Shown one piece after another: positions 1 through 64,000 of a stretch of DNA of 64,000 bases. Where the stretch lies: assembly GCA_004296885.1 (NCBI GenBank), contig SCVN01000018.1, forward strand, positions 2,980 to 66,979. The letters are read 5' to 3'. Source of the stretch: Nitrospirota bacterium. Its GTDB lineage: Bacteria > Nitrospirota > Nitrospiria > Nitrospirales > Nitrospiraceae. How positions within the stretch are numbered: position 1 is the stretch's first letter; every line of letters begins with the position of its first letter. The notes beneath the pieces were generated by a model, which ran no database searches, was not told where the DNA came from, and was given only the letters and a program-made list of their open reading frames with translations. A program made the position numbers and the translations under genes.

Positions 1-78
1 TATCATTTAGCGGCCAACATGACGCAGACGACCAACAACTTCTACACGGCCGGAGCCTATCTCGGCCTCTTGTACTAA
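1..78 (+). CDS. 3' end of a CDS cut by the window edge (...NNFYTAGAYLGLLY*)
   Basis: Frame 1 is open from position 1 to TAA at 76-78 and is followed by a strong hairpin terminator at 155-190. Too short to assign a family. Confidence 0.3.
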   Translation, partial: YHLAANMTQTTNNFYTAGAYLGLLY

Positions 79-154
79 ATCGGTCCCGCCTACCGGCCGG
101 CGGCCGTGTGCCCGTCCGTCGGCCGGTCTGCAGGGGGAAGGCCGGAGTCCTCCG

Positions 155-190
155 ACGAGGTGGCTCCACCTCCAGCCACCTCGTTTCCTT
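155..190 (+). terminator. Rho-independent terminator candidate
   Basis: Perfect 11-bp stem ACGAGGTGGCT / AGCCACCTCGT (155-165 / 174-184) with an 8-nt loop, followed by TTCCTT. Confidence 0.6.
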
Positions 191-378
191 CTCCCTGGGA
201 TGCCCAAAGTCTTGGACAATTGCCCCCGCCTCTGGTGCACTTCTCCACAATCACGCCTGTTGTTGCAGCCCCTTCCCCTCCATTCCAAACCGCTTCCATG
301 GCTGCAACATTAAAGAACCGCCTCTGAAATAAGACCTTTCCCGAAGTTGCCTGCCGCTCCTCTTGTCCTCGCTATGTT

Positions 379-394
379 TGGTGCCGCTCTTGCA
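379..394 (+). promoter_or_regulatory. sigma-54-type -24/-12 promoter candidate
   Basis: TGGTGC-CGCTC-TTGCA against consensus TGGCAC-N5-TTGCW. GG and GC are 12 nt apart. Lies 54 nt upstream of the ATG at 448. Inverted repeat GTTGCAGCC (262-270) / GGCTGCAAC (300-308) lies upstream. Confidence 0.45.
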
Positions 395-447
395 GCAAGA
401 CTGGACGCAGGACGACCGAACAGGGTCGGCGTCCCGCGGGGAGAACG

Positions 448-1170
448 ATGGCCCGTCACACATGCATCACCACCGGATGCGAGACTTGCGAGTTACGGTC
501 CGAGTCCGTCATCTGCAATCTGCCGGCGGTCGGCCTCGCTTCGCTGGAGCAGATCACGCACCGGTTTCACTACGGGCCGAGGGAGACCATCTTCTACGAA
601 GGCCATGCTTGCCTCGGCCTCTACCTGCTGTCGGCCGGCAAGGTCAAGCTGACCCGCTCCTCGGTGCGCGGCCAACGGCACATCGTGCGCATTCTGACGG
701 CAGGCCAACTGCTCGAAACACACGCGTTCCAGGAGGACGCGACTCATCTGGCGACCTGCGAGACGCTGGAAACGTCGCAAATCTGCCTCATCGAACGCGA
801 CGGCTACTTGGCGCTTGTCCGGCATGACCCTCAGCTCGCGGTCAACCTGATCCAGCTCCTCAGCGGCGAGCTGGGGCGGCAGCGGGACGAAGTGGACTCG
901 TTTACGTTCAAGAGCGCCAGGGAGCGGTTGGCGGCCTTGCTCCTCGAGTTGAGTCATCGGTTCGGGCATGAGACCGGCACGACCGTGGAGCTTCGACTGC
1001 CCCTCAAACGAGAAGAAATGGCCGAGCTGCTCGGCGTGACCGTGGAAACCGCCATCCGCCTGTTGAGCGCGTTTCGCATCGAGGGGCTCGTGCGCCTGAA
1101 CGGCCGGATCATCACGCTCCTGAACCGGGACCGACTGGCGAGAATCGCGCGGCACCCCGACATTGCGTAG
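448..1170 (+). CDS. Crp/Fnr-family transcriptional regulator with an N-terminal Cys cluster (FNR-like)
   Basis: 240-aa ORF with a cNMP-binding-type beta-roll (FYEGHACLGLYLLSAGKVKL) and a C-terminal HTH (REEMAELLGVTVETAIRLLSAF). N-terminus carries C6-X4-C11-X2-C14-X8-C23. Confidence 0.9.
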   Translation: MARHTCITTGCETCELRSESVICNLPAVGLASLEQITHRFHYGPRETIFYEGHACLGLYLLSAGKVKLTRSSVRGQRHIVRILTAGQLLETHAFQEDATHLATCETLETSQICLIERDGYLALVRHDPQLAVNLIQLLSGELGRQRDEVDSFTFKSARERLAALLLELSHRFGHETGTTVELRLPLKREEMAELLGVTVETAIRLLSAFRIEGLVRLNGRIITLLNRDRLARIARHPDIA

Positions 1171-1212
1171 CCCAAAGATCAGGCCTGACGGATCGTTCAC
1201 AAAGTAAGAAAA

Positions 1213-2022
1213 ATGGTGTATGCTGGCAGCCTTTGCCCATCCTGGGTGAATCGGATGACCGCTTTGGAAGAGCTACAGAAAGACTACCCAGCCACGATCC
1301 GCATCGCCGGCATCAAGGTGCGGGGGCGCGGCGACGTCAAGAAGATGGGCGTCGGCGACGCCTTGCTGCGCGTGGGCGACCACGTGATCCTGGCGGTGGA
1401 CCGGGAGCCGACGTACGGCATCGTGCACACGGAGCCTGCGCCCATGCCGTTCATCCCGCCCATGCGGGTCATGCAATCCATCGTGCGCCCGGCCACGGAG
1501 GCCGATCGGGCTCAAATCTCGCGACACGAACGGATGGCCCAGGAAGGGATGAGCTTCTGCCGGGAGCGGGCCAAAGCGCTCGGGCTGGAATTAAAAATGG
1601 TGGAGGTCTACGCCTCGTTCATCAGGCGGGAGCTCACCTTCGTCTATACGTCCGAGGACCGCATCGATTTTCGCCAGCTGGTGCGCGAACTGGCCCGCCG
1701 GTTCGGCGGCCGGATCGAGATGCGGCACATCGGTTCGCGGGAGGAAGCCAAACTGATCGGCGGCGTGGACTCCTGCGGCCTGACCCTCTGTTGCTCCGCC
1801 TTCATGACGGACTTCCGACCCGTCAGCGTCAAGAAGGCCAGACACCATGGCCAGGATCTGAGCATGAATGAGAATCGACTCATCGGTATTTGCGGCCGTC
1901 TCAAGTGCTGCCTGATGTTCGAGGAAATGGAGACGCGGGCCGCGGCCTCCGGGCAGCCGTCTCGGCCGCCGCTGATCACCCCGACCAGACTGCCGAGCGT
2001 TCAGCCCTCAGCCAAGCACTGA
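1213..2022 (+). CDS. PSP1 domain protein (RicT/YaaT-like)
   Basis: PSP1 C-terminal domain signature VYASFIRRELTFVYTSEDRIDFRQLVRELARRFGGRIEMRHIG ... GICGRLKCCLMFE. The start could instead be ATG 1255. Confidence 0.85.
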   Translation: MVYAGSLCPSWVNRMTALEELQKDYPATIRIAGIKVRGRGDVKKMGVGDALLRVGDHVILAVDREPTYGIVHTEPAPMPFIPPMRVMQSIVRPATEADRAQISRHERMAQEGMSFCRERAKALGLELKMVEVYASFIRRELTFVYTSEDRIDFRQLVRELARRFGGRIEMRHIGSREEAKLIGGVDSCGLTLCCSAFMTDFRPVSVKKARHHGQDLSMNENRLIGICGRLKCCLMFEEMETRAAASGQPSRPPLITPTRLPSVQPSAKH

Positions 2023-2055
2023 CCGCTGAAAACTGATCGCTGAGAGCTTCCCGCC

Positions 2056-2529
2056 ATGCTTGTGCTCGTCTGGATTCACCTCCTGGCCGACGTCCTCTGG
2101 ATCGGGGGGATGTTGTTCCTCTCGCTCACGTTGGTCCCCGTGCTGCAGCAGAACACGTTTGCCTCCTCTCGCCGTCCCTTCTTCAAAGCCATCGCCCTGC
2201 GGTTTCGCCGGCTCGCCTGGCTGTGCATCCTGCTCTTGCTGGTCACCGGACCGCTGCTGCTCAGCCGGCACGTGGCCTTCCCTCTGGCCCCGACGACCTG
2301 GCCGCCAGTCGTGCAGGCCAAGCTGACGCTGGTATTCGTGCTGCTCCTGCTGACGGCGATTCACGACTTGGCGCTTGGCCCCCGCGTCGGCCGCATCCTC
2401 AGCGTTCCGGAGGAGAGCCGCTCCGACCGGGACCGCTGGCTCGTCGGCTCGTCCCGCTGGGTGCCGCGCCTATCGCTCCTCCTCGCGCTGGGAATCTTGT
2501 TTTGCGCCGTGATGCTCGCGCGACGATAA
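2056..2529 (+). CDS. Small integral membrane protein (4 predicted TM helices, CopD-like)
   Basis: 157-aa hydrophobic ORF (LWIGGMLFLSLTLVPVL ... LAWLCILLLLVTGPLLL). Family assignment is tentative. Confidence 0.6.
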   Translation: MLVLVWIHLLADVLWIGGMLFLSLTLVPVLQQNTFASSRRPFFKAIALRFRRLAWLCILLLLVTGPLLLSRHVAFPLAPTTWPPVVQAKLTLVFVLLLLTAIHDLALGPRVGRILSVPEESRSDRDRWLVGSSRWVPRLSLLLALGILFCAVMLARR

Positions 2530-2551
2530 CCGACCGACCCTGTGGTCTTCT

Positions 2552-2579
2552 GCTACAGCAAGAGGTGTCCGGCTGTAGC
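2552..2579. promoter_or_regulatory. Inverted repeat GCTACAGC-N12-GCTGTAGC (CTGTAGC element, palindromic form)
   Basis: Perfect 8-bp arms at 2552-2559 and 2572-2579. The right arm centre is 96 nt upstream of the GG of the sigma-54-type promoter at 2671. Confidence 0.5.
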
Positions 2580-2670
2580 GCAACTCCTCCCTCCGGAACA
2601 GCAACCCTCCATAACTTTACGAACCGGCTGATTTGACTGCAAAAATTCTTCTCCGTCCATCTCCTGCTCC

Positions 2671-2686
2671 TGGCTCCCTCCTTGCT
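2671..2686 (+). promoter_or_regulatory. sigma-54-type -24/-12 promoter candidate upstream of ftsH
   Basis: TGGCTC-CCTCC-TTGCT, an exact TGGC-N7-TTGC match, 124 nt upstream of ATG 2810. Confidence 0.45.
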
Positions 2687-2809
2687 TTCTGAGCATGACG
2701 TCGAGTGTGAATCTTTCCCGTCCGGGTCGCCGTGTTCCGGCATCACGGCGCCTTGCTCGGGTTCGGCAGGTGGCGGTTCCGCGAGCAGTTCGAATGGGAA
2801 GGCGCGGCC

Positions 2810-4612
2810 ATGAATAAGAAGCTCTCTTTTTCGATCTGGTACATCTTCCTCGCGATCTGGGCGGTGATCCTCGTGCACGATTTCATCCATACCCTGCAGA
2901 AGATCGAAGAATTGCCCTACAGTCAGTTCAAGACCCTGGTCGCGACCGGCAAAGTGGCGGAGGTCTCCGTGAGCGGCCAGATCCTGACCGGCAAACTCAA
3001 ACCGGAGGGGGAATCGAAAGAGCCGCGGTTGTTCAGGACGATCCGCGTCGAAGATCCGGACCTGGTCAAGGAACTCACCCAGCATGGCGTCACCTTCACC
3101 GGCGTCATCGAAACCACGTTCTGGCGCGATGTGCTCTCATGGGTCGTGCCGGTCGTCCTCTTTGTCGGCGTCTGGTTCTTCATCTTTCAGCGACTGGGCC
3201 AAGCTCAAGGCGGCTTCATGCGGGTGGGCCAGTCCAAAGCGAAGATCTACATGGAGAAAGACATCAAAGTGACCTTCGCCGACGTCGCCGGGGTGGATGA
3301 AGCCAAGGAAGAATTGCAGGAGGTGATCGAGTTCCTGAAGACCCCGGAGAAGTTCACCAAGCTGGGAGGGAAGATTCCGAAGGGTATTCTCTTGGTCGGC
3401 CCGCCGGGAACCGGGAAAACGCTGCTGGCGCGCGCCGTCGCCGGCGAAGCCGCCGTGCCGTTTTTCAGCATCAGCGGGTCCGAGTTTGTCGAGATGTTCG
3501 TCGGGGTCGGCGCGGCCCGCGTGCGCGATCTGTTCGAACAGGCCAAGCTCAAGGCGCCCTGCATCATCTTCATCGATGAACTCGACGCACTGGGCAAGGC
3601 CCGCGGGATGGGGCCCCTGGCTCATGAGGAGCGCGAGCAGACGCTCAATCAATTGCTGGTCGAGATGGACGGCTTCGATCCGCGCATCGGGGTGATCCTG
3701 ATGGCCGCGACCAACAGGCCGGAGATCCTCGATCCGGCGCTGCTGCGCGCGGGCCGTTTCGACCGACACGTGTTGGTCGATCGACCGGACAAAGTCGGCC
3801 GCCTGGCGATCCTGCGCGTGCATGCCAAGCAGGTGGCGCTGGCCAGCGATGCCGACCTCGAGACGGTCGCCGGCATGACCCCTGGGTTCTCCGGCGCAGA
3901 CCTCGCCAACATCGTCAACGAAGCGGCGCTGCTCGCGGTCCGCCGCGGGAAGGATCAGGTGGGGCTCTCGGAACTGCAGGAAGCGGTCGAACGGGTGATC
4001 GCCGGACTGGAAAAGAAAAATCGCGTCCTGAACAAGATGGAGAAGGAGCGCGTGGCCTACCACGAAACCGGCCACGCGTTGGTGGCGCTCTCGCTGCCGG
4101 GAGGCGATCAGGTGCAGAAAATTTCCATCATCCCGCGCGGCATTGCCGCGCTCGGGTACACGCTTCAACTCCCGACGGAAGACCGGTTTCTCATGACCCA
4201 GTCCGAGTTGGAGAACAAGATCGCCGTGTTGTTGGGCGGACGAATCGCGGAGGAATTGGTTTTCGGCGAGGCCTCGACGGGCGCGCAAAACGATCTCGTC
4301 AAGGCGACTGATATCGCCAAGAGCATGGTCAAGGCCTATGGGATGAGCGAGAAGCTGGGGACCATCACGTTGGAGCGAGAACGGCAGCCGCAGTTCGTTC
4401 AGATTCAGGCCCCCCAAGAGAAAGGCGATTACTCGGAAGAGACCGCCCGGGAGATCGATTGCGAAGTGCGGCGGATCATCGACGAACAGTACGAACGGGT
4501 GAAGCAGCTCGTGGGCGAGAAGAAAGCCGCCCTTCAAGAAGGCGCGACGCTCTTGCTGGAACGGGAGGTCATCACCGGGAGCGATCTGAAGACCATTATG
4601 GACAAGGCGTAA
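2810..4612 (+). CDS. ftsH: ATP-dependent zinc metalloprotease FtsH
   Basis: N-terminal TM segments, AAA+ Walker [22 protein letters not shown] region and zinc motif HETGHAL. The ORF track starts at 2732, but ATG 2810 ([17 protein letters not shown]) fits the usual FtsH N-terminus. Confidence 0.95.
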
Positions 4613-4666
4613 GGGACTTGCCCGGGCTGTTCGGATAGCGCCGCGTCGACTCGAACCGGATCTGCA

Positions 4667-5808
4667 ATGATGGAACACACGGACGCAACTCTGACAAATG
4701 GGACGCCGGCCTCCCTCGACCGGCTTGACGACCAGACCCTGTCGTGCGGAGGGGCCTGGACCTTGTCCTGCCTGGATGGAATCGAGCGCCGACTGGCCTC
4801 CCTCCGCCGGCCGGAGGCGGCGGCGGTCGTGTGTGACGCGACCCGGATCACCGCCATGGATGTCAGCGGCGCCTGGCTGCTCCGGCACACGGTGAACAGC
4901 CTGGCGACGGAGGGCCGCACGGTGGAACTGCGCGGTCTGCGCCCGGAGTTCGCCCAATTGCTCCAGATCGTGTCTACGACCGCCACGAGCCTCGCTCCGG
5001 CCGAAGGCGGAGGCGCGGCCTCATGGCTGGAACGGCTCGGACTTCGGGCCTGGCGCGAGGCGGCCGACAGCGTCAAGGCCCTGGCCTTTTTCGGCGAAAG
5101 CAGCGCGGCACTGGGACAATGGCTTGCGGGCCCGCGGCTCATCCGGTGGCGGGCTCTGATCCGGAGCTTGGAGCTGGACGGGTTCAACGCCCTCCCCATC
5201 GTGGGCCTCCTGTCCTTCCTCATGGGCGTGGTGATCGCCTATCAGGGAGCGGAACAGTTGCGGACCTTCGGCGGCAACATCTTCATCGTGGACCTCGTCG
5301 GCATCGCCCTGCTGCGGGAGATCGCCCCCCTGGTCACCGCCATCCTCGTGGCCGGCCGCTCCGGCTCCGCCTATGCCGCCCAGCTCGGCACGATGAAGGT
5401 GACCGAGGAATTGGACGCGATCCGCACCCTGGGCCTCTCGCCGATGGAGTTGCTGGTGCTGCCCAAGGTCCTGGCGCTCGTCCTGGCCCTGCCGTTGTTG
5501 ACCGTCTACGCGGATGCGGTCGGGGTCTTCGGCGGCATGCTGATCGCCTCGAGCCAGTTGCACGTGAACTTCACCGAGTTCCTCACACGCTTCGAGGATG
5601 CCGTCGCGCTGCGGCATTTCCTGATCGGAGTGGGTAAGGCCCCGGTCTTCGCCGTCATCATCGCCCTGGTCGGATGTTACCAAGGCTTTCAGATCCGGGG
5701 CGGTGTGGACGATGTCGGACGCCGCACCACGGTCAGCGTGGTGCAGGCCATCTTCATGGTCATCGTCGTGGACGCCTTCTTCTCCGTCGCCTTGAGTTGG
5801 CTGAATCT

Positions 5809-5812
<4 letters not shown>
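4667..5812 (+). CDS. mlaE: MlaE-type ABC permease with an N-terminal STAS-like (MlaB-like) domain
   Basis: C-terminal 260 aa match the MlaE/YrbE permease pattern (REIAPLVTAILVAGRSGSAYAAQLGTMKVTEELDAIRTLG). The N-terminal ~110 aa look STAS-like. Confidence 0.85.
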
Positions 5813-6587
<775 letters not shown>

Positions 6588-6603
<16 letters not shown>

Positions 6604-7550
6604 ACTATACGCTCGTCGGAGCCTTCGTGCTCATCCTGACCGCGGCACTCGCCGGCGCCGTCCTCTGGCTGGGCGAGGGAGATTACCGGAAGGTCTACGA
6701 CCGCTACTACGCCTATCTGGGTGAATCAGTGTCAGGATTGAGCGTCAACTCGCCGGTGAAATACCGCGGGGTGGAGGTGGGACGGGTAAAGGAGATCATC
6801 CTCAGCCCGGACAATCCCGAAGAGGTGCGGCTGACCTTTGACATCGCCCGAGGCACCCCCGTGAAGGAAGACACGTTGGCGGTGCTGGACACCCAGGGGC
6901 TGACCGGCCTCGCCATCGTGAACCTGACCGGAGGCAGTAAAGCCTCCCCGCCGTTGGAAGCGAAACCGGGGTACGAGTATCCGGTGATCAAGTCCGGCCC
7001 CTCGCTCCTCTATCGGCTGGACACGGCGATCACCCGGTTACTCGTCGACCAAAGCCTGACCAAGTTTCTCGCCAATTCCACCGGCTTGGTCCAGGATGCC
7101 CGGCTCTTCCTGGGCGATGATAACCGCGCTGCCTTCGCGCAGGCCCTGACCGATTTGTCCAAGGTTTCGCACACCCTTGCCCAGCGCACCGAACAATTGG
7201 ACCAGGGCGTTGCCAGCGCAACGGAGACGTTCCGGAACTTGGCCAAGTTCAGCCGGACCCTCGATCAGGACCTGCCTCCGATCATCGCCAGGGTCGGCCG
7301 CAGTGCCGGAGCGCTGGAAACCATGTCGAAGGAGCTGGCCCGCACCGGCACGTCGGTCAATGCCCTGGTGGCGGACACGAAGCCGACACTGGAGCAGTTC
7401 ACTGGGCAAACCTTGGGCGAGACCGCCCTCCTCGTCGCCGAACTTCGCCAGCTTACTGCGACGCTCCAGCGCGTGGCTTCGGACTTAGAACGGGAACCGA
7501 ACGTATTGGTCTTCGGTCGCGCCCCCCAGCCGCGAGGGCCGGGCGAATGA
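6588..7550 (+). CDS. mlaD: MCE/MlaD-family substrate-binding protein
   Basis: N-terminal TM anchor followed by an MCE domain (GLSVNSPVKYRGVEVGRVKEI), then a long helical C-terminus. Confidence 0.85.
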
Positions 7551-8218
7551 GCATGAGAAGGACGATGACGAGGCGACTCCGACAACCGGCTTGGGCCGTC
7601 CTGCTGTTGGCCGGCGTGACGCTCGTGGCCGCGTGCAGCCTAGCCGCTCCAAGGAACGAACCGGAAATGCACATCCATTTCCTGAATCCCGACGAGCCGG
7701 CAGACAGCACAACAGACCGGGCCGACAAGAAAGAAGGGAACGCCACCTTGCTGGTGAGCCTTCCGCAAGCCCAAGCCGGCTTCGAGACGGCCCGCATGGC
7801 CTATCTCCTCCGCGCCCATGAGATCCGCTACTTCGCCGTTCATCAATGGGCCGACACGCCGGGGAGGATGCTGACCCCGCTCCTGAGGCGGGCACTGGAG
7901 AAAGCCGACGACTGGCGCGCCGTGGTGCAGGCTCCCGCTGCGGTGCGAAGCGACTTCCGGCTGGACGCAGACCAGTTGGCCCTGCTCCAGGATTTCACGA
8001 CGCGCCCCAGCCGCGTGCGCCTGATCCTGCGCGTACAGCTCGTGGACCTGAAGGGACAGCAGGTCATCGGTGCGCGCCGTTTCGAGGCGGTGGAAGCGGC
8101 TCCCAGCGACGATCCGTATGGCGGAGTCGAGGCGGCCAGTCGGGCCCTGTCCAAGCTGCTCGACCAGGTAACAACCTGGCTCAGCGGCTGTATGAAGAAG
8201 ACCCCGAGCGCCTGCTAG
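7547..8218 (+). CDS. ABC-transport auxiliary lipoprotein (DUF330/ABC_trans_aux-like)
   Basis: Lipobox LVAACS. ATGA overlap with mlaD. Conserved position after MCE genes, with motif YFAVHQWADTPGRMLTPLL. Confidence 0.7.
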   Translation: MSMRRTMTRRLRQPAWAVLLLAGVTLVAACSLAAPRNEPEMHIHFLNPDEPADSTTDRADKKEGNATLLVSLPQAQAGFETARMAYLLRAHEIRYFAVHQWADTPGRMLTPLLRRALEKADDWRAVVQAPAAVRSDFRLDADQLALLQDFTTRPSRVRLILRVQLVDLKGQQVIGARRFEAVEAAPSDDPYGGVEAASRALSKLLDQVTTWLSGCMKKTPSAC

Positions 8219-8372
8219 AAGCGAAGTAAAAGAGCCCCTGCGGACATGAAAGAGGTTTTCCAATCTCTTCCCGAGCGTCTGTCCCCACAGCGCCACCGTG
8301 ACACCTCTATGGAGAGCCGATCGCCGAGGGCCCTGTTCCGCTGTGGCGTCTCGCACTAGAGCGCCCTTGCCC

Positions 8373-8379
8373 CTGTAGC
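8373..8379 (+). promoter_or_regulatory. CTGTAGC upstream element
   Basis: Exact heptamer in intergenic DNA, centred 95 nt upstream of the GG of the promoter candidate at 8470. Confidence 0.4.
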
Positions 8380-8469
8380 ATTTCGCTCCACTGATCTCTC
8401 AGCCCTTCGCCATCCTCGCCAAACCCCTTGTTTCGATGGCACTGTTCCGCGATACACTGCCTCCATCCT

Positions 8470-8485
8470 TGGCATGTTCCTGGCA
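8470..8485 (+). promoter_or_regulatory. sigma-54-type -24/-12 promoter candidate
   Basis: TGGCAT-GTTCC-TGGCA with GG and GC 12 nt apart, 58 nt upstream of ATG 8543. Confidence 0.45.
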
Positions 8486-8542
8486 GGAGCAGAGGCACGT
8501 AGATTCTCTCCATCCAGAGCCTTCACCGAGCAAGATGACCTC

Positions 8543-8902
8543 ATGAAGCCACTCTTTCTAACGATCATCATCGGGTCATCGCTGCTCTTCTGGGTGGAAA
8601 TACCGTTGGTATCGGCGGCACACGGGGATTCTGGACGGGGAAAACTCCTGTATGAACAGCATTGCGCCAGCTGCCACGGAGCCAGCGGTAAAGGGGAGGC
8701 TCCGGCCGGCACCGCATTCATTCCGCCCGCAGCCGACCTGACCAGCGTGAAGAGTCAACATAAATTGGACGCCGTGCTCGCGAACATGATCGAACATGGA
8801 AAACCGGGAACGGAGATGGCGGCCTGGAAGGGGCGCCTCGCCGGCGGGGAGATCAACGACATCGTAACTTATGTCAGAACCTTGGGAACGTCGGCGCCAT
8901 GA
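8543..8902 (+). CDS. Class I c-type cytochrome (monoheme, signal peptide)
   Basis: CASCHGASGKG heme motif, hydrophobic N-terminus and a distal Met region (GTEMAAW). Start chosen at MKPLFLTIIIG. Confidence 0.85.
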   Translation: MKPLFLTIIIGSSLLFWVEIPLVSAAHGDSGRGKLLYEQHCASCHGASGKGEAPAGTAFIPPAADLTSVKSQHKLDAVLANMIEHGKPGTEMAAWKGRLAGGEINDIVTYVRTLGTSAP

Positions 8903-9375
8903 ACGCCAGCCGATGGAGCCTCATCGCCATTCTGCTATGGGTCGTCGGTGTCGCGGTCCTGGCAGTTCTGTTCGTGAAGGGCGCGACGAAGCCGGGAGCG
9001 GACGGGCGGACCGAGATATCGTTAGCCCCTTCGGAACGCGACCTGGTGCTTGGAGAGATGCGCGATTTGCTCAAGGCCGTGCACCGGGTGGTCACCTGGG
9101 CCGGCGGGCCGAACCAAACGGCGGACCGTCAAGCCGTCGAGCAAGCGGCCCGGGCGGCAGGCATGGGCATGGCGGCCGACGTGAATCCTTCGCTCATGGC
9201 CAAGCTGCCGCTGGCGTTCAAGCAGATGGGCATGTCGGTGCACAAGGATTTCGACGGGATGGCCGACGCCATCGGACAAAAGGAACAGCCGCAACAGATT
9301 CTGCAACGCCTGTCGAGCATCACGGCCCGCTGCACGACCTGTCATGACCTGTATCGGTTGCCGGGAGGAAAATAG
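8899..9375 (+). CDS. Membrane-anchored cytochrome with C-terminal CXXCH (class II / cytochrome c-prime-like)
   Basis: N-terminal TM helix, helical body, and a single CTTCH motif 11 residues from the C-terminus. ATGA overlap with the preceding cytochrome gene. Confidence 0.7.
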   Translation: MNASRWSLIAILLWVVGVAVLAVLFVKGATKPGADGRTEISLAPSERDLVLGEMRDLLKAVHRVVTWAGGPNQTADRQAVEQAARAAGMGMAADVNPSLMAKLPLAFKQMGMSVHKDFDGMADAIGQKEQPQQILQRLSSITARCTTCHDLYRLPGGK

Positions 9376-9449
9376 CCGTCAGCGTTCAGCTTCGGATTCC
9401 GAAGGCTGAGAGGGGGATACTGACAGTTTCTCAAGAAGGAGGTAGAATC

Positions 9450-9671
9450 ATGACCTGCAACGTAGGCGGAATCGAACGACCGATTCGCATCGGCTTAGGT
9501 GCGGGCCTGTTGGGGCTCGGAGCCTTCGGCGGGCTCTCGACTATTGCGATGACCGCGGCCTTGGTGGTCGGCGGGGTCGCGTTGGTGACAGGCCTCATCG
9601 GCTACTGTCCGGCCTGGACCCTCTTGGGAATCAATACTTGTCCGACGAAGCAGCCAGACAAGACACACTGA
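9450..9671 (+). CDS. DUF2892 (YgaP-like) small membrane protein
   Basis: 73 aa with pattern ERPIRIGLGAGLLGLG...GYCPAWTLLGINTC. Strong RBS AAGGAGG. Confidence 0.7.
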   Translation: MTCNVGGIERPIRIGLGAGLLGLGAFGGLSTIAMTAALVVGGVALVTGLIGYCPAWTLLGINTCPTKQPDKTH

Positions 9672-9693
9672 CCCCTGAGGAAGACGAGCGAAC

Positions 9694-10107
9694 ATGGACC
9701 AGGATTCCCTCATACTCTCGCCCCCCATCCGATGGTGCCGCACCCTTGCCGGCGCGGCAAGCTTGCTGTTGGTACTCGGGTGCCAACCGGTGCCAAAGGC
9801 CGACTCCGCGGCCGCTCACGCGGGCCTCATCGGCAAGACCAAACAAGAGATCGTCACGTGCGCCGGCCCCTCGCGCAGCGAAACACGTCAGGGCCAACAG
9901 ACGGTCTTGCTCTACCACAAGGACGCCCCGGCCTTCGAGCACTCCTTTTTCGGGTCCAAAGCCAGCGTGGGCGCAGTCCATCATGAATGTACGGCCGTTC
10001 TCACGCTCAATGACGACCGGGTCGTAGCGGTGGAGTACCGACCCGAGCCGCCGTCGATCGCGGGGGAAGACCATTGCGAGGAGATTTTCTATAGTTGCGT
10101 CCCATAG
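9694..10107 (+). CDS. Hypothetical lipoprotein
   Basis: Signal peptide with lipobox LLLVLGC. No recognisable family. Confidence 0.55.
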   Translation: MDQDSLILSPPIRWCRTLAGAASLLLVLGCQPVPKADSAAAHAGLIGKTKQEIVTCAGPSRSETRQGQQTVLLYHKDAPAFEHSFFGSKASVGAVHHECTAVLTLNDDRVVAVEYRPEPPSIAGEDHCEEIFYSCVP

Positions 10108-10170
10108 CCCGTGACGTGCCCGGCTCTTGAGGAAGGTACCGTTTGTCGATGTACCAGCCTGAGCAACGGC

Positions 10171-10186
10171 TGGCGCGCACGATGCC
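10171..10186 (+). promoter_or_regulatory. sigma-54-type -24/-12 promoter candidate (weaker)
   Basis: TGGCGC-GCACG-ATGCC with correct GG/GC spacing, about 200 nt upstream of ATG 10390. Confidence 0.3.
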
Positions 10187-10389
10187 GGAACACTGCAGCC
10201 TGGTCGGGCTCGCGACGGATCGTCTTCGGGTAGATCGCAGATTTGCCCGGTTATGTGTTAATTTTGAAGCGATCCCTGTCGGCAGGCCGACCGGTGCCGC
10301 AACCGGACGAATCCTTTTTCAGAAGCCTGTCTCTCGTAGGGACAGAACCAGTGCCAAAATCCTTACCCACTCACCAATAGGAGGCTATA

Positions 10390-10911
10390 ATGTCCAAATC
10401 ATTTGCCGTCATCGGCGCCTTTGCCATGGCCCTGCTCGCCGGCGGGACCGCCCAAGCGGAAGAGAAGAAGCCAAGCCCGGCAGAGGGGTTCAATATCCAT
10501 GTCATGGCCCCGCATAAGTTCGAAGACGGGACCGTGCATGGCCCCTATCACCATTACTGCAAGGGGATCTCGCCCGAAGTCCTGCAATGTCTCCTGTTCG
10601 AATCCACCGATCCCAACGCCCTGCTCACCGACGTGGAGTATTTCATCGCCAAGCCGGTCTCCCGCGCCCACGTGCCGCTGAAGACCTGGAACAAGTACTA
10701 CCACGACCATGAAATCGAGATCGCCACGGGGCGCGTGCAAATCCTGGACATGCCCGAGGCTCAGGCCAAGGAAGTCGCGGCGGCGGCGGCTCAGACCGAC
10801 GGCATCATCTTCCACCTCTGGCCGGATGGAGCCAAGGCGCCGAACGGCGTGGTGGGTCACCCGCAATCCGTCGGGCACAAGCACCGGAAACCGGAAAAGA
10901 CGGACAAGTAA
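10390..10911 (+). CDS. Secreted DUF1264-like protein
   Basis: Signal peptide ending AQA. HGPYHHYC motif and overall length recall the DUF1264/OBAP family. RBS AGGAGG. Confidence 0.65.
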   Translation: MSKSFAVIGAFAMALLAGGTAQAEEKKPSPAEGFNIHVMAPHKFEDGTVHGPYHHYCKGISPEVLQCLLFESTDPNALLTDVEYFIAKPVSRAHVPLKTWNKYYHDHEIEIATGRVQILDMPEAQAKEVAAAAAQTDGIIFHLWPDGAKAPNGVVGHPQSVGHKHRKPEKTDK

Positions 10912-10931
10912 CCGACCGCCTGACGCTCCAG

Positions 10932-10961
10932 CCGGGAGGACGCCTTCGCGCATCCTCCCGG
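10932..10961 (+). terminator. Hairpin after the DUF1264 gene (terminator-like, no clear U-tract)
   Basis: 9-bp stem CCGGGAGGA / TCCTCCCGG with a 12-nt loop. Confidence 0.3.
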
Positions 10962-11000
10962 CGGAAGGCAGGCCTTTCCTCGAAAGGAGCCCGCGAAGCG

Positions 11001-11441
11001 GTGAATCGTTCCCGGTTCCTCCTCCTTGCCAGCGTCGTCCTGCTCCAAGGACTCGATCCGAGCTGGGGCGCAGACCGTGAGGTTCTGCGCCCCCGTGTCC
11101 CCGCGGACCAGCTTGCAGCCGCCCGTTCCGTCACGAATCCCCTGCCGGCCACGCCCGAGATGATCGAGCAGGGCAAGACCCTGTTCAACGGCAAGGCCTT
11201 CTGCCGGGCCTGTCACGGGGCCGACGGCAAGGGCCTCGGTGCCGATCTCCAACTCAAAGGCCCGCTCCCGAGAAACTTCACCGACAAGGCCTGGCAAAAT
11301 GCCCGCTCGGACGGAGAACTCATCTGGATTCTCAAGAACGGCAGCCCGGGCACGGACATGGCGCCGTTTATTCCCCTGGTCCTGATGGAAGAGGAGGCCT
11401 GGCAGGTGCTGCTCTATGTCAGGTCCTTCGGCCAGCCCTGA
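11001..11441 (+). CDS. Class I c-type cytochrome (monoheme)
   Basis: GTG start, signal peptide and CRACHGADGKG. Paralogous to the cytochrome at 21462 (shared VPADQL...NPLP...GELIW/FW.IKNGS/HGS). Confidence 0.85.
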   Translation: MNRSRFLLLASVVLLQGLDPSWGADREVLRPRVPADQLAAARSVTNPLPATPEMIEQGKTLFNGKAFCRACHGADGKGLGADLQLKGPLPRNFTDKAWQNARSDGELIWILKNGSPGTDMAPFIPLVLMEEEAWQVLLYVRSFGQP

Positions 11442-12462
11442 CGGTGTGGGGACCGGGGGGACAGGATGGCGGCGGGCCTGCCTCGTCGCCTGTGCGGTCA
11501 CTGCCCTCTTCGCGTCCCACGCAGAGGCGGCCGAATCCGGATGGTCCGCAGTCGCCGAAGCCAAGACCTCCTACACCACCGATGTGTTTCAGTTCTCCTC
11601 CGCCCGCCGGTTGGCCCTGGGCGAAGATCCGAGCCAGCCGACGATCGTACCGCTCGACAAACCGTCGGATGTGATCGTCGAGCCCTCCGTCGAGGCGAAG
11701 CGGTCGTTGGAGACAAGTTGGGGCCGGACGGAACTGTCCGCCAAGGCCCATGGCTTTCTCTACACCGAGCACTCCATCTTCAATCACGCCGAGTATCGGC
11801 TTCAGGCCAAGCAGGAGCTGGACCGCGACACCTCCCTGTTGCTTCGGTATCGGTACGTCCCGAACTTGTTCCTCGGGCCGAACTTCTCGGCCCAGACCTC
11901 GCCCCGCTCGCTGCAGGAAGAACGGGTCACCTCGAACGGGTGGCGGGCCGAACTTGAGCGGAAGCTGACGGAGGCCTGGACGGTCGCCCTGATCGGCCGT
12001 TACGGGTTGCGGCTCTACAATCAAGCCTTTGCCGAACGGGACACGACCTTCTACACCGGCGGGGGACAGGTCGGCTATCTCGCCGCGCCCTGGGCCAGGT
12101 TGACGCTGGCCTACCTCTATGAACGGGGTTTGGCCGACGGGCGCGGGAACCTGCAACTCAAGGACGATGTGTCCTACATCCAGCAGTTCATCTCCTTCAA
12201 GACGGAGTTCCGCCTGGCCGATCCGCTGTCGTTGGATCTCGACTATGTTTTTCGGCTCACGGACTTCACCAGCACAATCATCGGCGATAGCCACCGCCAT
12301 CGGCAGGACGTGACGAACCAGGGGCGGGCGGAACTGCGTTATGCGGCGACCAAGGCCCTGGCTCTGTCCTTGAGCATCCAGCAGACGCAGCGGACCTCTA
12401 CCGCAAGCGCGTCCGGCTTCAACGACACCATCACCTCGATCGGCGCCCAATACACATTCTAG
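11416..12462 (+). CDS. Outer-membrane beta-barrel protein (unassigned family)
   Basis: Signal peptide ...ASHAEA, alternating beta-strand pattern, C-terminal ...GAQYTF. Confidence 0.6.
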   Translation: MSGPSASPDGVGTGGTGWRRACLVACAVTALFASHAEAAESGWSAVAEAKTSYTTDVFQFSSARRLALGEDPSQPTIVPLDKPSDVIVEPSVEAKRSLETSWGRTELSAKAHGFLYTEHSIFNHAEYRLQAKQELDRDTSLLLRYRYVPNLFLGPNFSAQTSPRSLQEERVTSNGWRAELERKLTEAWTVALIGRYGLRLYNQAFAERDTTFYTGGGQVGYLAAPWARLTLAYLYERGLADGRGNLQLKDDVSYIQQFISFKTEFRLADPLSLDLDYVFRLTDFTSTIIGDSHRHRQDVTNQGRAELRYAATKALALSLSIQQTQRTSTASASGFNDTITSIGAQYTF

Positions 12463-12678
12463 CCAACTGACGGGGCCGAGACCGGCGGTAGGATGCCGAA
12501 ACTCCACTGTGGCATCTTGCGCCAGGATCGGTTGAATCCTTGCTGCCTTTCTCTGCATCTCACCCAATAACGACAACGGGCCTGCCTCAACCATAGGAGA
12601 AAAGAGGTCTTTTCGCGCCTCGCCCGGGCATCATTCTGGCATTGATTCACTGTCACCGCCGAACAGGGAGGTACCGGC

Positions 12679-13083
12679 ATGAGTCTCACGGTCACGTTCA
12701 AAGGCGGAACCAAATTTACCGTCGGCAGCGGGAAGCACCGGGTCGTCACCGATCAACCGATTGAGGACGGCGGAACCGACGAAGGCATGAGTCCGGTGGA
12801 ACTGTTCATCGGCTCGCTGGCCAGCTGTGTCGGCTATTTCGTGACCCGGTACTGTGCGCGGCACGGCATCCCCTCTGAAGGTTTCACCATCGAGACGGAT
12901 TGGTCCATGGCCGAGCAGCCTCATCGGGTCGGGTCTGTGGAGATGTCATTGCACCTGCCGACAGCCCTCACCCAGGCCCAGCAAGAACGGCTGCTCAAGG
13001 TCGCCCACGGCTGCACGGTCCACCAGTCGCTGGCGGTCCCGCCCAACGTTGCGATTACCTTGCTCACGGCGGATCAGTCATGA
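12679..13083 (+). CDS. OsmC/Ohr-family protein
   Basis: 134 aa with EGMSPVELFIGSLASCVGYF and C-terminal HGCTVHQSL, both typical of OsmC. Confidence 0.85.
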   Translation: MSLTVTFKGGTKFTVGSGKHRVVTDQPIEDGGTDEGMSPVELFIGSLASCVGYFVTRYCARHGIPSEGFTIETDWSMAEQPHRVGSVEMSLHLPTALTQAQQERLLKVAHGCTVHQSLAVPPNVAITLLTADQS

Positions 13084-14285
13084 CGAACCACGAGGGCCCG
13101 GGCATCACGAGACGCAGATTGCTCGCCGGGGCGGCGGGGGGACTGGCCCTGGCCTTGACGGGAGGCCGCCTCTGGTCTCCGGCGGAGGAGGCGGCAGCAG
13201 AAACCGGCGACCAGCCGGCCGCTCAACCGCTGATCACACATGTGGCCCGTCCCCTCGATGCAGAAACTCCGTCCCAGGTCTTCACCCAGTATCTGACGCC
13301 GAACGACCAGTTCTTCATCCGCAGCCACTTCGGCCCCCCGGCTCCGGCATTGGTGGCCCCAGCCTCCTGGCGGTTGAGCGTCGCCGGATTGGTGGAGCGG
13401 CCGCTCAGCCTGAGCCTGGATGATCTCTCTAAATTCGAAGAGGTCAGCATGACGGCGGTGGTACAGTGCAGCGGGAATGGACGAGCGTTTCACCGCCCCA
13501 AGGCGCCCGGCGTGCAGTGGGAAACAGGCGCGGTGGGCAATGCCCGCTGGACCGGCATCCGCCTGCGCGACGTGTTGCAACGAGCCGGGCTCAAGGCCCG
13601 GGCGCAACACCTCCAATTACAAGGCGCCGACCGGCCGGTGGTCGCCTCCGTCCCGCTCTTCGTGCGCAGCATTCCCCTCAAGAAGGCGCTCCATCCCGAC
13701 ACGATCCTGGCCACTCGGATGAACGGAGCCCCCTTGCCGCTGCTGCACGGGGCGCCTCTACGCTTGATCACGCCAGGATGGATGGCGGATTCCTGCGTGA
13801 AATGGCTGACGGACCTGACCCTGCAGGCAGAGGAGGCCAGGGGCTACTACATGGAAACGGCCTATCGGTATCCCAGCCGTCCCGTCAAGCCCGGGGAGGT
13901 CCTCGCGCCTGAGGACCTGAAACCGGTGGAAGCCATGGTGGTCAAGTCATTGATCGCTTTTCCGAAACAGGGAGCCACCCTCTCCAGCAGCGCCGTAATG
14001 GTCCAGGGGGTGGCCTGGACCGGCGAGGGTCATATCGAGAAGGTCGAAGTCTCGACTGACGAAGGCAAGACCTGGGAGCAAGCCAGACTCGTCGGCGAGG
14101 ACGTCCCCTATGCTTGGCGTCAGTGGCAGTTCCTCTGGCGTACGAAGGGATCGGGCCAGCGGACGATTTTGTCTCGCGCCTCGGACGATCGCGGGCAAGT
14201 CCAGCCGATGTCGAGTCCCTGGAATCCAGGCGGCTTCCTCTGGAACGGCGTCGATCGGGTGCAGGTGCAGGTCACGGAGGCATGA
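13080..14285 (+). CDS. Sulfite-oxidase-family molybdopterin oxidoreductase (SorA-like), Tat-exported
   Basis: Twin-arginine signal ITRRRLLAGAAGGLALAL and a Mo-ligand Cys context VVQCSGNGRAF, plus a C-terminal dimerisation domain. ATGA overlap with the osmC-like gene. Confidence 0.85.
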   Translation: MTNHEGPGITRRRLLAGAAGGLALALTGGRLWSPAEEAAAETGDQPAAQPLITHVARPLDAETPSQVFTQYLTPNDQFFIRSHFGPPAPALVAPASWRLSVAGLVERPLSLSLDDLSKFEEVSMTAVVQCSGNGRAFHRPKAPGVQWETGAVGNARWTGIRLRDVLQRAGLKARAQHLQLQGADRPVVASVPLFVRSIPLKKALHPDTILATRMNGAPLPLLHGAPLRLITPGWMADSCVKWLTDLTLQAEEARGYYMETAYRYPSRPVKPGEVLAPEDLKPVEAMVVKSLIAFPKQGATLSSSAVMVQGVAWTGEGHIEKVEVSTDEGKTWEQARLVGEDVPYAWRQWQFLWRTKGSGQRTILSRASDDRGQVQPMSSPWNPGGFLWNGVDRVQVQVTEA

Positions 14286-14917
14286 GCGTGCATGTTCGAC
14301 CCCAGAAGCCGTTTCTTTCGAGGCTCATGACGCTCATCCTGGTCATGGTGGGCATGATGGGATTGCCCTCCTTCACAATGGGACAGGCCGAAGAGCCGAC
14401 CACCGATCAGCAGGCGCAACGGCTGCTGGCTTCCCGCTGTTCCGTCTGTCACAGCCAGGATCTGGTCCAGCAGCAGAGGCTCCCGCGCGATCGTTGGGAG
14501 GCTACTGTCACCAAGATGGTCCATTGGGGAGCCCAACTGGACAAGGAAGAAGAAGCGATGCTGACAACCTATCTCGCGACCTATTTCCATCCGGAGGCGG
14601 GGCCGGTCGTGGCATTGCCTGCCGCCCCATCAATCCAAGCCGACCAAGCCGGCCGGGAATCCGGCGCCGCGCCGACGCCCGGCGGGGCCGCGGCCAGGGG
14701 CGCATCACTCTACAAGCAGAACTGTCTCCCCTGCCACGGGGAAGCGGGAAACGGCGGTGTGGGACCCAAGCTGGCGCGCAATCCCATCCTGACCCAGGCA
14801 GACCGATTCCGGACGACGGTCAGCCAGGGACGCGGCGCCATGCCGCCCTGGGGCGCCGTGCTGCGGCCCCAAGAGATCACGGACATTCTTGCCTGGTTGA
14901 ATACGCTTCACGACTAG
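14282..14917 (+). CDS. Diheme c-type cytochrome (SorB-like partner)
   Basis: CSVCHS and CLPCHGEAGNG motifs and a signal/TM segment. ATGA overlap with the Mo-enzyme gene. Confidence 0.8.
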   Translation: MSVHVRPQKPFLSRLMTLILVMVGMMGLPSFTMGQAEEPTTDQQAQRLLASRCSVCHSQDLVQQQRLPRDRWEATVTKMVHWGAQLDKEEEAMLTTYLATYFHPEAGPVVALPAAPSIQADQAGRESGAAPTPGGAAARGASLYKQNCLPCHGEAGNGGVGPKLARNPILTQADRFRTTVSQGRGAMPPWGAVLRPQEITDILAWLNTLHD

Positions 14918-14951
14918 CGACCGTACACGCGTTATTGTGGGAGGGGAAAAG

Positions 14952-16364
14952 ATGAAGATCAGAAGAGCCGTAGCCCTGAGCCTGGTGCTGTTCGTGGGCG
15001 TCGCCTTGGGATTCTTCCCGAAACCGCTGTTCGGCGGCGATCAACAGCGGGCGAAGGACCTGGTGCAGAACACCTGCGCGCAGTGTCACCGTTTCGAGGG
15101 CCAACCCGAATCCCGCTTCAATCTGAAAGCTCCGGGTTTGATGTGGGCCGGCAGCAAGTACCAACGGCCCTGGTTGATCCGATGGCTGACCGGCAAGGAG
15201 GCGCCGCTCTATGCCAAGGGCTATCGCTGGGACCAGGACCAGAAGCCGGTCAAGCACATGACGGTCTCGCCGGCCGAGGCCGAAGCGATCGCGGACTACT
15301 TCGACCAACACAATAAAGACCAGCGGGTGAAAGTCGGCGCATTCGACCTGTCGAAGGTCTCCAAGTTTGAGGCCTCGTTCGGCGGGATGGCCTACAAGGC
15401 GCACGCCTGCCTCGGCTGTCACGTGATCGAAGAGAACGGGAAGATCATCGGCGGCCCGCAAAGCGCCTCGCTCGTCGCAGCCGGCCAGCGCTACAACCAG
15501 GATTGGCTCTTCCGCTTCGGGCAGAATCCGCAGGATTTCGTGCCCCACAGCGGGGAGTTTCTGGCAGACGCCACCGAGCCGCAGCTGCGCGCGGTGATCG
15601 GGTTCTTAATGGTGCAGGGCGTGAAGGACTTCAAGTACTACGAGCCCTGGACGAGTCCGGAGTTCGGGACGGCCAGCGTGGACCGTGGTAAGGTCATCTA
15701 CAAGGAATATTGTGCGCAATGTCACGGGGCGACCGGAAAAGGCGACGGCCCCGCCGCGTCAGGGTTGGAGCCGAAACCGGCGATCCACGCGAACATTCCC
15801 TTCGACAAGGTGCCGATCGACTATTTGTACAACGTGATCAATCACGGGGGCGCGGCGATGGGCAAGTCGCCGAACATGCCCTACTGGGGACTGACCATCG
15901 GGCAGCAGGGCGTGGCCGATGTGATGGCCTACCTGAAGGCGACCTTCAAGGGCGGGGCTGAGGTAGCTCAGGCTGCGCCAAGCGGCGGAAGCCCGTCCGG
16001 CGTCTGTCCGCAACCGCGGAAGACGGTGAAGGCACCGGAAGAGTTCCTGGGGAAAACCAACCCGCTGCCGGCCTCTGTGGGCACCATCAACGCGGGCAAG
16101 ACTCTGTTCCTCCAAACCGCGCAGCCGGTTGCCTGCGCGATGTGCCACGGCAACGAGGGGAACGGGCAGGGGTTCATGGGCGCGGCCCTGATCCCGCCGC
16201 CGCGCAACTTCACCTGCGGCAAGATGATGAAGGACCTTCCGGACGGACAGTTGTTCTGGATCATCAAGAACGGCTCGCCCGGCACGGGGATGATGTCCTT
16301 CGCCGGCCTGCCGGACGACCAAGTCTGGCAGTTGATCCATTACATTCGGTCTCTCGCAAAATGA
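14952..16364 (+). CDS. Tetraheme c-type cytochrome
   Basis: Four CXXCH motifs: CAQCH, CLGCH, CAQCH, CAMCH. Signal peptide present and RBS GGGAGGGG before ATG 14952. Confidence 0.85.
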   Translation: MKIRRAVALSLVLFVGVALGFFPKPLFGGDQQRAKDLVQNTCAQCHRFEGQPESRFNLKAPGLMWAGSKYQRPWLIRWLTGKEAPLYAKGYRWDQDQKPVKHMTVSPAEAEAIADYFDQHNKDQRVKVGAFDLSKVSKFEASFGGMAYKAHACLGCHVIEENGKIIGGPQSASLVAAGQRYNQDWLFRFGQNPQDFVPHSGEFLADATEPQLRAVIGFLMVQGVKDFKYYEPWTSPEFGTASVDRGKVIYKEYCAQCHGATGKGDGPAASGLEPKPAIHANIPFDKVPIDYLYNVINHGGAAMGKSPNMPYWGLTIGQQGVADVMAYLKATFKGGAEVAQAAPSGGSPSGVCPQPRKTVKAPEEFLGKTNPLPASVGTINAGKTLFLQTAQPVACAMCHGNEGNGQGFMGAALIPPPRNFTCGKMMKDLPDGQLFWIIKNGSPGTGMMSFAGLPDDQVWQLIHYIRSLAK

Positions 16365-16433
16365 GCCCTCAGCCTTCAGCGGTCAGCAAGGAGCTGATGG
16401 CTGAAAGCTGACAGCTTCCTCAAGGAGTCGATC

Positions 16434-16793
16434 ATGGCGACGTTTATCATTTCCGGCAGCCGGGGGACCGATGACCCCACAATGGCCACGCTGCCCTTCA
16501 TGGCGGCGAAAGTGGCGAAGGAACAGGGGCACGACGTCGTGTTATGGCTGTGGAACGAAGCGGTCACGCTCGGACGCAAGGGCACAGCCGACCATGTCAC
16601 AGGGGTCAATTTAACCCCGCTGAAGGACTTGCTCACCGCCGTGCAGGCGGCGAATATTCCCCTCTGGGTCTGCGGCGCCTGTGCCGTGGCGCGACAGATC
16701 AAGGAATCGGATCTCGTGGCCGGCGCGTCGATCAAGGGCATGCCGGATTACATCAAGGCCGTCGCCGAACGGGACCGGAACGTCACATTTTAA
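16434..16793 (+). CDS. DsrE/DsrF-like family protein
   Basis: 119 aa with the DsrE-type pattern MATFIISGSRGTDDP...VVLWLWNEAV...WVCGACAV. Confidence 0.7.
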   Translation: MATFIISGSRGTDDPTMATLPFMAAKVAKEQGHDVVLWLWNEAVTLGRKGTADHVTGVNLTPLKDLLTAVQAANIPLWVCGACAVARQIKESDLVAGASIKGMPDYIKAVAERDRNVTF

Positions 16794-16814
16794 GAGTTTA
16801 AGAGAGAGGCGACC

Positions 16815-16922
16815 ATGGCGCGCACGGTGGTCATGCGCGGGGGCATGGGGACGAGGATGGGACCGGGCGTGGGCGGCAGGCATGAAGGCGGCGGCGGCGA
16901 CCGATCGGACGCCTCGCCGTGA
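16815..16922 (+). CDS. Possible 35-aa Gly/Met/His-rich small protein
   Basis: Sequence MARTVVMRGGMGTRMGPGVGGRHEGGGGDRSDASP. RBS-like GAGAGG lies upstream and the stop overlaps the GTG start of the next gene (GTGA). Below the ORF-track size cutoff. Confidence 0.3.
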   Translation: MARTVVMRGGMGTRMGPGVGGRHEGGGGDRSDASP

Positions 16923-18127
16923 GGTCCGGCGCCGCGATGAGGACCATGGTAGCCCTGGTCCTCCTGCTGTCCCTCGTAGATACCGTTGCCAACGCCTTTG
17001 GCGCAGAGCCGCAGGAAGCCGACCTCGTCGTGTTCACGCGGGAGGGCTGTCCCTACTGCGACGCGGCGGCGCAATTCCTTGCCCGGCTCCAGCGCGAGCG
17101 CCCCGGACTTCGTCTGATCGTCAAGGATGTGGGGAAGGACCGGAGCGCGGGGCGGCAGCTTGAGGAACTGGCGGCGCAGAAGGGCGTCACCGCCTTGGGC
17201 GTTCCGGCCTTTTATCTCCGCGGGGAACTGCTCGTCGGCTATGGAGGTCCGGACAGCACCGGCGCGCAGATCATCGGCCTCTTGGATTGGCCTCGGCCTC
17301 GAACGGAACCGGTCCCGCTTGGCGCCTGCGCGCCGAAAGGTCCGGAGACGTGCGGGGCACCTGCGGTCACACCGACACTGGAGGCCGATTCGGTCCAGAC
17401 CGCCTGGTTCGGCCGCCTGAACGCAAGGGACATGGGACTCCCGGCGTTTACGCTGGCGCTCGGCTTGCTGGACGGGTTCAACCCCTGTGCGATGTGGGTT
17501 TTGGTGTTTTTGCTGTCCCTGCTCGTCAATCTCCGGGACCGCTGGAAGATGTTCATCATCGCCGGGACCTTCGTCGCGGTGAGCGGATTGGTGTACTTTG
17601 CGTTCATGGCGGCCTGGCTGAACGTGTTTGTCCTGGTCGGGTTGTCGCGGGCCTCGGAAGTCGTCCTCGGCGGGATTGCCGTCATGATCGGCGCGATCAA
17701 CGTCAAGGACTTTTGGGCATTCCGGCGCGGGATGACGCTCGGTATCCCCGAAGCCGCCAAGCCGGGGCTCTATGCGGGAATCCGGAAGGTCCTCTCCGCG
17801 GAGCGTCTTCCGGAGGCACTGGCAGCGGTGGCGCTGCTGGCCTGTCTCGTCAACGTCATCGAGCTCCTGTGCACCGCCGGCTTTCCGGCTATCTACACGC
17901 GTGTACTCACCCTGCGCCAGTTACCCTGGTGGGAATACTATGGCTATCTGGCCTTGTACAACGTGGCCTATGTGCTGGACGACAGCCTCATGGTCGCGAT
18001 CGCCGTCTTCACCTTGAGCCGCAGCAAGCTGCAGGAAAAAGCCGGCCGGTGGCTGAAGCTCGCGAGCGGCCTCGTGATGCTGGGGTTGGGGGCGGTGCTG
18101 GTCGTCGCCCCGCATCGGTTGGCCTGA
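16919..18127 (+). CDS. Periplasmic glutaredoxin/NrdH-like domain fused to a multi-TM DsbD/CcdA-like membrane domain
   Basis: Signal peptide, then CPYC in a thioredoxin fold (VVFTREGCPYCDAAAQFL). Membrane part carries GFNPCAMW and LLCTAGFP cysteines. The start may be ATG 16937. Confidence 0.75.
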   Translation: MRSGAAMRTMVALVLLLSLVDTVANAFGAEPQEADLVVFTREGCPYCDAAAQFLARLQRERPGLRLIVKDVGKDRSAGRQLEELAAQKGVTALGVPAFYLRGELLVGYGGPDSTGAQIIGLLDWPRPRTEPVPLGACAPKGPETCGAPAVTPTLEADSVQTAWFGRLNARDMGLPAFTLALGLLDGFNPCAMWVLVFLLSLLVNLRDRWKMFIIAGTFVAVSGLVYFAFMAAWLNVFVLVGLSRASEVVLGGIAVMIGAINVKDFWAFRRGMTLGIPEAAKPGLYAGIRKVLSAERLPEALAAVALLACLVNVIELLCTAGFPAIYTRVLTLRQLPWWEYYGYLALYNVAYVLDDSLMVAIAVFTLSRSKLQEKAGRWLKLASGLVMLGLGAVLVVAPHRLA

Positions 18128-18229
18128 GGACTGCCCCGGCGCAACGCCGTGATATCGCAGACACGAGCCCTCCTCTTCTTTGCTTTGCTTCCCTGCCCTG
18201 TCGCTTTCCGCCACAACCTCCTCCGCCAT

Positions 18230-18236
18230 CTGTAGC
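18230..18236 (+). promoter_or_regulatory. CTGTAGC upstream element
   Basis: Context CCGCCAT-CTGTAGCAGG resembles CCGCCACG-CTGTAGCAGG at 47709-47726. Centred 95 nt upstream of the GG at 18328. Confidence 0.45.
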
Positions 18237-18326
18237 AGGCCTCCTCCCTGCTCCTGGCCCTTTCCGAGACTCAGAATTAACCCATTGAGACACAAGCTAA
18301 ATTAGGCGATCGGTCGATGGCTCTTG

Positions 18327-18342
18327 TGGCATCGTGTTTGCT
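18327..18342 (+). promoter_or_regulatory. sigma-54-type -24/-12 promoter candidate upstream of the POR operon
   Basis: TGGCAT-CGTGT-TTGCT, a near-consensus match, 28 nt upstream of ATG 18370. Confidence 0.55.
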
Positions 18343-18369
18343 CACCTAATTTATGTAGAAAAGGACACG

Positions 18370-19287
18370 ATGAGAAGCATCCGCTTTCATGGCCGAGGGG
18401 GACAGGGGGCCAAGACCGCCAGTCGGATCGTCGGCACCGCCGCCTTCTTGGAAGGACTCACGGCGCAGGACTCACCGCTCTATGGCGCCGAACGTCGGGG
18501 TGCGCCTGTGTCGGCCTCTACCCGCATCGGTCGCGAGCCGATTCGGGAGCGCGGCCTGATCTTGCAGCCCGATCTGATCATCATCGCGGACGAGTCGTTG
18601 ATCGACGACTCCTCCGCGCGCGTGTTGGACGGCCTGTCCGAACGGACCGCCGTGTTCGTGAATACCGCGCTGGGATCGGAGCAGGCGCGGGATCGGTTCC
18701 GCATTCCCGGTCGCGTGACCGCGTTGGATCTGACCGATATGACCCTCCGGCAGTTCGGCAAACCGGTTGCGCTGAGTGCGCCGCTCGGCGCCGTCGCCTG
18801 CCGGTTGCTCGGACTGAAGGCCGAGAGCCTGCGGGCGGCGGTCGCCGGGGAGCTGGCCGATCTGGGGCTGCCCGAGGCAGTGATCGAGCGCAACCTCGCG
18901 CTGGCCGCCTCCTGCTACGAATCGGTGCCGCTGGTGCCAGTGGAGGAAACGGCCGGAGCGATGCCGGCCCCAGTCCCCCTCTGGACGCCTGTGTACGAAC
19001 CGCCGACGGTCGGCTCCGCTCGGATCAGCGCGAGTGCGAATTCGCCGCTGCACGAAACCGGCGGGTGGCGGACCTTCCGGCCGGTGCTGGTGCCCGACAA
19101 GTGCAACGGCTGCTGGCTCTGTTTCGTCTATTGCCCCGATGGCGTCATCTCCATGACGAAGGACGACTTGCCCCTCATCGATTACGACCATTGCAAGGGG
19201 TGTCAGATCTGTGTCCAGGAATGCCCGACCAAGGCGCTCGTGGCCGAGCGGGAACAGGAAGGAGCGGGGACATGGCGGGCGAAATGA
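18370..19287 (+). CDS. Pyruvate/2-oxoacid:ferredoxin oxidoreductase, fused gamma-delta subunit
   Basis: Gamma pattern IRFHGRGGQGAKTASRIVG. The C-terminal delta part has two 4Fe-4S motifs, CNGCWLCFVYCP and CKGCQICVQECP. Confidence 0.9.
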   Translation: MRSIRFHGRGGQGAKTASRIVGTAAFLEGLTAQDSPLYGAERRGAPVSASTRIGREPIRERGLILQPDLIIIADESLIDDSSARVLDGLSERTAVFVNTALGSEQARDRFRIPGRVTALDLTDMTLRQFGKPVALSAPLGAVACRLLGLKAESLRAAVAGELADLGLPEAVIERNLALAASCYESVPLVPVEETAGAMPAPVPLWTPVYEPPTVGSARISASANSPLHETGGWRTFRPVLVPDKCNGCWLCFVYCPDGVISMTKDDLPLIDYDHCKGCQICVQECPTKALVAEREQEGAGTWRAK

Positions 19288-20507
19288 TGACCGGCAACCT
19301 GGCGGCGGCCTGGGGAGCGAGACTGGCGGGGGTGGATTACATCCCGGCCTTTCCCATCACGCCCCAGACGGAAATCGTGGAGGCGCTGGCCGAGTGGTGC
19401 GACTGCGGGGCGATGCCGGCGCGGTTCGTGATGATGGATTCCGAACATTCCATGATGACGGCGGCCGGGGCCGGCGCCGCGACGGGAGCGCGGGTCTTCA
19501 CCGCGACCTCCAGCCAGGGGCTGTTGCATGCCTTCGAAGTGCTCTATTCGGTCGCCGGCTGGCGCGTGCCGCTCGTGCTGGTCAACGTCTCGCGCGCGCT
19601 GGCCGCGCCGATCACGCTGGAGCCGGATCACAACGATGTGCTGGCCGCGCGGGATGCCGGCTTTCTCCAGATCCACGCCGAGACCTGCCAGGAAGTGCTG
19701 GATTCCATCCTGATGGCCTATCGCATCGCGGAGGATGAGCGGGTGATGCTGCCGGTGCTCGTCAATCTGGACGGGTTCTATCTCTCGTTCACGCGCGAGC
19801 CGGTGATCGTACCCGATCCCGAGAAAGTGGCGGCGTTCCTCCCGCCGTTCCGTCCCGCCCATCTCGGCTTCAAAGCGTCCGCGCCTCATGCCTTGGGTGT
19901 GGCGGTCCTGGGCGGGACACCCTATACCTATTTCCGCCACCAGATGCACCTGGCCGCCATGAATGCCTTGCAGGTCCACCGGGAAGCTGCCGCCGATTTC
20001 GAGCGGCTGTTCGGGCGGCGGTACGATGTGGTGGAAGGCTATCGACTGGACGATGCGGAAGACGTCCTGGTCATGAGCAACGCCTTCGCGACCAAGGGGA
20101 GGGCGGCGGTGGACGCGGCGCGGGCCAAGGGCCGGCGGGTCGGGCTCCTGCGCCTGCGGGTCATCCGCCCCTGGCCAGCGGAGGCCATCGTGGCTGCATT
20201 GCGCGGCCGGCGGGCGGTGGGTGTGCTGGATCAGAACCTCGCGCCGGGCCTGGGGGGCATTCTCGTGCAGGAAATCGCCGCGACGCTGTATCACGATCCG
20301 GAACGGCCGAAGGCGATCTGTTCGTTTATCGGCGGGCTGGGCGGCAAGAATATTCACGAGGGGGAGTTTGACGCGATCGTCGCCCGGATGGAGCAGGCAG
20401 GCAAGGCCGGTCGAGGAGAAGGCCCGGTGCTGCTCTATACCGAAGCCGAACATCGCGAGATGGCACAGTTGCAGGTTCTGGCCTCTGCATCAAGAGCTGA
20501 TCGTTGA
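19272..20507 (+). CDS. porA: Pyruvate/2-oxoacid:ferredoxin oxidoreductase alpha subunit
   Basis: N-terminus GNLAAAWGARLAGVDYIPAFPITPQTEIVE is typical of POR alpha. The start could be 19272, 19284 or 19287. It overlaps the gamma-delta gene's end. Confidence 0.9.
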   Translation: MAGEMMTGNLAAAWGARLAGVDYIPAFPITPQTEIVEALAEWCDCGAMPARFVMMDSEHSMMTAAGAGAATGARVFTATSSQGLLHAFEVLYSVAGWRVPLVLVNVSRALAAPITLEPDHNDVLAARDAGFLQIHAETCQEVLDSILMAYRIAEDERVMLPVLVNLDGFYLSFTREPVIVPDPEKVAAFLPPFRPAHLGFKASAPHALGVAVLGGTPYTYFRHQMHLAAMNALQVHREAAADFERLFGRRYDVVEGYRLDDAEDVLVMSNAFATKGRAAVDAARAKGRRVGLLRLRVIRPWPAEAIVAALRGRRAVGVLDQNLAPGLGGILVQEIAATLYHDPERPKAICSFIGGLGGKNIHEGEFDAIVARMEQAGKAGRGEGPVLLYTEAEHREMAQLQVLASASRADR

Positions 20508-20532
20508 TGGCTCATCACTGAGAGCTTCTGTC

Positions 20533-21465
20533 ATGCCCTGGCAACGCGAGACGTTTAAAAAGATCAAACAGATTCCCCGCGAGGAGCATGTGCTGCCCGG
20601 CACGTCCCTCTGCGCCGGCTGCGGAGGATTGGAAGCGCTGCGGCTGGCCGCGAAGGTACTCGGCGACGATGTCGTGTATGTGAATGCCGCCGGCTGTTTC
20701 ACGATGCTGGCGGCCTATCCTTTCACGCCGTTCAAGGGATCGTGGCTCTATACCACGATGGGCTCGGCGCCGGCCGGCGCACAGGGGGTGCGCGACGCAT
20801 TGGATGTGTTGATCGCCAAAGGGCGGCTGCCCCAGCGCGACGATCTCAAAGTCGTGGTGCTCGGCGGAGACGGATCGACCTACGACATGGCCCTGTCCTC
20901 CACTTCCGGGGCCATTTATCGTGGCCTCGATTTCTATTATTTCTGCTACGACAACGAGGCCTACGGCAACACCGGGGTGCAGCTCTCGGCCGCGACGCCG
21001 TACGGCGCGCGGACGACGACCTCGCCCTGCAGCCTGCAGCATCCCGCCGGCACGATCCAGGAGAAGAAGGACATCTTCGAGATCTGGCGCGCACACAAGC
21101 CGCCCTATATCGCCACGGTCGCCCCGCGCTATCCGCTGGATCTGGCCGAGAAGTTTGCGCGCGCCGCGACATTCACAGGGCCCAAACTCTTTCTCGCCCT
21201 CTCCGCCTGCCCGACCGGCTGGCTCTACGATCCGGGCGAGACGCCGGAGGTCGCCAAGCTGGCGGTGGAAACCGGTCTATGGCCGTTGAAGGAAGCGATC
21301 AACGGGGCAGTCACCCACACCTACCTTCCCAAGCGTAAGCCGGTGGAAGAGTACCTCAAGTTACAGGGCCGGTTCCGGCATCTGTTCGAACCGACGAAGC
21401 AGGAGGAGGCGATCCGCCACATCCAGGAGCGCGTGGACGCCTATTGGCAACGGGTGACCGTATGA
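20533..21465 (+). CDS. porB: Pyruvate/2-oxoacid:ferredoxin oxidoreductase beta subunit (TPP-binding)
   Basis: Motifs LCAGCGG and VLGGDGSTYDMALSS (TPP motif). Confidence 0.9.
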   Translation: MPWQRETFKKIKQIPREEHVLPGTSLCAGCGGLEALRLAAKVLGDDVVYVNAAGCFTMLAAYPFTPFKGSWLYTTMGSAPAGAQGVRDALDVLIAKGRLPQRDDLKVVVLGGDGSTYDMALSSTSGAIYRGLDFYYFCYDNEAYGNTGVQLSAATPYGARTTTSPCSLQHPAGTIQEKKDIFEIWRAHKPPYIATVAPRYPLDLAEKFARAATFTGPKLFLALSACPTGWLYDPGETPEVAKLAVETGLWPLKEAINGAVTHTYLPKRKPVEEYLKLQGRFRHLFEPTKQEEAIRHIQERVDAYWQRVTV

Positions 21466-22013
21466 GCGTCCCGCGGCGTCCCGGACTATCGGTGGTCGTG
21501 GTATTGCTGGCGCTGGGCTCCGTGAGTGCGAGCGCGTCAGGCGCCTCGGCCACCGAGCGGCACATGATGCAACCGTTGGTGCCAGCAGACCAACTCGAAC
21601 CGGCCAGAGCCATGGCCAACCCGCTTCCCGATGCATCCGAGACCATCGAGAGGGGCAAAGCTCTCTACGAAGGCAAGGGCGCCTGTTTCAACTGTCACGG
21701 CAAGAGCGGGCAGGGCGATGGACCGGCAGCGATGGGACTCGATCCTTCCCCGCGGAACTTTCATCACCATGGATTCTGGCGCCATCGCACGGAGGGCGAA
21801 CTCTTCTGGGTGATCAAGCACGGATCGGCCGGCACCAGTATGATCGGCTTCGGCAACGTCCTGTCCGATGACGAGATCTGGAGCCTGATCCGTTACCTGC
21901 GTACCTTCGCCGGAGGTCATGGGCCTGGCAAAGGCATGGGCCCAGGCCGCGGCAAGGACCGCATGGGGCCCAGAGGGGCAGGCTGTTGCGGAGGGGAGAC
22001 GGGCGACCGATGA
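21462..22013 (+). CDS. Class I c-type cytochrome with a Gly/Met/Cys-rich C-terminal tail
   Basis: Signal peptide and CFNCHGKSGQGDG, with tail GGHGPGKGMGPGRGKDRMGPRGAGCCGG. ATGA overlap with the porB stop. Confidence 0.8.
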   Translation: MSVPRRPGLSVVVVLLALGSVSASASGASATERHMMQPLVPADQLEPARAMANPLPDASETIERGKALYEGKGACFNCHGKSGQGDGPAAMGLDPSPRNFHHHGFWRHRTEGELFWVIKHGSAGTSMIGFGNVLSDDEIWSLIRYLRTFAGGHGPGKGMGPGRGKDRMGPRGAGCCGGETGDR

Positions 22014-22480
22014 ACCGCTCATTGTTGTACGAGGTCGTGGTCGTGGTCGGATTGTGCGGAGCCCTGGCCGGCTGCGCACCGGTCGTCCAGGAGCACCCCC
22101 CGGTTACGACCCCCGATGCCAGAACGGCGCTCGGGCTGACGGCGCAGGACAGTCGCGAGCATCGCGCCGTGATGCTCCAACATCTGGAGACAGTGCAGGC
22201 GATCGTGGCGGCGCTGGCCGAGGAGGACTTCGTGCGGGCCCAAGGGCTCACCGAGGCCCATCTCGGATTTTTCATGCACCGGCAGGCGATGGCCGGACAA
22301 CATCCTGAATCCTTCCCACCGGCCTACCACGACCTCGCCATGGCCCATCACGAAGCGGCTGAAGCCCTGGCCAGGACGATGCCCTCGCGCGATCTGAAAC
22401 AGATTCTTCCGAAGCTCGACGGGGTGTTGAAAGCCTGCGTCGCCTGCCATCTCTCATTCAAAGTCAACGAGAGAAGTTAG
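22010..22480 (+). CDS. Lipoprotein cytochrome with C-terminal CXXCH (c-prime-like)
   Basis: Lipobox LAGC and CVACH 11 residues from the C-terminus. Paralogous in layout to 8899-9375. ATGA overlap with the preceding gene. Confidence 0.7.
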   Translation: MNRSLLYEVVVVVGLCGALAGCAPVVQEHPPVTTPDARTALGLTAQDSREHRAVMLQHLETVQAIVAALAEEDFVRAQGLTEAHLGFFMHRQAMAGQHPESFPPAYHDLAMAHHEAAEALARTMPSRDLKQILPKLDGVLKACVACHLSFKVNERS

Positions 22481-25254
22481 ACGGATCCAGCAGGAGAGGC
22501 GTTCAGAACCGGCTCCACCCTGATCCTGGCATCCACGATCCGGCACCCTTCGCCCGGCGGCAACGCGAAGAGAGGGTTCAGGTCCACCTCCGTGATCTCG
22601 GGAATCTCCTCGACCAACCGCGACACCCGCAGCAACACCTCTTCGATCGCCTCGAGATCGGCCGGGGGATGGCCACGGTAGCCTTCGAGGAGCGGGAAGC
22701 CGCGGATGCTCCGGACCATCTCGCGCGCGTCCCGGTCGGTCAGGGGCGTGATGCGAAAACAGACATCGCGGAGGATTTCGACGTGGATGCCGCCGAGCCC
22801 GAACGCGATCAACGGTCCGAACAGCGGGTCATGCGTCACCCCCACCATCAGCTCGACGCCCCCCGATACCATCGGCTGCACGATCACCCCGTCCATGGCA
22901 TCAAGCCGGTTGTCCAGGGCCAGCCGGTCGCGGATCCGCGCAAAGGCCCGGCGCACCGCATCCATGTCCTGCAGGTTCAGTATGACCCCGCCGACTTCCG
23001 TTTTGTGGACCAACGTGCGTGAGGCCAGCTTCATTGCCACAGGAAATCCCACGTGCCGGGCCATCGACGCCGCTTCGTCCATCGTCCGCGCCAGCCCGCC
23101 CGGCGCCACCGGCAGCCGGATGGACGTCAGCACGACCTTCGTTTCTTCGGCCGATAGCCATCCGATGCCCCGCTCCTCAATGGCGCGGCGGCACAACCGC
23201 CGCACCGGCTCCAGATCCAGATCGTCGAAATCGGGGATCATGCCGAGCGGCTGGGCCCGCCAGTCCGCATAGGCCGCCGTTTTGCTCAGCACCAGCGCCG
23301 GCGTCTCGGGAAACTCGTAGACGGGGATGCTGAGGCGGGCCAGTTCGTCCGGGCCGGACGTCTGTTCCTCCTCCCCCATCCAGCAGACCAGCACCGGGAG
23401 GAGCGGGGCCTGGTCCGTTCCCGATGCGACTCCGTCCCGGATCGCCTGCGCCAGGCTCCGTGGATCGAGCGCCCCCGCCGAGACGTACAAGACGATCAGC
23501 GCATCCACTTCGCCGGACCCGGCGATGACCGTCAGCGCCTGCCGAAAATCTTCCGCGCGAGCCGAGGCGATCAAATCCACGGGATTCGCGAGTCCCGCCG
23601 TCGGAGGGAGGAACGAAGCCAATTGCGCCTGCGTCCGCTCGGAAAACGCGGATACCAGGAGACCGCCCGCTTCGCACCGATCGGCGCAGAGGATGGCCGG
23701 GCCGCCCGCGTTGGTCACGATCGCCACCCGCCGGCCCTTCGGGAGCGGCTGCGCACCCAAGGCCACGGCCAACGCAAACAGTTCTTCCAACGTGTCGGCG
23801 CGAATCACGCCGGCCTGGTGGAACAGGGCATCCACGGCCACATCGCTAGCGGCCAACGCGGCCGTATGGGACCCGGCGGCACGGCGACCGGCGCTGGTCC
23901 GGCCCCCCTTGACCGCCACGATGGGCTTGCGCCTCGCCACGCGCCGCGCGATGCGCGCGAAGCGGCGAGGGTTGCCGAAGGACTCCTGGTAGAGGAGGAT
24001 CACGTCGGTGCGCGGGTCTTCTTCCCAATATTGCAGGAGGTCGTTGCTGGAGACATCGGCCTTGTTGCCGACGCTCACGAAGGTGGAGAGGCCGAGGCGC
24101 AGCCGCTTCGCCGCCGCCAGGACGGCCAGTCCCAGCGCACCGCTTTGCGAGGCCATGGCCACGCCCCCGGCCGGCGGGAAGATCGGGGAGAACGAGGCGT
24201 TGAGACGGACCGACGGATCGGTATTGATCAGGCCCAGGCAATTGGGTCCGACCATCCGCATGCCGGAGCCCCGCACGGCGCCGAGCAGCCGGTCTTGCCG
24301 CGCCCGGCCTTCGGCTCCCACTTCGGCAAAGCCGGCCGTGATCACGACGAGGGCCCGGACGCCTCGTGCCGCACAGTCCTCCACGACGACCGGCAGGGCC
24401 GGCGGCGGCACGGCGATCACCGCCAGATCGACCGGGTCGGGAATCGCCCGCACGGAGGGATAGGCCTGGAAGCCGGCGATGGTCTGCGTCTGAGGGTTGA
24501 CGGGATACAGGGCCCCGGCAAACGAAGCGGCGCGCAGCGCCGCCAGCAGCCGCCCGCCGATGGAAGCCGGGTCCCGCGAGGCGCCGACCACTGCCACGGA
24601 GCGGGGATGGAAAAAGGGACGCAGGGACGCAGTCGTCGCGAGACGCTCCCGCAGCTCCGACCGTTCCACTCCGGCCGCCGTAGACAGCAACGACAACTCC
24701 ACCTCCATGTCACCGCCCTCCAGTGCCTCGTGCGTCGTAAAGCCGGACTCCCGAAACACCTCGCGCATGGCCAGGTTGTCCGCATGCGTCACGGCCCAGA
24801 GCCGGACGTACCCCTGCCGAACGGCCAGCAGCGCCAGCTGCTCCAGCAGCAGCGTGCCCAACCCCTTGCCATGCAAGGCGCCATCCACCGCCATCGCGAC
24901 CTCCGCAGTCCGGTCGTCTTTGGCCATATAGGACCCGGCAGCGATGATACATGGGGCGCCCTCGACTGTGCGCGTGACCAGCAGCGTCATCAACGCATGG
25001 GGATCGGAGGTGTCGCAAAGGGCGGCGATCAGGGAAGGCGAGGGGACAGTTTCAGAAAAAAACCGATGACGCTTGGCTTCAGACGAGAGACGATCGACGA
25101 AAGCTTGCAGACTGGGTTGATCGTCGGGCCCGGCCGGTCGAATGAGAGCCGTCGTGCCGTCCCGAAGGATCAGGTATCCAGCACCGGCCGGTCTCCAGCC
25201 AAAGTCCTGCAAGGAAGGGGGAAGAAAGAGCGGACGCACATGAGAAGGAGCCAT
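22477..25254 (-). CDS. GNAT acetyltransferase fused to an NDP-forming acetyl-CoA synthetase-like protein (Pat-like, GNAT N-terminal)
   Basis: 925 aa. N-terminal GNAT (HGKGLGTLLLEQL), then a CoA-binding domain, a succinyl-CoA-synthetase-like domain with GSHTAALA, and a C-terminal ATP-grasp. Confidence 0.85.
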   Translation of the reverse strand: MAPSHVRPLFLPPSLQDFGWRPAGAGYLILRDGTTALIRPAGPDDQPSLQAFVDRLSSEAKRHRFFSETVPSPSLIAALCDTSDPHALMTLLVTRTVEGAPCIIAAGSYMAKDDRTAEVAMAVDGALHGKGLGTLLLEQLALLAVRQGYVRLWAVTHADNLAMREVFRESGFTTHEALEGGDMEVELSLLSTAAGVERSELRERLATTASLRPFFHPRSVAVVGASRDPASIGGRLLAALRAASFAGALYPVNPQTQTIAGFQAYPSVRAIPDPVDLAVIAVPPPALPVVVEDCAARGVRALVVITAGFAEVGAEGRARQDRLLGAVRGSGMRMVGPNCLGLINTDPSVRLNASFSPIFPPAGGVAMASQSGALGLAVLAAAKRLRLGLSTFVSVGNKADVSSNDLLQYWEEDPRTDVILLYQESFGNPRRFARIARRVARRKPIVAVKGGRTSAGRRAAGSHTAALAASDVAVDALFHQAGVIRADTLEELFALAVALGAQPLPKGRRVAIVTNAGGPAILCADRCEAGGLLVSAFSERTQAQLASFLPPTAGLANPVDLIASARAEDFRQALTVIAGSGEVDALIVLYVSAGALDPRSLAQAIRDGVASGTDQAPLLPVLVCWMGEEEQTSGPDELARLSIPVYEFPETPALVLSKTAAYADWRAQPLGMIPDFDDLDLEPVRRLCRRAIEERGIGWLSAEETKVVLTSIRLPVAPGGLARTMDEAASMARHVGFPVAMKLASRTLVHKTEVGGVILNLQDMDAVRRAFARIRDRLALDNRLDAMDGVIVQPMVSGGVELMVGVTHDPLFGPLIAFGLGGIHVEILRDVCFRITPLTDRDAREMVRSIRGFPLLEGYRGHPPADLEAIEEVLLRVSRLVEEIPEITEVDLNPLFALPPGEGCRIVDARIRVEPVLNASPAGSV

Positions 25255-25398
25255 CCGTCACATTCTCCGCACAGAGCTATGTCGTACCGCCGTTGCGAAA
25301 CGGATCCACGCGGTGAGGATGCTTGCGACCGCTCTTTTTCCAATCATTCCAGGTACTGGCGGCGCTCTTCATCCTTCGGTTCATAGGCAGAGACCTTA

Positions 25399-26376
25399 CT
25401 AAAACTTAGACACCGCAAGCATGATGTAGTAGAGCAACAGCCCCAAAAGTATCAGCAAGGGCATCAGCCGCAGCCAATCCCGGCTCCAGAAGAACCAGGA
25501 GCGGGCATAATCCAGCTTGGTTTTATGAGGTTGCGCCAGCGGTCTGATGATCGTCGTCCGGGCCACGGTGGCCACCGGTTGCGAGAAGCGGACTCCGCCG
25601 AAACTATCCCTGCCTGGCTTGGGGAAAGAACTGAGCGTTATGGCCTCGCCCTGGGCCCCACCCGAACGGCTCACCGGTTCGGCGGCGCCCGGCGCCGGTT
25701 TGGGTGGAAGGCTCGGCTCTTTCGCAGGACACAGAGCTTCAGGTTGAGGGCTCGGCGGCACCACCTTCGCTGGTTGCGCCTGCGGTTGGGGACGAGGCGC
25801 CGCAGCGACAGGAGACGCGCCGCACACCTCGGGCAAAGGGGCCTGGAGAACCGACGGCGGTTGGGACGAGGACGGCTCGACGGTCGCCACAGGAGGCGGC
25901 GCCGGGATGTCCGGTCGAGGAGGCAAGGCTGGCGGCCTGAGTTGCCGCTTGAGAATGTTGCTCAGTTCTTTACAGCCCTCCAAGCCCAACAGCAAAATGT
26001 CGTCCAGCGTCAGGATGGACACCAGCCGCCCATCCGCGCCCACAATAGGGAGGCGCCTGATCCCGTGGCGCCCCATCAAGGCGATGGCCGCGCTCACTTC
26101 TTCGTCGGCGCGCATGACCACTGGGCGGGGGGACATGACTTTCCGCACCGGCACAGTCTTTGCCCCCACACCGACCGCCGTGACCCGCACCACGATGTCC
26201 CGATCCGTAACGATGCCGATCGGCCGTCCGTCTTCCACCACGAGGACGGCGCCGACATCACGTGCAACCATTAACTGAGCCACCTCCAAGACCGGCGCCT
26301 CGGGCGGAACCGTATAGACGGTGGCCGCCAGTCCAGGATCTGGAGCGAGGCCGGCTTCTTCCTTGCTCGTCACCAT
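25399..26376 (-). CDS. CBS-pair protein with a Pro-rich linker and C-terminal TM anchor
   Basis: Two CBS motifs (VMVARDVGAVLVVEDGRPIGIVTDRDI; RRLPIVGADGRLVSILTLDDI), about 120 aa of P/A/Q-rich sequence, then LMPLLILLGLLLYYIMLAV. Start taken at MVTSKEE. Confidence 0.7.
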   Translation of the reverse strand: MVTSKEEAGLAPDPGLAATVYTVPPEAPVLEVAQLMVARDVGAVLVVEDGRPIGIVTDRDIVVRVTAVGVGAKTVPVRKVMSPRPVVMRADEEVSAAIALMGRHGIRRLPIVGADGRLVSILTLDDILLLGLEGCKELSNILKRQLRPPALPPRPDIPAPPPVATVEPSSSQPPSVLQAPLPEVCGASPVAAAPRPQPQAQPAKVVPPSPQPEALCPAKEPSLPPKPAPGAAEPVSRSGGAQGEAITLSSFPKPGRDSFGGVRFSQPVATVARTTIIRPLAQPHKTKLDYARSWFFWSRDWLRLMPLLILLGLLLYYIMLAVSKF

Positions 26377-26596
26377 AGGACCGGTTTTGGTTGGACGATC
26401 GGCACAAGACCGAGGCGTTCCAAGACAGCCCTCCCACCGACTGGCGTCTGTTCCTGCCCGTGTACGTTCCCGAAGTCGTCGCCAGCCGTGCGCGCCATTG
26501 TACACGGCTCCTTGACCGGAGTACAGCCAACGCTCTAGTTGGTGCAACGTAAGGGGTGAGGGGTAGATGGGCGGCCGGAGCACGACGGCGAGACGT

Positions 26597-26962
26597 TCAG
26601 CTCACGGCATCGAAGGGCGCCATCAGGCGAATATAGGAGACCACATCTTTGATCTGCTCGTCCGTCAACCGACCACGCCAGCCATGCATGGGCGAAAACA
26701 GCACCCCATGGGTCACGGCAACGAGCAGTTCCCAGTCCGACTTGGACCGGGATTTCAGCGCCTGCAGGTTGGTCGGCGCCACGATCAAATAAGGCGCATC
26801 GGGCCCCTTGCCGTCCAGCGCCAGCCCGTGGCAGCGGAGGCAATGCTGTTCATAGACAGCCTGGCCGCTCTTTGTATTGCCCCGAAAATCCTGGGCGGCC
26901 ACCCAGGAATGGCCGAGGAGGATCGCGACGAAACCGAGAACCAGCGTGTGTGTCGTCTTCAT
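26597..26962 (-). CDS. Class I c-type cytochrome (monoheme)
   Basis: Signal peptide and CLRCHGLALDGKG. RBS AAGGAGAG lies before ATG 26962. Confidence 0.8.
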   Translation of the reverse strand: MKTTHTLVLGFVAILLGHSWVAAQDFRGNTKSGQAVYEQHCLRCHGLALDGKGPDAPYLIVAPTNLQALKSRSKSDWELLVAVTHGVLFSPMHGWRGRLTDEQIKDVVSYIRLMAPFDAVS

Positions 26963-27003
26963 GAGTCTCTCCTTATGATGGACATAGACCGTGCCCGCGT
27001 CTC

Positions 27004-28728
27004 TTAGGCGGTCAGTTCCGCATAATGAGCGGCGACGGTTTGCCTGAACGCTTCCCGAAGTTCTTCCCCCTGCAATTGCCGGTTGGAGAGCTTCCGCAGC
27101 CGCGCGGCCAGCTCGGCGTCCCCCAACGCGCCCTCCACCCACCGCACCAGATCCTGGCGCTGATCGTGATATTCCAAGCTCGCGATGGGAAGCGACGGCA
27201 AGAGGTGCAACAACTCATAGAGGCTGGCCGCCTCCTTGCCGAGATCCGTCCGCGCGTCGCGGAATCGAAAGCGTTTCTCCGGCGGCAGCGGCACGTCCAG
27301 ATACTTGTAGTGGTGGCGCGTGTGGGGCACCCGCCGGATCGCCGGACGCAACCGCACCACCGGCCCGCCGCAAAGCAGCGCCGAGCCTGGCGCCAGCGCC
27401 GCCATGTTCACGCTACCCGTGCCGCAGGTTTTGCAATGGCGCTGCACGGCTTGCACCGACTCCGGTTCGGTCATGCGCGTCAACAGACAGTGGTGCATCT
27501 CCCGGAGCACGGCCTGATCCAACCGATCAGGTCTGTAGGAGACAAAGGCCCAGCCTCCTCCCTCCAAGAGGGGCAGGATGCCCGCCGCCACATCCCCATC
27601 GGCCGACAACAGCGATTGCTGCGCCTCTTCCAACACGATCCAATGGGGTCGATACTTGCGCTCCCGTAAGGGGCGCAGCACCCGGACCAGTTCGGCGATA
27701 TAGGCATTGCGCTGCGGAACCGGATACCGGCTCAGATCCAGCACCACCGAGACGCCGGCCGCGTCCAGCAGCGACACGACCGCGGGCGGAGCCGGCAAGG
27801 AGGCCGCATCGCCCTCTAGCGCCAGAAACCGGGGCAGGACCTGCAACCCCCGAAAGTCCCCCTCCGGGTCGATCAGGAGCACCTGATAGCCTTCATGGTG
27901 CAGCCCTTCGGCCAGCAGGCCTACCATCCAGGATTTGCCGGTCCCCGAGTCGCCGAACACCCCCAAGTTCCGCCCGGCCAGGCGCGAGGCAGGGAGCGTC
28001 ACGTCGCGCCCTTCATCGTCCTGCCCCAGAAGAATAGGCCGGTCTCTCCGGAGCGGCATATCGAGATAGCGCCCGGCCAAGGGATAGCGCTCCAGCACCT
28101 CCAGCACTCCGGCCGGCCCGGGCTTGCCCGCCACCACATCGGCCATCTCGCACACGGCCGGGACCGCGTCTTGTACGGCCACGGCGACTTCGGCCAGGGT
28201 CAACATGGACAGGTCGTTCTCCGCGTCTCCGAAGGCGGCCAGATTCCTGGCCGAGAAACCGCACAAAGCCAGCAGCCGCTCCAGACCCGTCCCCTTGGAC
28301 GTTCCCGGCGGCACAACCATCAGGGCCCCCTTATTGTATTCGACCGAGGCTTCGCCCCCGTGGGCGCCGAGCACCTGCCAGACAGCCTGTTCGTGCGGGC
28401 ACCATGTGGCGGCAATCGCCAGACCCCGCTCGAACGGAATACCGGCGTCGGTCAACGCCTTCAGGAGGCGCGGATGGAGTTGGCCGAAGGGCAGGTACAA
28501 CTCGCCGCTCGCCCGGTGCGCCAGCACCGCGCCGTTCTCCCAGACGATGCCGGTGAACAGCTCGGCCAGCGGCCCCAGCGACACCGAATCGAATCGCCGA
28601 CCCGTGACAAGAAAGAGGGCATGCCCCGAATCGCGGCACCGCTCCAGCGCCGACGCCAGCTCGACCGGGACCTTCCCCTCCACCGCGAGCGTCCCGTCGA
28701 AATCGAAGGCCATCACGCGGCGATCCAT
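27004..28728 (-). CDS. HAD-IIB (Cof-type) phosphatase domain fused to a HerA/FtsK-like P-loop ATPase domain
   Basis: HAD motifs FDFDGTL, VTGR and GDAENDL in residues 1-230. Then Walker A GVFGDSGTGKSW, LLIDPEGDF and Walker B-like HWIVLEEAQ, followed by an unassigned ~150-aa C-terminus. Confidence 0.75.
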   Translation of the reverse strand: MDRRVMAFDFDGTLAVEGKVPVELASALERCRDSGHALFLVTGRRFDSVSLGPLAELFTGIVWENGAVLAHRASGELYLPFGQLHPRLLKALTDAGIPFERGLAIAATWCPHEQAVWQVLGAHGGEASVEYNKGALMVVPPGTSKGTGLERLLALCGFSARNLAAFGDAENDLSMLTLAEVAVAVQDAVPAVCEMADVVAGKPGPAGVLEVLERYPLAGRYLDMPLRRDRPILLGQDDEGRDVTLPASRLAGRNLGVFGDSGTGKSWMVGLLAEGLHHEGYQVLLIDPEGDFRGLQVLPRFLALEGDAASLPAPPAVVSLLDAAGVSVVLDLSRYPVPQRNAYIAELVRVLRPLRERKYRPHWIVLEEAQQSLLSADGDVAAGILPLLEGGGWAFVSYRPDRLDQAVLREMHHCLLTRMTEPESVQAVQRHCKTCGTGSVNMAALAPGSALLCGGPVVRLRPAIRRVPHTRHHYKYLDVPLPPEKRFRFRDARTDLGKEAASLYELLHLLPSLPIASLEYHDQRQDLVRWVEGALGDAELAARLRKLSNRQLQGEELREAFRQTVAAHYAELTA

Positions 28729-28785
28729 GCCTGCCTTTCGATGCAGCGCGCCGGTCGGTTAGACCGTCGATCCGTTCGGCTCGGA

Positions 28786-29253
28786 TCAGATTCCCACCAG
28801 AACCCGGTGACCGCAAATCTTTTTCAGGGTATCCAAGACCTCCTCGCAGGAGAGAGCTTGTGCCCCTTTCCACTTGGCCTCTCCGGCCTGCAACACGAGG
28901 TCGTTGATGGAGAGAACTCCCCGGAGCATGCTCCCTTGATCCACCACCGGCAGGCGCCGCACTTTCTCGGTCGCCATGGTCCTGAGTGCCGCCCTGGCAT
29001 CGTCATCCTCGGCGCAGGTATAGGCCTTGCCCGTCATCGTCTCCCACACGGTGATGTAGGAGGCGGTCCGTCCCTTCGTGGCGACGGCCATGCAGATGTC
29101 CCGATCCGTGATCATGCCGATTACCTTACCGTCATGGTCCACGACCGGCAGCGAGCCGCAGTCGAAGTTCCACATGGACTCGGCGGCCTCGGCCAGGTTG
29201 GTGTGCGGGTGGCAGGAATGGACGACGGTCGCCATCACGTCACGGACTTTCAT
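28786..29253 (-). CDS. CBS-pair domain protein
   Basis: 155 aa with MKVRDVM...GSLPVVDHDGKVIGMITDRDI and RRLPVVDQGSMLRGVLSINDL. Confidence 0.85.
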   Translation of the reverse strand: MKVRDVMATVVHSCHPHTNLAEAAESMWNFDCGSLPVVDHDGKVIGMITDRDICMAVATKGRTASYITVWETMTGKAYTCAEDDDARAALRTMATEKVRRLPVVDQGSMLRGVLSINDLVLQAGEAKWKGAQALSCEEVLDTLKKICGHRVLVGI

Positions 29254-29296
29254 GTCACAACTCCTTTCGCGGTCTGGCTCAGCCGCACATCCCTGT

Positions 29297-29809
29297 TCAG
29301 CGCTCCCACCGGACGCGGATGAGCTGTTGATTGCGGGAATACCGTAAGGTGAGCGTCCCGTGATAGGCATGGCGCAACGCCTCGCCGATGCCTTGCGCCA
29401 AGTGCATGTCGGTGGTGGTCACTTCCACGCTGCTGTTTTTCTGATCGACCTTCATGACCCGCGAGAGGGGATGTTCCGCCTTGGCCTTCGCCTCTTCATT
29501 ATGGATGAGTCCCAGGATCTCGTCCCGATGCGCGGTGAGGAACGGCCCCTGCAGGGTCAGAATCCCGGATGGGTTCTGGTCGCTGATGCGCTCACAGGCC
29601 GGACAGATCGCCGCATGGGCTTTGGCCGGCCTGATCCCCCAGATCCAATGTCCCTTGTGAAACACCGCCCCGCATCGCGGACAGGCGGTCGGTTCCCGGA
29701 ACTTACCGCGGGCTTGGTACACGTCATGCCGGGCCTCTTGAATCGTCCGATCCCTGCGCGCCACCCGGACTACCGGATTGCCGTTGGACTTACCCGCTCG
29801 TACTGCCAT
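29297..29809 (-). CDS. Zinc-ribbon protein, NMD3-like (I recall this family labelled BCAM0308 family)
   Basis: CPRCG...CPACE motifs and a C-terminal TTDMHLAQGIGEALRHAYHG. The family name is from memory, not searched. Confidence 0.6.
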   Translation of the reverse strand: MAVRAGKSNGNPVVRVARRDRTIQEARHDVYQARGKFREPTACPRCGAVFHKGHWIWGIRPAKAHAAICPACERISDQNPSGILTLQGPFLTAHRDEILGLIHNEEAKAKAEHPLSRVMKVDQKNSSVEVTTTDMHLAQGIGEALRHAYHGTLTLRYSRNQQLIRVRWER

Positions 29810-29851
29810 ACAAAGGCTCCTCCTGAAAGGCTTCGGTTGAACTCTGTTACG

Positions 29852-30526
29852 TTACGCGCGCGATGCGCGCGGCCCTTCGCGCAACGATGCAGCCGCGGCC
29901 TGTAAATATCGGACGACCGCCGCATCTTCGACTTGCGCGAACTCCTCATAGTGGTTGCCGACGGCGAAGAACGGCTCCGGCGTCATCAGACAGACCAACG
30001 CGTCGACCTCCCGCTGCACCCGCAGCAGGGTCTCCCGTGGCCCGACCGGAATGGCCGCCACCAGTCGATCCGGCTTGAGCTTCTTCACCGCCGCGATCGA
30101 GGCAAAAAAAGTGGACCCCGTCGCAATCCCGTCATCCACCAACACAATCGTCTTGCCGGTCATCTGCGGCAGAGACCGGCCGCCGCGGTAAAGGGCCTGC
30201 CGCCGGGTAATTTCCTCTTCCTGGACTCGAATCGGCTTGTTGAGGTCCTCGCGGCCCAAGCCGAGATCCCGCAGCCCTTCCCGATTCAGATAGAGCGCGC
30301 CGCCTTCCGCCACTGCTCCAACGGCATATTCCGGGTTGCCGGGCGCACCCAGCTTGCGGACAATCAACACATCCAGCGGCAGGTGCAGCGCCAGGCTCAA
30401 CATATAGCCTACCGGCACCCCGCCACGGGGCAGCGCCAGGATCAACGCCTGGGGGTCGTCCCGATAGGCGCTTAACCGTTCCGCCAATAATCGCCCCGCT
30501 TCTTCCCGATCCCGCAAGATGAGCAC
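29852..30526 (-). CDS. Phosphoribosyltransferase-family protein
   Basis: Motifs ILALPRGGVPVG and PRPP-binding IVLVDDGIATGST. Confidence 0.85.
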   Translation of the reverse strand: MLILRDREEAGRLLAERLSAYRDDPQALILALPRGGVPVGYMLSLALHLPLDVLIVRKLGAPGNPEYAVGAVAEGGALYLNREGLRDLGLGREDLNKPIRVQEEEITRRQALYRGGRSLPQMTGKTIVLVDDGIATGSTFFASIAAVKKLKPDRLVAAIPVGPRETLLRVQREVDALVCLMTPEPFFAVGNHYEEFAQVEDAAVVRYLQAAAASLREGPRASRA

Positions 30527-30619
30527 GCCACGTCCTCCTGTTCGGCCCTCACCGGTTCGGGATCCGCCCCGCCGGACATTCCAATGCGGACCGGAAAGAC
30601 GGCTGGGAGGACCGGCCGC

Positions 30620-31075
30620 TCAGGCCACCTTGACCTCGATGCTCTTCGGCTTGGCTTTTTCCGACTTCGGCAGGTGCACCTTGAGCAAGCCGTCCTTGCA
30701 ATCGGCGGACACCTTGGACGCATCCGCATCTTCCGGCAAGGTGAAACTGCGCATGAAACTGCCATAGGCTCGTTCCACGCGGTGGTATTTCTTGCCCTTC
30801 TCTTCTTTCTCGTATTTCCGTTCCCCCGTGATCGTCAGCACATCCTCGTCGACGGTCAGCTTGATGTCTTCTTTTTTCACTTCTGGCAACTCGGCCTTGA
30901 TCAGATATTCCTTGTCGTCCTCGGTGATGTCCACGAGCGGGGCCCACTCGGCCACCGTCATGGCCTCCTCTTTGTCGCCGTTCTTGCGGACCGGCGCGCG
31001 GCCGAACATCGTGTTCAACCGACTCTGCATATCCTCCAGTTCCTTGAACGGATCCCAACGTGTGATGGCATTCAT
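30620..31075 (-). CDS. Hsp20/alpha-crystallin small heat-shock protein
   Basis: 151 aa with the alpha-crystallin domain DITEDDKEYLIKAELPEVKKEDIKLTVDEDVLTITGER...SFTLPEDAD...DGLLKVHLPK. Confidence 0.92.
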   Translation of the reverse strand: MNAITRWDPFKELEDMQSRLNTMFGRAPVRKNGDKEEAMTVAEWAPLVDITEDDKEYLIKAELPEVKKEDIKLTVDEDVLTITGERKYEKEEKGKKYHRVERAYGSFMRSFTLPEDADASKVSADCKDGLLKVHLPKSEKAKPKSIEVKVA

Positions 31076-31114
31076 AGCAACTCCTCCTTGTTGTGATGGA
31101 AGCGCGTTTGCCGC

Positions 31115-31396
31115 TTACCTTGAGATCTTGGTAGAATGACCGTAATCAGCGAGGCCTTGTGAGCCGTACCGCCCCCTTGTCGACTCCCCCGAACGAGGTC
31201 GGGCGTCTTCTCGTTGAAGACCCTCGTGCCTGTGTCCAACTCCGTGCAGGTCCACAATCTTCCCGCAGATGAGACACCGCCATCCCACAAGAGGATGAAC
31301 CTCCTCGCCCGGTCGCAACCCCGGCAGCCGCACCATGACCATCAGCCGGCCGCAACGCTGACAATGGCCGGGATTAACCCGCTTAGACGTGAACAC
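31115..31396 (-). CDS. Hypothetical small zinc-ribbon protein
   Basis: GTG start. Motifs CQRCG ... CLICG. Overlaps the upstream gene by 14 nt. Coding status uncertain. Confidence 0.4.
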   Translation of the reverse strand: MFTSKRVNPGHCQRCGRLMVMVRLPGLRPGEEVHPLVGWRCLICGKIVDLHGVGHRHEGLQREDARPRSGESTRGRYGSQGLADYGHSTKISR

Positions 31397-31610
31397 TGCG
31401 GCCCCCTTTCCTCCCCGGTTGGAGGACGTAGCGCCCCGTCCCCTTCGGCGTGAGGCAGACGCGGCCTTCCCGGCTGAGACGATCCACCTCGAGGAAAACC
31501 TGATTCCAGCTCAGGTCGGGGCAGGCCATGACCACTTCGTCCAGTAGACAGCCGGGCATTTGCGAGACCGTCTCGAGAATCCGGTCGGCCACCATCAACT
31601 GTCGGTTCAT
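31383..31610 (-). CDS. Hypothetical small protein (possible winged-helix)
   Basis: 75 aa beginning MNRQLMVADRILETVSQMPG. Good RBS GGAGG. First gene after the sigma-54-type promoter at 31677. Confidence 0.5.
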   Translation of the reverse strand: MNRQLMVADRILETVSQMPGCLLDEVVMACPDLSWNQVFLEVDRLSREGRVCLTPKGTGRYVLQPGRKGGRSVHV

Positions 31611-31661
31611 GGTACCCTCCTGGTTTTTTCCATAAGAGTCGAGATCGTCTCCTTCCGACTC

Positions 31662-31677
31662 TGCATGCCCGATGCCA
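31662..31677 (-). promoter_or_regulatory. sigma-54-type -24/-12 promoter candidate for the hsp20-containing operon
   Basis: The minus strand reads TGGCAT-CGGGC-ATGCA. Start codon lies about 50 nt downstream. ACAG-N15-CTGT and CTGTGG-N7-CCACAG inverted repeats lie 94-131 nt upstream (31771-31808). Confidence 0.5.
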
Positions 31678-31860
31678 GGACGAGCGGAAAGATCGGTTTT
31701 GTAACCCATTGAAACATAGCCTTGTTCTTGTGTTCTCTCGGAAGCGCATAAACCGGCGCGGCATTTCAGGACAGTGGGATAAACGGATACTGTGGACTCA
31801 CGCCACAGACTAATGATCATCGGGAGAGATTCGGCGAAGAATCCGGTCCGGGAGCGCTAA

Positions 31861-32187
31861 GGGTAACCCTTCGTCCGGAGAGTTGACCACCGGCAAGAGA
31901 TGCTTACTTCCTAACGTGGGAGGGTAGAGAAGCGGATGACGGTTCGCAGCCGAAGGTTGGTGACTCGCCCTCATGCAGCCAGCGTGCAAAGGGCGCCGCT
32001 CCTGTGCCGGAGCGGGATCGATCCGAAGGGACGCGCCGCCTCGCAGGTGCCCGTAGGCACAACCGGAGTTGGGCGGTGGCCCAAGGGAGGCGCGGGATGG
32101 CTAAGCGAGAGTGACCGCTGGGTTGTCCGGATCGGTTCTGGCCAGTCGGCAGGTTCGGTGGCCCACATGAGGGCGGGCCCGTTTTTT
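31861..32187 (+). ncRNA. Candidate structured non-coding RNA (family unknown)
   Basis: No credible ORF here. A 10-bp long-range pairing joins CGCCCTCATG (31966-75) to CATGAGGGCG (32166-75). Local hairpins include CCGCTCC/GGAGCGG and GTGCC-CGTA-GGCAC. It ends in a GC stem (32160-64/32175-79) followed by T6 (32182-87) on the plus strand. Confidence 0.3.
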
Positions 32188-32188
32188 G

Positions 32189-32383
32189 TTACAGTTGCTC
32201 CGGTTCCTGTCGTTCCGCCTCAGCCAGCAATCCGTAGGCAAGCAAGCGAGCTTCCCGCAGCGACAAGGATGTCGCTCCGTTCCCTTGGGGCTGGTCCCCA
32301 TGAATGGTGAGGATGAGTCCCTTGGCATCGAACATCGGTTCCAAGGAAATCGGCTGAATGGTCCGATCAATGACCTTGATCAT
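32189..32383 (-). CDS. Hypothetical small protein (64 aa)
   Basis: MIKVIDRTIQPISLEPMFDAKGLILTIHG... with RBS GGAAGGAAG. No family recognised. Confidence 0.45.
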   Translation of the reverse strand: MIKVIDRTIQPISLEPMFDAKGLILTIHGDQPQGNGATSLSLREARLLAYGLLAEAERQEPEQL

Positions 32384-32415
32384 GTCTTCCTTCCTCGCAG
32401 GCCGACCGCCGGCGC

Positions 32416-32715
32416 CTACCTGGCGGTTTTCAAGGCTTTCGTCAACGTCTGCACGACTGTAACGCGGGCATAGTACTTGCCGTTTGCCTCCACCACCGTC
32501 CAGGGGGCCCAGGTGGTGCTGGTCTTCTCCAGCATCTCCTCCACCGCTTCGTAGTACCGATCCCACTTCGCACAGTTCCGCTCATCTTTCCCAATGCGCT
32601 TGTAGGAACGGAAAGGGGCCACGCGGGCCTTGAACCGACGCAACTGCTCGTCCTGGAACCAGGCGCCACCTTGGCTCCAGAGCTGAATCGGTGCATGCCG
32701 GATGCCAGCGAGCAA
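32416..32715 (-). pseudogene. Polyphosphate kinase 2 (PPK2) C-terminal remnant
   Basis: The ORF tail ...DEQLRRFKAR..FRSYK....KWDRYYEAVEEMLEKTSTTWAPWTVVEAN.K.YARV.VVQT..KAL.TA. matches the last ~85 aa of the intact PPK2 at 35396-36100. The Walker-A half is missing. A 64-nt stretch, 32508-32571, is identical to 35488-35551. Confidence 0.7.
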
Positions 32716-32989
32716 GGGGAGCGCGTGCCATCCGTATGGACCGTCAAATGCACCGCAGCGAAGCGAAGTTACGGAACAGAAGCATCAGACATCGAGCCGT
32801 GCCGAATACGCTGTGTGGGGTGTTTCTCGTCAAGCCGATCAGGCCGATCTGCTGCGAAATGCCCCAGGCTGAAGCCGAGAGGATCGAACGGGCGTTGTTC
32901 ACAGAAGCGTGTGGGTGCTTTCCTGTTCTGTCCCGGACCGTTTGAGAACAATCCCACATGAGAAATAATGGGTGCGCGCCGTCTGGCTC

Positions 32990-33005
32990 TGGCATCCTCC
33001 ATGCA
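32990..33005 (+). promoter_or_regulatory. sigma-54-type -24/-12 promoter candidate upstream of SulP
   Basis: TGGCAT-CCTCC-ATGCA, 150 nt upstream of ATG 33155. Confidence 0.4.
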
Positions 33006-33154
33006 GCCTGTCTCGGAGGCCTTGCGCCGGGGATGAGCCGCCGTCCTTCGCTGACCGGTTTGGCCGGCCGCCCGACGGCTTGGCCTGATCCTATATCTGG
33101 CTGCGCACCGATGCACAAGACACAGGCCGGTCCGGCAACAAGGACCCGAGGATA

Positions 33155-35374
33155 ATGGCCTTACTGCGAACCCATGTGGCGGAGACTTGGGGCGGCCTCG
33201 CGGCCATGCTGGTCGCCCTTCCTTCCTCCATCGCCTTCGGACTCATCATCTACGGGACCCTGGGGCCGGCCTATGCCGCGCAAGGGGCGGTGGCGGGCAT
33301 CCTCGGGACGATCGCCATCGGGATCATTGCGCCCCTCTTCGGAGGGACGCCCCGTCTGATCTCGGCGCCCTGTGCGCCGGCTGCCGCAATCCTGGCCGCG
33401 TTCGTCGCCGATTGGCTCCAGCCCGGCCAGGCCGGAGCCTTACCGCCGATTCAGCCGGAACAGATTCTGATGCTGCTGACGCTGGTCGCCCTGCTGGCCG
33501 GCGCCATGCAGTTTCTCTTCGGGGTCATCGGCGGCGGCACCCTGATCAAGTATATCCCCTATCCTGTGGTGGCCGGTTACTTGAGCGGCGTGGGGCTGCT
33601 GATTCTCCTGGGTCAGCTTCCCAAACTCCTGGGACTGCAGAAAGGCACGGGCTTGTGGGACGGACTGGTGGCCCCCTCGACCTGGAGTCAGTTCGACCTC
33701 GGCGTGGGACTCGTGACGATCGGGGTGATGCTCCTGGCGCCGAAGGTCACTCGGATCGTGCCGGGTCCCATCCTGGGGCTCGCCGGCGGGATGGCGGCCT
33801 ATTTCAGCCTGGGGCTGTGGCACCACGAGTTGTGGACCCTGTCCGGGAATGCCCACGTCATCGGGCCGATCGGCGGAACCGGCGGCTCGCCGCTGGCGGC
33901 CATCACGGGCCATTGGAGCGCGATCGGCCGGTTGAGCCCGAGCGATCTGCAGTTGGCGCTGATGCCCGCCTTGACGCTCGCCGTCCTGCTGTCCGTCGAC
34001 ACCCTCAAGACCTGCGTGGTGGTGGATGCGTTGACCAGGAGCCGGCACCGGTCCAACCGAGAACTGGCGGCGCAGGGCCTGGGCAATCTGGCGTCGGCTG
34101 TCACCGGCGGCATCCCCGGCTCCGGCGTCATGGGAGCGACGCTGGTCAACATCAACAGCGGCGGACAGACCCGCTTGTCGGGCATCCTCGAGGGAACCTT
34201 TGCCCTGGCCGTCCTGTTGTTTCTAGGCTGGCTTGTGGCCTGGATTCCGGTCGCCGGCCTGGCCGGCATTCTGATCGTGGTCGCCTCCCGGATGGTCGAT
34301 CGGGACAGCGTGCGCCTGCTCGGGCAGAAGTCCACGATCCTCGATTTTGGGGTCATCGCCGCCGTCGTGGTGACGGCCGTCAGCGTCAACCTCATCGCCG
34401 CCGCCGGCGTCGGGGTGGGATTGGCGGTCATGCTGTTTCTCCGCGAGCAGATTCGCGGGACGGTCGTCCGCCGCAAGACCTCCGGCGGCCAGACGTTTTC
34501 CAAGCTGCGCCGGCTTCCGGAACAGGCGGCGGTCCTCGAGCAACAGGGCGACAGGACGGCGATCTATGAATTGCAGGGGAGTCTGTTCTTCGGGACCGCC
34601 GATCAGCTGTTCACGCAGCTGGAATCAGACCTGAAGCGCAAGACCTACGTCGTCCTCGACATGCGCCGCGTCCAATCCGTGGATTTCACGGCCGCGCATC
34701 TGCTGGAGCAGATCGAGGCGCGGCTTGCCGAACACAAGGGACGCCTCCTGCTCGCCAATCTCCCTCCCAGCCTGCCTACGGGCCAAGACCTGCAGAAGTA
34801 CTTCGACCAGGTGGGACTGGTCAAACCCTCCCGCAACGTCCGGATCTTCAACGAATTGGATGACGCCCTGGAGTGGATCGAGGACCGGATTCTGGAGGAG
34901 GCGCATCTGCTCCAGACCGGACCGGGAGCGCCGCTCGCACTGGCCGAGATCGACCTGTTCAAGGGCTTCGATGCCGACACGTTGACGGCTCTCGACGCCT
35001 GCGCCATGGAACGAACGGTCGAGGCGGGGCGGACGATCTTCAATCAGGGCGACGAGGGGGACGAGTTGTTTCTGGTCAGGAAGGGAAGCGTCCGGATCAT
35101 CCTCCCCCTGGAGGGGGGCAAGTCTCACCACCTCGCGACGTTCGGCAAGGGGGATTTCTTCGGAGACATGGCATTTCTCGACCGCGGCCTGCGGTCGGCC
35201 GCGGCGGTCGCGACGACCGCCACGGATCTGTACGTCCTGTCCCGCAGCCGCTTCGACGCCGCGGCCACGGACCATCCGATGGTGGGCCGGAAAACCTTCG
35301 CCCGCCTGGCCCGCGCGCTGGCGATCCGGCTGCGGCAAACCGATGCCGAGCTCCGCGCCCTCGAAGAAGCGTGA
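33155..35374 (+). CDS. SulP-family anion transporter with STAS and C-terminal cyclic-nucleotide-binding domains
   Basis: 739 aa. A multi-TM SulP core, then STAS (AIYELQGSLFFGTADQL...VVLDMRRVQSVDFTAAHLL), then a cNMP-binding fold (FNQGDEGDELFLVRKGSVRI...FGDMAFLD). Confidence 0.88.
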   Translation: MALLRTHVAETWGGLAAMLVALPSSIAFGLIIYGTLGPAYAAQGAVAGILGTIAIGIIAPLFGGTPRLISAPCAPAAAILAAFVADWLQPGQAGALPPIQPEQILMLLTLVALLAGAMQFLFGVIGGGTLIKYIPYPVVAGYLSGVGLLILLGQLPKLLGLQKGTGLWDGLVAPSTWSQFDLGVGLVTIGVMLLAPKVTRIVPGPILGLAGGMAAYFSLGLWHHELWTLSGNAHVIGPIGGTGGSPLAAITGHWSAIGRLSPSDLQLALMPALTLAVLLSVDTLKTCVVVDALTRSRHRSNRELAAQGLGNLASAVTGGIPGSGVMGATLVNINSGGQTRLSGILEGTFALAVLLFLGWLVAWIPVAGLAGILIVVASRMVDRDSVRLLGQKSTILDFGVIAAVVVTAVSVNLIAAAGVGVGLAVMLFLREQIRGTVVRRKTSGGQTFSKLRRLPEQAAVLEQQGDRTAIYELQGSLFFGTADQLFTQLESDLKRKTYVVLDMRRVQSVDFTAAHLLEQIEARLAEHKGRLLLANLPPSLPTGQDLQKYFDQVGLVKPSRNVRIFNELDDALEWIEDRILEEAHLLQTGPGAPLALAEIDLFKGFDADTLTALDACAMERTVEAGRTIFNQGDEGDELFLVRKGSVRIILPLEGGKSHHLATFGKGDFFGDMAFLDRGLRSAAAVATTATDLYVLSRSRFDAAATDHPMVGRKTFARLARALAIRLRQTDAELRALEEA

Positions 35375-35395
35375 GCAGAATCGTGACCGGTGCCG

Positions 35396-36100
35396 CTACT
35401 TGGCCGTCTCCAGGGCCTTTGCAATCGTCTGCACGACTTTGACGCGGGCATAGTGCTTGTCGTTGGCCTCCACCACCGTCCAGGGCGCCCAGGTGGTGCT
35501 GGTCTTCTCCAGCATCTCCTCCACCGCTTCGTAGTACCGATCCCACTTCGCGCGGTTCCGCCAATCTTCCTCGGTGAGCTTGTAGGAACGGAAGGGGTCC
35601 AGCTCTCGAGCCTTGAACCGGCGCAACTGCTCGTCCTGGTCGATATGCAGCCAGAACTTGACCACGACCGTTCCGAAATTGACGAGCTGCCACTCGAATT
35701 CGTTGATCTCCCGATAGGCCCGCTTCCATTCCTGCTCGGTGCAGAACCCCTCCACCCGCTCCACCAACACGCGTCCGTAGTGGGACCGGTCGAAGATGGC
35801 CAGCTGGCCCTGTGGCGCCAGGGCTTTCCAGAACCGCCAGAGATGGTGATGATGGGCCTCCGCTCCGGCCGGAGCCCCGAAGGTATTCACGTTGAACCCG
35901 CGCGGGTCGAGCGTTTCGGTCACCCGCTTGATGCTCCCTCCCTTGCCGGCCGAATCCCAGCCCTCGAAGACGGCCAAGGCCATTCGCTTTTCGTTGAACA
36001 AGCGCAGGGATTCGTTCCGGAGCCGCACCTGCCAACTCTTGATCTCGCCCCAGTATTTCTTTTCAGGCAGTTTTTTCCCGAGATCGACCCGTTCGAGCAT
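35396..36100 (-). CDS. ppk2: Polyphosphate kinase 2 (single-domain PPK2)
   Basis: Walker A FEGWDSAGKGG, FDRSHYGRVLVERV and lid region. RBS AAGGAGAAG lies before ATG 36100. Confidence 0.9.
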   Translation of the reverse strand: MLERVDLGKKLPEKKYWGEIKSWQVRLRNESLRLFNEKRMALAVFEGWDSAGKGGSIKRVTETLDPRGFNVNTFGAPAGAEAHHHHLWRFWKALAPQGQLAIFDRSHYGRVLVERVEGFCTEQEWKRAYREINEFEWQLVNFGTVVVKFWLHIDQDEQLRRFKARELDPFRSYKLTEEDWRNRAKWDRYYEAVEEMLEKTSTTWAPWTVVEANDKHYARVKVVQTIAKALETAK

Positions 36101-36908
36101 CTCTCTTCTCCTTTGCCGATGCGGCCGGCTTAGCCCCCCGCCGAGCGCGCGCTTCACGAGACAGTTGGCTGCGCCCGATTTCCACTCCATGAGCCTTCCG
36201 CCAGGCCAGCGCCTCTTCCATCGCCTTCACCAACGTTTCAAAGACCTTGATTTCTGAAAATCGGCCGTCCGTCGCCTCGACGATGGTCCATGGCGCGTAG
36301 GGCGCATCCGTCTTGGCCAGCATTTCTTCGGTCGCGAGGAGGTACTTGTCGTAATCCCGATGGTGTTGCCAGTCCCACTTGGTGACCCGCCAGCTCTCGA
36401 ATTTGTCCTTCTCCAGCTTCAGGAACCGGCGCTTCTGCTCTTTCTTCGAGATGTGCAGAAAGAATTTGACCATGACCGCCCCGTCCTCGGCCAGCTGTCG
36501 CTCGAACTGGCTGATCTCCTCGAAAGCCCGCTGCCAGACTTTCTTCGGCACCATCTTGGCAACCCGTTCGACCAGCACCCGGCCGTACCAAGAGCGGTCA
36601 AACAAGGCGATCTCACCGTCTTGCGGGAGGTGGACCCAGTAGCGCCAGAGAAACGGCTTGGCCTCTTCTTCGCTCGTGGGAGGGCGGGCCGGGTGGACCT
36701 TGAACCCGCGCGGATCCAGCCTTTCGAGGAGCCGCGAGATGATCCGCCCCTTGCCCGCCGCGTCCCACCCCTCGAACACGATGACGGTGGGAATCTCCGC
36801 CGCCTTGCATTGATACTGCAGAAGACGGAGCTTCTCGCGGAGCGGCGGCGCTTTCTTCTTGTAGCCATCTTTGGCCAACGAATGGGCCAGGTCGATCGTC
36901 TCCAGCAT
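36063..36908 (-). CDS. ppk2: Polyphosphate kinase 2 (second copy, basic C-terminal tail)
   Basis: Motifs FEGWDAAGKGR and FDRSWYGRVLVERV. Overlaps the next PPK2 start by 38 nt. Confidence 0.9.
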   Translation of the reverse strand: MLETIDLAHSLAKDGYKKKAPPLREKLRLLQYQCKAAEIPTVIVFEGWDAAGKGRIISRLLERLDPRGFKVHPARPPTSEEEAKPFLWRYWVHLPQDGEIALFDRSWYGRVLVERVAKMVPKKVWQRAFEEISQFERQLAEDGAVMVKFFLHISKKEQKRRFLKLEKDKFESWRVTKWDWQHHRDYDKYLLATEEMLAKTDAPYAPWTIVEATDGRFSEIKVFETLVKAMEEALAWRKAHGVEIGRSQLSREARARRGAKPAASAKEKRDARTGRSREKTA

Positions 36909-36925
36909 AGGGTCTCCGTGTTCGG

Positions 36926-37210
36926 TTAGGCGCGACGCTCGCCCGCGGGGCCGGATGCGGGCGCGGCCGTCAGATACTCGACGCAGGCATTCAACGAGGC
37001 GAGCTTCGGATAGTCCGCCTCCGGAATCTCCACCTGCAGGGCTTCGTGCAAAGCGATCACGAAGTTCAGAAAGTCCATGGAGTCGATATCCAGTTGCTCC
37101 CGGAAGCTCACGTCGGGCTTGAGCGAGGGCAAGTCCGCTTCCGGCGCGATCTCCCCCAGGATACGGAGGGCGATGCGTTTCACGTCTTCGGCGGTCAGTG
37201 GGGAACTCAT
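36926..37210 (-). CDS. Acyl-carrier-protein-like phosphopantetheine-binding protein
   Basis: 94 aa with the attachment motif [20 protein letters not shown] overlap with the E2 gene's stop. Confidence 0.8.
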
Positions 37211-38394
37211 AGGCGGCTCGGCTCCTGTAAGAGGCGATCAACCGCGGCCAGAAAAAGGCCGCCGCGATGGCCGTCGGTCACCCGGTGGTCGGCGGACAGC
37301 GTCGCGGTGACCACCGGCCTGGCCTCGACCCGGCTTTCGGCGACCCAGGGCCGCTCCACGACTTTGCCGAATCCTACCAGCGCCACCTGCGGGGGATAGA
37401 TGACGCCGAAGACGGTCTCGACGCCTTGTTCCCCGAGGCTGGTCACCGTGATCGTCGGGTCGGACAGTTCGGAACTGCGCAAGGTGCCGGCGCGCGCCCG
37501 TTTCACGAGATCGCGGAAGTTGCGCATCAGCTCGTCCAGACTTTGACGATCCGCGTCGTGGAGGGCCGGCGCCACCAAACCACCGCCCCGGAGAGAAATC
37601 GCCACGCCCACGTGGATGCCTTGGCTCGGCGCCGCTTGCCCTTCTTTCCAGACCGCATTCAGCTCCGGCACTTCCCGCAAGGCCAGGGCGACGGCTTTGA
37701 TCAGCAACACCCCATAGAGAAGCCGGTCCGTGACGGCCCGCTTCCGATTTTCGTCAGTCAGCCAGGTCATCGCCCGGCTCATATCGATGGTGTTGCCCAG
37801 GTAGTAGTGGGGGATCTCCCGTTTGGAGCGGGCCATGGCCGCGGCAATGGCCTGCCTCATCCGTCCCATTCGGTCCAAGCCCGCTTCCGGCTCGGCCGGC
37901 GGGACAGGCTTCGCCGAGGCCCGTTCGATATCCTCCCGCGTAATCGCGCTCTCCGGCCCTGTGCCGCGCACCTTGGCCGGGTCCACGCCAAGCTGGGCTG
38001 CTAACTGTTTGGCGGAAGGGGAAATCTTCATGCGGCTCGGCTCGACTGCCGGAAGCGGGGAGGGCGGAGCCGCGCGAACCGGAGACGGAGGCGGCACCGG
38101 GACTTCGCCTGTCGTGGGAGGCGGGAGCGGGGCAGCAACCGACGCCGAAGCCGGCTGGCCTTCCTCCCGGATGATGGCCATCACTGTGCCGACCGGCACT
38201 TGTTCGCCCGGCTGTACCAGGAGTTTTTCGATCATGCCGCTGGCGAAGACTTCGACGTCGATGGCCGCCTTGTCGGTTTCCACTTCGGCGATGACCTCGC
38301 CACGGGTCACCCGATCACCAGGCTTTTTCTTCCAGGCGACCAACGTGCCGGCGCTCATGTCGGCCCCCAGCGTGGGCATCACAAACTCAGCCAT
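37207..38394 (-). CDS. Dihydrolipoamide acyltransferase (E2) of a 2-oxoacid/acetoin dehydrogenase complex
   Basis: Lipoyl domain ([12 protein letters not shown]), a peripheral subunit-binding domain, and a catalytic domain with [10 protein letters not shown]. Confidence 0.9.
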
Positions 38395-38421
38395 GCAGCG
38401 TCACCATGTCCGGCAAGATTC

Positions 38422-38784
38422 TCACTTCGCGAGGAGCATTTTCAACGAAATCAGAAGCATCGCCACTCCGAAGATTCGTTCCAACATGACGTTGGGAATG
38501 CCGATAGCCAATTTCGCACCCAACAGGCCCCCTAGGAAAAACCCCGCGCAGATCAGCAGGGCGACTTCGAAATTCACATATCCGCTTTTATAATAAGTCC
38601 AGGCGGCCGGCAGCCCAATGGGCGGAACCAAGAGAGCCAACGTCGTCCCTTGGGCCTCATGCTGCGAGAAACCAAAGAGGAAGATTAATAAAGGAACGAT
38701 CACCACCCCTCCTCCAACGCCGATCAGCCCGCTCAGGATGCCGGCCGTGACTCCCAGAATCACAAAGAGCAACTCATTAGGCAT
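38422..38784 (-). CDS. Half-size TauE/SafE (TSUP) family membrane protein
   Basis: 120 aa with GILSGLIGVGGGVVIVPLL and 4 TM helices. Confidence 0.7.
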   Translation of the reverse strand: MPNELLFVILGVTAGILSGLIGVGGGVVIVPLLIFLFGFSQHEAQGTTLALLVPPIGLPAAWTYYKSGYVNFEVALLICAGFFLGGLLGAKLAIGIPNVMLERIFGVAMLLISLKMLLAK

Positions 38785-38834
38785 AGGGTGTCCCCCTCAT
38801 ATTCACGCGGCAGCTCAGCATGAACATCTGGAAT

Positions 38835-39815
38835 TCAACCATGGGACTTCACCGACTGCTGGACAGCATGCACGATCGCCGCGACGTTGGGCAGCGCCGC
38901 ATCCTCCAGATGTTTGGGGTAGGGGATCGGAACCTCCGCGCTACAGACGCGCGCCACCGGTCCGTCCAACTCGTAGAACCCGCCCTCCATGATCTGCGCG
39001 CTGATTTCGGCCGCGAAGCTGCCGGTCCGCCAGCCCTCGTCCACGATCAGGGCCCGGTGAGTCTTGGCGACCGAGGTCAGGATCGTCGGCGTGTCCAGCG
39101 GGCGCAACGATCGCAGATCAATGACCTCGGCGTCGATGCCCTCGCCGGCCAGTCGGTCGGCCGCGTCCATCGCTTTCCAGAGCGACCCGCCGAAGGTGAT
39201 CACGGTGACATCGCGCCCCGACCGGCGCACGGCCGCCCGGGTCAGCTCCACCGCCGCCGATTCGTCCAATTCCCCCTCGGTGGGATAGAGATAGGCATGC
39301 TCGAAGATAAACACCGGGTCCGGTTCCTTGAGCGCGGCCAGCAACATGCCTTTTGCATCGGTCACGGTCGCCGGGGTCACCACCTTGATCCCGGGAATAT
39401 GCGCATACCAGCCCTCCAGACTGTGGGAATGTTGCGCCGCCACCTGACGGCCCCCTCCGGTGGCCATGCGCACCACGAGGGGCACGCTGAACTGCCCGCC
39501 GGACATGTGCCGGATCGTCGCCGCGTTGTTGACGATCTGATCCAGGGCCAGCAGGCTGAAATTGACGGTCATGACTTCCACGACGGGCCGCATACCGCCG
39601 AGGGCTGCGCCGATGCCGGCCCCGACGAAAGCGGACTCCGAGAGAGGCGTGTCGCGGATGCGCTCGGGGCCGAATTCCTCCAGCAGGCCGCGGCTGCAGG
39701 CATAGGCCCCACCGTAGCGACCGACATCCTCGCCCATCAGAAAGACCCGCGGGTCGCCGAGCAGCGCCTCGCGCAACCCGGCCCGCACCGCCTCGCGATA
39801 GGTGATCTTCGTCAT
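38835..39815 (-). CDS. 2-oxoacid (pyruvate/acetoin) dehydrogenase E1 beta subunit
   Basis: 326 aa with the transketolase-like pyrimidine-binding pattern [34 protein letters not shown]. Confidence 0.92.
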
Positions 39816-39874
39816 CGCGTCACGCCCTGATCTTCATGACACAGGCCAACATACACCGGCGCTTCGTCTTGGGC

Positions 39875-40135
39875 CTAGGTTACAGGCCCTCGCGCATGTT
39901 CCTTATGCGCCTTCAGATGGTCCTCGCAGGCTTGCTGACAGGACGCAATCGAGGCCTTGATGCGGTTGACCTTCTCCGCCATCTCTTCTTCCGCCTTTTG
40001 CGCGTAATCCTTCAAGGTGGCTCTGGTTTCCCGCCCCGACTTGGGAGCCAAGAGCAGACCCGCAGCCGCGCCGATGAGCACGCCGCCCAAAAACGCCACG
40101 ATCAGCCCCTCCACATTGCCGTCTTCTCTCTCCAT
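39875..40135 (-). CDS. YtxH-domain small membrane-associated protein
   Basis: Motif GLIVAFLGGVLIGAAAGLLLAPKSGRETR. RBS AAGGAGGAAG. Inserted between the E1 alpha and beta genes. Confidence 0.7.
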   Translation of the reverse strand: MEREDGNVEGLIVAFLGGVLIGAAAGLLLAPKSGRETRATLKDYAQKAEEEMAEKVNRIKASIASCQQACEDHLKAHKEHARGPVT

Positions 40136-40166
40136 GATGCTTCCTCCTTGTAAACGCCTCACTGTC

Positions 40167-41141
40167 CTACTTCAAAATGGTGTACACATACTTCGTCAGG
40201 TCTTCGACCGGCTCCCAGGGTCCCGCCTCCGCCTCCGCCACAGCCGCGGCGATCTCCGCGGCAATATCCTCCTCCATGGCCGCCAGGTCCTCGGAGGTCA
40301 GACACTTCCATTCCCGCAGTTGCCCTTCGAAGATCGAGATCGGATCGCGCTGCTTCCACTGCGCGACCTCCTCTTTTGTGCGGTAGAGTTCCGCGTCGTA
40401 CATCGAATGGGCGCGAAACCGATAGGTGCGATATTCCAGCAAGGACGGACCGTTGCCGCCGCGCACCGATTCGGCGGCCCGTTTGGTCGCCTCCTCAACG
40501 GCCAGCACATCCATGCCGTCCACGGCCTCGGCGGGGACCCCCTCGGCTTGCGCCTTGAGCGTGATGTCCGGTTGGGCCTGATGGCGCGACAAGGCGGTTC
40601 CCATCGCATACAGATTGTTCTCGCAGAGAAACAGCACCGGCAGCTTCCACAGCGCCGCCAGGTTGAGCGATTCGTGGAACTCGCCTTCCGCCACCGCTCC
40701 ATCCCCGAAGAAACAGGCGGTCACGCGGGCCTTGCCTTGCAGTTTGTCGGCCAAGGCCAGCCCGACCGCCACCGGCAACCCGCCGCCCACAATGGCCATC
40801 CCGCCGTAAAAGCGGCGCGAGGCATCGAAGAAGTGCATGGAGCCGCCTCGGCCCCTGGCGCAGCCGTTGGCCTTGCCGTAGAGCTCCGCCATCAAGGAGC
40901 CGGCCGGCGTGCCGCGCAGGAGCGCCTGGCCATGTTCCCGATAAGTCGCCACAAGGGCGTCCTCTTGCGTGAGCGCCTGCATCGCTCCCACCGCCACCGC
41001 CTCTTCGCCGATGTAGAGGTGGAGAAAGCCGCGAATCTTGCCGAGGCTGTAGAGTTCCGCCGCCTTTTCCTCGAAGCGGCGAATGCGGAGCATCTGCCGC
41101 AACAACTTCAAGGCATGCGCACGTTCAACCGCGAGACTCAT
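40167..41141 (-). CDS. 2-oxoacid (pyruvate/acetoin) dehydrogenase E1 alpha subunit (TPP-dependent)
   Basis: Motifs [13 protein letters not shown] and TPP motif [22 protein letters not shown] 41141 is preferred over GTG 41147 because of the RBS AAGGGAG. Confidence 0.92.
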
Positions 41142-41254
41142 AGGCACTCCCTTGCACGCACACGACGCGGAGAGGAGGTGACGGGGAGACGCGGGGATTC
41201 GTCCCTTTTATGCCGCCGCATCGCCATGTCTCCGCGTCTCCCCATCGTCCCCTC

Positions 41255-43030
<1,776 letters not shown>

Positions 43031-43151
43031 TTACCCTCTGTTGGTGCAAAGGCCAGACCAAAGGAGAGTCGGCCTGCTTCCGGCAGGCGCGAGAACAAAT
43101 CCTCAAGAAATCAGACCGATGGGCGCAGTCGTCCCACAGCCCTCCATCGGC

Positions 43152-43158
43152 CTGTAGC
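43152..43158 (+). promoter_or_regulatory. CTGTAGC upstream element
   Basis: CCTGTAGCATT is the same 11-mer as at 8372-8382. Centred 83 nt upstream of the GG at 43238. Confidence 0.35.
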
Positions 43159-43236
43159 ATTATTCATCAAGCCGGAGAACAGGTACGGGGAGAATCGCGT
43201 CAGGCCTTTACTCCTGCCGCCCCTCCTCGCAGGCCG

Positions 43237-43252
43237 TGGCCGGTTACCAGCA
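43237..43252 (+). promoter_or_regulatory. sigma-54-type -24/-12 promoter candidate (weaker -12)
   Basis: TGGCCG-GTTAC-CAGCA with correct GG/GC spacing, 105 nt upstream of ATG 43357. Confidence 0.3.
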
Positions 43253-43356
43253 ACCAGGTGCGCGAAATCATAGCGCTTCCAGGCGTAGCAAGATGCAAGT
43301 GACTGCGCACAGTTCTTGCCTTTTGAAGCGATCGCCACAAGACGAGGAACCATGCC

Positions 43357-44691
43357 ATGGATCAGACCAAGGTGCTCATCATGGGGGCGGCCGGGAGGGA
43401 CTTTCACAATTTCAACGTCCGGTTCCGCCAAGACCCCCAGTACCGGGTCATCGCCTTCACCGCCGCGCAAATTCCGAATATTGCCGAGCGGCTCTATCCG
43501 CCGGTCCTGGCCGGCCCCCTCTACCCGAAGGGCATCCCGATCCACGCCGAGGCGGAATTGGAATCCTTGATCGAGACACATCAGGCAGACCGGGTGGTCT
43601 TCGCCTACAGCGACGTGTCGCACGAAACCGTCATGCACAAGGCCTCGCAAGTCATGGCCCAGGGAGCGGACTTTTGGTTTCTCGGTCCGCGCGCAACGAT
43701 GCTGGCCTCCAGCAAGCCGGTGGTCTCGGTCTGTGCAGTCAGGACCGGCTGCGGCAAAAGCCCGGCGGCCCGCAAGATCGCGGCCATTCTCCGCAGCGAG
43801 GGGCTCCGTGTGGCGGTCGTCCGCCATCCCATGCCCTACGGCGACCTGGCCAAACAGGCCGTGCAACGTTTCGCCAGCCTCGAAGATTTGACTCGCGCCG
43901 CTTGCACGATCGAAGAGATGGAAGAGTATGAACCCCATATCGCAAACGGCATCCCCGTCTATGCCGGCGTGGACTATGAACGCATCTTGCGTCACGCAGA
44001 AGCGGACGCCGATGTGATCCTCTGGGACGGAGGCAACAACGATTGGCCTTTTTTCGCCTCAGACCTGGAGATGGTCCTGATGGACCCGCACCGGGCCGGG
44101 CATGAACGGCGCTACTTTCCCGGCGAGGTCAATTTGCGCCGGGCGCAGGTCATGGTCCTGACCAAACTGGACAGCGCCAGCCCGGAGCAGATCGGGGCTC
44201 TGCGCGAGAGCCTCCACCGGGAGAATCCGGCCGCTGCCGTGATCGAGTGCACCATGCCCGTGTCGGTGACCGATCCGGCGACAGTCTGCGGGAAGCGGGT
44301 CCTGGTCGTGGAGGATGGCCCGACGCTCACCCACGGAGGCATGAGCTTTGGGGCCGGGACGCTCGCGGCCAGAAAATGGGGCGCCTGCGAACTTGTGGAC
44401 CCGCGACCTTGGGCCGTCGGGTCGATTCGCCAAACCTTTGCCGATTACCCGCATATCGGCCCCTTGCTCCCGGCCATGGGCTACGGGCCCCAGCAGATAC
44501 GAGAGCTCGAAGAGACGATCGGACGAGTCGCGTGCGATCTGGTATTGATCGCCACCCCGGCGGACCTGCGGCGCGTGATTCAGATCGCGCAGCCCACCGT
44601 GCGGGTGACCTATGAGCTGCAAGAAGTCGGCGGCCTGACGTTTCGCGATGTCGTGCGAGGATTCCTGCAGAAGGTCAAGGCCCATGCCTGA
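43357..44691 (+). CDS. COG2403-type P-loop protein (cyclic 2,3-diphosphoglycerate synthetase-like)
   Basis: 444 aa with N-terminus VLIMGAAGRDFHNFN and P-loop VCAVRTGCGKSPAARKI. Family recalled from memory. Confidence 0.7.
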   Translation: MDQTKVLIMGAAGRDFHNFNVRFRQDPQYRVIAFTAAQIPNIAERLYPPVLAGPLYPKGIPIHAEAELESLIETHQADRVVFAYSDVSHETVMHKASQVMAQGADFWFLGPRATMLASSKPVVSVCAVRTGCGKSPAARKIAAILRSEGLRVAVVRHPMPYGDLAKQAVQRFASLEDLTRAACTIEEMEEYEPHIANGIPVYAGVDYERILRHAEADADVILWDGGNNDWPFFASDLEMVLMDPHRAGHERRYFPGEVNLRRAQVMVLTKLDSASPEQIGALRESLHRENPAAAVIECTMPVSVTDPATVCGKRVLVVEDGPTLTHGGMSFGAGTLAARKWGACELVDPRPWAVGSIRQTFADYPHIGPLLPAMGYGPQQIRELEETIGRVACDLVLIATPADLRRVIQIAQPTVRVTYELQEVGGLTFRDVVRGFLQKVKAHA

Positions 44692-45643
44692 GAGGATTCT
44701 GGTCGCACTGGGCGGCAATGCCTTGGTGAAAACCGGGCAACGGGGAACGCTCGACGAGCAAACGGCCAACCTGCCATCGGCTTTGGCCGGAGTCGCCGAG
44801 CTGATCCGGCGCGGGCATCAAGTGGTTCTTACGCACGGGAACGGCCCGCAAGTCGGACACATTCTGCTCCGTGCCGAAGCAGCGCGCGGGCAGGCCTATG
44901 ACCTGCCGCTGGATGTCTGCGTCGCGCAGTCGCAAGGAGAAACCGGCTACGTGATCCAGCAATGCCTGCAGAACCTCTTGCGGCAACGCGGGATCGGCGA
45001 TCATCCGGTTGCGGCCGTCATCACCAGAACGCTCGTCGATCCGGACGATCCGCGGATGGTGCATCCCGCCAAGCCTGTCGGCCCCTTCTATACGAAGGAG
45101 CAAGCCGAACGATGGCGCGGGCCGGGATGGCAGATCGCTGAAGACGCGCACCGGGGCTATCGGCGGGTGGTGCCCTCGCCCCTCCCGATCGGGATCGTCG
45201 AAGCCTCGGTTGTCCGTCGGCTCGTTGAGGCCGGCGTCATCGTCATCGCCGCCGGCGGCGGGGGCATTCCGGTCCGTCGGGAACGTGACGGCACGCTGGT
45301 CGGGGTCGAGGCCGTCGTGGACAAGGACTGGGCATCAAGCCGCCTGGCCATGGAGCTTGGGCTCGACAAAATTCTTGACCTGACCGCGGTGGAGCAGGTC
45401 ATGCTGGATTTCGGGACGCCGAAGGAACGGCCCCTCGCCGCCCTGACGGTACAGGAGGCCCGGGCCTATCTGGCCGAAGGCCACTTTGCGCCCGGCAGCA
45501 TGGGACCCAAGATCGAGGCTGCCGTGCAGTTTCTGGAACAGGGCGGGCGGGAGGTCATCATCACCAGTCCGGAGAACGCGCTGGCCGCGTTCGACGGCTC
45601 GGCCGGGACGCACCTGTACCCGACCCGGGGGGACAAACCATGA
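44684..45643 (+). CDS. arcC: Carbamate kinase
   Basis: Motifs ILVALGGNALV, VLTHGNGPQVG and IAAGGGGIPV. Overlaps the upstream gene by 8 nt. Confidence 0.92.
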   Translation: MPERILVALGGNALVKTGQRGTLDEQTANLPSALAGVAELIRRGHQVVLTHGNGPQVGHILLRAEAARGQAYDLPLDVCVAQSQGETGYVIQQCLQNLLRQRGIGDHPVAAVITRTLVDPDDPRMVHPAKPVGPFYTKEQAERWRGPGWQIAEDAHRGYRRVVPSPLPIGIVEASVVRRLVEAGVIVIAAGGGGIPVRRERDGTLVGVEAVVDKDWASSRLAMELGLDKILDLTAVEQVMLDFGTPKERPLAALTVQEARAYLAEGHFAPGSMGPKIEAAVQFLEQGGREVIITSPENALAAFDGSAGTHLYPTRGDKP

Positions 45644-45768
45644 AACAGAAGACATCCTTCAAGAACATGCCGAAACGCCAGGCCAAGCAATTCGCCGAAC
45701 TCAAGCAGGCGAGCGAACGGGAGCGGATCGTCAAGAAGAAGACCCGCCCACAGGCTCCGGGCCGATGA
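45640..45768 (+). CDS. Possible 42-aa highly basic small protein
   Basis: MKQKTSFKNMPKRQAKQFAELKQASERERIVKKKTRPQAPGR. ATGA overlap with the arcC stop, genome-typical codons, and it ends 9 nt before polX. Confidence 0.45.
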   Translation: MKQKTSFKNMPKRQAKQFAELKQASERERIVKKKTRPQAPGR

Positions 45769-45777
45769 GCGATTGCC

Positions 45778-47502
45778 ATGCCGGTCCATAACGCCGATAT
45801 CGCCGCCAAGTTGGACGAGATCGCCGACTTGCTGGAAATCGAGGACGCCAATCCATTCCGTATTCGCGCCTACCGCAACGCGGCGCGCACCCTGCGCGAC
45901 TTGAGCCGCGAGGTGACCAGCCTGCTGGCCCAAGGCGAGGACCTGACCGAGCTGCCCGGCATCGGCAAGGACCTGGCCGGCAAGATCGAGGACATCGTCA
46001 AGACCGGCACCACCGCCATGCTCGACGAGCACCGGAGAGCCGTGCCGCCCACGCTCACCGAACTGCTCAAGATTCCGGGGCTCGGCCCCAAGCGGGTCAA
46101 GACGCTCAGCCGTGCGCTCGGCATTCGGACGCTCAAGGACTTGCATCACGCCGCCCGTGCCGGCCGCATCAACGCGCTGGCAGGATTCGGCGAAAAACTG
46201 GAGCGGCAGATTCTGCACGAACTGGAGGCGCGGGCCGGCGCCGAGGCCCGGTTCAAGCTTGCCACGGCGGCCCAGTATGCCGAGGCGCTGGTGGCCTACC
46301 TCAAGGACTCGCCGGGCATCGGCCGGGTCGTGGCGGCCGGCAGCTATCGACGGGGCAGAGAGACGATCGGCGATCTGGACATCCTGGCGACGGCCCGCGC
46401 CGACAGCCCGGTGATGGACCGGTTCGTCTCCTACGACGAAGTGGAAGAAGTACTGGCCCGCGGTGGCACCAGGGCCACCGTCCGTCTCGCTTGCAACCTG
46501 CACGTGGACTTGCGGGTGGTCGGCGAGGAGAGCTATGGAGCCGCGCTCCAGTATTTCACGGGGAGCAAAGCGCACAACATCGTGCTGCGCCAGCTGGCGC
46601 AGCAACGGGGACTCAAGGTCAACGAATACGGGGTCTTCAAAGGAGAGCAGTACGTGGCGGGGCAGACGGAGGAATCCGTCTATGCCGCGGTGGGGCTGCC
46701 CTGGATTCCGCCGGAGCTGCGGGAAAATCGCGGCGAGTTCGACGCGGCACGGGAGGGTCGGCTCCCGCAGCTCGTGCAGCTCGGCGACCTACGAGGCGAC
46801 CTGCATGCCCACACCAACGCGACGGACGGCCGGAACAGCCTCAGGGAGATGGCCCGGGCGGCTCGCGAGCGCGGCTTCGAATACCTGGCGGTGTGCGACC
46901 ATTCCCGACGACTCACCATGACGCACGGCCTGGACGCCAAACGGTTGCTGGCCCAACTGGACGCGATCGACCGGCTGAACGAGACCCGACCGGGCATTAC
47001 CCTGCTCAAGGGGATCGAGGTGGACATTCTGGAGGATGGCCGGCTGGACCTGCCGGACGGCGTGCTCGGCCGGCTGGACTTGGTCGTGGCCGCCGTGCAC
47101 AGCCACTTCAACCTGCCGCGCGAGCGGCAGACCGAGCGGATTCTGCGGGCCATGGACCGGCCGCATTTCACGATCCTGGCCCATCCGAGCGGGCGCCTGA
47201 TTCAGGAACGGGAACCCTACGACGTGGACCTGCCGCGCGTGATCCGACAGGCGCGCGAGCGGCAATGTTTTCTGGAAGTCAACGCGCACCCGGAGCGGCT
47301 GGATCTTGCCGATGCCTATTGCCGGATGGCGAAGGAAGAGGGAGTGCTGGTCAGCATCAACTCCGACGCCCACAGCGTGCTCGACTTCGAGCACCTTCGG
47401 TTCGGCGTCGGACAGGCCCGGCGTGGATGGCTGGAACCGGCCGATGTGCTGAACAGCAGACCGCTGAGCGCCTTGCGCCCGCTGCTCCAGCGAACGATGT
47501 AA
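45778..47502 (+). CDS. polX: Family X DNA polymerase with C-terminal PHP domain
   Basis: N-terminal HhH region (NPFRIRAYRNAAR), catalytic GSYRRGRETIGDLDIL and PHP motif DLHAHTNATDG. Confidence 0.92.
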   Translation: MPVHNADIAAKLDEIADLLEIEDANPFRIRAYRNAARTLRDLSREVTSLLAQGEDLTELPGIGKDLAGKIEDIVKTGTTAMLDEHRRAVPPTLTELLKIPGLGPKRVKTLSRALGIRTLKDLHHAARAGRINALAGFGEKLERQILHELEARAGAEARFKLATAAQYAEALVAYLKDSPGIGRVVAAGSYRRGRETIGDLDILATARADSPVMDRFVSYDEVEEVLARGGTRATVRLACNLHVDLRVVGEESYGAALQYFTGSKAHNIVLRQLAQQRGLKVNEYGVFKGEQYVAGQTEESVYAAVGLPWIPPELRENRGEFDAAREGRLPQLVQLGDLRGDLHAHTNATDGRNSLREMARAARERGFEYLAVCDHSRRLTMTHGLDAKRLLAQLDAIDRLNETRPGITLLKGIEVDILEDGRLDLPDGVLGRLDLVVAAVHSHFNLPRERQTERILRAMDRPHFTILAHPSGRLIQEREPYDVDLPRVIRQARERQCFLEVNAHPERLDLADAYCRMAKEEGVLVSINSDAHSVLDFEHLRFGVGQARRGWLEPADVLNSRPLSALRPLLQRTM

Positions 47503-47696
47503 CGACCTGTCGGAAGCAACGCGCCACGGGGACGGTAGCATCGGGGGGGCCGGCACGTTCGACGAGATCGTGCTGTCCGGCATCGTCGCCGCCTATCTCG
47601 CTTGAACCGCCGGAAGGAGGCTGCCAGTCCCGACTCAGGCAAGCGCACGTCTGTGCCTCTGCCAGATCGGCTCTTCTTTTTCCTGTGTAGTCTTTC

Positions 47697-47723
47697 GCTA
47701 CAGTTTCTCCGCCACGCTGTAGC
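47697..47723. promoter_or_regulatory. Inverted repeat GCTACAG-N13-CTGTAGC (CTGTAGC element, palindromic form)
   Basis: 7-bp arms at 47697-47703 and 47717-47723. The right arm centre is 97 nt upstream of the GG at 47817. Confidence 0.5.
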
Positions 47724-47815
47724 AGGTTTTCCTGGACCGTCTCGAAAAAAGGACATCGCCGCCCGCAATACCCTTGTTTTCCAAGGAATCTCTCCCGCTG
47801 CCTGGTCGAGCCCGA

Positions 47816-47831
47816 TGGCATTGCCCTTGCT
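47816..47831 (+). promoter_or_regulatory. sigma-54-type -24/-12 promoter candidate
   Basis: TGGCAT-TGCCC-TTGCT, a near-consensus match, 42 nt upstream of ATG 47873. Confidence 0.55.
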
Positions 47832-47872
47832 GTAACTCAGCGAGCGCCTTGCGCCCGATCAGAGCGGCCGGC

Positions 47873-48331
47873 ATGACCGAACCACCCAGCAGCGATGAAA
47901 CCATCAGATGGAACACCTATCCGTCTTGGGGCCAGTTTGTCTGGCTCTACTTTATGAGCTTGTTGACCGCTTCGCGTGGCCTGTTGTTGCTTAAGTTCGA
48001 AATCCCTGGTTGGAGCCTGTGGCTGGGTGGAGCCGTCGCGCTGCTGGCCTGCGCCGCAGCTCTGCGCCGATGGGCCAAGTACAGCATCACCGCCAGCCGC
48101 GTGGTGGTGACCAACGGCTACACCGGTCGCGTGATCGAAACCGTGACCATACCGCACATCGAGGAGCTGACGATCCGACAAGGGCCGATGGCCCAGTGGC
48201 TGGGCATCGGCACACTCGTGATCCGAACCGCCGGCGGCGGACAGATCCGGTTGCGCGGGATCAACGATCCGGAGGTGGTGAGGAACCGACTCGAAGCCAT
48301 GAGGCCGGCTGGTGCCGCCCCGGCCGACTAG
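47873..48331 (+). CDS. Bacterial PH-domain (bPH_2/YdbT-like) membrane protein
   Basis: Two TM helices followed by ITASRVVVTNGYTGRVIETVTIPHIEELTIRQG..GIGTLVIRT. Confidence 0.7.
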   Translation: MTEPPSSDETIRWNTYPSWGQFVWLYFMSLLTASRGLLLLKFEIPGWSLWLGGAVALLACAAALRRWAKYSITASRVVVTNGYTGRVIETVTIPHIEELTIRQGPMAQWLGIGTLVIRTAGGGQIRLRGINDPEVVRNRLEAMRPAGAAPAD

Positions 48332-48360
48332 CGTACCGTACCCTCATCTGATGGGGGCCT

Positions 48361-49239
48361 ATGAAGCTGACCGCGTGGATTGATCCCTGGCGTGACGCCA
48401 CCGTCGCCATCGGCCACGTGCACTCGTTTCCGGTCACAGGGCGAGGGGGGCAACCCTCCCGACGCAACTTTTTTGTGGTGATCGGCACCGGCGTCATGTT
48501 CTGGCTGAAGAACGACCCGACCAGGACTCCGTGGCTGGTGACCGCCAAACATGTCTTCCTGGATCAGGCGGAGGGTTGGGCCCCCTCCCACTTGCAGATT
48601 CGCTTCTCCTGGTTGGATGCCCAACCCGTGGATGAACACCTCGGGGTCCGGATCACCCTCAAGCAACGGGGCCGGCGACGGTGGTTGGCTCATCCGGACC
48701 CCGCCGTTGACTTGGCCTGTCTCCCGTTAGCCATCCCGCCGGAACAAGCCGGCAGGACCAGAGTGCCGACGGTGACGATGGATGACTTTGCCGCCGCCAA
48801 GGATATCTACGAAGGAGCCCCCGTGGTCGTGCTGGGCTACCCCGGTGCGGTCGGCCCGCATTTTTGGACGAGAGCGATCGTTCGTCAGGGCATCATCTCG
48901 TGGGTGTCGCCGACCCAACCGCAATCCACCCCCTTCTTGATCGACAGCAACGTGTTTCCGGGCAACAGCGGCGGGCCGGTCTTTAAGCTGCCGGCCGGAA
49001 CGGACCGTCATGGACACTTCGCGGCCGGCGGAAAAGTGGCCTTGTTGGGCATCGTGACCCAGGCCAGGATTCAAAAGCTCCCGCTCACGGTAGGCGGGAA
49101 AGAGCTTGAAGTCCAGTTGAAGGGCAAGAAGCGGCCGGAAACCCCCTTTGTCCCAAGCTTCATCGGCCTCGGCGTCATCGAGCCGGCTTTCCGGGTCAAA
49201 CAGTTGCTATCGGCGGCGACGCTTTCCCGGAAACACTGA
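48361..49239 (+). CDS. Cytoplasmic trypsin-like (S1/Trypsin_2) serine protease
   Basis: Putative triad H (VTAKHVF), D (VDLACL), S (PGNSGGPVF). No signal peptide. Confidence 0.75.
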   Translation: MKLTAWIDPWRDATVAIGHVHSFPVTGRGGQPSRRNFFVVIGTGVMFWLKNDPTRTPWLVTAKHVFLDQAEGWAPSHLQIRFSWLDAQPVDEHLGVRITLKQRGRRRWLAHPDPAVDLACLPLAIPPEQAGRTRVPTVTMDDFAAAKDIYEGAPVVVLGYPGAVGPHFWTRAIVRQGIISWVSPTQPQSTPFLIDSNVFPGNSGGPVFKLPAGTDRHGHFAAGGKVALLGIVTQARIQKLPLTVGGKELEVQLKGKKRPETPFVPSFIGLGVIEPAFRVKQLLSAATLSRKH

Positions 49240-49282
49240 GGCCCGCAGCGCACCAAGAACGGTCGGAAATGGGGGCTTCGTT

Positions 49283-50950
49283 ATGCGGATGATGCTGTGC
49301 CATCTCACCGGCAGCCTGCGGGGCCGAACACAGTCGTTCGATACCGATGCGATCCGCGTCGGCGTCGGGGAATCCTGTCACGTCGCGTTCGACCCGGCGA
49401 AAGACCCGACAGTCTGCCCGCTCCACGCAGAGATTGCGGTCGAAGCCCATGCCCCCCTGATCCGGGACCGAAGCGGGAAGAACGCGCTCCTCATCAACGG
49501 CCAGCGAAGCTTTGAGTCCGAACTGAAAGACGGAGACCTCCTGCAGTTCGGCGAAGGCGGCCCGCTGGTGCGGTTTCGCGTCACGGCCGACGAGGGGCAG
49601 GCGAGCAAACCCTGGCGGGCCATCGTCACCGACTCCCGCGACATCGTCGTGCGCATGCCCCATCCCCGCTACCTGTCCCCCCTCTACTTGGCGCGCCACC
49701 TGCTCGCCGATATCGGACGCTATGGGTCCCCGGCCGCGAAGTTGGCCGCTATCCTGGCCATCTTGACGCCGATCGTGATCATTTTCCTGTTGGGCATCGT
49801 CGCCTACCGCCAGCACCTCGCGGCCGACACCGCCCAGCGGCGGATCGCCGACCTCATCAGCCAGCTGGAAGCCGGACAGCTCACCCGCACGGAGATGAGC
49901 CGGCGAATCGAGCAGGAACGCCAGAGCCTGGCGGATCTCCGCCGGCAACAGGAGGAGTTGGCCGCCAGGTTGACCGCCTCGCTCCAAGAGCAGCAGGCGG
50001 CCCATCGGTCCCAGCAGGAGCTCCAGACGATCCGCCGCCAGTTGAGCACGCTCGAAAACCGGCAGCGGTTCGCCGAGGACCTCGTCGCGCGGTTCGGGGG
50101 CAGCGTCGGGTTGCTGCAAGGCGGCTACGGGTTCGTGGAGCAAGGGACCGGCCGGCCACTCCGCTACCAGGGCTTCGATCAAGACGGCCATCCCTTCGTG
50201 GATCGAGAGGGCAATCCCTTGGTGACGGTCGAAGGCGAGAGCCCTCCCATCGTCATCTTCTATGCCGGCAGCGGATTCCTGGTGGACAAGGCGGGGACGA
50301 TCCTGACGAACCGTCATCTCGTTCGGATGTGGGACCATTACGAACCGGCGCGGGAGATCATGGCGACGGGGTTCGAACCCCGCCTGGCCATGCTCCGCAT
50401 CTTCTTCCCCGACACGGGAGCAGCCTTTGCTCTCGACATGCTCGGCGTCTCCGACACCAGCGACGTGGCCGTCCTCCGGACCGACCGGGCGCCGACCGGG
50501 TTGGCCCCGCTTCGCTTGGCTCCCGCGGACGACGCTCCGCGCGTGGGGGAGCCGCTCGTGGCGCTGAGCTACCCGGGTACTTTCGACAGCCTGATGGGAC
50601 GACTGGCCAAGCCGGTGAGCGACGGGATTCTGGAGGAGGCGGGGGGCGACCCGGTCAAACTGGCCGATGCGCTCGCCAGGCGGAAACTGATCCGCCCCCT
50701 GGCCACGCAAGGGCATGTGTCCGACCTATCACCGGACACCCTCACCTTCGAAGCCGGCGCCGGCGGGGGCAGCAGCGGGGGCCCGGTCCTCGACCAAGCC
50801 GGCCGCGTGATCGCGATCAACCATGCGGCGATGCGCAAGGTCGGCGGGCTCAATGTGGGGCTGCGGACCAACCAGGCCAGAGCCTTGCTGGCGCAGTTGC
50901 GGATCGCGCTTGATCCGGACGCCGACGCAAAAGTCCGCCTGCCTCGCTGA
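49283..50950 (+). CDS. FHA domain - TM helix - coiled coil - trypsin-like serine protease fusion
   Basis: N-terminal FHA-like ~100 aa, TM helix LAAILAILTPIVIIFLLGIVAY, a Q/R/L-rich coiled coil, then a protease domain with H (TNRHLV), D (DVAVLR), S (GGGSSGGPV). Confidence 0.75.
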   Translation: MRMMLCHLTGSLRGRTQSFDTDAIRVGVGESCHVAFDPAKDPTVCPLHAEIAVEAHAPLIRDRSGKNALLINGQRSFESELKDGDLLQFGEGGPLVRFRVTADEGQASKPWRAIVTDSRDIVVRMPHPRYLSPLYLARHLLADIGRYGSPAAKLAAILAILTPIVIIFLLGIVAYRQHLAADTAQRRIADLISQLEAGQLTRTEMSRRIEQERQSLADLRRQQEELAARLTASLQEQQAAHRSQQELQTIRRQLSTLENRQRFAEDLVARFGGSVGLLQGGYGFVEQGTGRPLRYQGFDQDGHPFVDREGNPLVTVEGESPPIVIFYAGSGFLVDKAGTILTNRHLVRMWDHYEPAREIMATGFEPRLAMLRIFFPDTGAAFALDMLGVSDTSDVAVLRTDRAPTGLAPLRLAPADDAPRVGEPLVALSYPGTFDSLMGRLAKPVSDGILEEAGGDPVKLADALARRKLIRPLATQGHVSDLSPDTLTFEAGAGGGSSGGPVLDQAGRVIAINHAAMRKVGGLNVGLRTNQARALLAQLRIALDPDADAKVRLPR

Positions 50951-50965
50951 TCGCCTGGAGGGATT

Positions 50966-51838
50966 ATGCGCATTCTACTGGCAGTCGACGCCTCGCCTGA
51001 CTCCAAAAACGCGGCGGGGATGATCAAGCACCTGGCCGTGCCGCCCGATCTCCACGTGCTCAATGTGGTGGACGTGGAGGCGCTGAAGCATGCCTATGAT
51101 GCGCCCGAGATGCCGGCGGGCTACTTTGAGACGTATCGTCGGGAAGTCTCGGAAGTGGCCGAGCGGGTGCTCCACGAGATGAAGGCCGAGTTGGCCCCCC
51201 ATGCCAGCCACATCCGTCTGATCGCCGACACGGGCGACGCGGCGGAGAGCATCATTCAGACGGCCGAGGAGTCCCGAGCAGACCTGGTCATTCTAGGGCA
51301 GCGGGGGATGACCGCGACCCCGACCTTCCTTCTCGGAGGCGTCTCTCAAAAAGTCGCCACCTACGCTCCCTGCTCGGTGTTGATCGTGAAGGAGCCGCAA
51401 CCGACGCTGGATCGCATCCTCCTGGCCCTGGATGGTTCGGAGGAATCGGCGAAGGCCGCCCAGTTTTTGGCTCGCGTGCCCTTCAATGGTCCGATGCAGG
51501 TCACGGCGGTTCTGGTCTGGCCCGGCCATCACGCCGGGCTGTTCGGACCGTCCAAGGGACTTCGCGACGTCCGATCCGCCGCAAAGACGGCGCGCATACA
51601 GGGCGACGCTCTCCTCCGCAGCACGGTGGCGCCGTTGTCAGGCAAGCCCTACGAGGTGGAAACGGAATGGCTGCAAGGAGATCCGGCCTTTTCGCTCATC
51701 GAGGCGGCGGCGCGGCATCAGGCGCAGATGATTGTCCTCGGCGCGCGGGGCATGACAGCCGTCAAACGGTTCCTGCTCGGCAGCGTCTCGCAGAAGGTGC
51801 TCGTGCACGCCCCCTGCTCGGTCCTGATCGTCCGGTGA
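50966..51838 (+). CDS. Tandem universal stress protein (2 x UspA domains)
   Basis: Two repeats, each ending G..GM......LGSVSQKV..HAPCSVLIV. RBS GGAGGG. Confidence 0.9.
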   Translation: MRILLAVDASPDSKNAAGMIKHLAVPPDLHVLNVVDVEALKHAYDAPEMPAGYFETYRREVSEVAERVLHEMKAELAPHASHIRLIADTGDAAESIIQTAEESRADLVILGQRGMTATPTFLLGGVSQKVATYAPCSVLIVKEPQPTLDRILLALDGSEESAKAAQFLARVPFNGPMQVTAVLVWPGHHAGLFGPSKGLRDVRSAAKTARIQGDALLRSTVAPLSGKPYEVETEWLQGDPAFSLIEAAARHQAQMIVLGARGMTAVKRFLLGSVSQKVLVHAPCSVLIVR

Positions 51839-51901
51839 CCCGCGCGCCGAGGACGGGAGGAGCGACACACGCCGCCACGAGCCCCGACCGCGTGACGCGG
51901 G

Positions 51902-52477
51902 CTACTTGGACGGCACAGCTGTGCGCGGGCGCTCGATCCCTGCGGCGACCGCGCCGCCCTCCGTCCGCATGAGCGGACCGGCTTCTTCCCGGACTTCCAA
52001 CACCTCGCGCGCCATCCCCACCAGGGTCATCAAGCCGAAGGGCTTCCGCAGAAATGGCCGCCCCCCTTTGAAGATGTAGAGCGATTCGAGATGTTCGTCC
52101 GAATGCCCGCTCATCAGGATGACCTTGATGCGGGGGCGCACCGCCAGGATCTGTTGCATCAGCTGGACACCGTTCATCGTGGCCGATCGAACCCCGCCGG
52201 TCCGCAATTGCAGCGTGGGCGGCGCCAGCACCAAGTCCGTAATCAGAAGATGGATCATGCCCGGATACTGCCTGCAAAGGCGCAAGGCTTGGAGACTATC
52301 GCCGGCCCGGATCACGTGAAAGCCTTCTTCTTCAAGAAAGTTCCCACACATGCGCACAATCGACGGATTGTCATCGACGAGGAGCACGGTGGACGACTCC
52401 CCGGCAGGCGCCGGAGCCTTCCGCAGGTCCGACGACGATGTTGGGCTCTCGGCTCCGAACGGTCCGTTCGCGTTCAT
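51902..52477 (-). CDS. Stand-alone response-regulator receiver protein
   Basis: REC domain VLLVDDNPSIV...LLITDLVL...KVILMSGH. No output domain. Confidence 0.85.
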   Translation of the reverse strand: MNANGPFGAESPTSSSDLRKAPAPAGESSTVLLVDDNPSIVRMCGNFLEEEGFHVIRAGDSLQALRLCRQYPGMIHLLITDLVLAPPTLQLRTGGVRSATMNGVQLMQQILAVRPRIKVILMSGHSDEHLESLYIFKGGRPFLRKPFGLMTLVGMAREVLEVREEAGPLMRTEGGAVAAGIERPRTAVPSK

Positions 52478-52971
52478 GGCATGCCCTCCTCTACGATCTG
52501 CGCACCTCCGTCAGTCCTCCCGCCATACTCCCCGGCATGACTTGGCTCATACCCGATCAACGCCCTCGTCACGGTCTTGAGGGGCTCCGCCTCGAACACC
52601 CGCAGCTCCCGGTCCGAATCATGGGCCCCCCTGTCGCAACAACCCTGGAGGCGCGCCCCTTCCACGATCACAAGCCGCGGCGTGTGGATGTCGCCGACCA
52701 GAACGCTGGACTCCAACAGCTGCACCAGTTCGCTCGCAACGACGGTTCCCTTGACCGTTCCACGGTTGACCAACGTGCCGACATGAACCTTGCCGATCAG
52801 GACACCCTGGGCGCCGACCTCCAGCGTCCCGGCCGCCTGAATGTCCCCTTCCAGGCGGCCGTCGATCCGCACGGCACCGTCGAAGCGGCACCGGCCCTTC
52901 ACTGCCAGCCCTTTCCCCACGAGCGTGCCGCTGTCCTCGGCGCCATGGATCGCGGGTTTCTTGAACCACAT
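52474..52971 (-). CDS. Bactofilin-family cytoskeletal protein
   Basis: Beta-helical repeats: GKGLAVKGRCRFDGAVRIDGRLEGDIQAAGTLEVGAQGVLIGKVHVGTLVNRGTVKGTV. ATGA overlap with the receiver gene. Confidence 0.85.
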   Translation of the reverse strand: MWFKKPAIHGAEDSGTLVGKGLAVKGRCRFDGAVRIDGRLEGDIQAAGTLEVGAQGVLIGKVHVGTLVNRGTVKGTVVASELVQLLESSVLVGDIHTPRLVIVEGARLQGCCDRGAHDSDRELRVFEAEPLKTVTRALIGYEPSHAGEYGGRTDGGAQIVEEGMP

Positions 52972-52975
52972 GGCG

Positions 52976-53197
52976 TCACGGCTGGTCCGGCAACTGCTGG
53001 TCCGATACGACCGTCCGGTCGCGAGGCACCGCCGGCCCGCCCGGCCCTTCGATCTGCGCCTCCAAGGATTCCGCGAGCACCCGCAACCATGATCGCCGAC
53101 GGTTCAACGGCTGACCGCACATGAGGCAGAAACCCGTGCGGCTTTCCAGTTCGCAGCCGCACAGCAGACAACCCTTGAACCGCCAGAAGTACATCAT
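52976..53197 (-). CDS. Hypothetical small zinc-ribbon protein
   Basis: MMYFWRFKGCLLCGC...CLMCG. RBS GAGGGAAG. First gene after the promoter candidate at 53266. Confidence 0.5.
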   Translation of the reverse strand: MMYFWRFKGCLLCGCELESRTGFCLMCGQPLNRRRSWLRVLAESLEAQIEGPGGPAVPRDRTVVSDQQLPDQP

Positions 53198-53250
53198 GGA
53201 CTTCCCTCGCAAATGCTTGTCTCGACTTGCACGATGTCCCCTCGGAAATG

Positions 53251-53266
53251 AGCAAGGTCGGTGCCG
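53251..53266 (-). promoter_or_regulatory. sigma-54-type -24/-12 promoter candidate
   Basis: The minus strand reads CGGCAC-CGACC-TTGCT, about 55 nt upstream of ATG 53197. Confidence 0.55.
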
Positions 53267-53354
53267 AAACGCGCGGGTGTCTAAAATCGAGCGAGTTCCG
53301 GTCGGTTATCTAACTCGCAGCCTATTCGCGGGGAAAAGCGATCGCAGGACAGAC

Positions 53355-53448
53355 CCTACACCGGCTTCAGCCACGTGCAGATAACTTGTTGATGATCCTT
53401 GAGATTGGATTGAATGCAAGAACCTACACCGAGATGCATAAATGCATC
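53355..53448. promoter_or_regulatory. Candidate enhancer (UAS) region: two GGTGTAGG sites plus a 16-bp palindrome
   Basis: CCTACACC lies on the plus strand at 53355-62 and 53423-30 (GGTGTAGG on the minus strand). The palindrome GATGCATAAATGCATC is at 53433-48. The first site is 94 nt upstream of the promoter GG. Confidence 0.4.
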
Positions 53449-53463
53449 GGACCAGGCGAAGGC

Positions 53464-54873
53464 TTACAACTCTGTCGGCTCCGGCTCTGATGCCTGCGGC
53501 CGGCCATCCGCCGGCGCCGCCTTCGTATCTCCCGGATGCAGACCGTGCTTCCGCAGCAACTTGTAGAAGTCGGCTCGGTAGCGTCCGGCGATCTGCGCCG
53601 CGCGCGAGATATTGCCGCCCGAGGCCTGCAGGATCTCCTTGAGGTACCGTAGCTCGAATTCCCCTCTCGCCTCCGTCAGCGGTTTCAACCGGCCTTCGGA
53701 CGAGACGGGAACAGCGGGCAGCAGGTCCGCCGTGATCATGTTTTGCATGGCCATAATCACGGCCTTTTCCACCGCGTTCTCCAGCTCACGGACATTACCG
53801 GGCCATGGCTGCAGCATCAGCTGGTGCATCGCCTCCGGCAGGAATCCCCGCACGTCCTTGTTCGATCGTCCGGCGCTTTGACGGAGAAAATGCTGCGCCA
53901 GCGCGGGAATGTCATCCCGTCGCTCGCGGAGCGGAGGCACGGTGATCGGCACCACCTGGATGCGGTAAAAGAGATCCTCTCGGAACGTCCCCGCTTTCAC
54001 GGCCTGGGCCAAATCCCGATTGGTCGCCGTGATGATGCGGACATCCACTTTGGTGGGGTGCAGCCCCCCGACCTCCTGCACTTCCCGCTCCTGCAACGCC
54101 CGCAGGAGCTTCACCTGCACGGCCAGCGGCGTCTCGCCGATTTCATCGAGAAACAGCGTGCCCCGTTCGGCGCTCTGGAACAGCCCGCGCTTCGCATGCT
54201 GCGCGCCGGTGAAGGCGCCCTTCGCGTGCCCGAACAGTTCGCTCTCGATGAGGCTCTCTGGAATGGCCCCGCAGTTGATGGCGACGAAAGGGCCCTTGGC
54301 CCGCCGGCTGTTGCAATGGATGACGCGCGCGATGACTTCCTTGCCGGTGCCGGTCTCGCCGGAGAGCGAGATGGTCGCATCCGTGTCGGCGACGCGCGCG
54401 ACCTGTTGCAGCAACTCCTGCATGGACGGGCTCCGCGCGACCACGTTCTCGAGCCCGTAGAGCTCCTTGACCAGCAACTTGAGCCGCTGGATTTCCCGGC
54501 TCATCCGCCGCTGCGCCAGGGCTTTCTCGACGTGCACGGCAAATTCCTTGTCGTCGAACGGCTTTGTGAGGTAGCCGCACGCGCCTTTCTGCATGGCTTC
54601 CACGGCGTTGGGAATGCTTCCATGGGCGGTGAGGATCAACACCGGCAGCTCGGGGTGGAGCTGGCGCAGCTCCTCCATCAAGGCCAGCCCGTCCCGGCCG
54701 CCGAGGCGCAGGTCGGTAATGGCCAGATCGTAGACATCGCGGCGCGCTTCGGCGAGCGCCGTGTCCGCGTCGGTGCAGGCCGTAATGCCAAATCCCATCG
54801 CCGTCAGGCGGATCTTGAGCAGATGGAGCAAGCCTTCGTCGTCATCCACCAGCAATATGCGTTCGCCTTCCAT
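53464..54873 (-). CDS. Sigma-54-dependent response regulator (NtrC family: REC-AAA+-Fis HTH)
   Basis: REC (ILLVDDDEG...AITDLRL), AAA+ with GETGTGKEV and the GAFTGA loop (ESELFGHAKGAFTGA), and a C-terminal HTH (GNISRAAQIAGRYRADFYKLLRK). Confidence 0.92.
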   Translation of the reverse strand: MEGERILLVDDDEGLLHLLKIRLTAMGFGITACTDADTALAEARRDVYDLAITDLRLGGRDGLALMEELRQLHPELPVLILTAHGSIPNAVEAMQKGACGYLTKPFDDKEFAVHVEKALAQRRMSREIQRLKLLVKELYGLENVVARSPSMQELLQQVARVADTDATISLSGETGTGKEVIARVIHCNSRRAKGPFVAINCGAIPESLIESELFGHAKGAFTGAQHAKRGLFQSAERGTLFLDEIGETPLAVQVKLLRALQEREVQEVGGLHPTKVDVRIITATNRDLAQAVKAGTFREDLFYRIQVVPITVPPLRERRDDIPALAQHFLRQSAGRSNKDVRGFLPEAMHQLMLQPWPGNVRELENAVEKAVIMAMQNMITADLLPAVPVSSEGRLKPLTEARGEFELRYLKEILQASGGNISRAAQIAGRYRADFYKLLRKHGLHPGDTKAAPADGRPQASEPEPTEL

Positions 54874-54895
54874 CGTCGCGCCTTTCGTCTGCACG

Positions 54896-55519
54896 CTACG
54901 GCTGCGCGTCCTTCCCGGAAGCCGGAGGGATCCGTCCCGGGGCCGGTTTCGGCCTCCGCTTTTCTTTGTCCTTCATTTCCTGATCGATCCGTTTCAACGC
55001 GTCGAGTTGCCTGGTCAGCTCCTCGATCTGCTTGTCCCTGGCCTTGAGCCCTCGCTGCAATGTCCGGATCGCCGGCCCGTCCAATTCCTGCGACAGCTGC
55101 TGGATCGCCAGTTCCCGGTCGAGCACGTCCCGGACCAGCTGCTCGGTCATCCTCGCCAACGGCCCCGACCAGGCGCCGCCGGAGGGTTGCTCCTTGAGCA
55201 CGTGCAGCCAGACCCGGCTGGACGAGGCGAGGCGGCTGTCGGGGGAGGCGGCGACGACCTGCTGAAACTGCCGGACCGCTGCTTCCCGGTTTTCATAGAG
55301 CGCAACCAGCGCGCGAGTGAAATGGACCCGGTCACAGGTCTGGCGCTCGGCGCAGGTGCCGAGTTGGGTCTCGTGCGCCTGCACGAGACTCTGGTAGCGC
55401 GACAGGTCGGCGGCATCCGGCATGAAGAACGGCGAGGTCGGGCTGACCGCGGGCGCGCAGGCGCTGAGGCTCGCGAGCGCCAGCAGCGCTCCGCCGGCCC
55501 ATGTTCCCTTGCGCATCAT
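54896..55519 (-). CDS. Lipoprotein with a C-terminal coiled coil (unknown function)
   Basis: Lipobox LSAC. ATGA overlap with the kinase stop. C-terminal heptad-like KARDKQIEELTRQLDALKRIDQEMKDKEK. Confidence 0.6.
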   Translation of the reverse strand: MMRKGTWAGGALLALASLSACAPAVSPTSPFFMPDAADLSRYQSLVQAHETQLGTCAERQTCDRVHFTRALVALYENREAAVRQFQQVVAASPDSRLASSSRVWLHVLKEQPSGGAWSGPLARMTEQLVRDVLDRELAIQQLSQELDGPAIRTLQRGLKARDKQIEELTRQLDALKRIDQEMKDKEKRRPKPAPGRIPPASGKDAQP

Positions 55520-56988
55520 GCCATGTCTCCCGGCCGGCGGAGCGGCAACAGGAAGCAGGCGACCGTTCCCTTGCCGACCTCGCTCTCGATCCAGACCCGC
55601 CCCCCATGCGCCTCGATGACTTTCTTCGCCAGCGCCAATCCAAGTCCGCTCCCGGCCACCGCATGCTTTTCCTGCCGGCGGCCCTGGTAGAACCGTTCGA
55701 AGACGTGTGGCAAGTCTTCCGGCGGAATGCCCGGGCCTGCATCCGAGACGGAGAGACCTGCGTTGCCCATACGCTCGTCCGGTTCCACCCGAACCTGGAC
55801 CGTCGCCCCCTCCGGGCTGAACTTGAGGGCATTGGAGAGGAGGTTGTCCACCACCTGTTCGATCCGTGCGGCATCCATCGTCACCCACAGCCCGCCGGGC
55901 GGCGCGTCGACCAGGACCTGGATACGCCGGCCTTCCGCCAGCAGGCGGGTTTTCCGCACCGATTGTTCCACGGTCCGCGTCAGGTCGGCGCGCGCCAGCC
56001 GGTATTCCATCAATCCAGCTTCCATCTTCGAGAGATCCAACAGCGTCGAGATCAGATGCATCAACCGCTGGCTGCTGTCCCGCATGATTTGCAGCGTTTC
56101 TCGTTGCGCCCGGTCCAGGGGACCGGGGATTTCATCCAGCAACAGCTGCGTTCCTTCCCGAATGGACGCCAGGGGCGTGCGCAATTCGTGGGAGATGTGG
56201 GCCAGAAATTCGGCCTTCATCTCGTCCAGTTCCTGAAGTTTTGCGCCCATCCAATTGACCGTTTCGACCAGTTCGCGCAGGTCGCTGGGCACCTCGACGC
56301 TGACCGACCTTCCGAAGTGCCCCTGGCCGATGCGTCGGATGTGCTCCTGGATACGACGCAAGGGACGCAAAATGCTGAGGCTCGCGATCGCCGCGAACGC
56401 AAAGCCCAGCACGATGGCGGCCATCAGCAGCTTCCGCATCATGGCCTCGGCCCGAGCCGAACTGGCCCGGGCTTCATTGACCAGAGTGCCCACTCGATTC
56501 TCGTGAAGCGCAATATAGGCGTCGAGTTGGTCTGTCATGTGCGTCACGTGCTCGTCGCGCTGACGCTCGTCGTCGGCCGACGGCTGAGCAAAACGGAGCG
56601 GTTGGCCTTCGATCTTGTCTCGAAACTGCTGGCGGTAATCCTGGTGCAGCCGCAGCAGATTGTCCAAAAGACCTTGGCCCTCCGGTTCGGTTTCCTGTCG
56701 CCGGAGCGCCGTTGCCGTCCTGCGAAATTCATCCGCCTCCTCGCCCAAACTCTTCAAAAACACTTGGTCCCGCACAGCCAGATATTTCTTTTCACTGCGC
56801 AGTTGGGCATAGAGGCTTGTGATGAGGTGCTTGGCCGTTTCGATCGCCGGTTGGTGATAGGACACCAATTCGGTATTGAGTTTCGTGAGCTGGCGGAGCT
56901 GGAAGAGGGCATAGAGATTGACTCCTGCGACCACCAAAATGATCGCGAGAGAGCCCAAGGCCAGTCGCCAGAAGATTGAAAGACGCAT
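55516..56988 (-). CDS. Sensor histidine kinase (TM-periplasmic-TM-HAMP-HisKA-HATPase)
   Basis: H-box FLAHISHELRTPL, N-box LSNALKFSP and G-box GSGLGLALAKK. Start taken at MRLSIFWRL; an upstream ATG at 57075 is possible. Confidence 0.9.
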   Translation of the reverse strand: MRLSIFWRLALGSLAIILVVAGVNLYALFQLRQLTKLNTELVSYHQPAIETAKHLITSLYAQLRSEKKYLAVRDQVFLKSLGEEADEFRRTATALRRQETEPEGQGLLDNLLRLHQDYRQQFRDKIEGQPLRFAQPSADDERQRDEHVTHMTDQLDAYIALHENRVGTLVNEARASSARAEAMMRKLLMAAIVLGFAFAAIASLSILRPLRRIQEHIRRIGQGHFGRSVSVEVPSDLRELVETVNWMGAKLQELDEMKAEFLAHISHELRTPLASIREGTQLLLDEIPGPLDRAQRETLQIMRDSSQRLMHLISTLLDLSKMEAGLMEYRLARADLTRTVEQSVRKTRLLAEGRRIQVLVDAPPGGLWVTMDAARIEQVVDNLLSNALKFSPEGATVQVRVEPDERMGNAGLSVSDAGPGIPPEDLPHVFERFYQGRRQEKHAVAGSGLGLALAKKVIEAHGGRVWIESEVGKGTVACFLLPLRRPGDMA

Positions 56989-57039
56989 TAGTGGTACATC
57001 TCTGTTTCCGGAAGCCTTTTTCGGTGCGCGCTTTTTCGA

Positions 57040-57127
57040 TTCATGCGCATGAAAATCCATACAACTGTAGGTCATTGTAAACTATGGATATGCCTATCCA
57101 TACATTGGCAATGGTGTAGGCATATCC
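57040..57127. promoter_or_regulatory. Nest of palindromes and direct repeats in the AT-richer divergent control region
   Basis: TTCATGCGCATGAA is a perfect 14-bp palindrome at 57040-53. ATCCATACA occurs at 57055 and 57096. TATGGATA-TGCC-TATCCATA is at 57083-57102. GGATATGCCTA / TAGGCATATCC are at 57086-96 and 57117-27. ACTGTAGG is at 57065-72 and GGTGTAGG at 57113-20. Confidence 0.5.
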
Positions 57128-57219
57128 CTTCAATTGCTCGTTGGTTATTCTTCTCTCATTTCCCGACATAATCAAGAAAACCATTGAAAAATTAGACGCT
57201 TCTCCCATCTTCCGCACTC

Positions 57220-57235
57220 CGGCATTCCCCTTGCT
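57220..57235 (+). promoter_or_regulatory. sigma-54-type -24/-12 promoter candidate
   Basis: CGGCAT-TCCCC-TTGCT, 120 nt upstream of ATG 57355 and divergent from the kinase/NtrC operon. Confidence 0.5.
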
Positions 57236-57354
57236 CACATAGAAAATCGCATGCCGATATTTCCTCACGGCACAGGCGACATAAGAGACCGACACCCATA
57301 GCGCATTGAAGTAGGCTCTCGACTTACAGAGCCTGACCCAGAAAGGGGGGCACG

Positions 57355-57762
57355 ATGAACAGGATCTTATTGAGCATCCTTTCGCTCCTGTTGCTCGTCG
57401 GAGTAGGCGTCATGACGGTCGCCGGCGAAACAGCCATCGCGTCTCAACCAACGGCCATCCGGGTCGATTTGCGGCTTGAGGTTGAGCCGTCCATGTTTCA
57501 GGGAACCGTGGAGGCCATCGACCTCTCCGATTCCAGCATGCTCATCAGGACGGACTACGGCCGTATGCTCCGTCTCTTCAGTATGAACTGTCAGGGGCTG
57601 CGCGGCCTGAATGAGGGCGACCGCGTGCGGCTCGAACCGGACCCGGAGGGGGCCCTGACCGTCACCACGATGGACCGGACCGTACCTCATCTGACACAGA
57701 GCCAGACCTTGCTGGACCAGGCGGCTTGGTCGCCGGGGCTCTGCGACGGGGAGACCCTGTGA
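57355..57762 (+). CDS. Hypothetical secreted protein
   Basis: Signal peptide MNRILLSILSLLLLVGVGVMTVAG. No family recognised. Confidence 0.6.
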   Translation: MNRILLSILSLLLLVGVGVMTVAGETAIASQPTAIRVDLRLEVEPSMFQGTVEAIDLSDSSMLIRTDYGRMLRLFSMNCQGLRGLNEGDRVRLEPDPEGALTVTTMDRTVPHLTQSQTLLDQAAWSPGLCDGETL

Positions 57763-57842
57763 ACCTCGAACAGCTGATTGTGATCGGTCTCTTGGGGTGG
57801 ATGGCGATGCACTGGCTGTTGTTCAGCCTGGACGTACCGTGA
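57759..57842 (+). CDS. Possible 27-aa hydrophobic peptide
   Basis: GTGA overlap with the previous stop. Sequence (V)NLEQLIVIGLLGWMAMHWLLFSLDVP forms a single TM-like helix. Confidence 0.25.
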   Translation: MNLEQLIVIGLLGWMAMHWLLFSLDVP

Positions 57843-57921
57843 TCGCTCGCGCAGGACCGGATGAACCGGCTCCGTCGTGAGACCGGTCGCCATCCTGTAC
57901 GACAAGATCAAGGAGGTTGTC

Positions 57922-58455
57922 ATGAAACACATTCTCTTCAATACGGGACGGCTGCTGCTCATGGGCATCATTATGGTCCTGGGCTCTGCGCAGCTCGGCT
58001 TGGCGCAAACCGAGGGGCCTCCGGCCCGCGAATGGTCGGGCGGCGCAGCCATCGGTTTTTTGGGCAACACGCCGGACGGGACCGCCTTTGCCCTCAATAT
58101 GCACGGAGATCGATTCCTGACCCGAAGCTTTTCGATCGGGCCGTTGATGCAATTGGGCGTGACGGGAGACATGACCCAGGTCGGGCTGTCCGGTCAGGGG
58201 AAGTATTGGATCGACATTCCGGACACGTCCGACAAACTGAAGCTGGTCTTGCAAGGCGGGTTGGGCTTCGCGCATGCGGATCTGCGCGGGTCCGACACCT
58301 CCTGGTTGATCCCGCTCGGGGTCGGACTCGACTACAAAGTGGACGAACGAATGGCGCTGACCTCGACATTCCTCCTCAATTTCACCGATCTCCAGCCGAG
58401 TCCGGGAACCCATACCACCGTGATGCCCGGGCTCACCGTCGGAGTGCGATTCTAG
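57922..58455 (+). CDS. Small outer-membrane beta-barrel protein
   Basis: Signal peptide ...LGLAQ, alternating strands and C-terminal GLTVGVRF. RBS AAGGAGG. Confidence 0.7.
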   Translation: MKHILFNTGRLLLMGIIMVLGSAQLGLAQTEGPPAREWSGGAAIGFLGNTPDGTAFALNMHGDRFLTRSFSIGPLMQLGVTGDMTQVGLSGQGKYWIDIPDTSDKLKLVLQGGLGFAHADLRGSDTSWLIPLGVGLDYKVDERMALTSTFLLNFTDLQPSPGTHTTVMPGLTVGVRF

Positions 58456-58546
58456 GCCCAGCGCAACGATCCTGCCTGTTGCCTTCTGGTTGCCCGGGCA
58501 AGAGCGTGACGACAGCCGCAGGATCGCCGGAAAGGAGGGACAGGAG

Positions 58547-58840
58547 ATGAAACCGGTATGCCTCGTGCTCGTGGTGGCATTGATCGGCTCCATGGCCGGC
58601 TGCGCAGGGATGACGGATGAGCAGCAGCGATTGCTTTCCGGCGGCGGCATTGGGACGGCCGGAGGCGTGGCGCTCGCCGCGGTCACAGGAGGGAGCCTGC
58701 TGATCGGAGCCGTCGTAGGGGGCGCCGCTGGTGTCGCAGGAGGTACGCTGGTGAACGAGCAAGAAAAGAAGAAATCCGCGAAAACTGCAACAGGGAAAAA
58801 GACCCGTGCGGTGCAGAGACAAGAAACGAAGGCGGATTAG
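58547..58840 (+). CDS. Glycine-zipper lipoprotein
   Basis: Lipobox MAGC, a GGGIGTAGGVALAAVTGGSLLIGAVVGGAAGVAGG segment and a Lys-rich tail. Confidence 0.7.
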   Translation: MKPVCLVLVVALIGSMAGCAGMTDEQQRLLSGGGIGTAGGVALAAVTGGSLLIGAVVGGAAGVAGGTLVNEQEKKKSAKTATGKKTRAVQRQETKAD

Positions 58841-58945
58841 CGCCCGACGAATCGTGACCGTCCCCACGGCACCGTGCAAACCGCCGCGGGATTGCCTCGA
58901 GGGATTCCGACCCATGGCCAATCAACAAGGAGCAGGAGGAGCATC

Positions 58946-59503
58946 ATGATGACGACGAAAGAGTTTGTTCGCGCCGTTTTCGGTGGATTCGCCCTTGTCC
59001 TCGTGGCGGTCCCCCTCCTTTGGGCCCAAGCTGATCAGGATGAAGGGCGCCTGCAAGCCGCCAACGTGGCCATCGACAAAGACGCCGCATCCAAAGGATC
59101 GGCCGTTCAGGCGCAGACTCTGTCCAAACAGTTCAACGTCCCATCGAGCCAAATTGAAAGCATGCGCGCCCAAAAGCAAGGGTGGGGTGAAATCACCATT
59201 CAGCTCGCCATGGCGCAACATCTGACCCAGACTGCCCCCCAGACCTATCCCTCCATGAACGAGGCGCTGGCGAAGATTGAGACGCTGCGAAACGAACACA
59301 TGGGCTGGGGCAAGATTGCGAAGGACCTCGGCTTCAAGTTGGGACCTGTGGTCCGCGACGCCGAACAGGCACGGCAAGATCTGGCAAAAGACCTCCGTGC
59401 GGCAAGGACGGAGCAGGCGACCAGACAAGAACGGACGGAACGACCCGATCGTCCCGTGAGGCCGGAGCGACCGGAACGGCCCGAACGGGCCGCCCACAGG
59501 TAG
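58946..59503 (+). CDS. Hypothetical secreted protein with a C-terminal (E/D)RP repeat tail
   Basis: Signal peptide ...LLWAQA and tail ERTERPDRPVRPERPERPERAAHR. RBS GGAGGAG. Confidence 0.6.
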   Translation: MMTTKEFVRAVFGGFALVLVAVPLLWAQADQDEGRLQAANVAIDKDAASKGSAVQAQTLSKQFNVPSSQIESMRAQKQGWGEITIQLAMAQHLTQTAPQTYPSMNEALAKIETLRNEHMGWGKIAKDLGFKLGPVVRDAEQARQDLAKDLRAARTEQATRQERTERPDRPVRPERPERPERAAHR

Positions 59504-59597
59504 CCAGGCCCGCATTATCTCCCCGATCCAGCGAGGGGAAGGGGGGAGGGCCAGGAATTGTCGGATGGTGGCTTCCGGCCCCTCCCGGCGGGCATGC

Positions 59598-59930
59598 ATG
59601 AAGGGAATCCCCATGGCGGCGCGTTCTCTGCGGCGGGTGAGTATGCTGGGGGCCATGCTCTTCGGTGTGGCCGCGTGTACGCCCTGGGAAGTCACGTATC
59701 TGGAGAACGCGGTCAACCAAGCCAGCCAGGAGGAGGTGGCCGAGCGTTTCGGCTCTCCGCACAGCACGACCGGGTCGAACGCGAGCGAGTCCGAATGGAT
59801 CTACCGATATCGCGGGAGCCCCATCGGCCCCATGGGCGGTTTCGATACCGGCGACGATTCTTGCCGTGAGTATGTGTTGACCTTTGATCAACAGGGCACA
59901 TTGCGCAATTGGAAACGGCAGCAATGCTAA
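59598..59930 (+). CDS. Small lipoprotein (BamE/SmpA-OmlA-like fold suspected)
   Basis: Lipobox GVAAC. Pattern QEEVAERFGSPHS...EWIYRY...YVLTFDQQGTLRNW. Confidence 0.5.
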   Translation: MKGIPMAARSLRRVSMLGAMLFGVAACTPWEVTYLENAVNQASQEEVAERFGSPHSTTGSNASESEWIYRYRGSPIGPMGGFDTGDDSCREYVLTFDQQGTLRNWKRQQC

Positions 59931-59984
59931 ATACGTGCAAGAGGGCCGACCTCCTGTTTTCTGTTCGGCGGTGGAGAGCGAATC

Positions 59985-60875
59985 ATGGGGACTTCCGCAA
60001 ACAGGAAGAATGCAGCGGTCAGGCGTACGATCGCTTTCAGCGGACTTCTCAAAATCCTGCTCACGATCCTCGCGGTCTGCTGGGGTGTCTTCCCTCAATC
60101 CGGTGAGGCATCCGAAGACAATTGGCAGATAGGGCTCTCGGCGTACCATTCATCGGGAACCTACGGCACCGGCTCGCGGACCACCATTACCTCGATTCCG
60201 CTCTCCATACGCCGTTTGTTCGATGATGGTGACATCACGCTCATCATCCCCTACCTGTCGGTCACAGGCGACTGCAACGTGACGTTGCTCAGCGGCGTGC
60301 CGAACCAAACGGGCGGGACTTGTCCGACAAGAACCGTGGTCCGTAACGGACGCAATGTGCAGACGCAAACGCTGAACACCCGCACGACCGAGACCGGCAT
60401 CGGAGACACGCTACTCCAGGGCCGATACTACGTTCTGGATGAACAAGGGCTGCTGCCCACCGTCGCACTCACGGCTCGAGTCAAGTTCCCCACGGCCGAT
60501 GCAAGTCGGGGGCTGGGGACGGGTGAATTTGACGAGAAATTCGGCGTTCAGCTGTCCAAGAATCTCACGGCCCGATGGGTGAGTTTCGCCGACGTCGGCT
60601 ACACCTTTGTCGGTTCTCCACCGGGGGTCGCGCTCAGGAACCAATGGAATTACGATATTGGGCTCGGCTACGCCTTGACGCCCAACCTGCTCGGCAGTGT
60701 CTACTACGAATATTGGACCGCCGTGGTTTCCGGGCTGCAGGACCCCCAAGACCTTTACTTTGACCTGAGTTATAAGGTGAGCCAGATGTTTCGGCTCAAT
60801 GCGGGGCTTCTGGTAGGACTTTCGGACGGCGCACCCGATTATGGCGTGACGGGGGGCATTGCCGTCAGATTCTAG
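59985..60875 (+). CDS. Outer-membrane beta-barrel protein (MetA-pathway/transporter-family-like)
   Basis: Signal peptide, GIGDTLLQGRYY, PTVALTARVKFPTAD..GLGTGEFD and C-terminal GGIAVRF. Confidence 0.6.
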   Translation: MGTSANRKNAAVRRTIAFSGLLKILLTILAVCWGVFPQSGEASEDNWQIGLSAYHSSGTYGTGSRTTITSIPLSIRRLFDDGDITLIIPYLSVTGDCNVTLLSGVPNQTGGTCPTRTVVRNGRNVQTQTLNTRTTETGIGDTLLQGRYYVLDEQGLLPTVALTARVKFPTADASRGLGTGEFDEKFGVQLSKNLTARWVSFADVGYTFVGSPPGVALRNQWNYDIGLGYALTPNLLGSVYYEYWTAVVSGLQDPQDLYFDLSYKVSQMFRLNAGLLVGLSDGAPDYGVTGGIAVRF

Positions 60876-61154
60876 ATTCTATGCGCGGCTACATCGGTGT
60901 TCCCTAACAGTCATTGCTGAACTTGCACAAATTAACCATCTCAGGGATTCGTGGATAGGGATCAATGCAGACCGGATCCGGCAGAGGCCAGAAACCGTTC
61001 CTTGCGAAGCCAAATTCTGGTCCGACCGGCCGTACGAGGCCCCCACGGCTTCTCATATTTCGCCGGCCGGCTGCCGTGGAATCCCGTAGCATGGCCTGGA
61101 AACAAGCAGCCAGATCAATAGGTTGCGCCTATCAATCCGCATGGCATCTGCTCT

Positions 61155-61170
61155 CGGCACTGGACTTGCT
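61155..61170 (+). promoter_or_regulatory. sigma-54-type -24/-12 promoter candidate
   Basis: CGGCAC-TGGAC-TTGCT, 26 nt upstream of ATG 61196, implying a short leader. Confidence 0.45.
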
Positions 61171-61195
61171 CCCCTCGAATAGAGGAGTCAAGGAC

Positions 61196-63520
61196 ATGGG
61201 CCAGCTCTGGACGGTAGCGCGGACAGCGGCGGCGATCCTGCTTCTCACCTCCCTGTATTTCGTTGCCGGAAAACTGGGGTTGCGGCTGGCTTTCACGAAC
61301 GCCAGCGCCAGCACCGTCTGGCCATCCACCGGCATCGCACTGGCCGCACTGCTCCTTCTGGGATATCGGGTCTGGCCGGGCATTTTCGCCGGCGCCTTTC
61401 TGGTCAATCTAACGACCACGGGGTCGCTGCAGACGACGCTCGGCATCGCGCTCGGCAATACGCTCGAAGGGCTGACCGGCGCCTATTTTGTGAATCGGTT
61501 TGCCCACGGGCGCCACACCTTCGACCGTGCATCGGATGTTTTTATGTTTGCGGGCCTGGCCGGCATGGTGAGCACGGCCATCAGCGCCACCTGCGGCGTG
61601 ATCAGCCTCTCCCTCGGCGGGTATGCCGAGTGGGCCGACTTCCGTTCGATCTGGCTGACCTGGTGGCTCGGGGACGCGGGAGGCGCGCTGCTCATCACAC
61701 CGGTATTGCTGCTCTGGGCCCTCAATCCGCGCGTGGACTGGCCCCGCGACCAGGCCATCGAGGCGCCGCTGCTGCTACTGACGCTCGTGGCGGTCGGACA
61801 AGCCGTGTTCGGCGGATGGTTGTCCGACGCCATGACGCCCTATCCTCTGGCCTACCTGTGCGTGCCGGTCCTTGCCTGGGCGGCATTCCGATTCGGCCCG
61901 CGTGAAACCGCCACCGTCTCGCTCCTGCTCGCCGGACTCGCCGCCTGGGGCACCCTCCGCGGACACGGGCCCTTCGTGGGCCACACACAGGACGAGTCCC
62001 TCATCCTCCTGCAGACGTTCATGGTGCTCACGGCGGCGATCACGCTGGCCCTGGCCACCATCGTCGCGGATCGGCGCCGGGCGGCCGCCATGCGCGCCCA
62101 GCTCGCCGCCATCGTCGAGTCTTCCGACGACGCGATCATCAGCAAGACGCTGGCAGGAAACATCCTCAGCTGGAACATCGCGGCCGAGCGGATCTTCGGC
62201 TATGCCGCGGATGAGGTCATCGGACGTCCAGCCGCCCTCCTTATCCCTCCGGATCGCCTCAACGAAGAGCCCGCCATTCTCCGGCACCTCACGCGCGGCG
62301 AACGCATCGAGCACTTCGAGACCGTGCGGCAACGGAAGGACGGGACACTCCTCGACGCATCCCTGATGATCTCCCCGATCAAAGACGCCGAAGGCGCCAT
62401 CATCGGGGTCTCCACAATCGTGCGCGACATTTCCGAACGCAAGCGCGCCGAGAAGACGTTGGAAGACACGAACCGGGAGCTGGTCGCCCGAATCCAGGAC
62501 CTGGAGCACCAGTCCTGCCAGATCATGCTGCTCAGTCAATTGGGGGAACTGCTCCAGTCATGCCACACCATAGAGGAGGTCTATGCCATCATCGGCACAT
62601 TCGCGCCGCAACTCTTTCCGGACGAGCCGGGATTCCTGGGGATCATGAGCGAGTCCGGCCATTTGGTCGAGGCGGCCGTCACATGGCATTCTCCGCTCGC
62701 CAGCAAGACCGATTTCCAATTGGACGAGTGTTGGGCGTTGCGGCAGGCCCGGCTCCATGCCGTAGGGGAAACCCGCGCCGGACCGTTTTGCCAGCACCTC
62801 GACCGCCCGTTTCCCCTCGGCTATCTCTGTGTGCCCATCATGGCCGAAAGCGAGACGCTCGGCTTGCTCTACGTGCAGAGCAACCGGCATGCCCCAACGC
62901 GCGCCGTTCGCCACACGGACTTGTCGGATTCCTCCACGCAACGGATGGCGCAGGCCATGGCCCAGCACATCGCCCTGGCGATCGCCAATCTGAAGTTGCG
63001 CGCGGTCCTCCGCGCGCAAGCGATACGGGACCCGCTCACCGGTTTGTTCAACCGGCGCTACCTGACCGAATTGCTGGAGCTGGAGTTGCGCCGCGCTCAG
63101 CGGAGCCGCTATTCCGTCGGGGTGGTCATGCTGGACATCGACCATTTCAAACGGGTGAACGACACCTTCGGCCATCAAGCCGGAGACATGTTGTTGCGCG
63201 AATTCGCCGCGCTCCTGAATACGAACTGCCGGGGCGGAGATATCGTCGCGCGGTTCGGGGGCGAGGAGTTCGTACTGGTGTTACCCTCCGCATCGTTGGA
63301 AGACGCGGCGCGACGGGCGGAAACGCTGAGGAAGGCCGCCGGAGATCTGCAGTTGGTCCGTGACCACCAGACACTTGGGCCCGTCACCGTCTCCCTCGGC
63401 GTTGCAGTGTTCCCGAATCATGGAACGACTGGCGAGGCTTTGATCCAGGCGGCCGACTCCGCTCTCTATCAAGCCAAGCAACGTGGACGCAACCAAGTGG
63501 TGTCCGTGGAATCTTCGTGA
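61196..63520 (+). CDS. Diguanylate cyclase: MASE1-like membrane domain, PAS, GAF-like, GGDEF
   Basis: Multi-TM N-terminus (WWLGDAGGALLITP) and PAS (IISKTLAGNILSWNIAAERIFGY). The GGDEF domain has RDPLTGLFNRR, active site GGEEF and I-site RGGD. Confidence 0.9.
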   Translation: MGQLWTVARTAAAILLLTSLYFVAGKLGLRLAFTNASASTVWPSTGIALAALLLLGYRVWPGIFAGAFLVNLTTTGSLQTTLGIALGNTLEGLTGAYFVNRFAHGRHTFDRASDVFMFAGLAGMVSTAISATCGVISLSLGGYAEWADFRSIWLTWWLGDAGGALLITPVLLLWALNPRVDWPRDQAIEAPLLLLTLVAVGQAVFGGWLSDAMTPYPLAYLCVPVLAWAAFRFGPRETATVSLLLAGLAAWGTLRGHGPFVGHTQDESLILLQTFMVLTAAITLALATIVADRRRAAAMRAQLAAIVESSDDAIISKTLAGNILSWNIAAERIFGYAADEVIGRPAALLIPPDRLNEEPAILRHLTRGERIEHFETVRQRKDGTLLDASLMISPIKDAEGAIIGVSTIVRDISERKRAEKTLEDTNRELVARIQDLEHQSCQIMLLSQLGELLQSCHTIEEVYAIIGTFAPQLFPDEPGFLGIMSESGHLVEAAVTWHSPLASKTDFQLDECWALRQARLHAVGETRAGPFCQHLDRPFPLGYLCVPIMAESETLGLLYVQSNRHAPTRAVRHTDLSDSSTQRMAQAMAQHIALAIANLKLRAVLRAQAIRDPLTGLFNRRYLTELLELELRRAQRSRYSVGVVMLDIDHFKRVNDTFGHQAGDMLLREFAALLNTNCRGGDIVARFGGEEFVLVLPSASLEDAARRAETLRKAAGDLQLVRDHQTLGPVTVSLGVAVFPNHGTTGEALIQAADSALYQAKQRGRNQVVSVESS

Positions 63521-63676
63521 CCGGTTCGGCGACGACCAGGTTGGCTCCGGCGGATGAAGGTTCGCGCGCGGCGCAAGGACACCGCTCACCGCGCTAAACT
63601 ACCCCCTCACCCCGGATAGTTTCATGAAATGACTGCCAGCCGGGAAACCAGGCGGGGAGCAAGGAGCGAGAAAAAC

Positions 63677-63824
63677 GCTGAGCGGAGGGTGGATCGCGAG
63701 AGCTCCTGCCATGGTGGGGATCTCGGAGGGGCTTCAGGCTTCCCGGACGACCGGGCCTGCACACCACCCCTGCGCCTAACCCCCTGCTCCTACAGTGTTC
63801 CTCTCTCCAACACCTCCGCTCAGC
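63677..63824. repeat. 12-bp perfect inverted repeat enclosing 124 nt in ORF-poor DNA
   Basis: GCTGAGCGGAGG (63677-88) pairs with CCTCCGCTCAGC (63813-24). Could be an RNA stem or the termini of a small element. Confidence 0.4.
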
Positions 63825-63918
63825 TACCAGGTAACCTCCATCCCGATGCGATCAAGAGAGGCCGGCGCGATCTTAGCCTGGAACCCATCCTCCACATCAA
63901 TTCCGCATTGAGTCATTC

Positions 63919-63961
63919 GGCTACAGTGACGGGATCAGCCCATGGTGCGGATGGCTACAGT
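63919..63961. promoter_or_regulatory. Two direct copies of GGCTACAGT (reverse orientation of the CTGTAGC element)
   Basis: Copies at 63919-27 and 63953-61, plus CCTACAGT at 63789-96, all in the unannotated 3' end of the window. Confidence 0.3.
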
Positions 63962-64000
63962 CAAGGACGGAGGCCATCCCTCTTCGTCCTTGTCTTCATT

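Follow-up and report, generated by a model that had tools for sequence, protein, structure and literature searches.

The window, a stretch of 64,000 nucleotides from a Nitrospirota genome, seems to be a hot spot of probable RpoN promoters. About ten neighbouring operons appear to carry sigma-54 promoters, most of them with one activator-binding element, and this shared predicted element suggests a common switch for these operons. A group of promoters with a shared enhancer, together with a second group under a local two-component system, is quite probably the best explanation of the pattern. An unusual density of RpoN-type promoters at the redox, stress and envelope genes of the window is supported by the sequence, and the machinery for their use is encoded. 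The sequence-only reading had gone further and held that the whole block depends on RpoN and enhancer-binding proteins (EBPs), a dependence which we keep in the conditional: these genes would need both.

Sigma-54 machinery and matrix scan

The Nitrospiraceae genome (3.26 Mb) had a single intact rpoN in the order lptB-rpoN-hpf, and its product contained region I and the RpoN box ARRTVAKYR. There were about 22 genes encoding EBPs, one of them within the window. Two matrices were scored, a seed matrix and a genome-specific, cross-validated matrix for which the window's own contig was left out of training. The genome's own sigma-54 consensus was TGGCAY-N5-TTGCTY.

With the seed matrix at >=12 bits, matches occurred at 0.166/kb in intergenic DNA in sense orientation, compared with 0.012-0.017/kb in coding DNA and 0.049/kb in other intergenic DNA. 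With the cross-validated matrix at >=14 bits, 39 matches were intergenic and sense (0.118/kb), compared with 0.005-0.008/kb in coding and 0.018/kb in other intergenic DNA. There were 57 observed matrix matches against 14.5 +/- 3.3 in dinucleotide shuffles, and the intergenic-sense density was 4-8 times that of shuffles of the same DNA. Because sense-intergenic matches were 6-30 times denser than those in coding or antisense DNA, the claim of sigma-54-type promoters survives the matrix scan which had been proposed as its check. The estimated false-discovery rate was 2-16% above 14 bits and 41-58% at 8-12 bits.

Candidate sites in the window

Twelve promoters had been listed from a search by hand. 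All twelve sequences were found as written at their coordinates, and all are intergenic after correction of start codons (POR ATG 18370, bPH ATG 47873, cyclase ATG 61196 and small wHTH gene ATG 31610; the cytochrome start is ATG 8543, not 8474). All have a 10-nt gap between GG and GC. The argument that TGGC-N7-TTGC is too frequent for chance was confirmed for intergenic DNA, since three of the six matches are inside 7.5 kb of such DNA where 0.36 were expected (P = 0.006). The count over the whole window, 6 against 3.08 +/- 1.66 in shuffles (9 of 100 shuffles reached 6), is not significant alone.

Nine of the twelve are supported, five by score and four by conservation and an upstream element; one (32990) is doubtful, and two (10171 and 43237) are unsupported by either score or conservation. 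The five best sites (18327, 47816, 53266, 57220 and 61155) had cross-validated scores of 15.4-19.3, which suffice by themselves because of the low false-discovery rate above 14 bits. The low scorers 379, 2671, 8470 and 31677 (minus strand) needed separate support, which was found in the conservation of orthologous upstream regions and in the upstream element. The boxes of several supported promoters deviate from the consensus (TGGTGC, TGGCTC and TGGTCT at -24; TGGCA and ATGCA at -12), and these promoters rest on conservation and enhancer geometry because about half of the matches in their score range are chance. Together with two unlisted sites, 43060 (minus strand) and 12626, there are 11 supported promoters and 3 possible ones among about 25-32 transcription units. 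The statement that such promoters precede "most operons" was overstated; about a third to a half of the transcription units is what holds.

Probable promoters with a shared putative enhancer

The promoters at 2671, 8470, 18327, 31677 and 47816 share two upstream elements: counted from the TGG of the -24 box, the first, a 17-mer TGT-N11-ACA, is 128-130 nt away and the second, of TGTAGC type, 96-98 nt away. The histogram of 17-mer distances peaked at 128-131 nt, and the 17-mer also precedes three promoters at a different spacing, 146 nt for 379, 109 nt for 43060 and 118 nt for 12626. The composite TGT-N11-ACA/TGTAGC occurred at six loci in the whole genome, all intergenic and four of them in the window, with a -24/-12 site 96-98 nt downstream at five of the six. 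This geometry is retained in G002, G004, G023 and G006. The group-promoter sites outside the window adjoin USP and hemerythrin-like genes.

Two promoters of this group had high scores. TGGCAT-CGTGT-TTGCT (18327..18342, +; cross-validated score 19.3) precedes the POR gamma/delta-alpha-beta and cytochrome operon (ATG 18370 to 22480). Its -24/-12 elements were found upstream of orthologues in three genomes (G012, G008 and G002) with varying spacers, and its composite enhancer (TGTCGCTTTCCGCCACA, 15 nt, TGTAGCAGG; 18199..18239, +), with elements 128 and 96 nt upstream of the TGG, is also upstream of the G008 orthologue. TGGCAT-TGCCC-TTGCT (47816..47831, +; cross-validated score 16.7) precedes the bPH_2, trypsin-like and FHA-trypsin-like genes (ATG 47873 to 50950). 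Five of seven orthologous regions, window included, carry its -24/-12 elements, the others being those of G004, G023, G009 and G006 (four genera), and spacers vary. Its enhancer (TGTAGTCTTTCGCTACA, 15 nt, TGTAGCAGG; 47686..47726, +), 130 and 98 nt upstream of the TGG, is kept upstream of the G023 and G006 orthologues, 99-100 nt before their promoters.

The weaker promoters were recognized by conservation. TGGTGC-CGCTC-TTGCA (379..394, +; scores 3.1 cross-validated and 8.6 seed) is upstream of the gene 448-1170, which encodes a Crp/Fnr-family protein with cNMP-binding and HTH_Crp_2 domains. When six orthologous upstream regions (five from other genomes, including G006 from another genus) were aligned over 260 nt, 11 columns were invariant, and 8 of these belong to TGG and TTGCA. 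The 17-mer TGGTGCACTTCTCCACA (233..249, +), 146 nt upstream of the TGG, is kept 143-147 nt upstream in G002, G003 and G006, where the G006 version is TGTAGCATGCTGCCACA.

TGGCTC-CCTCC-TTGCT (2671..2686, +; 11.7 cross-validated, 13.3 seed) is upstream of ftsH (2732-4612), and TGGCTC-N5-TTGCTT is kept in two genomes, G002 and G004, with an altered spacer in G004. The ftsH composite enhancer (17-mer TGTGGTCTTCTGCTACA, 16 nt, TGTAGC; 2541..2579, +) has its 17-mer 130 nt and its TGTAGC 97 nt before the TGG. It is kept in G002 (129 nt) and G004 (132 nt), and the enhancer alone was also found upstream of ftsH in a Nitrospira sp. MAG.

TGGCAT-GTTCC-TGGCA (8470..8485, +; 9.6 cross-validated, 13.1 seed), which has an unusual -12 box, precedes the cytochrome c pair (8543-9375). 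It is kept as TGGCAT-GCTCC-TGGCA in one genome, G002, despite a cytochrome identity of only 60%, and the composite enhancer (TGTGGCGTCTCGCACTA, 15 nt, TGTAGCATTTCGCTCCA; 8342..8390, +), with elements 128 and 96 nt upstream of the TGG, is kept there too.

On the minus strand, TGGCAT-CGGGC-ATGCA (31662..31677; low scores of 8.2 cross-validated and 11.1 seed) precedes the small wHTH gene (ATG 31610) which heads the Hsp20 gene string. TGGCAY-N5-(A/G)TGCA is kept in four genomes (G004, G012, G014 and G013) with varying spacers. The same four keep the enhancer block (31768..31807, minus), which consists of TGTGGCGTGAGTCCACA (31791-31807), 17 nt and TGTCCT (31768-31773), 130 and 96 nt upstream of the TGG; in G012 the proximal element is TGTAGC.

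Of the two unlisted sites, TGGTCT-GGCCT-TTGCA (43045..43060, minus) is upstream of an AMP-binding (acetyl-CoA-synthetase-like) gene (41255-43030). Seven genomes from several genera (six besides the source) keep TGGTCY-N5-TTGCA, with spacers that vary, and in all seven the 17-mer TGATGAATAATGCTACA (43153..43169, minus; 109 nt upstream) is kept 98-110 nt upstream. The other, GGGCAT-CATTC-TGGCA (12626..12641, +; score 13.5), is a candidate upstream of the gene 12679-13083. The 17-mer TGTGGCATCTTGCGCCA (12508-12524, +), 118 nt before it, has 1 mismatch, and the background of such 17-mers is 0.017 per 80 nt of intergenic DNA. By eye, the gene 12679-13083 is OsmC-like.

The doubtful listed site is TGGCAT-CCTCC-ATGCA (32990-33005, +; cross-validated score 7.2) before SulP. 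It has a divergent partner, also doubtful, TGGCAT-CCGGC-ATGCA (32692-32707, minus; 10.4 cross-validated), and between them lies the weak 17-mer TGCTGCGAAATGCCCCA (32850-32866; 2 mismatches, background 0.18 per 80 nt). Upstream of SulP orthologues no site matching 32990 was found in G026 and G029, and G008 has a different site.

It could be argued that only 18327, 47816, 53266, 57220 and 61155 are sigma-54 promoters, while 379, 2671, 8470, 31677 and 32990 are chance GG-N10-GC matches before sigma-70-transcribed genes. The latter five score 3-12 bits with the cross-validated matrix, a range where 41-58% or more of intergenic matches are chance, and the boxes of the weaker sites deviate from the genome consensus. 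We consider this improbable, because TGG and TTGCA, ATGCA or TGGCA are kept at exact positions in orthologous upstream regions while spacers and flanks change, and because the composite enhancer of 2671, 8470 and 31677 is spaced 128-130 and 96-98 nt away, as it is at the two strongest promoters. The chance of a match of >=9.6 bits in any given 3-nt window is about 0.001.

The composite might also be bound by a regulator other than an EBP, such as the Crp/Fnr-family protein 448-1170, with or without sigma-54. The TGT...ACA palindrome recalls CRP boxes, the Crp/Fnr-family gene is in the window with the 17-mer in its own upstream region, and no EBP gene adjoins any copy of the shared element. However, the CRP box is TGTGA-N6-TCACA, and the half-sites here are one base wider apart, giving an element of 17 bp and not 16 bp. 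The element also keeps a fixed distance from the -24/-12 boxes, its two parts being centred at about -148 and -115 relative to the predicted start. This is where the enhancers of NtrC/NifA-type activators classically lie, whereas class I and class II CRP sites lie elsewhere. Paired sites about three helical turns apart are the arrangement which nucleates EBP oligomers, and TGTAG half-sites are enriched upstream of sigma-54 promoters genome-wide (TGTAG/CTACA at -175 to -70 in 16 of 60 strong promoters versus about 8% expected). A non-EBP regulator is unlikely, and an EBP is our preferred reader of the shared element.

Probable promoters near the local two-component system

On the minus strand, 53464..56988 encodes a histidine kinase (55516-56988; Pfam HAMP, HisKA, HATPase_c), a 207-aa protein and an NtrC-type enhancer-binding response regulator (53464-54894; Pfam REC, Sigma54_activat, HTH_8). 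This operon is flanked by two promoters. CGGCAC-CGACC-TTGCT (53251..53266, minus; cross-validated score 19.2) is the promoter before the genes for the Zn-ribbon protein and bactofilin (53197 to 52474). The congener G004 has the identical promoter, set in a more diverged spacer region, and TGTAGG repeats are nearby in the window (53355-53360 and 53423-53428). CGGCAT-TCCCC-TTGCT (57220..57235, +; 15.4 cross-validated) precedes the exported-protein cluster 57355-60875 and is kept in G004 with one spacer change; upstream of it are TGTAGG repeats (57066-57071 and 57115-57120) and a palindrome (57083-57102). The kinase and NtrC-type regulator are candidate activators of both promoters.

A third promoter, CGGCAC-TGGAC-TTGCT (61155..61170, +; 15.4 cross-validated), is 26 nt before ATG 61196 of a MASE1-PAS-GAF-GGDEF cyclase, whose RBS GAGGAG is 8 nt before the ATG. 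It is kept in G004 although the flanks diverge, and a search for an enhancer found none. Conservation of 53266, 57220 and 61155 was seen in one congener only (G004); other-genus orthologues are missing or without a site.

Proposed regulon

From the sequence, enrichment, conservation and geometry of the sites we propose how RpoN, an activator and a signal may act on them. Sigma-54 holoenzyme would bind the -24 (TGGCAY, or weaker TGGYNY/CGGCAY) and -12 (TTGCT, TTGCA, ATGCA or TGGCA) elements in a complex which stays closed, until an AAA+ EBP bound about 100-150 nt upstream remodels it through ATP hydrolysis. For the first group (2671, 8470, 18327, 31677 and 47816, and with variant spacing 379, 43060 and 12626), the predicted binding site is the 17-bp palindrome TGT-N11-ACA followed, about three helical turns downstream, by a TGTAGC-type half or whole site, and we infer that a single EBP co-activates the group. 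Its targets would be the Crp/Fnr-type regulator, FtsH, c-type cytochromes, a four-subunit-type pyruvate:ferredoxin oxidoreductase, the Hsp20 gene string, the acetyl-CoA-synthetase-like enzyme and the PH-domain/protease trio. The second group (53266 and 57220), with TGTAGG repeats, would be driven by the local kinase and NtrC-type regulator.

The first group is plausibly a regulon for low oxygen or redox stress. The low-oxygen reading is drawn by analogy from a different species, Nitrospira marina, where the proteins which rise most at low O2 include the four-subunit-type POR and universal stress proteins (PMC8115632).

Unsupported sites and a further conserved element

TGGCGC-GCACG-ATGCC (10171..10186, +), before DUF1264, scored at chance level (-2.6 cross-validated, 3.7 seed). 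Neither the 17-mer nor TGTAG was found upstream, and the site is not kept in metagenome relatives whose protein is 95-96% identical. TGGCCG-GTTAC-CAGCA (43237..43252, +) was also at chance level (-6.6 cross-validated, 3.1 seed), and its stretch is absent from congeners G002 and G004.

That the whole pattern is chance is hardly credible: the four-base core GG-N10-GC is frequent in DNA of 62-64% G+C, a hand search always finds some before genes, two listed sites are at chance level and the window-wide TGGC-N7-TTGC count is not significantly above shuffles, but the genome-wide enrichment over coding or antisense DNA and over shuffles, the conservation across genera and the common enhancer of fixed geometry contradict it.

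Another element near the unsupported site 43237, GCGCAC-AGTTC-TTGCC (43305..43320, +), precedes the 43357 operon by 37 nt. It looks like a -24/-12 promoter in which the first G of GG is missing, and is kept with an invariant spacer in G002, G004, G018 and G008.

Sigma-54 machinery and gene content

The host genome (3.26 Mb, 62% G+C, 23 contigs, with the window at C12:2980-66979) had a single copy of rpoN, detected by a Sigma54_DBD match (E = 5e-59) in the domain search and found in the usual lptB-rpoN-hpf position. Its product, 499 aa long, has the RpoN box ARRTVAKYR as well as a region I motif (LSQKLIMTPQLQQAIKLLQL), which indicates an intact sigma-54. In the search with Sigma54_activat, 21 matches were strong and one more was partial, representing enhancer-binding proteins (EBPs). 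One EBP belongs to the window and has REC-AAA+-HTH_8 architecture (gene 53464-54894); two GAF-type EBPs and one EBP without sensory domain are encoded outside it. The presence of rpoN and EBP genes indicates that the organism uses sigma-54.

Pfam domains showed that the gene labels of the sequence-only reading were essentially correct. The window encodes a Crp/Fnr-type regulator, FtsH, c-type cytochromes, DUF1264, Hsp20, bactofilin and an AMP-binding enzyme, as well as a pyruvate:ferredoxin oxidoreductase (POR) operon of gamma/delta-alpha-beta type, SulP with a cNMP-binding domain, bPH_2 with two trypsin-like proteins, a kinase with an NtrC-type regulator, and a MASE1-PAS-GAF-GGDEF cyclase. 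The closest named relatives of the FtsH were from Nitrospira sp. and Nitrospiraceae MAGs (85-87% identity). Five start codons were shifted, to ATG at 8543 (cytochrome), 18370 (POR), 31610 (small wHTH gene), 47873 (bPH) and 61196 (cyclase); orthologue alignments and ribosome-binding sites support these positions. With several starts moved in this way, the proposed promoter sites were indeed intergenic.

Genome-wide distribution of sigma-54-type sites

Gene calling with a codon-usage model gave 3073 genes and 89% coding DNA. A seed sigma-54 matrix, written after the compilation of Barrios et al. and independent of the host genome, gave 0.166 matches/kb at ≥12 bits in intergenic DNA directed at gene starts over the whole genome, compared with 0.049/kb in the rest of the intergenic DNA and 0.012-0.017/kb in coding DNA on both strands. 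When the upstream regions were shuffled with dinucleotides preserved, 14.5 ± 3.3 matches were obtained against 57 observed, and 4.1 ± 2.0 against 34 at 14 bits. The top matches defined a genome-specific consensus, TGGCAY-N5-TTGCTY. A two-fold cross-validated matrix, in which the contig being scored was never in the training set, gave 39 intergenic-sense matches at ≥14 bits (0.118/kb) against 0.005-0.008/kb in coding DNA. The sequence-only reading would have been contradicted by similar densities in coding or antisense DNA; matches were far sparser in coding DNA on either strand.

Class densities put the false-discovery rate at 2-16% above 14 bits; it rose to 27-46% for scores of 12-14 bits and to 41-58% for scores of 8-12 bits. 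Judged from these scans, the whole genome may have roughly 45-110 sigma-54-type promoters, so that a few per cent of all operons would have one. In the window, 4-5 non-coding matches reached 14 bits while 1.06 were expected, and the densest 64-kb stretch of the genome was C12:36000-100000 on the same contig, with 8 sites at ≥14 bits. Strong sites were also found beyond the window at C12:67055, 89026, 94531 and 98214, and clustered on contig C20 at 18-50 kb.

Scores and conservation of the proposed promoters

Twelve sites, each named here by the T or C of its -24 box, had been proposed as sigma-54 promoters from reading the window. All twelve sequences are present exactly as they had been read, with the minus-strand pair at 31662-31677 and 53251-53266, and the GG-N10-GC spacing was found at every one of them, plus 43060(-) and 12626, which were not in the original list. 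Only five had cross-validated scores clearly above chance (15.4-19.3 bits, FDR 2-16%): 18327 (19.3 bits), 53266(-) (19.2), 47816 (16.7), 57220 (15.4) and 61155 (15.4). Four further sites at 7-12 bits, 2671 (11.7), 8470 (9.6), 31677(-) (8.2) and 32990 (7.2), fall where the FDR is 41-58% or worse, and no score above chance expectation was obtained for 379 (3.1), 10171 (-2.6) and 43237 (-6.6). A ranking by score, in which 379 is excluded and 2671, 8470 and 31677 are low, was overturned by conservation and by enhancer geometry.

The -24/-12 boxes were looked for in the upstream DNA of orthologues, taken from as many as 30 related genomes or from public contigs. For the crp/fnr promoter (379), TGG-N8-TTGCA was found in six of six regions and made up 8 of the 11 invariant columns of a 260-nt alignment; the rejection by score was dropped because TGG and TTGCA are invariant in all six. 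The boxes of the POR promoter (18327) were found in G012, G008 and G002, and those of the bPH promoter (47816) in G004, G009, G006 and G023, the last from another family, with TGGTAT or TGGCAC in place of TGGCAT and with altered spacers. The wHTH/Hsp20 promoter (31677) was TGGCAY-N5-(A/G)TGCA with four different spacers in G004, G012, G014 and G013. The unlisted site before the acetyl-CoA-synthetase-like gene, TGGTCT-GGCCT-TTGCA on the minus strand (43045-43060), was conserved as TGGTCY-N5-TTGCA in seven genomes. Across genera, the boxes of 379, 18327, 31677, 47816 and 43060 are kept while spacers and flanks drift. Within the genus, boxes are kept at the ftsH promoter 2671 (TGGCTC-N5-TTGCTT in G002 and G004, with a different spacer in G004) and the cytochrome promoter 8470 (TGGCAT-GCTCC-TGGCA in G002, although the protein is only 60% identical).

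Sites 53266, 57220 and 61155 were kept in one close congener only (G004), within more diverged flanks; beyond it, orthologues were missing or in other contexts. Site 53266 could not be followed outside the genus: orthologues of the EBP (69-78% identical) in 11 other genomes had different downstream genes and no site. A gene of G008 similar to that at 57355 adjoins the orthologous EBP operon, yet lacks the site, and cyclase homologues in other genera were paralogue-like with no convincing site.

The SulP site 32990 had no counterpart in the orthologues of G026 and G029, and a different site was present in G008. It shares TGGCATC-N4-CATGCA with 31677 and 32707, with no extended similarity among the three beyond the motif. 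The copy at 32692-32707 (TGGCAT-CCGGC-ATGCA) is at the 5' end of an ORF (32416-32715, minus strand) which matches the last 78 of 229 positions of PPK2 (polyphosphate kinase 2), and looks like a gene remnant because only this end was matched. Site 10171 was not kept among metagenome relatives, even though their protein is 95-96% identical, and 43237 is within a stretch missing from G002 and G004.

A putative shared composite enhancer

The POR and bPH upstream regions had a common 49-nt architecture: TGTCGCTTTCCGCCACA (POR) or TGTAGTCTTTCGCTACA (bPH), then 15 nt, then TGTAGCAGG. The corresponding ftsH element was TGTGGTCTTCTGCTACA, 16 nt and TGTAGC. This composite (a TGT-N11-ACA palindrome of 17 nt, 13-18 nt, TGTAG) occurred five times in the genome, and with up to two mismatches at six loci, all of them intergenic and four of them in the window (2541, 8342, 18199 and 47686). 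A -24/-12 site followed 96-98 nt past TGTAGC at five of these loci; the sixth, on C20, had promoters at 112 and 131 nt, one per strand. The 17-mer itself was 128-131 nt upstream of TGG at seven promoters (2671, 8470, 18327, 31677, 47816, C20:18267 and C23:2597), which was the sole peak in the distance histogram. The proximal element before 31677 is TGTCCT, and its counterpart in G012 is TGTAGC. Copies of the 17-mer with at most one mismatch, in either orientation, also preceded 379 (by 146 nt), 43060 (109 nt) and 12626 (118 nt), against a background of 0.017 per 80 nt, and the distances at 379 and 43060 were kept in relatives.

The geometry was found in other species as well, with 129 nt (G002) and 132 nt (G004) for ftsH, 97 nt (G002) for the cytochrome pair and 99-100 nt (G023, G006) for bPH. 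Counted from the predicted start, which puts the T of TGG at about -26, the centres of the two elements are near -148 and -115, three helical turns apart. TGTAG or CTACA was present between -175 and -70 in 16 of 60 strong promoters of the genome, where about 8% was expected. The CTGTAGC element and the GGTGTAGG sites agree with the shared-enhancer elements found in the present analysis. No enhancer was found for 61155 and 10171, and for 32990 only a weak 17-mer with two mismatches. The genome-specific matrix, having strong sites as its training set, is overly strict for the regulon of this enhancer, and score-only promoter prediction in this genome both over-calls and under-calls.

None of the copies of the 17-mer in the host genome has an EBP gene beside it. 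Two GAF-GAF-AAA+-HTH_8 proteins (C23:16866-18920 and C3:29280-31322) are candidate activators. The DNA between this enhancer and its promoter at 47816 also has an inverted repeat, CCTTGTTTTCCAAGG (47772-47786), which is kept in G004 and, in diverged form, in G023 and G006, and may be the site of a bending protein or of a second regulator.

A second group around the local two-component system

Sites 53266(-) and 57220(+) bracket the operon 53464-56988, which encodes the kinase, a 207-aa protein and the NtrC-type regulator. Both start with CGGCAY, not TGGCAY, and two TGTAGG repeats are upstream of each (-162/-94 for 53266 and -154/-105 for 57220). The repeat positions are largely kept in G004, where two of the four copies are TGTAGT or TGTAGA. 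From position only, activation of both promoters by the local two-component system is the simplest reading. The cyclase promoter 61155 likewise has the CGGCAC form, without recognisable enhancer. Between the TGTAGG repeats of 57220 there is also a perfect palindrome, TATGGATA-TGCC-TATCCATA (57083-57102), nearly kept in G004.

Extent of the putative sigma-54 promoters in the window

Sequence statistics, conservation and geometry make nine of the twelve proposed sites credible as sigma-54 promoters, with RpoN dependence as a prediction. Site 32990 is doubtful, while 10171 and 43237 are chance matches. At least two putative promoters had been missed. The sequence-only reading stated that such promoters precede most operons of the window. 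This was too high, as about 11 (possibly 14) of the 25-32 transcription units would have one, a third to a half; the concentration nevertheless stands, as the average for the whole genome is far lower, at a few per cent.

Comparison with known systems

In enteric bacteria, the sigma-54 promoter glnAp2 has two strong NtrC sites (TGCACC-N5-GGTGCA) centred near -140 and -108, and two elements at such positions upstream of the start are the classical layout of an NtrC-type enhancer. The window resembles it in the -24 GG/-12 GC boxes, in two putative activator sites about three helical turns apart and 100-150 nt upstream, and in encoding an NtrC-type REC-AAA+-HTH_8 response regulator. It differs in the sites, which are TGT-N11-ACA and TGTAGC, and in the genes, which are of redox, stress and protease functions and not of nitrogen assimilation; the window system is known from its DNA, with only candidates for the activator of the shared enhancer.

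The upstream activator sequence of NifA, TGT-N10-ACA, is found before nif promoters. Like the shared element, it is a TGT...ACA palindrome lying some 100-150 nt ahead of a sigma-54 promoter, and the two GAF-GAF-AAA+-HTH_8 activators of the host genome are of NifA/FhlA type; that a GAF-type EBP binds the shared enhancer is only a guess. However, every copy in the host genome is a 17-bp TGT-N11-ACA and not the 16-bp TGT-N10-ACA that marks a NifA regulon, the second element TGTAGC is fixed at 32-33 nt, and the genes concerned are not nif genes. The shared enhancer would work like a NifA upstream activator sequence but is not classed as one.

In the sigma-54 regulome of Desulfovibrio vulgaris Hildenborough, many non-nitrogen operons were assigned to sigma-54 promoters with EBP-specific motifs upstream of them (Kazakov et al. 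2015, PMC4641369). The two cases are alike in an EBP-rich, non-enteric host and in many operons outside nitrogen metabolism; they differ in phylum, and the D. vulgaris work had experimental binding data, whereas the assignment here is computational and concerns a local cluster. The mechanism of EBPs and sigma-54 is well known; what is new is the regulon, its phased composite enhancer and its clustering within a single region of a Nitrospiraceae genome.

Regulon content and possible physiological role

The window members of the shared-enhancer group are the Crp/Fnr-type regulator, FtsH, two cytochrome c genes, the Hsp20 gene string, the non-five-subunit POR with cytochromes, the acetyl-CoA-synthetase-like enzyme and the PH-domain/protease trio. 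The gene at 12679-13083, whose product we take by eye to be of the OsmC family, is perhaps another member. Outside the window, the enhancer precedes a hemerythrin-like gene and operons containing or adjoining universal stress proteins (labels by eye).

Among the proteins most increased in Nitrospira marina at low O2 were several universal stress proteins and a four-subunit POR of Pyrococcus/Thermotoga type, and the proteins raised lie in gene clusters (Bayer et al., PMC8115632). UspA proteins were tentatively given a regulatory role there and no other regulator was named (PMC8115632). The POR of the window is likewise non-five-subunit (gamma/delta fusion, alpha, beta), and regulon promoters elsewhere in the host genome adjoin universal stress protein genes; the N. 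marina study differs in naming no sigma-54 promoter or enhancer (PMC8115632). Because this rise of POR and universal stress proteins matches the gene types of the regulon, a role of the shared-enhancer group in low oxygen or redox stress is plausible but unproven.

We also put forward, as a tentative proposal to which we give rather less than even weight, that one O2/redox-sensing EBP drives a Nitrospiraceae-wide sigma-54 regulon through the phased composite (128-130 and 96-98 nt before -24). This regulon would cover the O2-sensitive four-subunit-type POR, Crp/Fnr, FtsH, Hsp20, universal stress proteins, acetyl-CoA synthetase and proteases, with a large part concentrated in one genomic island, and would be the regulatory basis of the low-O2 response in the proteome of N. 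marina. In the literature searched, sigma-54-dependent regulators of Nitrospira were mentioned only beside nxr genes: they adjoin nxrAB, including a NifA-like one in N. moscoviensis (PMC6606698). Nitrospira was absent from the text of a 2025 cross-phylum paper on sigma-54 regulons. Nitrospira-type nitrite oxidisers are key nitrifiers of soils, oceans and wastewater plants, and their adaptation to low O2 is an open physiological question. If the enhancer/promoter pairs are real, they give a concrete, testable wiring diagram of co-regulated operons, kind of activator and DNA sites, and a sequence signature with which any Nitrospiraceae genome or metagenome could be screened.

Other conserved elements

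Upstream of the DUF1264 gene on a metagenome contig (Ga0233424_10003154, locus L261), a perfect TGGCAC-CGCCT-TTGCTC is present with TGTAGCAGG 119 nt upstream. The encoded protein is 81% identical to that of the window, whose copy has neither element, so regulon membership seems to change between relatives. Immediately upstream of the DUF1264 gene in the window, GAATCCTTTTT...CTGTCTCTCGTAGGGACAGA with an inverted repeat (10309-10346) is kept in several metagenome homologues (L200, L201, L261 and L265); it could form a leader structure, or else be an operator.

The element GCGCAC-AGTTC-TTGCC (43305-43320), 37 nt before the 43357 operon, has an invariant spacer in G002, G004, G018 and G008, and a conserved GTGGAnnnTCGCGnCA block (43185-43204) is about 108 nt upstream of it. 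It resembles a -24/-12 promoter, but was not filed as a sigma-54 promoter because the first G of GG is missing; it could instead be a site for another factor. The 13-mer TTTTGAAGCGATC had two copies in the whole genome, 10262-10274 and 43321-43333, which are upstream of the DUF1264 and 43357 operons and downstream of the rejected sites 10171 and 43237, respectively. Neither an FNR box nor a CRP box could be fitted to it, and it may be a common site for some other regulator.

A paralogue of the wHTH gene (36% identical) at C13:43477-43668 is likewise preceded by a strong sigma-54-type site, TGGCAC-TGAAC-TTGCTC at C13:43333 (19.7 bits), and an EBP without sensory domain is encoded nearby at C13:38123-39358.

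Follow-up and report, generated by a model that had tools for sequence, protein, structure and literature searches.

A close described arrangement is the NtrC enhancer of glnAp2 in enteric bacteria, in which two dyad dimer sites lie ~32 bp apart and ~100-140 bp before the -24/-12 element, and cooperative dimers nucleate the oligomer. The UAS of NifA, of the form TGT-N10-ACA, is located 80-150 bp before the sigma-54 promoter, and an IHF site frequently lies between the two; in rhizobia, NifA is oxygen-responsive. A CRP/FNR box is a dyad of pentamers with an N6 (CRP) or N4 (FNR) spacer, whose centre falls between about -41 and -93 of a sigma-70 promoter, and the mycobacterial DosR protein is a LuxR-type response regulator of sigma-70-type promoters. 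For the bEBP regulons of Desulfovibrio vulgaris, comparative genomics has indicated palindromic EBP sites typically within ~100 nt of sigma-54 promoters, with most EBPs co-localised with their few target operons (PMC4641369).

In the 64,000-nt stretch of Nitrospirota DNA analysed here (the window), 11 copies of the heptamer CTGTAGC/GCTACAG had been predicted, and every coordinate was confirmed (Table 1). Shuffled sequences of the same length contain 2.46 ± 1.60 copies (maximum 7 in 100 shuffles), and none of the 100 reached 11. Nine copies are indeed intergenic, although the intergenic share of the window, according to a gene map built from GC3-based ORF choice and Pfam, is 13.2% instead of the ~10% assumed earlier; the corresponding binomial P of ~5e-7 is qualified by the fact that the 11 copies represent just 7 loci and are not independent. 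The two coding copies (1272 and 38940) are located in a PSP1 gene and a transketolase-like gene. The palindromes GCTACAGC-N12-GCTGTAGC at 2552-2579 and GCTACAG-N13-CTGTAGC at 47697-47723 were found as described, as was the flank common to the POR and bPH/protease sites (CTCCGCCA..CTGTAGCAGG).

The heptamer is not the whole element but one arm, the best kept, of a four-arm site of ~50 bp. This element consists of two tandem 19-bp imperfect palindromes with the consensus CTGTrGC-N5-GCyACAG, i.e. TGT-N11-ACA, here termed site A, with arms 1 and 2, and site B, with arms 3 and 4. A spacer of 13-15 bp lies between the two sites, giving a centre-to-centre distance of 32-34 bp or about three helical turns. 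The dyad symmetry noted in the original prediction holds; the heptamer itself is only arm 3 of a two-site element. Conservation is highest in the inner arms 2 and 3, and the weak arm can be any one: arms 1-3 are good at the window POR promoter, arms 1, 2 and 4 are good and arm 3 is poor at POR of N. kreftii, and arms 2 and 4 are perfect at 63908. With four-arm scoring, a value of at least 20 of 28 is attained at only 10 positions of the window, both strands included, and every one of them belongs to the register-sharing promoter sites or to 63908.

The ftsH, cytochrome, POR, bPH, hsp20 and OsmC sites share one register, with 90-92 nt between the end of site B and the TGGC of the -24 element and site centres ~90 and ~122 nt from the -24 GG. 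Scored with a sigma-54 matrix that approximates the published consensus, the first four promoters reach 13.4-17.3 bits and that of hsp20 13.5 bits, all with properly spaced -24 GG and -12 GC. Measured from the middle of the heptamer to the leading G of the -24 GG, the distance is 96 (ftsH), 95 (cytochrome pair), 95 (POR) and 97 nt (bPH/protease), so that the fixed distance of ~95 nt proposed earlier applies to these four strong promoters. It does not extend to the lineage, where gaps of 90 to at least 110 nt occur, grouped at 93-95, 101-103, and 104-110 or more. Spacing is therefore constant in this genome and inside individual promoter families but varies over the lineage, and rigid helical phasing is not general. 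The composite GCYACA-N15/16-TGTAGC-N88..94-TGGC-N7-TTGC matches the window three times, as compared to 0.00 times in shuffles. Dyad-symmetric sites that are non-random, conserved and located ~80-150 bp upstream are what is expected of a UAS, and the element described here agrees with this.

Table 1 Features of the window that are discussed in the text (score: four-arm score of 28 for sites, bits for promoters)
Feature	Position	Strand	Sequence	Score	Remarks
Heptamer copies	1272, 2552, 38940, 47697, 63920, 63954	-	GCTACAG
Heptamer copies	2573, 8373, 18230, 43152, 47717	+	CTGTAGC
ftsH-mla enhancer	2540..2591	+	A CTGTGGT-cttct-GCTACAG (2540-2558); 14 nt; B CTGTAGC-gcaac-TCCTCCC (2573-2591)	21	91 nt to promoter
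ftsH promoter	2671..2686	+	TGGCTCCCTCCTTGCT	13.4	sigma-54-type; ftsH start ~2810, then MlaE/F/D
Cytochrome c pair enhancer	8341..8391	+	CTGTGGC-gtctc-GCACTAG; 13 nt; CTGTAGC-atttc-GCTCCAC	22	top four-arm score of the window
Cytochrome c pair promoter	8470..8485	+	TGGCATGTTCCTGGCA	13.7	sigma-54-type; gap 90 nt; Pfam cytochrome c
OsmC upstream site	12507..12558	+	A CTGTGGC-atctt-GCGCCAG; B degenerate	19	canonical register
OsmC candidate promoter	12637	+	TGGCATTGATTCACT		canonical gap 90 nt; -12 element not GC
OsmC gene	12679-13083				Pfam OsmC match
POR enhancer	18198..18248	+	CTGTCGC-tttcc-GCCACAA; 13 nt; CTGTAGC-aggcc-TCCTCCC	20
IHF-like A/T-rich block	18277..18291	-	reverse complement GTCTCAATGGGTTAA		between POR enhancer and promoter
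POR gamma/delta-alpha-beta promoter	18327..18342	+	TGGCATCGTGTTTGCT	15.9	sigma-54-type; start 18370
Zn-ribbon/hsp20 promoter	31662..31677	-	TGGCATCGGGCATGCA	13.5	sigma-54-type; last gene of operon hsp20 (30620-31075, Pfam HSP20)
Zn-ribbon/hsp20 enhancer	31756..31808	-	CTGTGGC-gtgag-TCCACAG; 15 nt; CTGTCCT-gaaat-GCCGCGC	18	canonical gap 90 nt
Acyl-CoA synthetase-facing candidate promoter	43045..43060	-	TGGTCTGGCCTTTGCA	12.6	sigma-54-type
Atypical divergent-region dyad	43121..43170		GGGCGCA-gtcgt-CCCACAG; 12 nt; CTGTAGC-attat-TCATCAA	15-17	between AMP-binding acyl-CoA synthetase gene (41255-43030, minus) and COG2403-like gene (43357, plus)
COG2403-arcC-polX candidate promoter	43237..43252	+	TGGCCGGTTACCAGCA	<9	83 nt from heptamer
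bPH-protease-protease-Usp enhancer	47685..47735	+	GTGTAGT-ctttc-GCTACAG; 13 nt; CTGTAGC-aggtt-TTCCTGG	20
bPH promoter	47816..47831	+	TGGCATTGCCCTTGCT	17.3	sigma-54-type; bPH start 47873
NtrC-type bEBP gene	53464..54894	-			receiver, sigma-54 AAA+ domain with GAFTGA, HTH_8; Pfam Sigma54_activat
Tandem pair	63908..63960	+	two GCTACAG (arms 2 and 4), 34 bp apart	21

The original prediction had proposed conservation at orthologous promoters as a check, and the motif proved to be kept at both POR and bPH. Upstream of POR, a 45-nt block is exactly retained in relatives that are 86-91% identical and have different upstream genes, the -24/-12 elements are invariant in orthologues, and in Nitrospira ytxH-dksA-POR operons the distance of site A (123-124 nt) equals that in the window. 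The A/T-rich block between the POR enhancer and promoter, which we take to resemble an IHF site, is also conserved in relatives, with a perfect WATCAANNNNTTR in L002/L003; at the other promoters a block of this kind is not clearly seen. A site for IHF or for bending in this position is frequent in such promoters, though not a requirement. An orthologous bPH operon with 61% identity (L190) retains a composite at a gap of 93 and the promoter TGGTATTGCCCTTGCT. The start of bPH in the window agrees with a 152-aa NCBI protein of 100% identity, and the operon gives Pfam matches to bPH_2, Trypsin_2/FHA and Usp; FtsH and Mla matches were obtained downstream of the promoter at 2671.

The related core suggested earlier for the hsp20 operon is supported by its four-arm score and canonical gap. 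In metagenomic loci a perfect composite precedes a 76-aa gene with the Cys motifs CxxC ... WRCxICGK, and by eye the 72-aa gene before hsp20 has the same motifs. The core suggested for the bactofilin operon scored at background level (13/28), and this promoter was rejected as a member. The OsmC promoter, overlooked in the earlier list, was found by its four-arm score in register and is probably a weaker member of the enhancer set.

Outside the window, the strict composite matched 85 stretches in 185,579 species genomes. Some 50 of these are from Nitrospira, Nitrospiraceae or Nitrospirota, versus a chance expectation of ~30 matches over all bacteria, and the remainder are scattered or represent one inherited coding match. 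Among these genomes the composite is thus almost confined to Nitrospira/Nitrospirota. The Nitrospira genes that follow it encode dodecin, Usp, CBS-domain proteins, a CBS-containing MgtE-like protein and POR. Conservation in these loci includes positions outside the selected hexamers, namely TG of arm 1, a CTTTY spacer and RGA-TTCC-CA of arm 4, and a start codon with ribosome-binding site occurs within ~300 nt downstream of most Nitrospira composites and about two thirds of the metagenomic ones. Since the genome and metagenome sets were picked by arms 2 and 3 plus the promoter, they are by themselves no proof of promoter association, for which the window itself and the taxonomic skew are the independent evidence. 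A published description of the motif was not found in the literature.

The layout resembles that of the glnAp2 enhancer in having two dyads about three turns apart upstream of a -24/-12 element. The arms, however, are those of CTGTAGC-N5-GCTACAG (19 bp) instead of TGCACC-N5-GGTGCA (17 bp), for which reason an NtrC binding site was rejected, and the genes concern stress, respiration and CO2 fixation rather than nitrogen assimilation. The TGT...ACA dyad upstream of sigma-54 promoters is also reminiscent of the NifA UAS, but every site has TGT-N11-ACA (CTGTnGC-N5-GCnACAG) and not N10, with 7-bp arms, tandem duplication and no nif genes, and this assignment was rejected as well. As in D. vulgaris, palindromes are found close upstream of sigma-54 promoters, whereas here one motif precedes many dispersed operons with no linked EBP gene. 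With the DosR/DevR dormancy regulon of Mycobacterium there is a functional analogy only, in the multiple Usp, alpha-crystallin/Hsp20 and CBS-domain proteins; the promoters here are sigma-54-type with a remote enhancer, and there is no sequence relationship. In this uncultured bacterium and throughout Nitrospira, the four-arm site is found ~90 bp before sigma-54 promoters whose genes concern stress, cytochromes and carbon fixation, and it very probably identifies a regulon under activator control that had not been described before.

It seems improbable that the sites are bound by a non-bEBP factor, such as a CRP/FNR-type or other dimeric HTH protein (e.g. the Crp/Fnr encoded at 448-1170), acting as repressor, anti-activator or architectural co-factor while the true enhancer is elsewhere or several bEBPs are involved. 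Such a factor would fit the fact that TGT-N11-ACA exceeds the CRP- or NifA-type TGT-N10-ACA by only one base, as well as the presence of a Crp/Fnr-family gene and cNMP-binding domains in the window. It would also fit the lack of linkage to bEBP genes, none of which occurs in 50 Nitrospira 8-kb loci and one of which, 2.8 kb off, occurs among 90 metagenomic loci. Yet tandem dyads about three turns apart and in register, 90-125 nt before -24/-12, form a classic enhancer layout, no other common upstream element was seen at these promoters, and sigma-54 promoters cannot fire without a bEBP. A CRP/FNR box proper was rejected: the TGTAG/CTACA pentamers are N7 apart and not N6 as in the CRP family, and the sites are centred 90 and 122 nt away from the -24 GG of sigma-54-type promoters.

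Far less plausible is a repeat or structural element, whether REP/MITE-like, a cruciform or a hairpin ending the upstream gene, even though the sequences at 2552-2579 and 47697-47723 could fold into 7-8 bp stems and every copy is directly downstream of the preceding gene. The window sites are not repeat copies, because the sequence between the motifs is unrelated (20-41% ungapped identity, i.e. background) and similarity does not extend over the whole length. Furthermore, arms vary without compensation (GCCACAA opposite CTGTAGC at POR, GCACTAG at the cytochrome pair), a T-run after the dyad is absent by eye, and an Rfam search gave no match. The register follows the downstream promoter and not the upstream stop codon, and in divergent regions the element serves promoters on both strands (L044, L045, L061). 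That a common heptamer merely recurs by chance in promoter regions of a GC-rich genome has a negligible probability; apart from the limited sample, a single window of 64 kb, nothing speaks for it, and it is refuted by the heptamer shuffles, the composite shuffles and the composite matches among the species genomes.

We consider it likely that the CTGTAGC heptamers are part of a UAS (enhancer) of sigma-54 promoters, used by a bEBP that is encoded elsewhere. The original idea of a dyad-symmetric EBP site common to several sigma-54 promoters and defining a regulon passed every computational test that was run, although several of its details were corrected, and binding is what we infer from this. 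Each 19-bp site would accommodate a dimer of one bEBP, and two dimers could nucleate the active AAA+ oligomer, which by DNA looping would meet the sigma-54 holoenzyme in the closed complex at -24/-12, after which ATP hydrolysis would drive promoter opening. A single trans-acting activator, its gene located elsewhere, may in this way co-regulate dispersed genes. In the window these would be ftsH-mla, the cytochrome c pair, the three-gene POR, the Zn-ribbon/hsp20 operon, bPH-proteases-Usp and probably OsmC, and in Nitrospira the genes listed above.

The window encodes an NtrC-type bEBP with GAFTGA, which indicates that the organism uses sigma-54 activators; this gene adjoins a different palindrome (57087-57126). 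There is no rpoN within the 64-kb window. As the cognate regulator, this bEBP is a weak candidate. The gene set suggests a response to stress or low oxygen, which is the weakest step in the argument. In N. marina, Usp, CBS proteins and a POR are up at low O2, and Hsp20 and FtsH are unchanged in the low-O2 proteome (PMC8115632). More speculative, and in our view rather doubtful, is a single master bEBP that drives a large dormancy- or hypoxia-type sigma-54 regulon across Nitrospira and related Nitrospirota via the four-arm enhancer. If it exists, its targets would comprise Usp, dodecin, CBS proteins, Hsp20, FtsH, OsmC, c-type cytochromes and an O2-sensitive-type POR, and in function it would correspond to the mycobacterial DosR system, though based on sigma-54. 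Sigma-54 would then serve the main nitrite oxidisers and comammox bacteria as the sigma factor for low oxygen or survival, and the 6-7 sites in this single window of 64 kb point tentatively to dozens of targets in each genome.

Two further sites deserve mention. For the tandem pair at 63908, the promoter is expected at ~64040, past the end of the window; on its minus side, inspected by eye, there is no promoter. The site at 43152 has a canonical fit on neither strand. The 83 nt to the plus-strand promoter of COG2403-arcC-polX, the fifth promoter of the original prediction, were confirmed, but TGGCCGGTTACCAGCA scores poorly, is not kept in L185 and is probably non-functional. L185 is from a relative with a 78% identical bPH protein, and TGTAGCATTATTCATCAAGCC is identical at its start. 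On the opposite strand, TGGTCTGGCCTTTGCA, which faces the acyl-CoA synthetase gene, is a better candidate promoter, with the sites ~20 bp nearer to it than in the canonical layout.

The heptamer CTGTAGC (GCTACAG on the other strand) is present in 11 copies on the two strands of the window, each recovered exactly where it had originally been reported, and the expectation from 100 dinucleotide-preserving shuffles is 2.46 ± 1.60, with a maximum of 7. On a gene map built from GC3-biased ORFs and Pfam hits, intergenic DNA makes up 13.2% of the window and holds nine of the copies, the other two being coding (binomial P ~5e-7, though the nine copies represent only seven loci), in agreement with the earlier statement that the heptamer is mostly intergenic. 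The distances from the heptamer centre to the first G of the GG were likewise reproduced, being 96 nt for ftsH, 95 nt for the cytochrome c pair, 95 nt for POR and 97 nt for the bPH/protease/Usp operon, as well as 83 nt at a fifth promoter. The two full palindromes and the common flank CTCCGCCA..CTGTAGCAGG are present as described. The observation as such is confirmed.

Promoters in the window were located with a sigma-54 matrix that is our own approximation from the published consensus. At least ten intergenic sigma-54-type promoters are found in the 64 kb, including those of housekeeping-type genes (ftsH, POR, cytochromes), so that reliance on sigma-54 is heavier than usual. Three of them share the unusual form TGGCATC-N4-CATGCA, in which CA precedes the -12 TGCA, and among these neighbours only the hsp20-operon promoter has the four-arm element described below.

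Sigma-54-type promoters and an additional tandem element in the window
Feature	Position	Strand	Remarks
Promoter, ftsH	2671	+	strong intergenic matrix match
Promoter, cytochrome c pair	8470	+	strong intergenic matrix match
Promoter, POR	18327	+	strong intergenic matrix match
Promoter, hsp20 operon	31662-31677	-	strong intergenic matrix match; TGGCATC-N4-CATGCA
Promoter	32692-32707	-	strong intergenic matrix match; TGGCATC-N4-CATGCA
Promoter	32990-33005	+	strong intergenic matrix match; TGGCATC-N4-CATGCA
Promoter, faces acyl-CoA synthetase gene	43060	-	strong intergenic matrix match
Promoter, bPH/protease/Usp	47816	+	strong intergenic matrix match
Promoter	53266	-	strong intergenic matrix match
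Promoter CGGCATTCCCCTTGCT	57220-57235	+	strong intergenic matrix match
Tandem pair, two GCTACAG copies as arms 2 and 4	63908-63960		four-arm score 21; promoter expected at ~64040, past the window end

The dyad symmetry that had been noted is real, but the heptamer is not the whole element: it is arm 3 of an element of four arms, composed of a pair of imperfect 19-bp palindromes of the form TGT-N11-ACA, whose centres lie 32–34 bp apart. All canonical sites follow the layout CTGTnGC-N5-GCyACAG, N13-15, CTGTAGC-N5-nCnnCAr, and the four-arm reading is supported by the fact that the weak arm differs between promoters. When the 28 arm positions were scored over the whole window and both strands, a score of at least 20 was reached at only ten positions (both strands counted), all within five elements: ftsH (21), cyt (22), POR (20), bPH (20) and the tandem pair. 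The same register is carried by the hsp20-operon promoter (score 18), which had been listed as a related core, and by the OsmC promoter (score 19), which had been overlooked, whereas the bactofilin promoter, also listed, scores 13/28, a background level, and was rejected as a member. At all six promoters (ftsH, cyt, POR, bPH, hsp20 and OsmC), the gap between the end of arm 3 and TGGC is 90–92 nt.

Conservation was investigated by comparing window promoters anchored on the GG, and by aligning the POR upstream region with those of relatives in which the protein is 91% and 86% identical. Despite different upstream genes, a 45-nt block around the POR heptamer is exactly kept in both relatives, and their distal arm, GCTACA, makes a better palindrome than the GCCACA of the window. 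The window's POR gamma/delta protein has a 100% identical counterpart in a 'Nitrospirae bacterium' MAG and shares about 70% identity with proteins from Nitrospira; the window thus derives from an uncultured member of the Nitrospirota that does not belong to the genus Nitrospira. Two further genomes, Ca. N. kreftii and another of the Nitrospirota, have POR within a ytxH-dksA-POR operon with a sigma-54-type promoter, where site A, the distal palindrome (CTGTCGC-ATTCT-GCGACAG), is centred 123–124 nt from the GG, as compared to 121–123 nt in the window; in site B of N. kreftii, arm 3 is degenerate and arm 4 perfect (GCCACAG). In the Nitrospira operon (L091 2300-3918, L093 2301-3918), genes for YtxH and a DksA/TraR-type zinc-finger protein precede the three-gene POR in one apparent transcription unit, with the sigma-54-type promoter upstream of ytxH. 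For the bPH operon, L190, from a relative with 61% identity, retains a composite of arms 2 and 3 and promoter at a gap of 93 nt, with an almost identical promoter; composite and promoter are both missing from three other relatives, whose upstream genes differ.

A strict form of this composite, GCYACA-N15/16-TGTAGC-N88..94-TGGC-N7-TTGC, has three matches in the window and 0.00 in shuffles. In 185,579 species, each with one representative genome, 85 stretches matched. Among the 80 matches listed, 49 are assigned by title to Nitrospira, Nitrospiraceae, Nitrospirales or Nitrospirota, and two loci beyond these 80 and one labelled Methylomirabilales resemble the Nitrospirota matches. The other matches, about 33, agree with our estimate of about 30 by chance. 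The Nitrospira loci also keep positions outside the selected hexamers, namely the arm 1 TG, a CTTTY spacer and the arm 4 RGA-TTCC-CA. Those about 33 other matches include one conserved protein-coding region (GCCACATCGGGCACAAAGTAGGTGTAGC...; L012, L025, L038, L042, L047, L048, L060, L068) shared by Burkholderiales, Gallionella and Nitrotoga, in which the pattern arose by chance and was inherited, and which is not regulatory.

The near-fixed spacing of the original prediction holds in the window genome and within promoter families, but not as a universal value. A second pattern, with the gap between arm 3 and the promoter left free over 80–110 nt, gave 92 matches in metagenomes: 4 at 80–89 nt, 3 at 90–92 nt, 36 at 93–95 nt, 6 at 96–100 nt, 19 at 101–103 nt and 24 at 104–110 nt, the last piling up at the upper limit. 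Dodecin promoters have gaps of 92–95 nt and most Usp-type promoters 101–102 nt, and the distribution thus indicates a spacing that is constant within a family. A distance histogram for Nitrospira loci without the pre-selected sites was underpowered (120 matrix matches, mostly coding), and yielded four further TGTAGC copies at 91–98 nt, of which three mark a second promoter on the other strand of a selected dyad (L044, L045, L061) and one is a separate site (L076). In L024, too, a promoter lies on the other strand of the dyad, 85 nt away. In L044, L045, L061 and L024, a single dyad serves two divergent sigma-54-type promoters, each 85–98 nt from the nearer arm; the gene on one side encodes a Usp in the first three loci and an NTPase-like protein in L024.

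The fifth promoter proposed originally, at 43237 on the plus strand before COG2403-arcC-polX, did not survive: it is weak by the matrix and missing in L185, from a relative with a 78% identical bPH protein, and was rejected. The site itself, at 43152 in a divergent region between genes, is real, and 21 nt of it (TGTAGCATTATTCATCAAGCC) are identical in L185. A better candidate promoter (TGGTCTGGCCTTTGCA, 12.6 bits) lies on the opposite strand, facing an acyl-CoA synthetase gene, with the sites about 20 bp nearer to it than in the canonical layout. In L185 (194-5510), genes for COG2403-like, amino-acid kinase, bPH, FHA-protease and Usp proteins are contiguous, whereas in the window (45778-47502) a PolX gene is inserted after the kinase gene and bPH has a separate enhancer and promoter in front.

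[quoted passage not shown] The window dyads resemble it in being tandem and three helical turns apart, and in that the sites are centred some 90 and 122 nt before the -24/-12 promoter. The single dyads with divergent promoters in some Nitrospira loci also fit a bEBP-type layout. At POR, and less clearly at the other promoters, a conserved block that may be an IHF site lies between enhancer and promoter. From these sequence features, the element is quite probably an enhancer, which would be bound by one bEBP acting on dispersed sigma-54 promoters. The sequence between the motifs is unrelated (20–41% ungapped identity among the five window sites aligned, all but OsmC), so that the sites are not copies of a repeat. 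An RNA or terminator reading was rejected, and neither tRNA genes nor known RNA families were found. The originally proposed shared bEBP site and regulon are supported in substance, with the details of arms, spacing, fifth promoter and bactofilin corrected.

We infer protein binding, regulator identity and signal alike. The window encodes an NtrC-type bEBP with GAFTGA. However, tblastn with this protein detected no bEBP gene beside composites in the fetched loci, except a homologue in L001 and one 2.8 kb off in L181, and identification by adjacency was rejected; the absence of a linked gene points to one unlinked, global activator. The window's bEBP is a weak candidate only, as it adjoins a different palindrome, the perfect 10-bp inverted repeat GATATGCCTA-N20-TAGGCATATC (57087-57126). 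This lies about 100–130 nt upstream of promoter CGGCATTCCCCTTGCT, in the divergent region adjoining the HAMP-HisKA kinase / NtrC-type bEBP operon (57075-53464, minus), and is probably that bEBP's own enhancer, separate from the CTGTAGC element.

According to Pfam, the window targets are FtsH followed by MlaE/F/D, two c-type cytochromes, the three-gene POR, a 72-aa Zn-ribbon protein with Hsp20, bPH with two trypsin-like proteases and a tandem Usp, and probably OsmC. In Nitrospira and metagenomes, where functions are our own reading of the sequences, a 66-aa protein read as dodecin is most frequent, next to Usp proteins, CBS-domain proteins, a CBS-containing MgtE-like protein, POR, a cupredoxin-like protein, a 112-aa secreted protein and a 76-aa protein whose Cys motifs match the window Zn-ribbon gene by eye. 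Homologues of the dodecin, single-domain Usp, 112-aa secreted protein and NTPase were not found in the window at E < 1e-3. N. marina grown at ~5.6 uM O2 has raised levels of several UspA proteins (by up to 263-fold), of CBS-domain proteins and of an anaerobic four-subunit-type POR, and its induced Usp genes flank other induced clusters, whereas Hsp20 and FtsH are unchanged (PMC8115632). The overlap with the Usp, CBS and POR targets suggests a low-oxygen or survival regulon, although such a role is the weakest step and should be regarded as tentative.

Neither this motif nor any sigma-54 enhancer of Nitrospira was found described in searches of 8 million full texts, and the sites agree with none of the NifA (N10), NtrC and CRP/FNR site definitions. 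The element is probably a new enhancer motif, defining a new regulon, within the known sigma-54/bEBP system; since that mechanism is established, its value lies in a new regulon in a poorly tractable lineage and not in a new principle. In soils, waters and treatment plants, most nitrite is oxidised by Nitrospira and relatives, which also carry out complete nitrification, and to our knowledge almost nothing is known about their gene regulation. A conserved, scannable enhancer provides a means to list the regulon of any Nitrospira, from a genome or a MAG, a testable explanation of why Usp, CBS and POR clusters are induced together in N. marina when oxygen is low, and a bait for finding the regulator.

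The region 22477-31075 looks like a survival island, a stress and energy-state cluster with a Pat-like fusion of GNAT and ADP-forming acyl-CoA synthetase, three CBS-domain proteins, a HAD-HerA-like ATPase, a phosphoribosyltransferase and Hsp20, with SulP-STAS-cNMP, PPK2 and Usp genes nearby. A 99-aa ORF, 32416-32715(-), aligns with the PPK2 profile over positions 146-223 only and may be a truncated duplicate or a pseudogene; a full-length PPK2 gene is located nearby at 35396-36190(-).

Follow-up and report, generated by a model that had tools for sequence, protein, structure and literature searches.

Proteases of the HtrA/DegS/DegP group (MEROPS S1C) combine a chymotrypsin fold with a His-Asp-Ser triad, and DegS is in addition located in the periplasm by means of an N-terminal membrane anchor. 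These proteases are the best structural matches of the FHA-protease described here, which shares their fold and triad and, like DegS, has an N-terminal anchor and a predicted periplasmic location. Unlike them, it has no PDZ domain but carries a ~150-residue FHA-like part, predicted to be cytoplasmic, and a ~100-residue stalk, and its identity to them is ~18%. A cytoplasmic FHA fold, one transmembrane (TM) helix and a periplasmic domain also occur together in the T3SS ring proteins YscD, EscD and PrgH. To our knowledge, the FHA folds of these proteins are likewise devoid of phosphothreonine-binding residues, but what they carry in the periplasm is a set of ring-building motifs and not a protease. 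The Pfam model Yop-YscD_cpl matched 32 of 51 members of the FHA-protease family and scored 25.3 bits on the FHA-protease itself, under the 33.2-bit cut-off; no secretion-system genes were found near the locus. An FHA-FHA-Tryp architecture has been listed before (PMC2605481).

Mycobacterium tuberculosis offers another point of comparison and an experimental precedent for contact between a USP and an FHA domain: its tandem universal stress protein (USP) Rv2623 binds FHA-I of Rv1747, a membrane protein of FHA-ABC transporter type (PMC5549992). There as here, a tandem USP of the nucleotide-binding type is paired with a membrane protein bearing an N-terminal cytoplasmic FHA domain, the pairing here consisting of adjacency only, and the setting is one of dormancy or low-oxygen-type stress, presumably so in the present case. 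However, Rv1747 has a canonical FHA domain that binds pT237 of the USP, acts as an ABC exporter and is encoded away from the USP gene, whereas in the present locus the pocket is degenerate, a periplasmic protease would be the output and the two genes adjoin. The smaller protease of the locus (S1a) resembles the PADLOC family PDC-S45 in being a stand-alone trypsin-like protein of ~290 aa, with the HMM match covering residues 40–240, but in the Nitrospiraceae S1a is fixed in a metabolic/stress island behind a sigma-54 promoter.

Here we analyse these genes in a 64,000-nt stretch of DNA from a Nitrospiraceae bacterium (the window). A literature search found no paper describing the FHA-protease/USP pair or the cassette in which it lies.

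Organisation of the locus

The genes for a bPH_2 protein (bPH), S1a, the FHA-protease and a tandem USP follow each other in this order on the + strand of the window, with intergenic gaps of 29, 43 and 15 nt (Table 1). Because these gaps are short and neither a terminator-like nor a sigma-70-like site was found within the unit, a single transcript is plausible, and the four genes may plausibly form one sigma-54-dependent operon. Neighbouring genes encode PolX, carbamate kinase, Acs-PDH and USPs, and the GC3 of the locus (0.78–0.85) resembles that of its neighbours, so that its composition is not deviant.

All the features listed by an earlier, sequence-only reading of this DNA were recovered in place. 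That reading had also taken the first three genes for one cassette, which is not how they are conserved: when co-occurrence and synteny were checked, bPH, S1a and the FHA-protease stood in series only in the window's genome (G000) and in one other of its genus (G004). S1a is absent from a third genome of this genus (G002), both bPH and S1a are missing from the majority of genomes that encode an FHA-protease, and S1a is present without an FHA-protease in many Nitrospira genomes. The locus is a composite of two separable modules, one comprising the FHA-protease and the USP (module A) and the other bPH and S1a (module B).

Table 1. Features of the locus, in window coordinates.
Feature	Position	Strand	Remarks
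Inverted repeat GCTACAG(47697-47703)-N13-CTGTAGC(47717-47723)	47697-47723	.	Putative enhancer-binding-protein site
Sigma-54 type -24/-12 promoter TGGCATTGCCCTTGCT	47816-47831	+	TGGCAY-N5-TTGCW, 0 mismatches
bPH_2 protein (YdbS/YdbT-like), 152 aa	47873-48331	+	Pfam PF03703 at 5.6e-15 (residues 99-173 of the long ORF)
S1a, chymotrypsin-fold serine protease, 292 aa	48361-49239	+	Trypsin_2 at 6.4e-14
FHA-protease (P0002), 555 aa	49283-50950	+	FHA, one TM helix, stalk, Trypsin_2
FHA-like beta-sandwich, residues 1-101	49283-49585	+	Predicted cytoplasmic; degenerate phosphothreonine pocket
Juxtamembrane segment, residues 109-147	49607-49723	+	Predicted cytoplasmic; KPWRxIVxDSRDIVVRTPHPRYLSPLYL, highly conserved
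Single TM helix, about residues 152-176	49736-49810	+	Kyte-Doolittle maximum 2.95; within model helix 150-196
Helical stalk/coiled coil, about residues 177-274	49811-50104	+	Predicted periplasmic; model helices 150-196, 202-274
HtrA-like (S1C-like) protease domain without PDZ, residues 275-540	50105-50902	+	Trypsin_2 2e-19; triad H345/D394/S498
Tandem USP, 290 aa, two Usp domains	50966-51838	+	Pfam Usp 7.7e-53; 15 nt downstream

A predicted sigma-54 promoter and its putative regulon

The sigma-54 promoter, initially described as near-consensus, proved to match the consensus perfectly and is conserved in G004; at up to one mismatch, the consensus occurs 12 times in the window against 2.9 expected. 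The palindromic CTGTAGC site noticed upstream of it was found as an inverted repeat whose half-sites precede the –24 element by ~98 and ~119 bp, and the CTGTAGC motif is enriched, with 11 copies in the window versus 2.5 expected, a number reached in none of 100 shuffles. Nearly identical counterparts of both the promoter (TGGTATTGCCCTTGCT) and the upstream element (ATTGTAGCAGGATTTCC) precede bPH and S1a in G029, a genome of another family.

Genome-wide, pairs of CTGTAGC and a sigma-54-like promoter were found eight times (~0.6 expected). The spacing is 97–99 bp in five of these, namely in all four pairs of the window, the other three of which lie before FtsH, a cytochrome c'-like gene and PFOR, and in one pair on contig C23, where it is 99 bp. 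The remaining three pairs are on contig C20, with the motif 113–153 bp upstream of the promoter. Besides FtsH, PFOR and the cytochrome c'-like gene, the other promoters of the set drive hemerythrin, cupredoxin, CBS-MgtE and three further USPs. The –24/–12 elements and the upstream site, together with the rpoN gene and the about 22 sigma-54 activators that the genome encodes, are consistent with an enhancer-dependent sigma-54 promoter, and the CTGTAGC/sigma-54 set is probably a small enhancer-controlled stress regulon. Its gene content suggests low oxygen or redox stress as the inducing signal. Inspection by eye further pointed to an ECF sigma/anti-sigma-like pair in the part of the regulon on contig C23.

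Architecture of the FHA-protease

The third gene had been read as encoding an FHA domain, a TM helix, a coiled coil and a trypsin-like domain, and each of these parts was found in the 555-aa product, for which the AF2 model has a mean pLDDT of 89. Within the juxtamembrane segment, columns K109–L136 are invariant or near-invariant (alignment A1), and the model places helices at residues 111–124 and 129–147. The stalk that follows the TM helix has a heptad-like sequence rich in E/R/Q/L. All 24 orthologues (A1) and 51 distant relatives (A2) have H345, D394 and S498, and the triad is thus kept here, as it is in S1a (see below). Foldseek matched the protease domain to DegP, DegS, HtrA1 and MucD with E-values of ~1e-12 and target-normalised TM-scores of up to 0.8. 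In contrast, the NCBIfam HtrA/DegS models yielded only 24–38 bits against cut-offs of 416–470, with MarP likewise far below its cut-off. Profile searches found no PDZ domain in the FHA-protease or in any of 51 relatives, and in the model its C-terminus lies about 15 residues past the protease domain.

The protein has one TM helix only and no signal peptide, and the positive charges flanking the helix, being about equal on both sides, are uninformative. Receiver domains function in the cytoplasm, and the occurrence of relatives with such a domain at their N-terminus, together with the absence of a signal peptide, points to an N-in/C-out topology. The protease domain would then be periplasmic, across the membrane from the cytoplasmic FHA-like domain, in agreement with the opposite-side placement that had been suggested from the sequence.

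The FHA-like domain and its exchange among relatives

Residues 1–101 are all beta strands (AF2 pLDDT 94–98) and score 30.6 bits with Pfam FHA PF00498 (cut-off 20.7), so that the FHA assignment holds in profile searches and the fold is real. The phosphothreonine input with which it had been credited is doubtful, since throughout the orthologue clade the GR arginine, the SxxH serine and the S/T-x-N positions are replaced. Specifically, in an alignment with the FHA domain of FhaA (3po8; E 0.016), GV takes the place of GR, CPLH that of SRRH and GKNA that of STNG. Across 24 orthologues, position 28 is V/I/T/S/C, position 45 is C/Y/T/H/A/S/I and position 67 is variable, and only the structural residues G27, H48 and N72 are kept, to the exclusion of the canonical phosphate contacts. 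Given that N67 and S64 are retained near the old pocket of the FHA-protease, weak phosphopeptide binding is conceivable, and a few distant relatives retain canonical FHA residues. A search of the genome for a Ser/Thr kinase partner yielded three Hanks kinases, all on contigs other than that of the locus, and no kinase or PP2C was present among the identified genes of related loci.

In a number of relatives (P0289, P0293, P0306 and P0316), a Response_reg receiver is located at the N-terminus of the same TM-stalk-protease body. A YHS domain replaces FHA in one paralogue, which has no USP neighbour and in which homology begins at residue 106, the juxtamembrane segment being kept. These swaps suggest a modular protease with cytoplasmic input and periplasmic output, in which the N-terminal domain would be a regulatory input rather than an anchor, and they lend support to the transmembrane proteolytic signalling device envisaged in the sequence-only reading.

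Pairing with a tandem USP

The USP lies directly downstream of the FHA-protease in 26 of the 28 Nitrospirales loci with enough sequence, across 50–90% identity and despite rearranged surroundings. Its position had thus been noted correctly, but it is not the mere neighbour it had been taken for, being the conserved partner of the FHA-protease. In G035 (~30% identity) the order is reversed, with the USP directly upstream; an apparent USP-FHA fusion in this genome was rejected as an artefact of an N-run. No such linkage was seen in 80 loci of distant relatives or at locus L048; it is therefore clade-specific and not essential to the family. In favour of a specific pairing, the genome encodes no more than about 8 USPs, and the paralogue with YHS in place of FHA has no USP next to it. 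Six of the USP genes lie on contigs C12 and C20, and because USPs are enriched in this island, the adjacency could partly reflect co-regulation.

The first USP domain carries G-x2-G-x9-G-G in 25 of 25 orthologues and the second G-x2-G-x9-G-S in 24 of 25, which by its motifs would place the protein in the ATP-binding class (UspFG/MJ0577-like).

The bPH protein and S1a

As had been predicted for a two-TM protein of the bPH_2 type, bPH has two N-terminal TM-like helices (residues 22–40 and 46–64) and a C-terminal bPH domain matched by PF03703. It adjoins the cassette in no genus but that of the window, and is also paired with S1a in G029, where the matching promoter and upstream element precede the pair and the relative of the FHA-protease is found on another contig.

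The description of S1a as a trypsin-like protease devoid of a signal peptide was borne out as well. No TM helix or signal-peptide-like stretch was found in its sequence, and an N-terminal extension is impossible because of an in-frame TGA at 48349–48351. Its triad H64/D117/S203 (in TAKHV, DLACL and GNSGGP) is invariant in 17 relatives, and the top fold matches of its AF2 model (pLDDT 78) are HtrA/DegQ protease domains. Unlike S1a, its relatives outside the Nitrospiraceae, in other phyla, have signal-peptide-like N-termini. In canonical Nitrospiraceae genomes, S1a stands in the same island without a partner, beside PolX/orf444/Acs-PDH, and has its own sigma-54 promoter; this solitary arrangement and that in G029 indicate that module B is separable. 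We propose that module B, with the same type of promoter, is an independently conserved pair in which a small bPH protein with two TM helices is joined by a serine protease; the latter may have lost the signal peptide of its relatives and would act in the cytoplasm.

Discussion

The model that we favour, and to which we would as a whole give slightly less than an even chance, is that of a sigma-54 stress operon with two modules and a USP-gated periplasmic protease. Because the residues that bind phosphothreonine have been lost, we propose that the FHA-like domain is probably a phosphorylation-independent docking domain. Its likely ligand would be the co-conserved, predicted nucleotide-binding tandem USP, which would report the nucleotide or energy state of the cell. 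Binding of the USP to this domain could be relayed via the juxtamembrane segment and the stalk, and might in turn switch periplasmic proteolysis and thereby remodel envelope or respiratory proteins under stress. Very few direct USP targets are known, even though USPs rank with the most strongly induced proteins of stressed or oxygen-starved bacteria, including Nitrospira; the FHA-protease is a concrete candidate for such a target and would be the second such case, Rv2623-Rv1747 being the first, with another kind of output.

The four genes might instead encode independent stress proteins that share no more than a promoter, with the 555-aa protein serving as an envelope quality-control protease, its FHA-like domain mediating oligomerisation or anchoring, and the USP acting elsewhere. 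The clustering of USP genes in regulon islands (6 of ~8 on C12 and C20), the distant relatives that manage without a neighbouring USP and the HtrA-like fold, which is classic for quality-control proteases, would all fit co-regulation of this kind. However, the 26/28 adjacency persists over 50–90% identity, rearrangement and the order reversal in G035, and the receiver and YHS swaps point to a regulatory input and not an anchor, and we regard this explanation as fairly unlikely. Canonical phosphothreonine signalling as in Rv1747/Rv2623, in which a Hanks kinase would phosphorylate the USP or another protein for the FHA domain to bind and so control the protease, is improbable: while it could draw on the above-threshold Pfam score, the three Hanks kinases, the precedent of Rv2623 pT237 binding Rv1747 FHA-I and the canonical residues of a few distant members, not one of the 24 orthologues conserves the GR arginine, the SxxH serine or the S/T-x-N asparagine, and the identified genes of related loci include no kinase or PP2C.

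As a membrane-anchored HtrA-like protease that is predicted to face the periplasm, as does DegS, the FHA-protease could also be a site-1 protease cleaving a membrane anti-sigma factor or other signalling protein, its FHA-like domain only tuning this activity. The ECF sigma/anti-sigma-like pair seen by eye on C23 would belong to the same regulon, but the PDZ sensor domain is missing and no anti-sigma gene was linked in any locus examined, and we consider this role highly improbable. Only the slimmest chance is left for the conflict module that the sequence-only reading had entertained, with the proteases as infection-triggered effectors. S1a does match PDC-S45 (4.8e-23), one of its non-Nitrospira relatives is encoded next to an integrase and a type III R-M system, and an FHA-protease paralogue in G006 (38% identical) adjoins, in convergent orientation, a type I R-M system. 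PDC-S45 is, however, a candidate family only, and the three other proteins of the locus have no meaningful PADLOC match: none was obtained for bPH and the USP, and the FHA-protease gave only weak matches to the protease part of RT-Protease_XI and to generic coiled-coil parts. No described or validated defence system was matched in PADLOC and no defence-island location was found; rather, the locus lies in a conserved metabolic/stress island under a shared stress-regulon promoter, its composition is that of its neighbours, and distant relatives lie beside trp and other housekeeping genes. Stress signalling is therefore favoured over phage defence, which is unlikely.

Extending the USP-gated model beyond this locus is more speculative, and we think it somewhat unlikely to hold in full. 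Such proteins might form a class of "inside-out" signalling proteases that has so far gone unrecognised: a swappable cytoplasmic input, be it a two-component receiver, an FHA or FHA-like domain or a metal-binding YHS domain, would switch a periplasmic HtrA-like protease via the juxtamembrane segment and stalk. In the Nitrospirales, this input would have become phosphorylation-independent and be read via a dedicated tandem USP, so that, when oxygen is limiting, the nucleotide or energy state of the cell would directly set off remodelling of the periplasmic proteome; if so, respiratory enzymes may be among the proteins that these nitrite oxidisers remodel in this way. That one protease body occurs with a receiver, an FHA or a YHS domain suggests a general route from cytoplasmic signals to periplasmic proteolysis, and the receiver variant would amount to a response regulator with its output across the membrane, of which we found no description. 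For nitrifier ecology, the CTGTAGC/sigma-54 regulon is a candidate low-oxygen survival programme. In Nitrospira marina at low O2, USPs next to co-induced operons were among the most increased proteins (PMC8115632).

A four-gene operon behind a sigma-54-type promoter

The cassette encodes a bPH_2 protein, two Trypsin_2 proteases (S1a and the 555-aa FHA-protease) and a tandem USP, arranged in series over the 47.7-51.9 kb interval of the + strand. Intergenic gaps measure 29, 43 and 15 nt, nothing resembling a terminator or a sigma-70 site was seen inside this four-gene unit, and its composition is normal relative to its surroundings. Hydropathy assigned two TM segments to the bPH protein, one to the 555-aa protein and none to S1a or the USP; searched against NCBIfam, all four proteins returned sub-threshold matches only. 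What the sequence-only reading had observed here (genes, domains, promoter, repeat and following USP) was borne out in every detail. We hold with high confidence that the cassette is an operon composed of two modules (module A, FHA-protease and tandem USP; module B, bPH and S1a), that it belongs to a sigma-54 regulon, and that the FHA-protease carries a periplasm-facing, PDZ-less HtrA-like catalytic domain.

Coordinates of the cassette, of motif-promoter pairs and of compared loci
Feature	Location	Position	Remark
Inverted repeat GCTACAG-N13-CTGTAGC	window	47697-47723	
TGGCAY-N5-TTGCW	window	47816-47831	perfect match; 41 nt ahead of first start codon
bPH_2 protein	window	47873-48331 (+)	152 aa, two TM helices
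S1a, Trypsin_2 protease	window	48361-49239 (+)	292 aa
FHA/TM/helical/Trypsin_2 protein	window	49283-50950 (+)	555 aa; FHA-like domain 49283-49585
Tandem USP	window	50966-51838 (+)	290 aa
orf444, carbamate kinase, PolX	window	43357-47502	
Motif-promoter pair	window	2552-2686	
Motif-promoter pair	window	8373-8485	
Motif-promoter pair	window	18230-18342	
Motif-promoter pair	window	47697-47831	
Motif-promoter pair	contig C20	about 18.3 kb	
Motif-promoter pair	contig C20	29.6-29.8 kb	
Motif-promoter pair	contig C23	about 2.6 kb	
bPH and S1a pair	L152 (G029:C4)	about 4998-6460	
Secreted HtrA and MlaC-like protein	L030 (G018)	858-2678	
Apparent USP-FHA-protease fusion	L024 (G035:C57)	4176-6650	rejected
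YHS cluster with protease paralogue	L064 (G335:C57)	796-6467	
Second FHA-protease paralogue	L021 (G006:C48)	3-7680	

A degenerate FHA-like domain joined to an HtrA-like protease

The AF2 model of the 555-aa protein, built on 51 diverse sequences (mean pLDDT 89), predicted that residues 1-101 form a beta-sandwich, followed by helices at 111-124 and 129-147, a long helix at 150-196 that takes in the TM segment, a 73-residue helix at 202-274 and, at 275-540, a two-barrel protease domain. This last domain matched the folds of DegP, DegS, HtrA1 and MucD (E about 1e-12, target TM up to 0.8) at about 18% identity, and profile searches of the protein and its relatives found no PDZ domain. Outside the protease domain, the most conserved part is the cytoplasmic segment 109-136. 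H345, D394 and S498 are invariant in close and distant relatives, as is the S1a triad in an alignment of its own relatives.

The N-terminal domain had been described as a phosphothreonine-binding FHA domain, which holds at the level of the fold but not for the pocket. Compared with the FHA domain of FhaA, GR is changed to GV, SRRH to CPLH and STNG to GKNA, and none of the 24 orthologues restores the canonical phosphothreonine-pocket residues, only the structural Gly27, His48 and Asn72 being conserved there. Because a few members of the wider family (P0288, P0297, P0380 and P0392) keep the canonical FHA motifs, the pocket has, judging from this comparison, decayed within the family. As for the kinase partner that the same reading had raised, three Hanks kinases are encoded in the genome, but all on other contigs. 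Among the 24 orthologues (the USP-coupled clade), Cys32 is invariant and Cys45, found where the phosphate-binding Ser has been lost, is present in 14; in the wider family only 12 of the 51 sequences have Cys32. The former phosphothreonine pocket may thus house a redox or metal site made by the two cysteines.

Exchangeable N-terminal domains

An exhaustive representative search yielded 244 clusters at E<1e-30 to the 555-aa protein. Four proteins whose homology to the FHA-protease of the window (P0002) begins at the TM helix (P0289, P0293, P0306 and P0316) have an N-terminal Response_reg receiver ahead of that helix, a coiled coil and the same protease. A Nitrospiraceae paralogue (on G335:C57), 55% identical from residue 106 onward, carries YHS in place of FHA and sits in a group of YHS proteins, with no USP next to it. 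Receiver domains work in the cytoplasm and the 555-aa protein lacks a signal peptide, which together support a predicted N-in/C-out topology. The receiver and YHS swaps onto the same protease body in turn support the N-terminal module as a putative regulatory input and the periplasmic protease as its output, the form in which the transmembrane proteolytic signalling proposed by the sequence-only reading finds support.

The cluster around the YHS paralogue (YHS-TM-stalk-protease) includes a YHS-glycogen-phosphorylase-like fusion, with small extra YHS ORFs between the two. A second FHA-protease paralogue (in G006), 38% identical and without a USP neighbour, faces a type I R-M cluster (HsdS, SLFN/AlbA_2-HATPase, HsdR) in convergent orientation and adjoins DsrE-like genes.

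Conservation of the FHA-protease/USP module

Loci from related genomes (12) and from a species-representative genome collection (31) were compared; homologues and related loci all came from Nitrospirota, mainly from Nitrospiraceae MAGs. A tandem USP lies directly 3′ of the FHA-protease in 26 of the 28 loci with enough downstream sequence, a count that, because of kinship among the compared genomes, does not stand for 26 independent events. The exceptions are L048, where tdh/kbl-like genes take the place of the USP, and L049, an FHA-protease paralogue with its FHA domain replaced and no USP downstream. The order is reversed in G035, a genome of another family (about 30% identity), with the USP directly upstream. 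An apparent fusion there (one open frame of 824 aa spanning Usp, FHA and Trypsin_2) was rejected and scored as adjacency only, since an N-run masks the gene boundary and leaves 34 X in the translation; such an artefact of assembly or masking could mislead automated domain-architecture surveys. Across 80 metagenome loci of distant relatives, gathered with a 10-sequence alignment, an HMM from 25 USP orthologues found no USP while its positive control worked, so that the linkage is specific to one clade. No recurrent partners appeared in these 80 loci beyond lineage synteny (trpC/B/A-like, glycosylase-like and ABC genes, identified by eye).

The three genes upstream of the USP had been taken for one system; they are not co-conserved, bPH and S1a varying independently of the FHA-protease. 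Only 7 of the 401 Nitrospirota genomes sampled yielded the FHA-protease, none of them among the 35 from the largest genus sampled; Nitrospira sp. Kam-Ns4a has an orthologue of it at 53% identity. A bPH gene next to the FHA-protease locus is confined to the genus of the window (G000, G004 and G002). Among the compared loci, S1a immediately precedes the FHA-protease in G004, L031 and L032 alone, and lies 3.4 kb off in G018. G002 has bPH, FHA-protease and USP, and a search of its whole genome found no S1a. S1a is likewise missing from most FHA-protease genomes, while canonical Nitrospiraceae without the FHA-protease retain it. In many Nitrospiraceae, orf444 (COG2403-like), carbamate kinase and PolX accompany FHA-protease/USP in variable order; the contiguous run in G002 is orf444, carbK, bPH, FHA-protease, USP, with PolX and S1a absent.

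An FHA-FHA-trypsin architecture in Bacteroides was catalogued in a 2008 survey with no function given (PMC2605481), and literature searches on FHA/trypsin/USP/Nitrospira, receiver/trypsin-like and FHA/periplasmic protease found only this listing. From this known but uncharacterised kind the Nitrospirales form departs in three respects: no kinase gene is linked to it, its pocket is degenerate, and a USP gene adjoins it (in those 26 of 28 related loci). No paper was found on it or on the receiver-domain variants, in agreement with the sequence-only reading, which did not recognise a described system.

bPH and S1a form a separable unit

An in-frame TGA three codons upstream of the S1a ATG rules out a longer N-terminus, and hydropathy revealed no signal-peptide-like stretch. 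AF2 modelled S1a with a generic HtrA-like or chymotrypsin fold, and a sequence search of the PDB with S1a gave no match. Recent duplication as the origin of S1a and the FHA-protease was rejected, BLASTP giving no significant similarity between them. Canonical Nitrospiraceae carry S1a (45-56% identity) in the island where the window also has it, flanked by COG2403-like orf444 and PolX and with Acs/PDH-E1, malic enzyme and a tandem USP near; a sigma-54 promoter of its own precedes it by 50-70 bp, along with a CTGTCGC version of the upstream motif.

In G029, a genome of a different family, bPH and S1a (61% and 71% identical to those of the window) are paired alike, and because its FHA-protease relative is on another contig, bPH-S1a is a separable unit. 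The G029 promoter TGGTATTGCCCTTGCT and upstream element ATTGTAGCAGGATTTCC are nearly identical to those of the window and the S1a identity exceeds that of the within-family copies, which suggests that the promoter-bPH-S1a unit may have been transferred laterally as a whole. S1a relatives from Verrucomicrobiota, the FCB group, Pseudomonadota and other groups have N-terminal hydrophobic leaders (in the S1a alignment, P0154, P0189, P0195, P0209, P0239, P0214 and P0242), whereas all Nitrospira-type members begin MAGWID or MKLTAWID without a leader; a formerly secreted protease thus appears to have moved to the cytoplasm in this lineage. Any role for S1a and bPH is assigned with low confidence. In G018, a canonical secreted HtrA (PDZ-bearing C-terminal region by eye) and a MlaC-like protein are encoded immediately upstream of S1a, placing three different S1 proteases within 8 kb.

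A sigma-54/CTGTAGC regulon

Alongside rpoN and about 22 sigma-54 activators, the genome contains 152 promoter-like sites (one mismatch or fewer to consensus) and 126 CTGTAGC/GCTACAG sites. Eight promoters in its 3.26 Mb have the motif 60-160 bp upstream, against about 0.6 expected by chance, and in five of these, including all four within the window, the spacing is a rigid 97-99 bp. Besides the cassette, the genes that follow these promoters are FtsH, a cytochrome c′-like protein, pyruvate:ferredoxin oxidoreductase (PFOR), and operons of NTPase, USP, cupredoxin and tandem USP, of Zn-ribbon, CBS-MgtE and hydrolase, and of hemerythrin, membrane protein and cytochrome. About six of the roughly eight USP genes of the genome are on contigs C12 and C20. 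Such gene content is typical of oxygen limitation or redox stress. Among the proteins that rose most at low O2 in Nitrospira marina were USPs that flank co-induced operons (PMC8115632). From the regulon content and these data, we infer oxygen limitation or redox stress as the probable inducer of the locus.

The tandem USP as a putative ligand of the FHA-protease

With moderate confidence, we propose that the tandem USP would bind either the degenerate FHA-like domain or the juxtamembrane region, thereby gating the periplasmic protease according to nucleotide state. This proposal draws on the synteny, on the lone YHS paralogue without a USP, and on the experimentally demonstrated interaction of Rv2623 with the FHA of Rv1747 (PMC5549992); domain 2 of the USP has the canonical G-2x-G-9x-G-S motif. 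Pure co-regulation of the four genes with no physical coupling is a serious alternative. Canonical phosphothreonine signalling through the FHA domain is disfavoured by the missing pocket residues, and we consider it unlikely that the 555-aa protein acts as a DegS-like site-1 protease. Any assignment of protease substrates would carry low confidence.

The sequence-only reading had also allowed for a conflict module. For a defence role, the only links were two, both through S1a: a match to the PADLOC candidate family PDC-S45, itself an untested prediction, and one non-Nitrospira copy with a type III R-M system and an integrase as neighbours. Such a role is disfavoured by the stress island in which the cassette is set, the regulon-type promoter in front of it, its normal composition, the fact that three of the four proteins lack a meaningful PADLOC match, and the housekeeping synteny of distant FHA-protease relatives.
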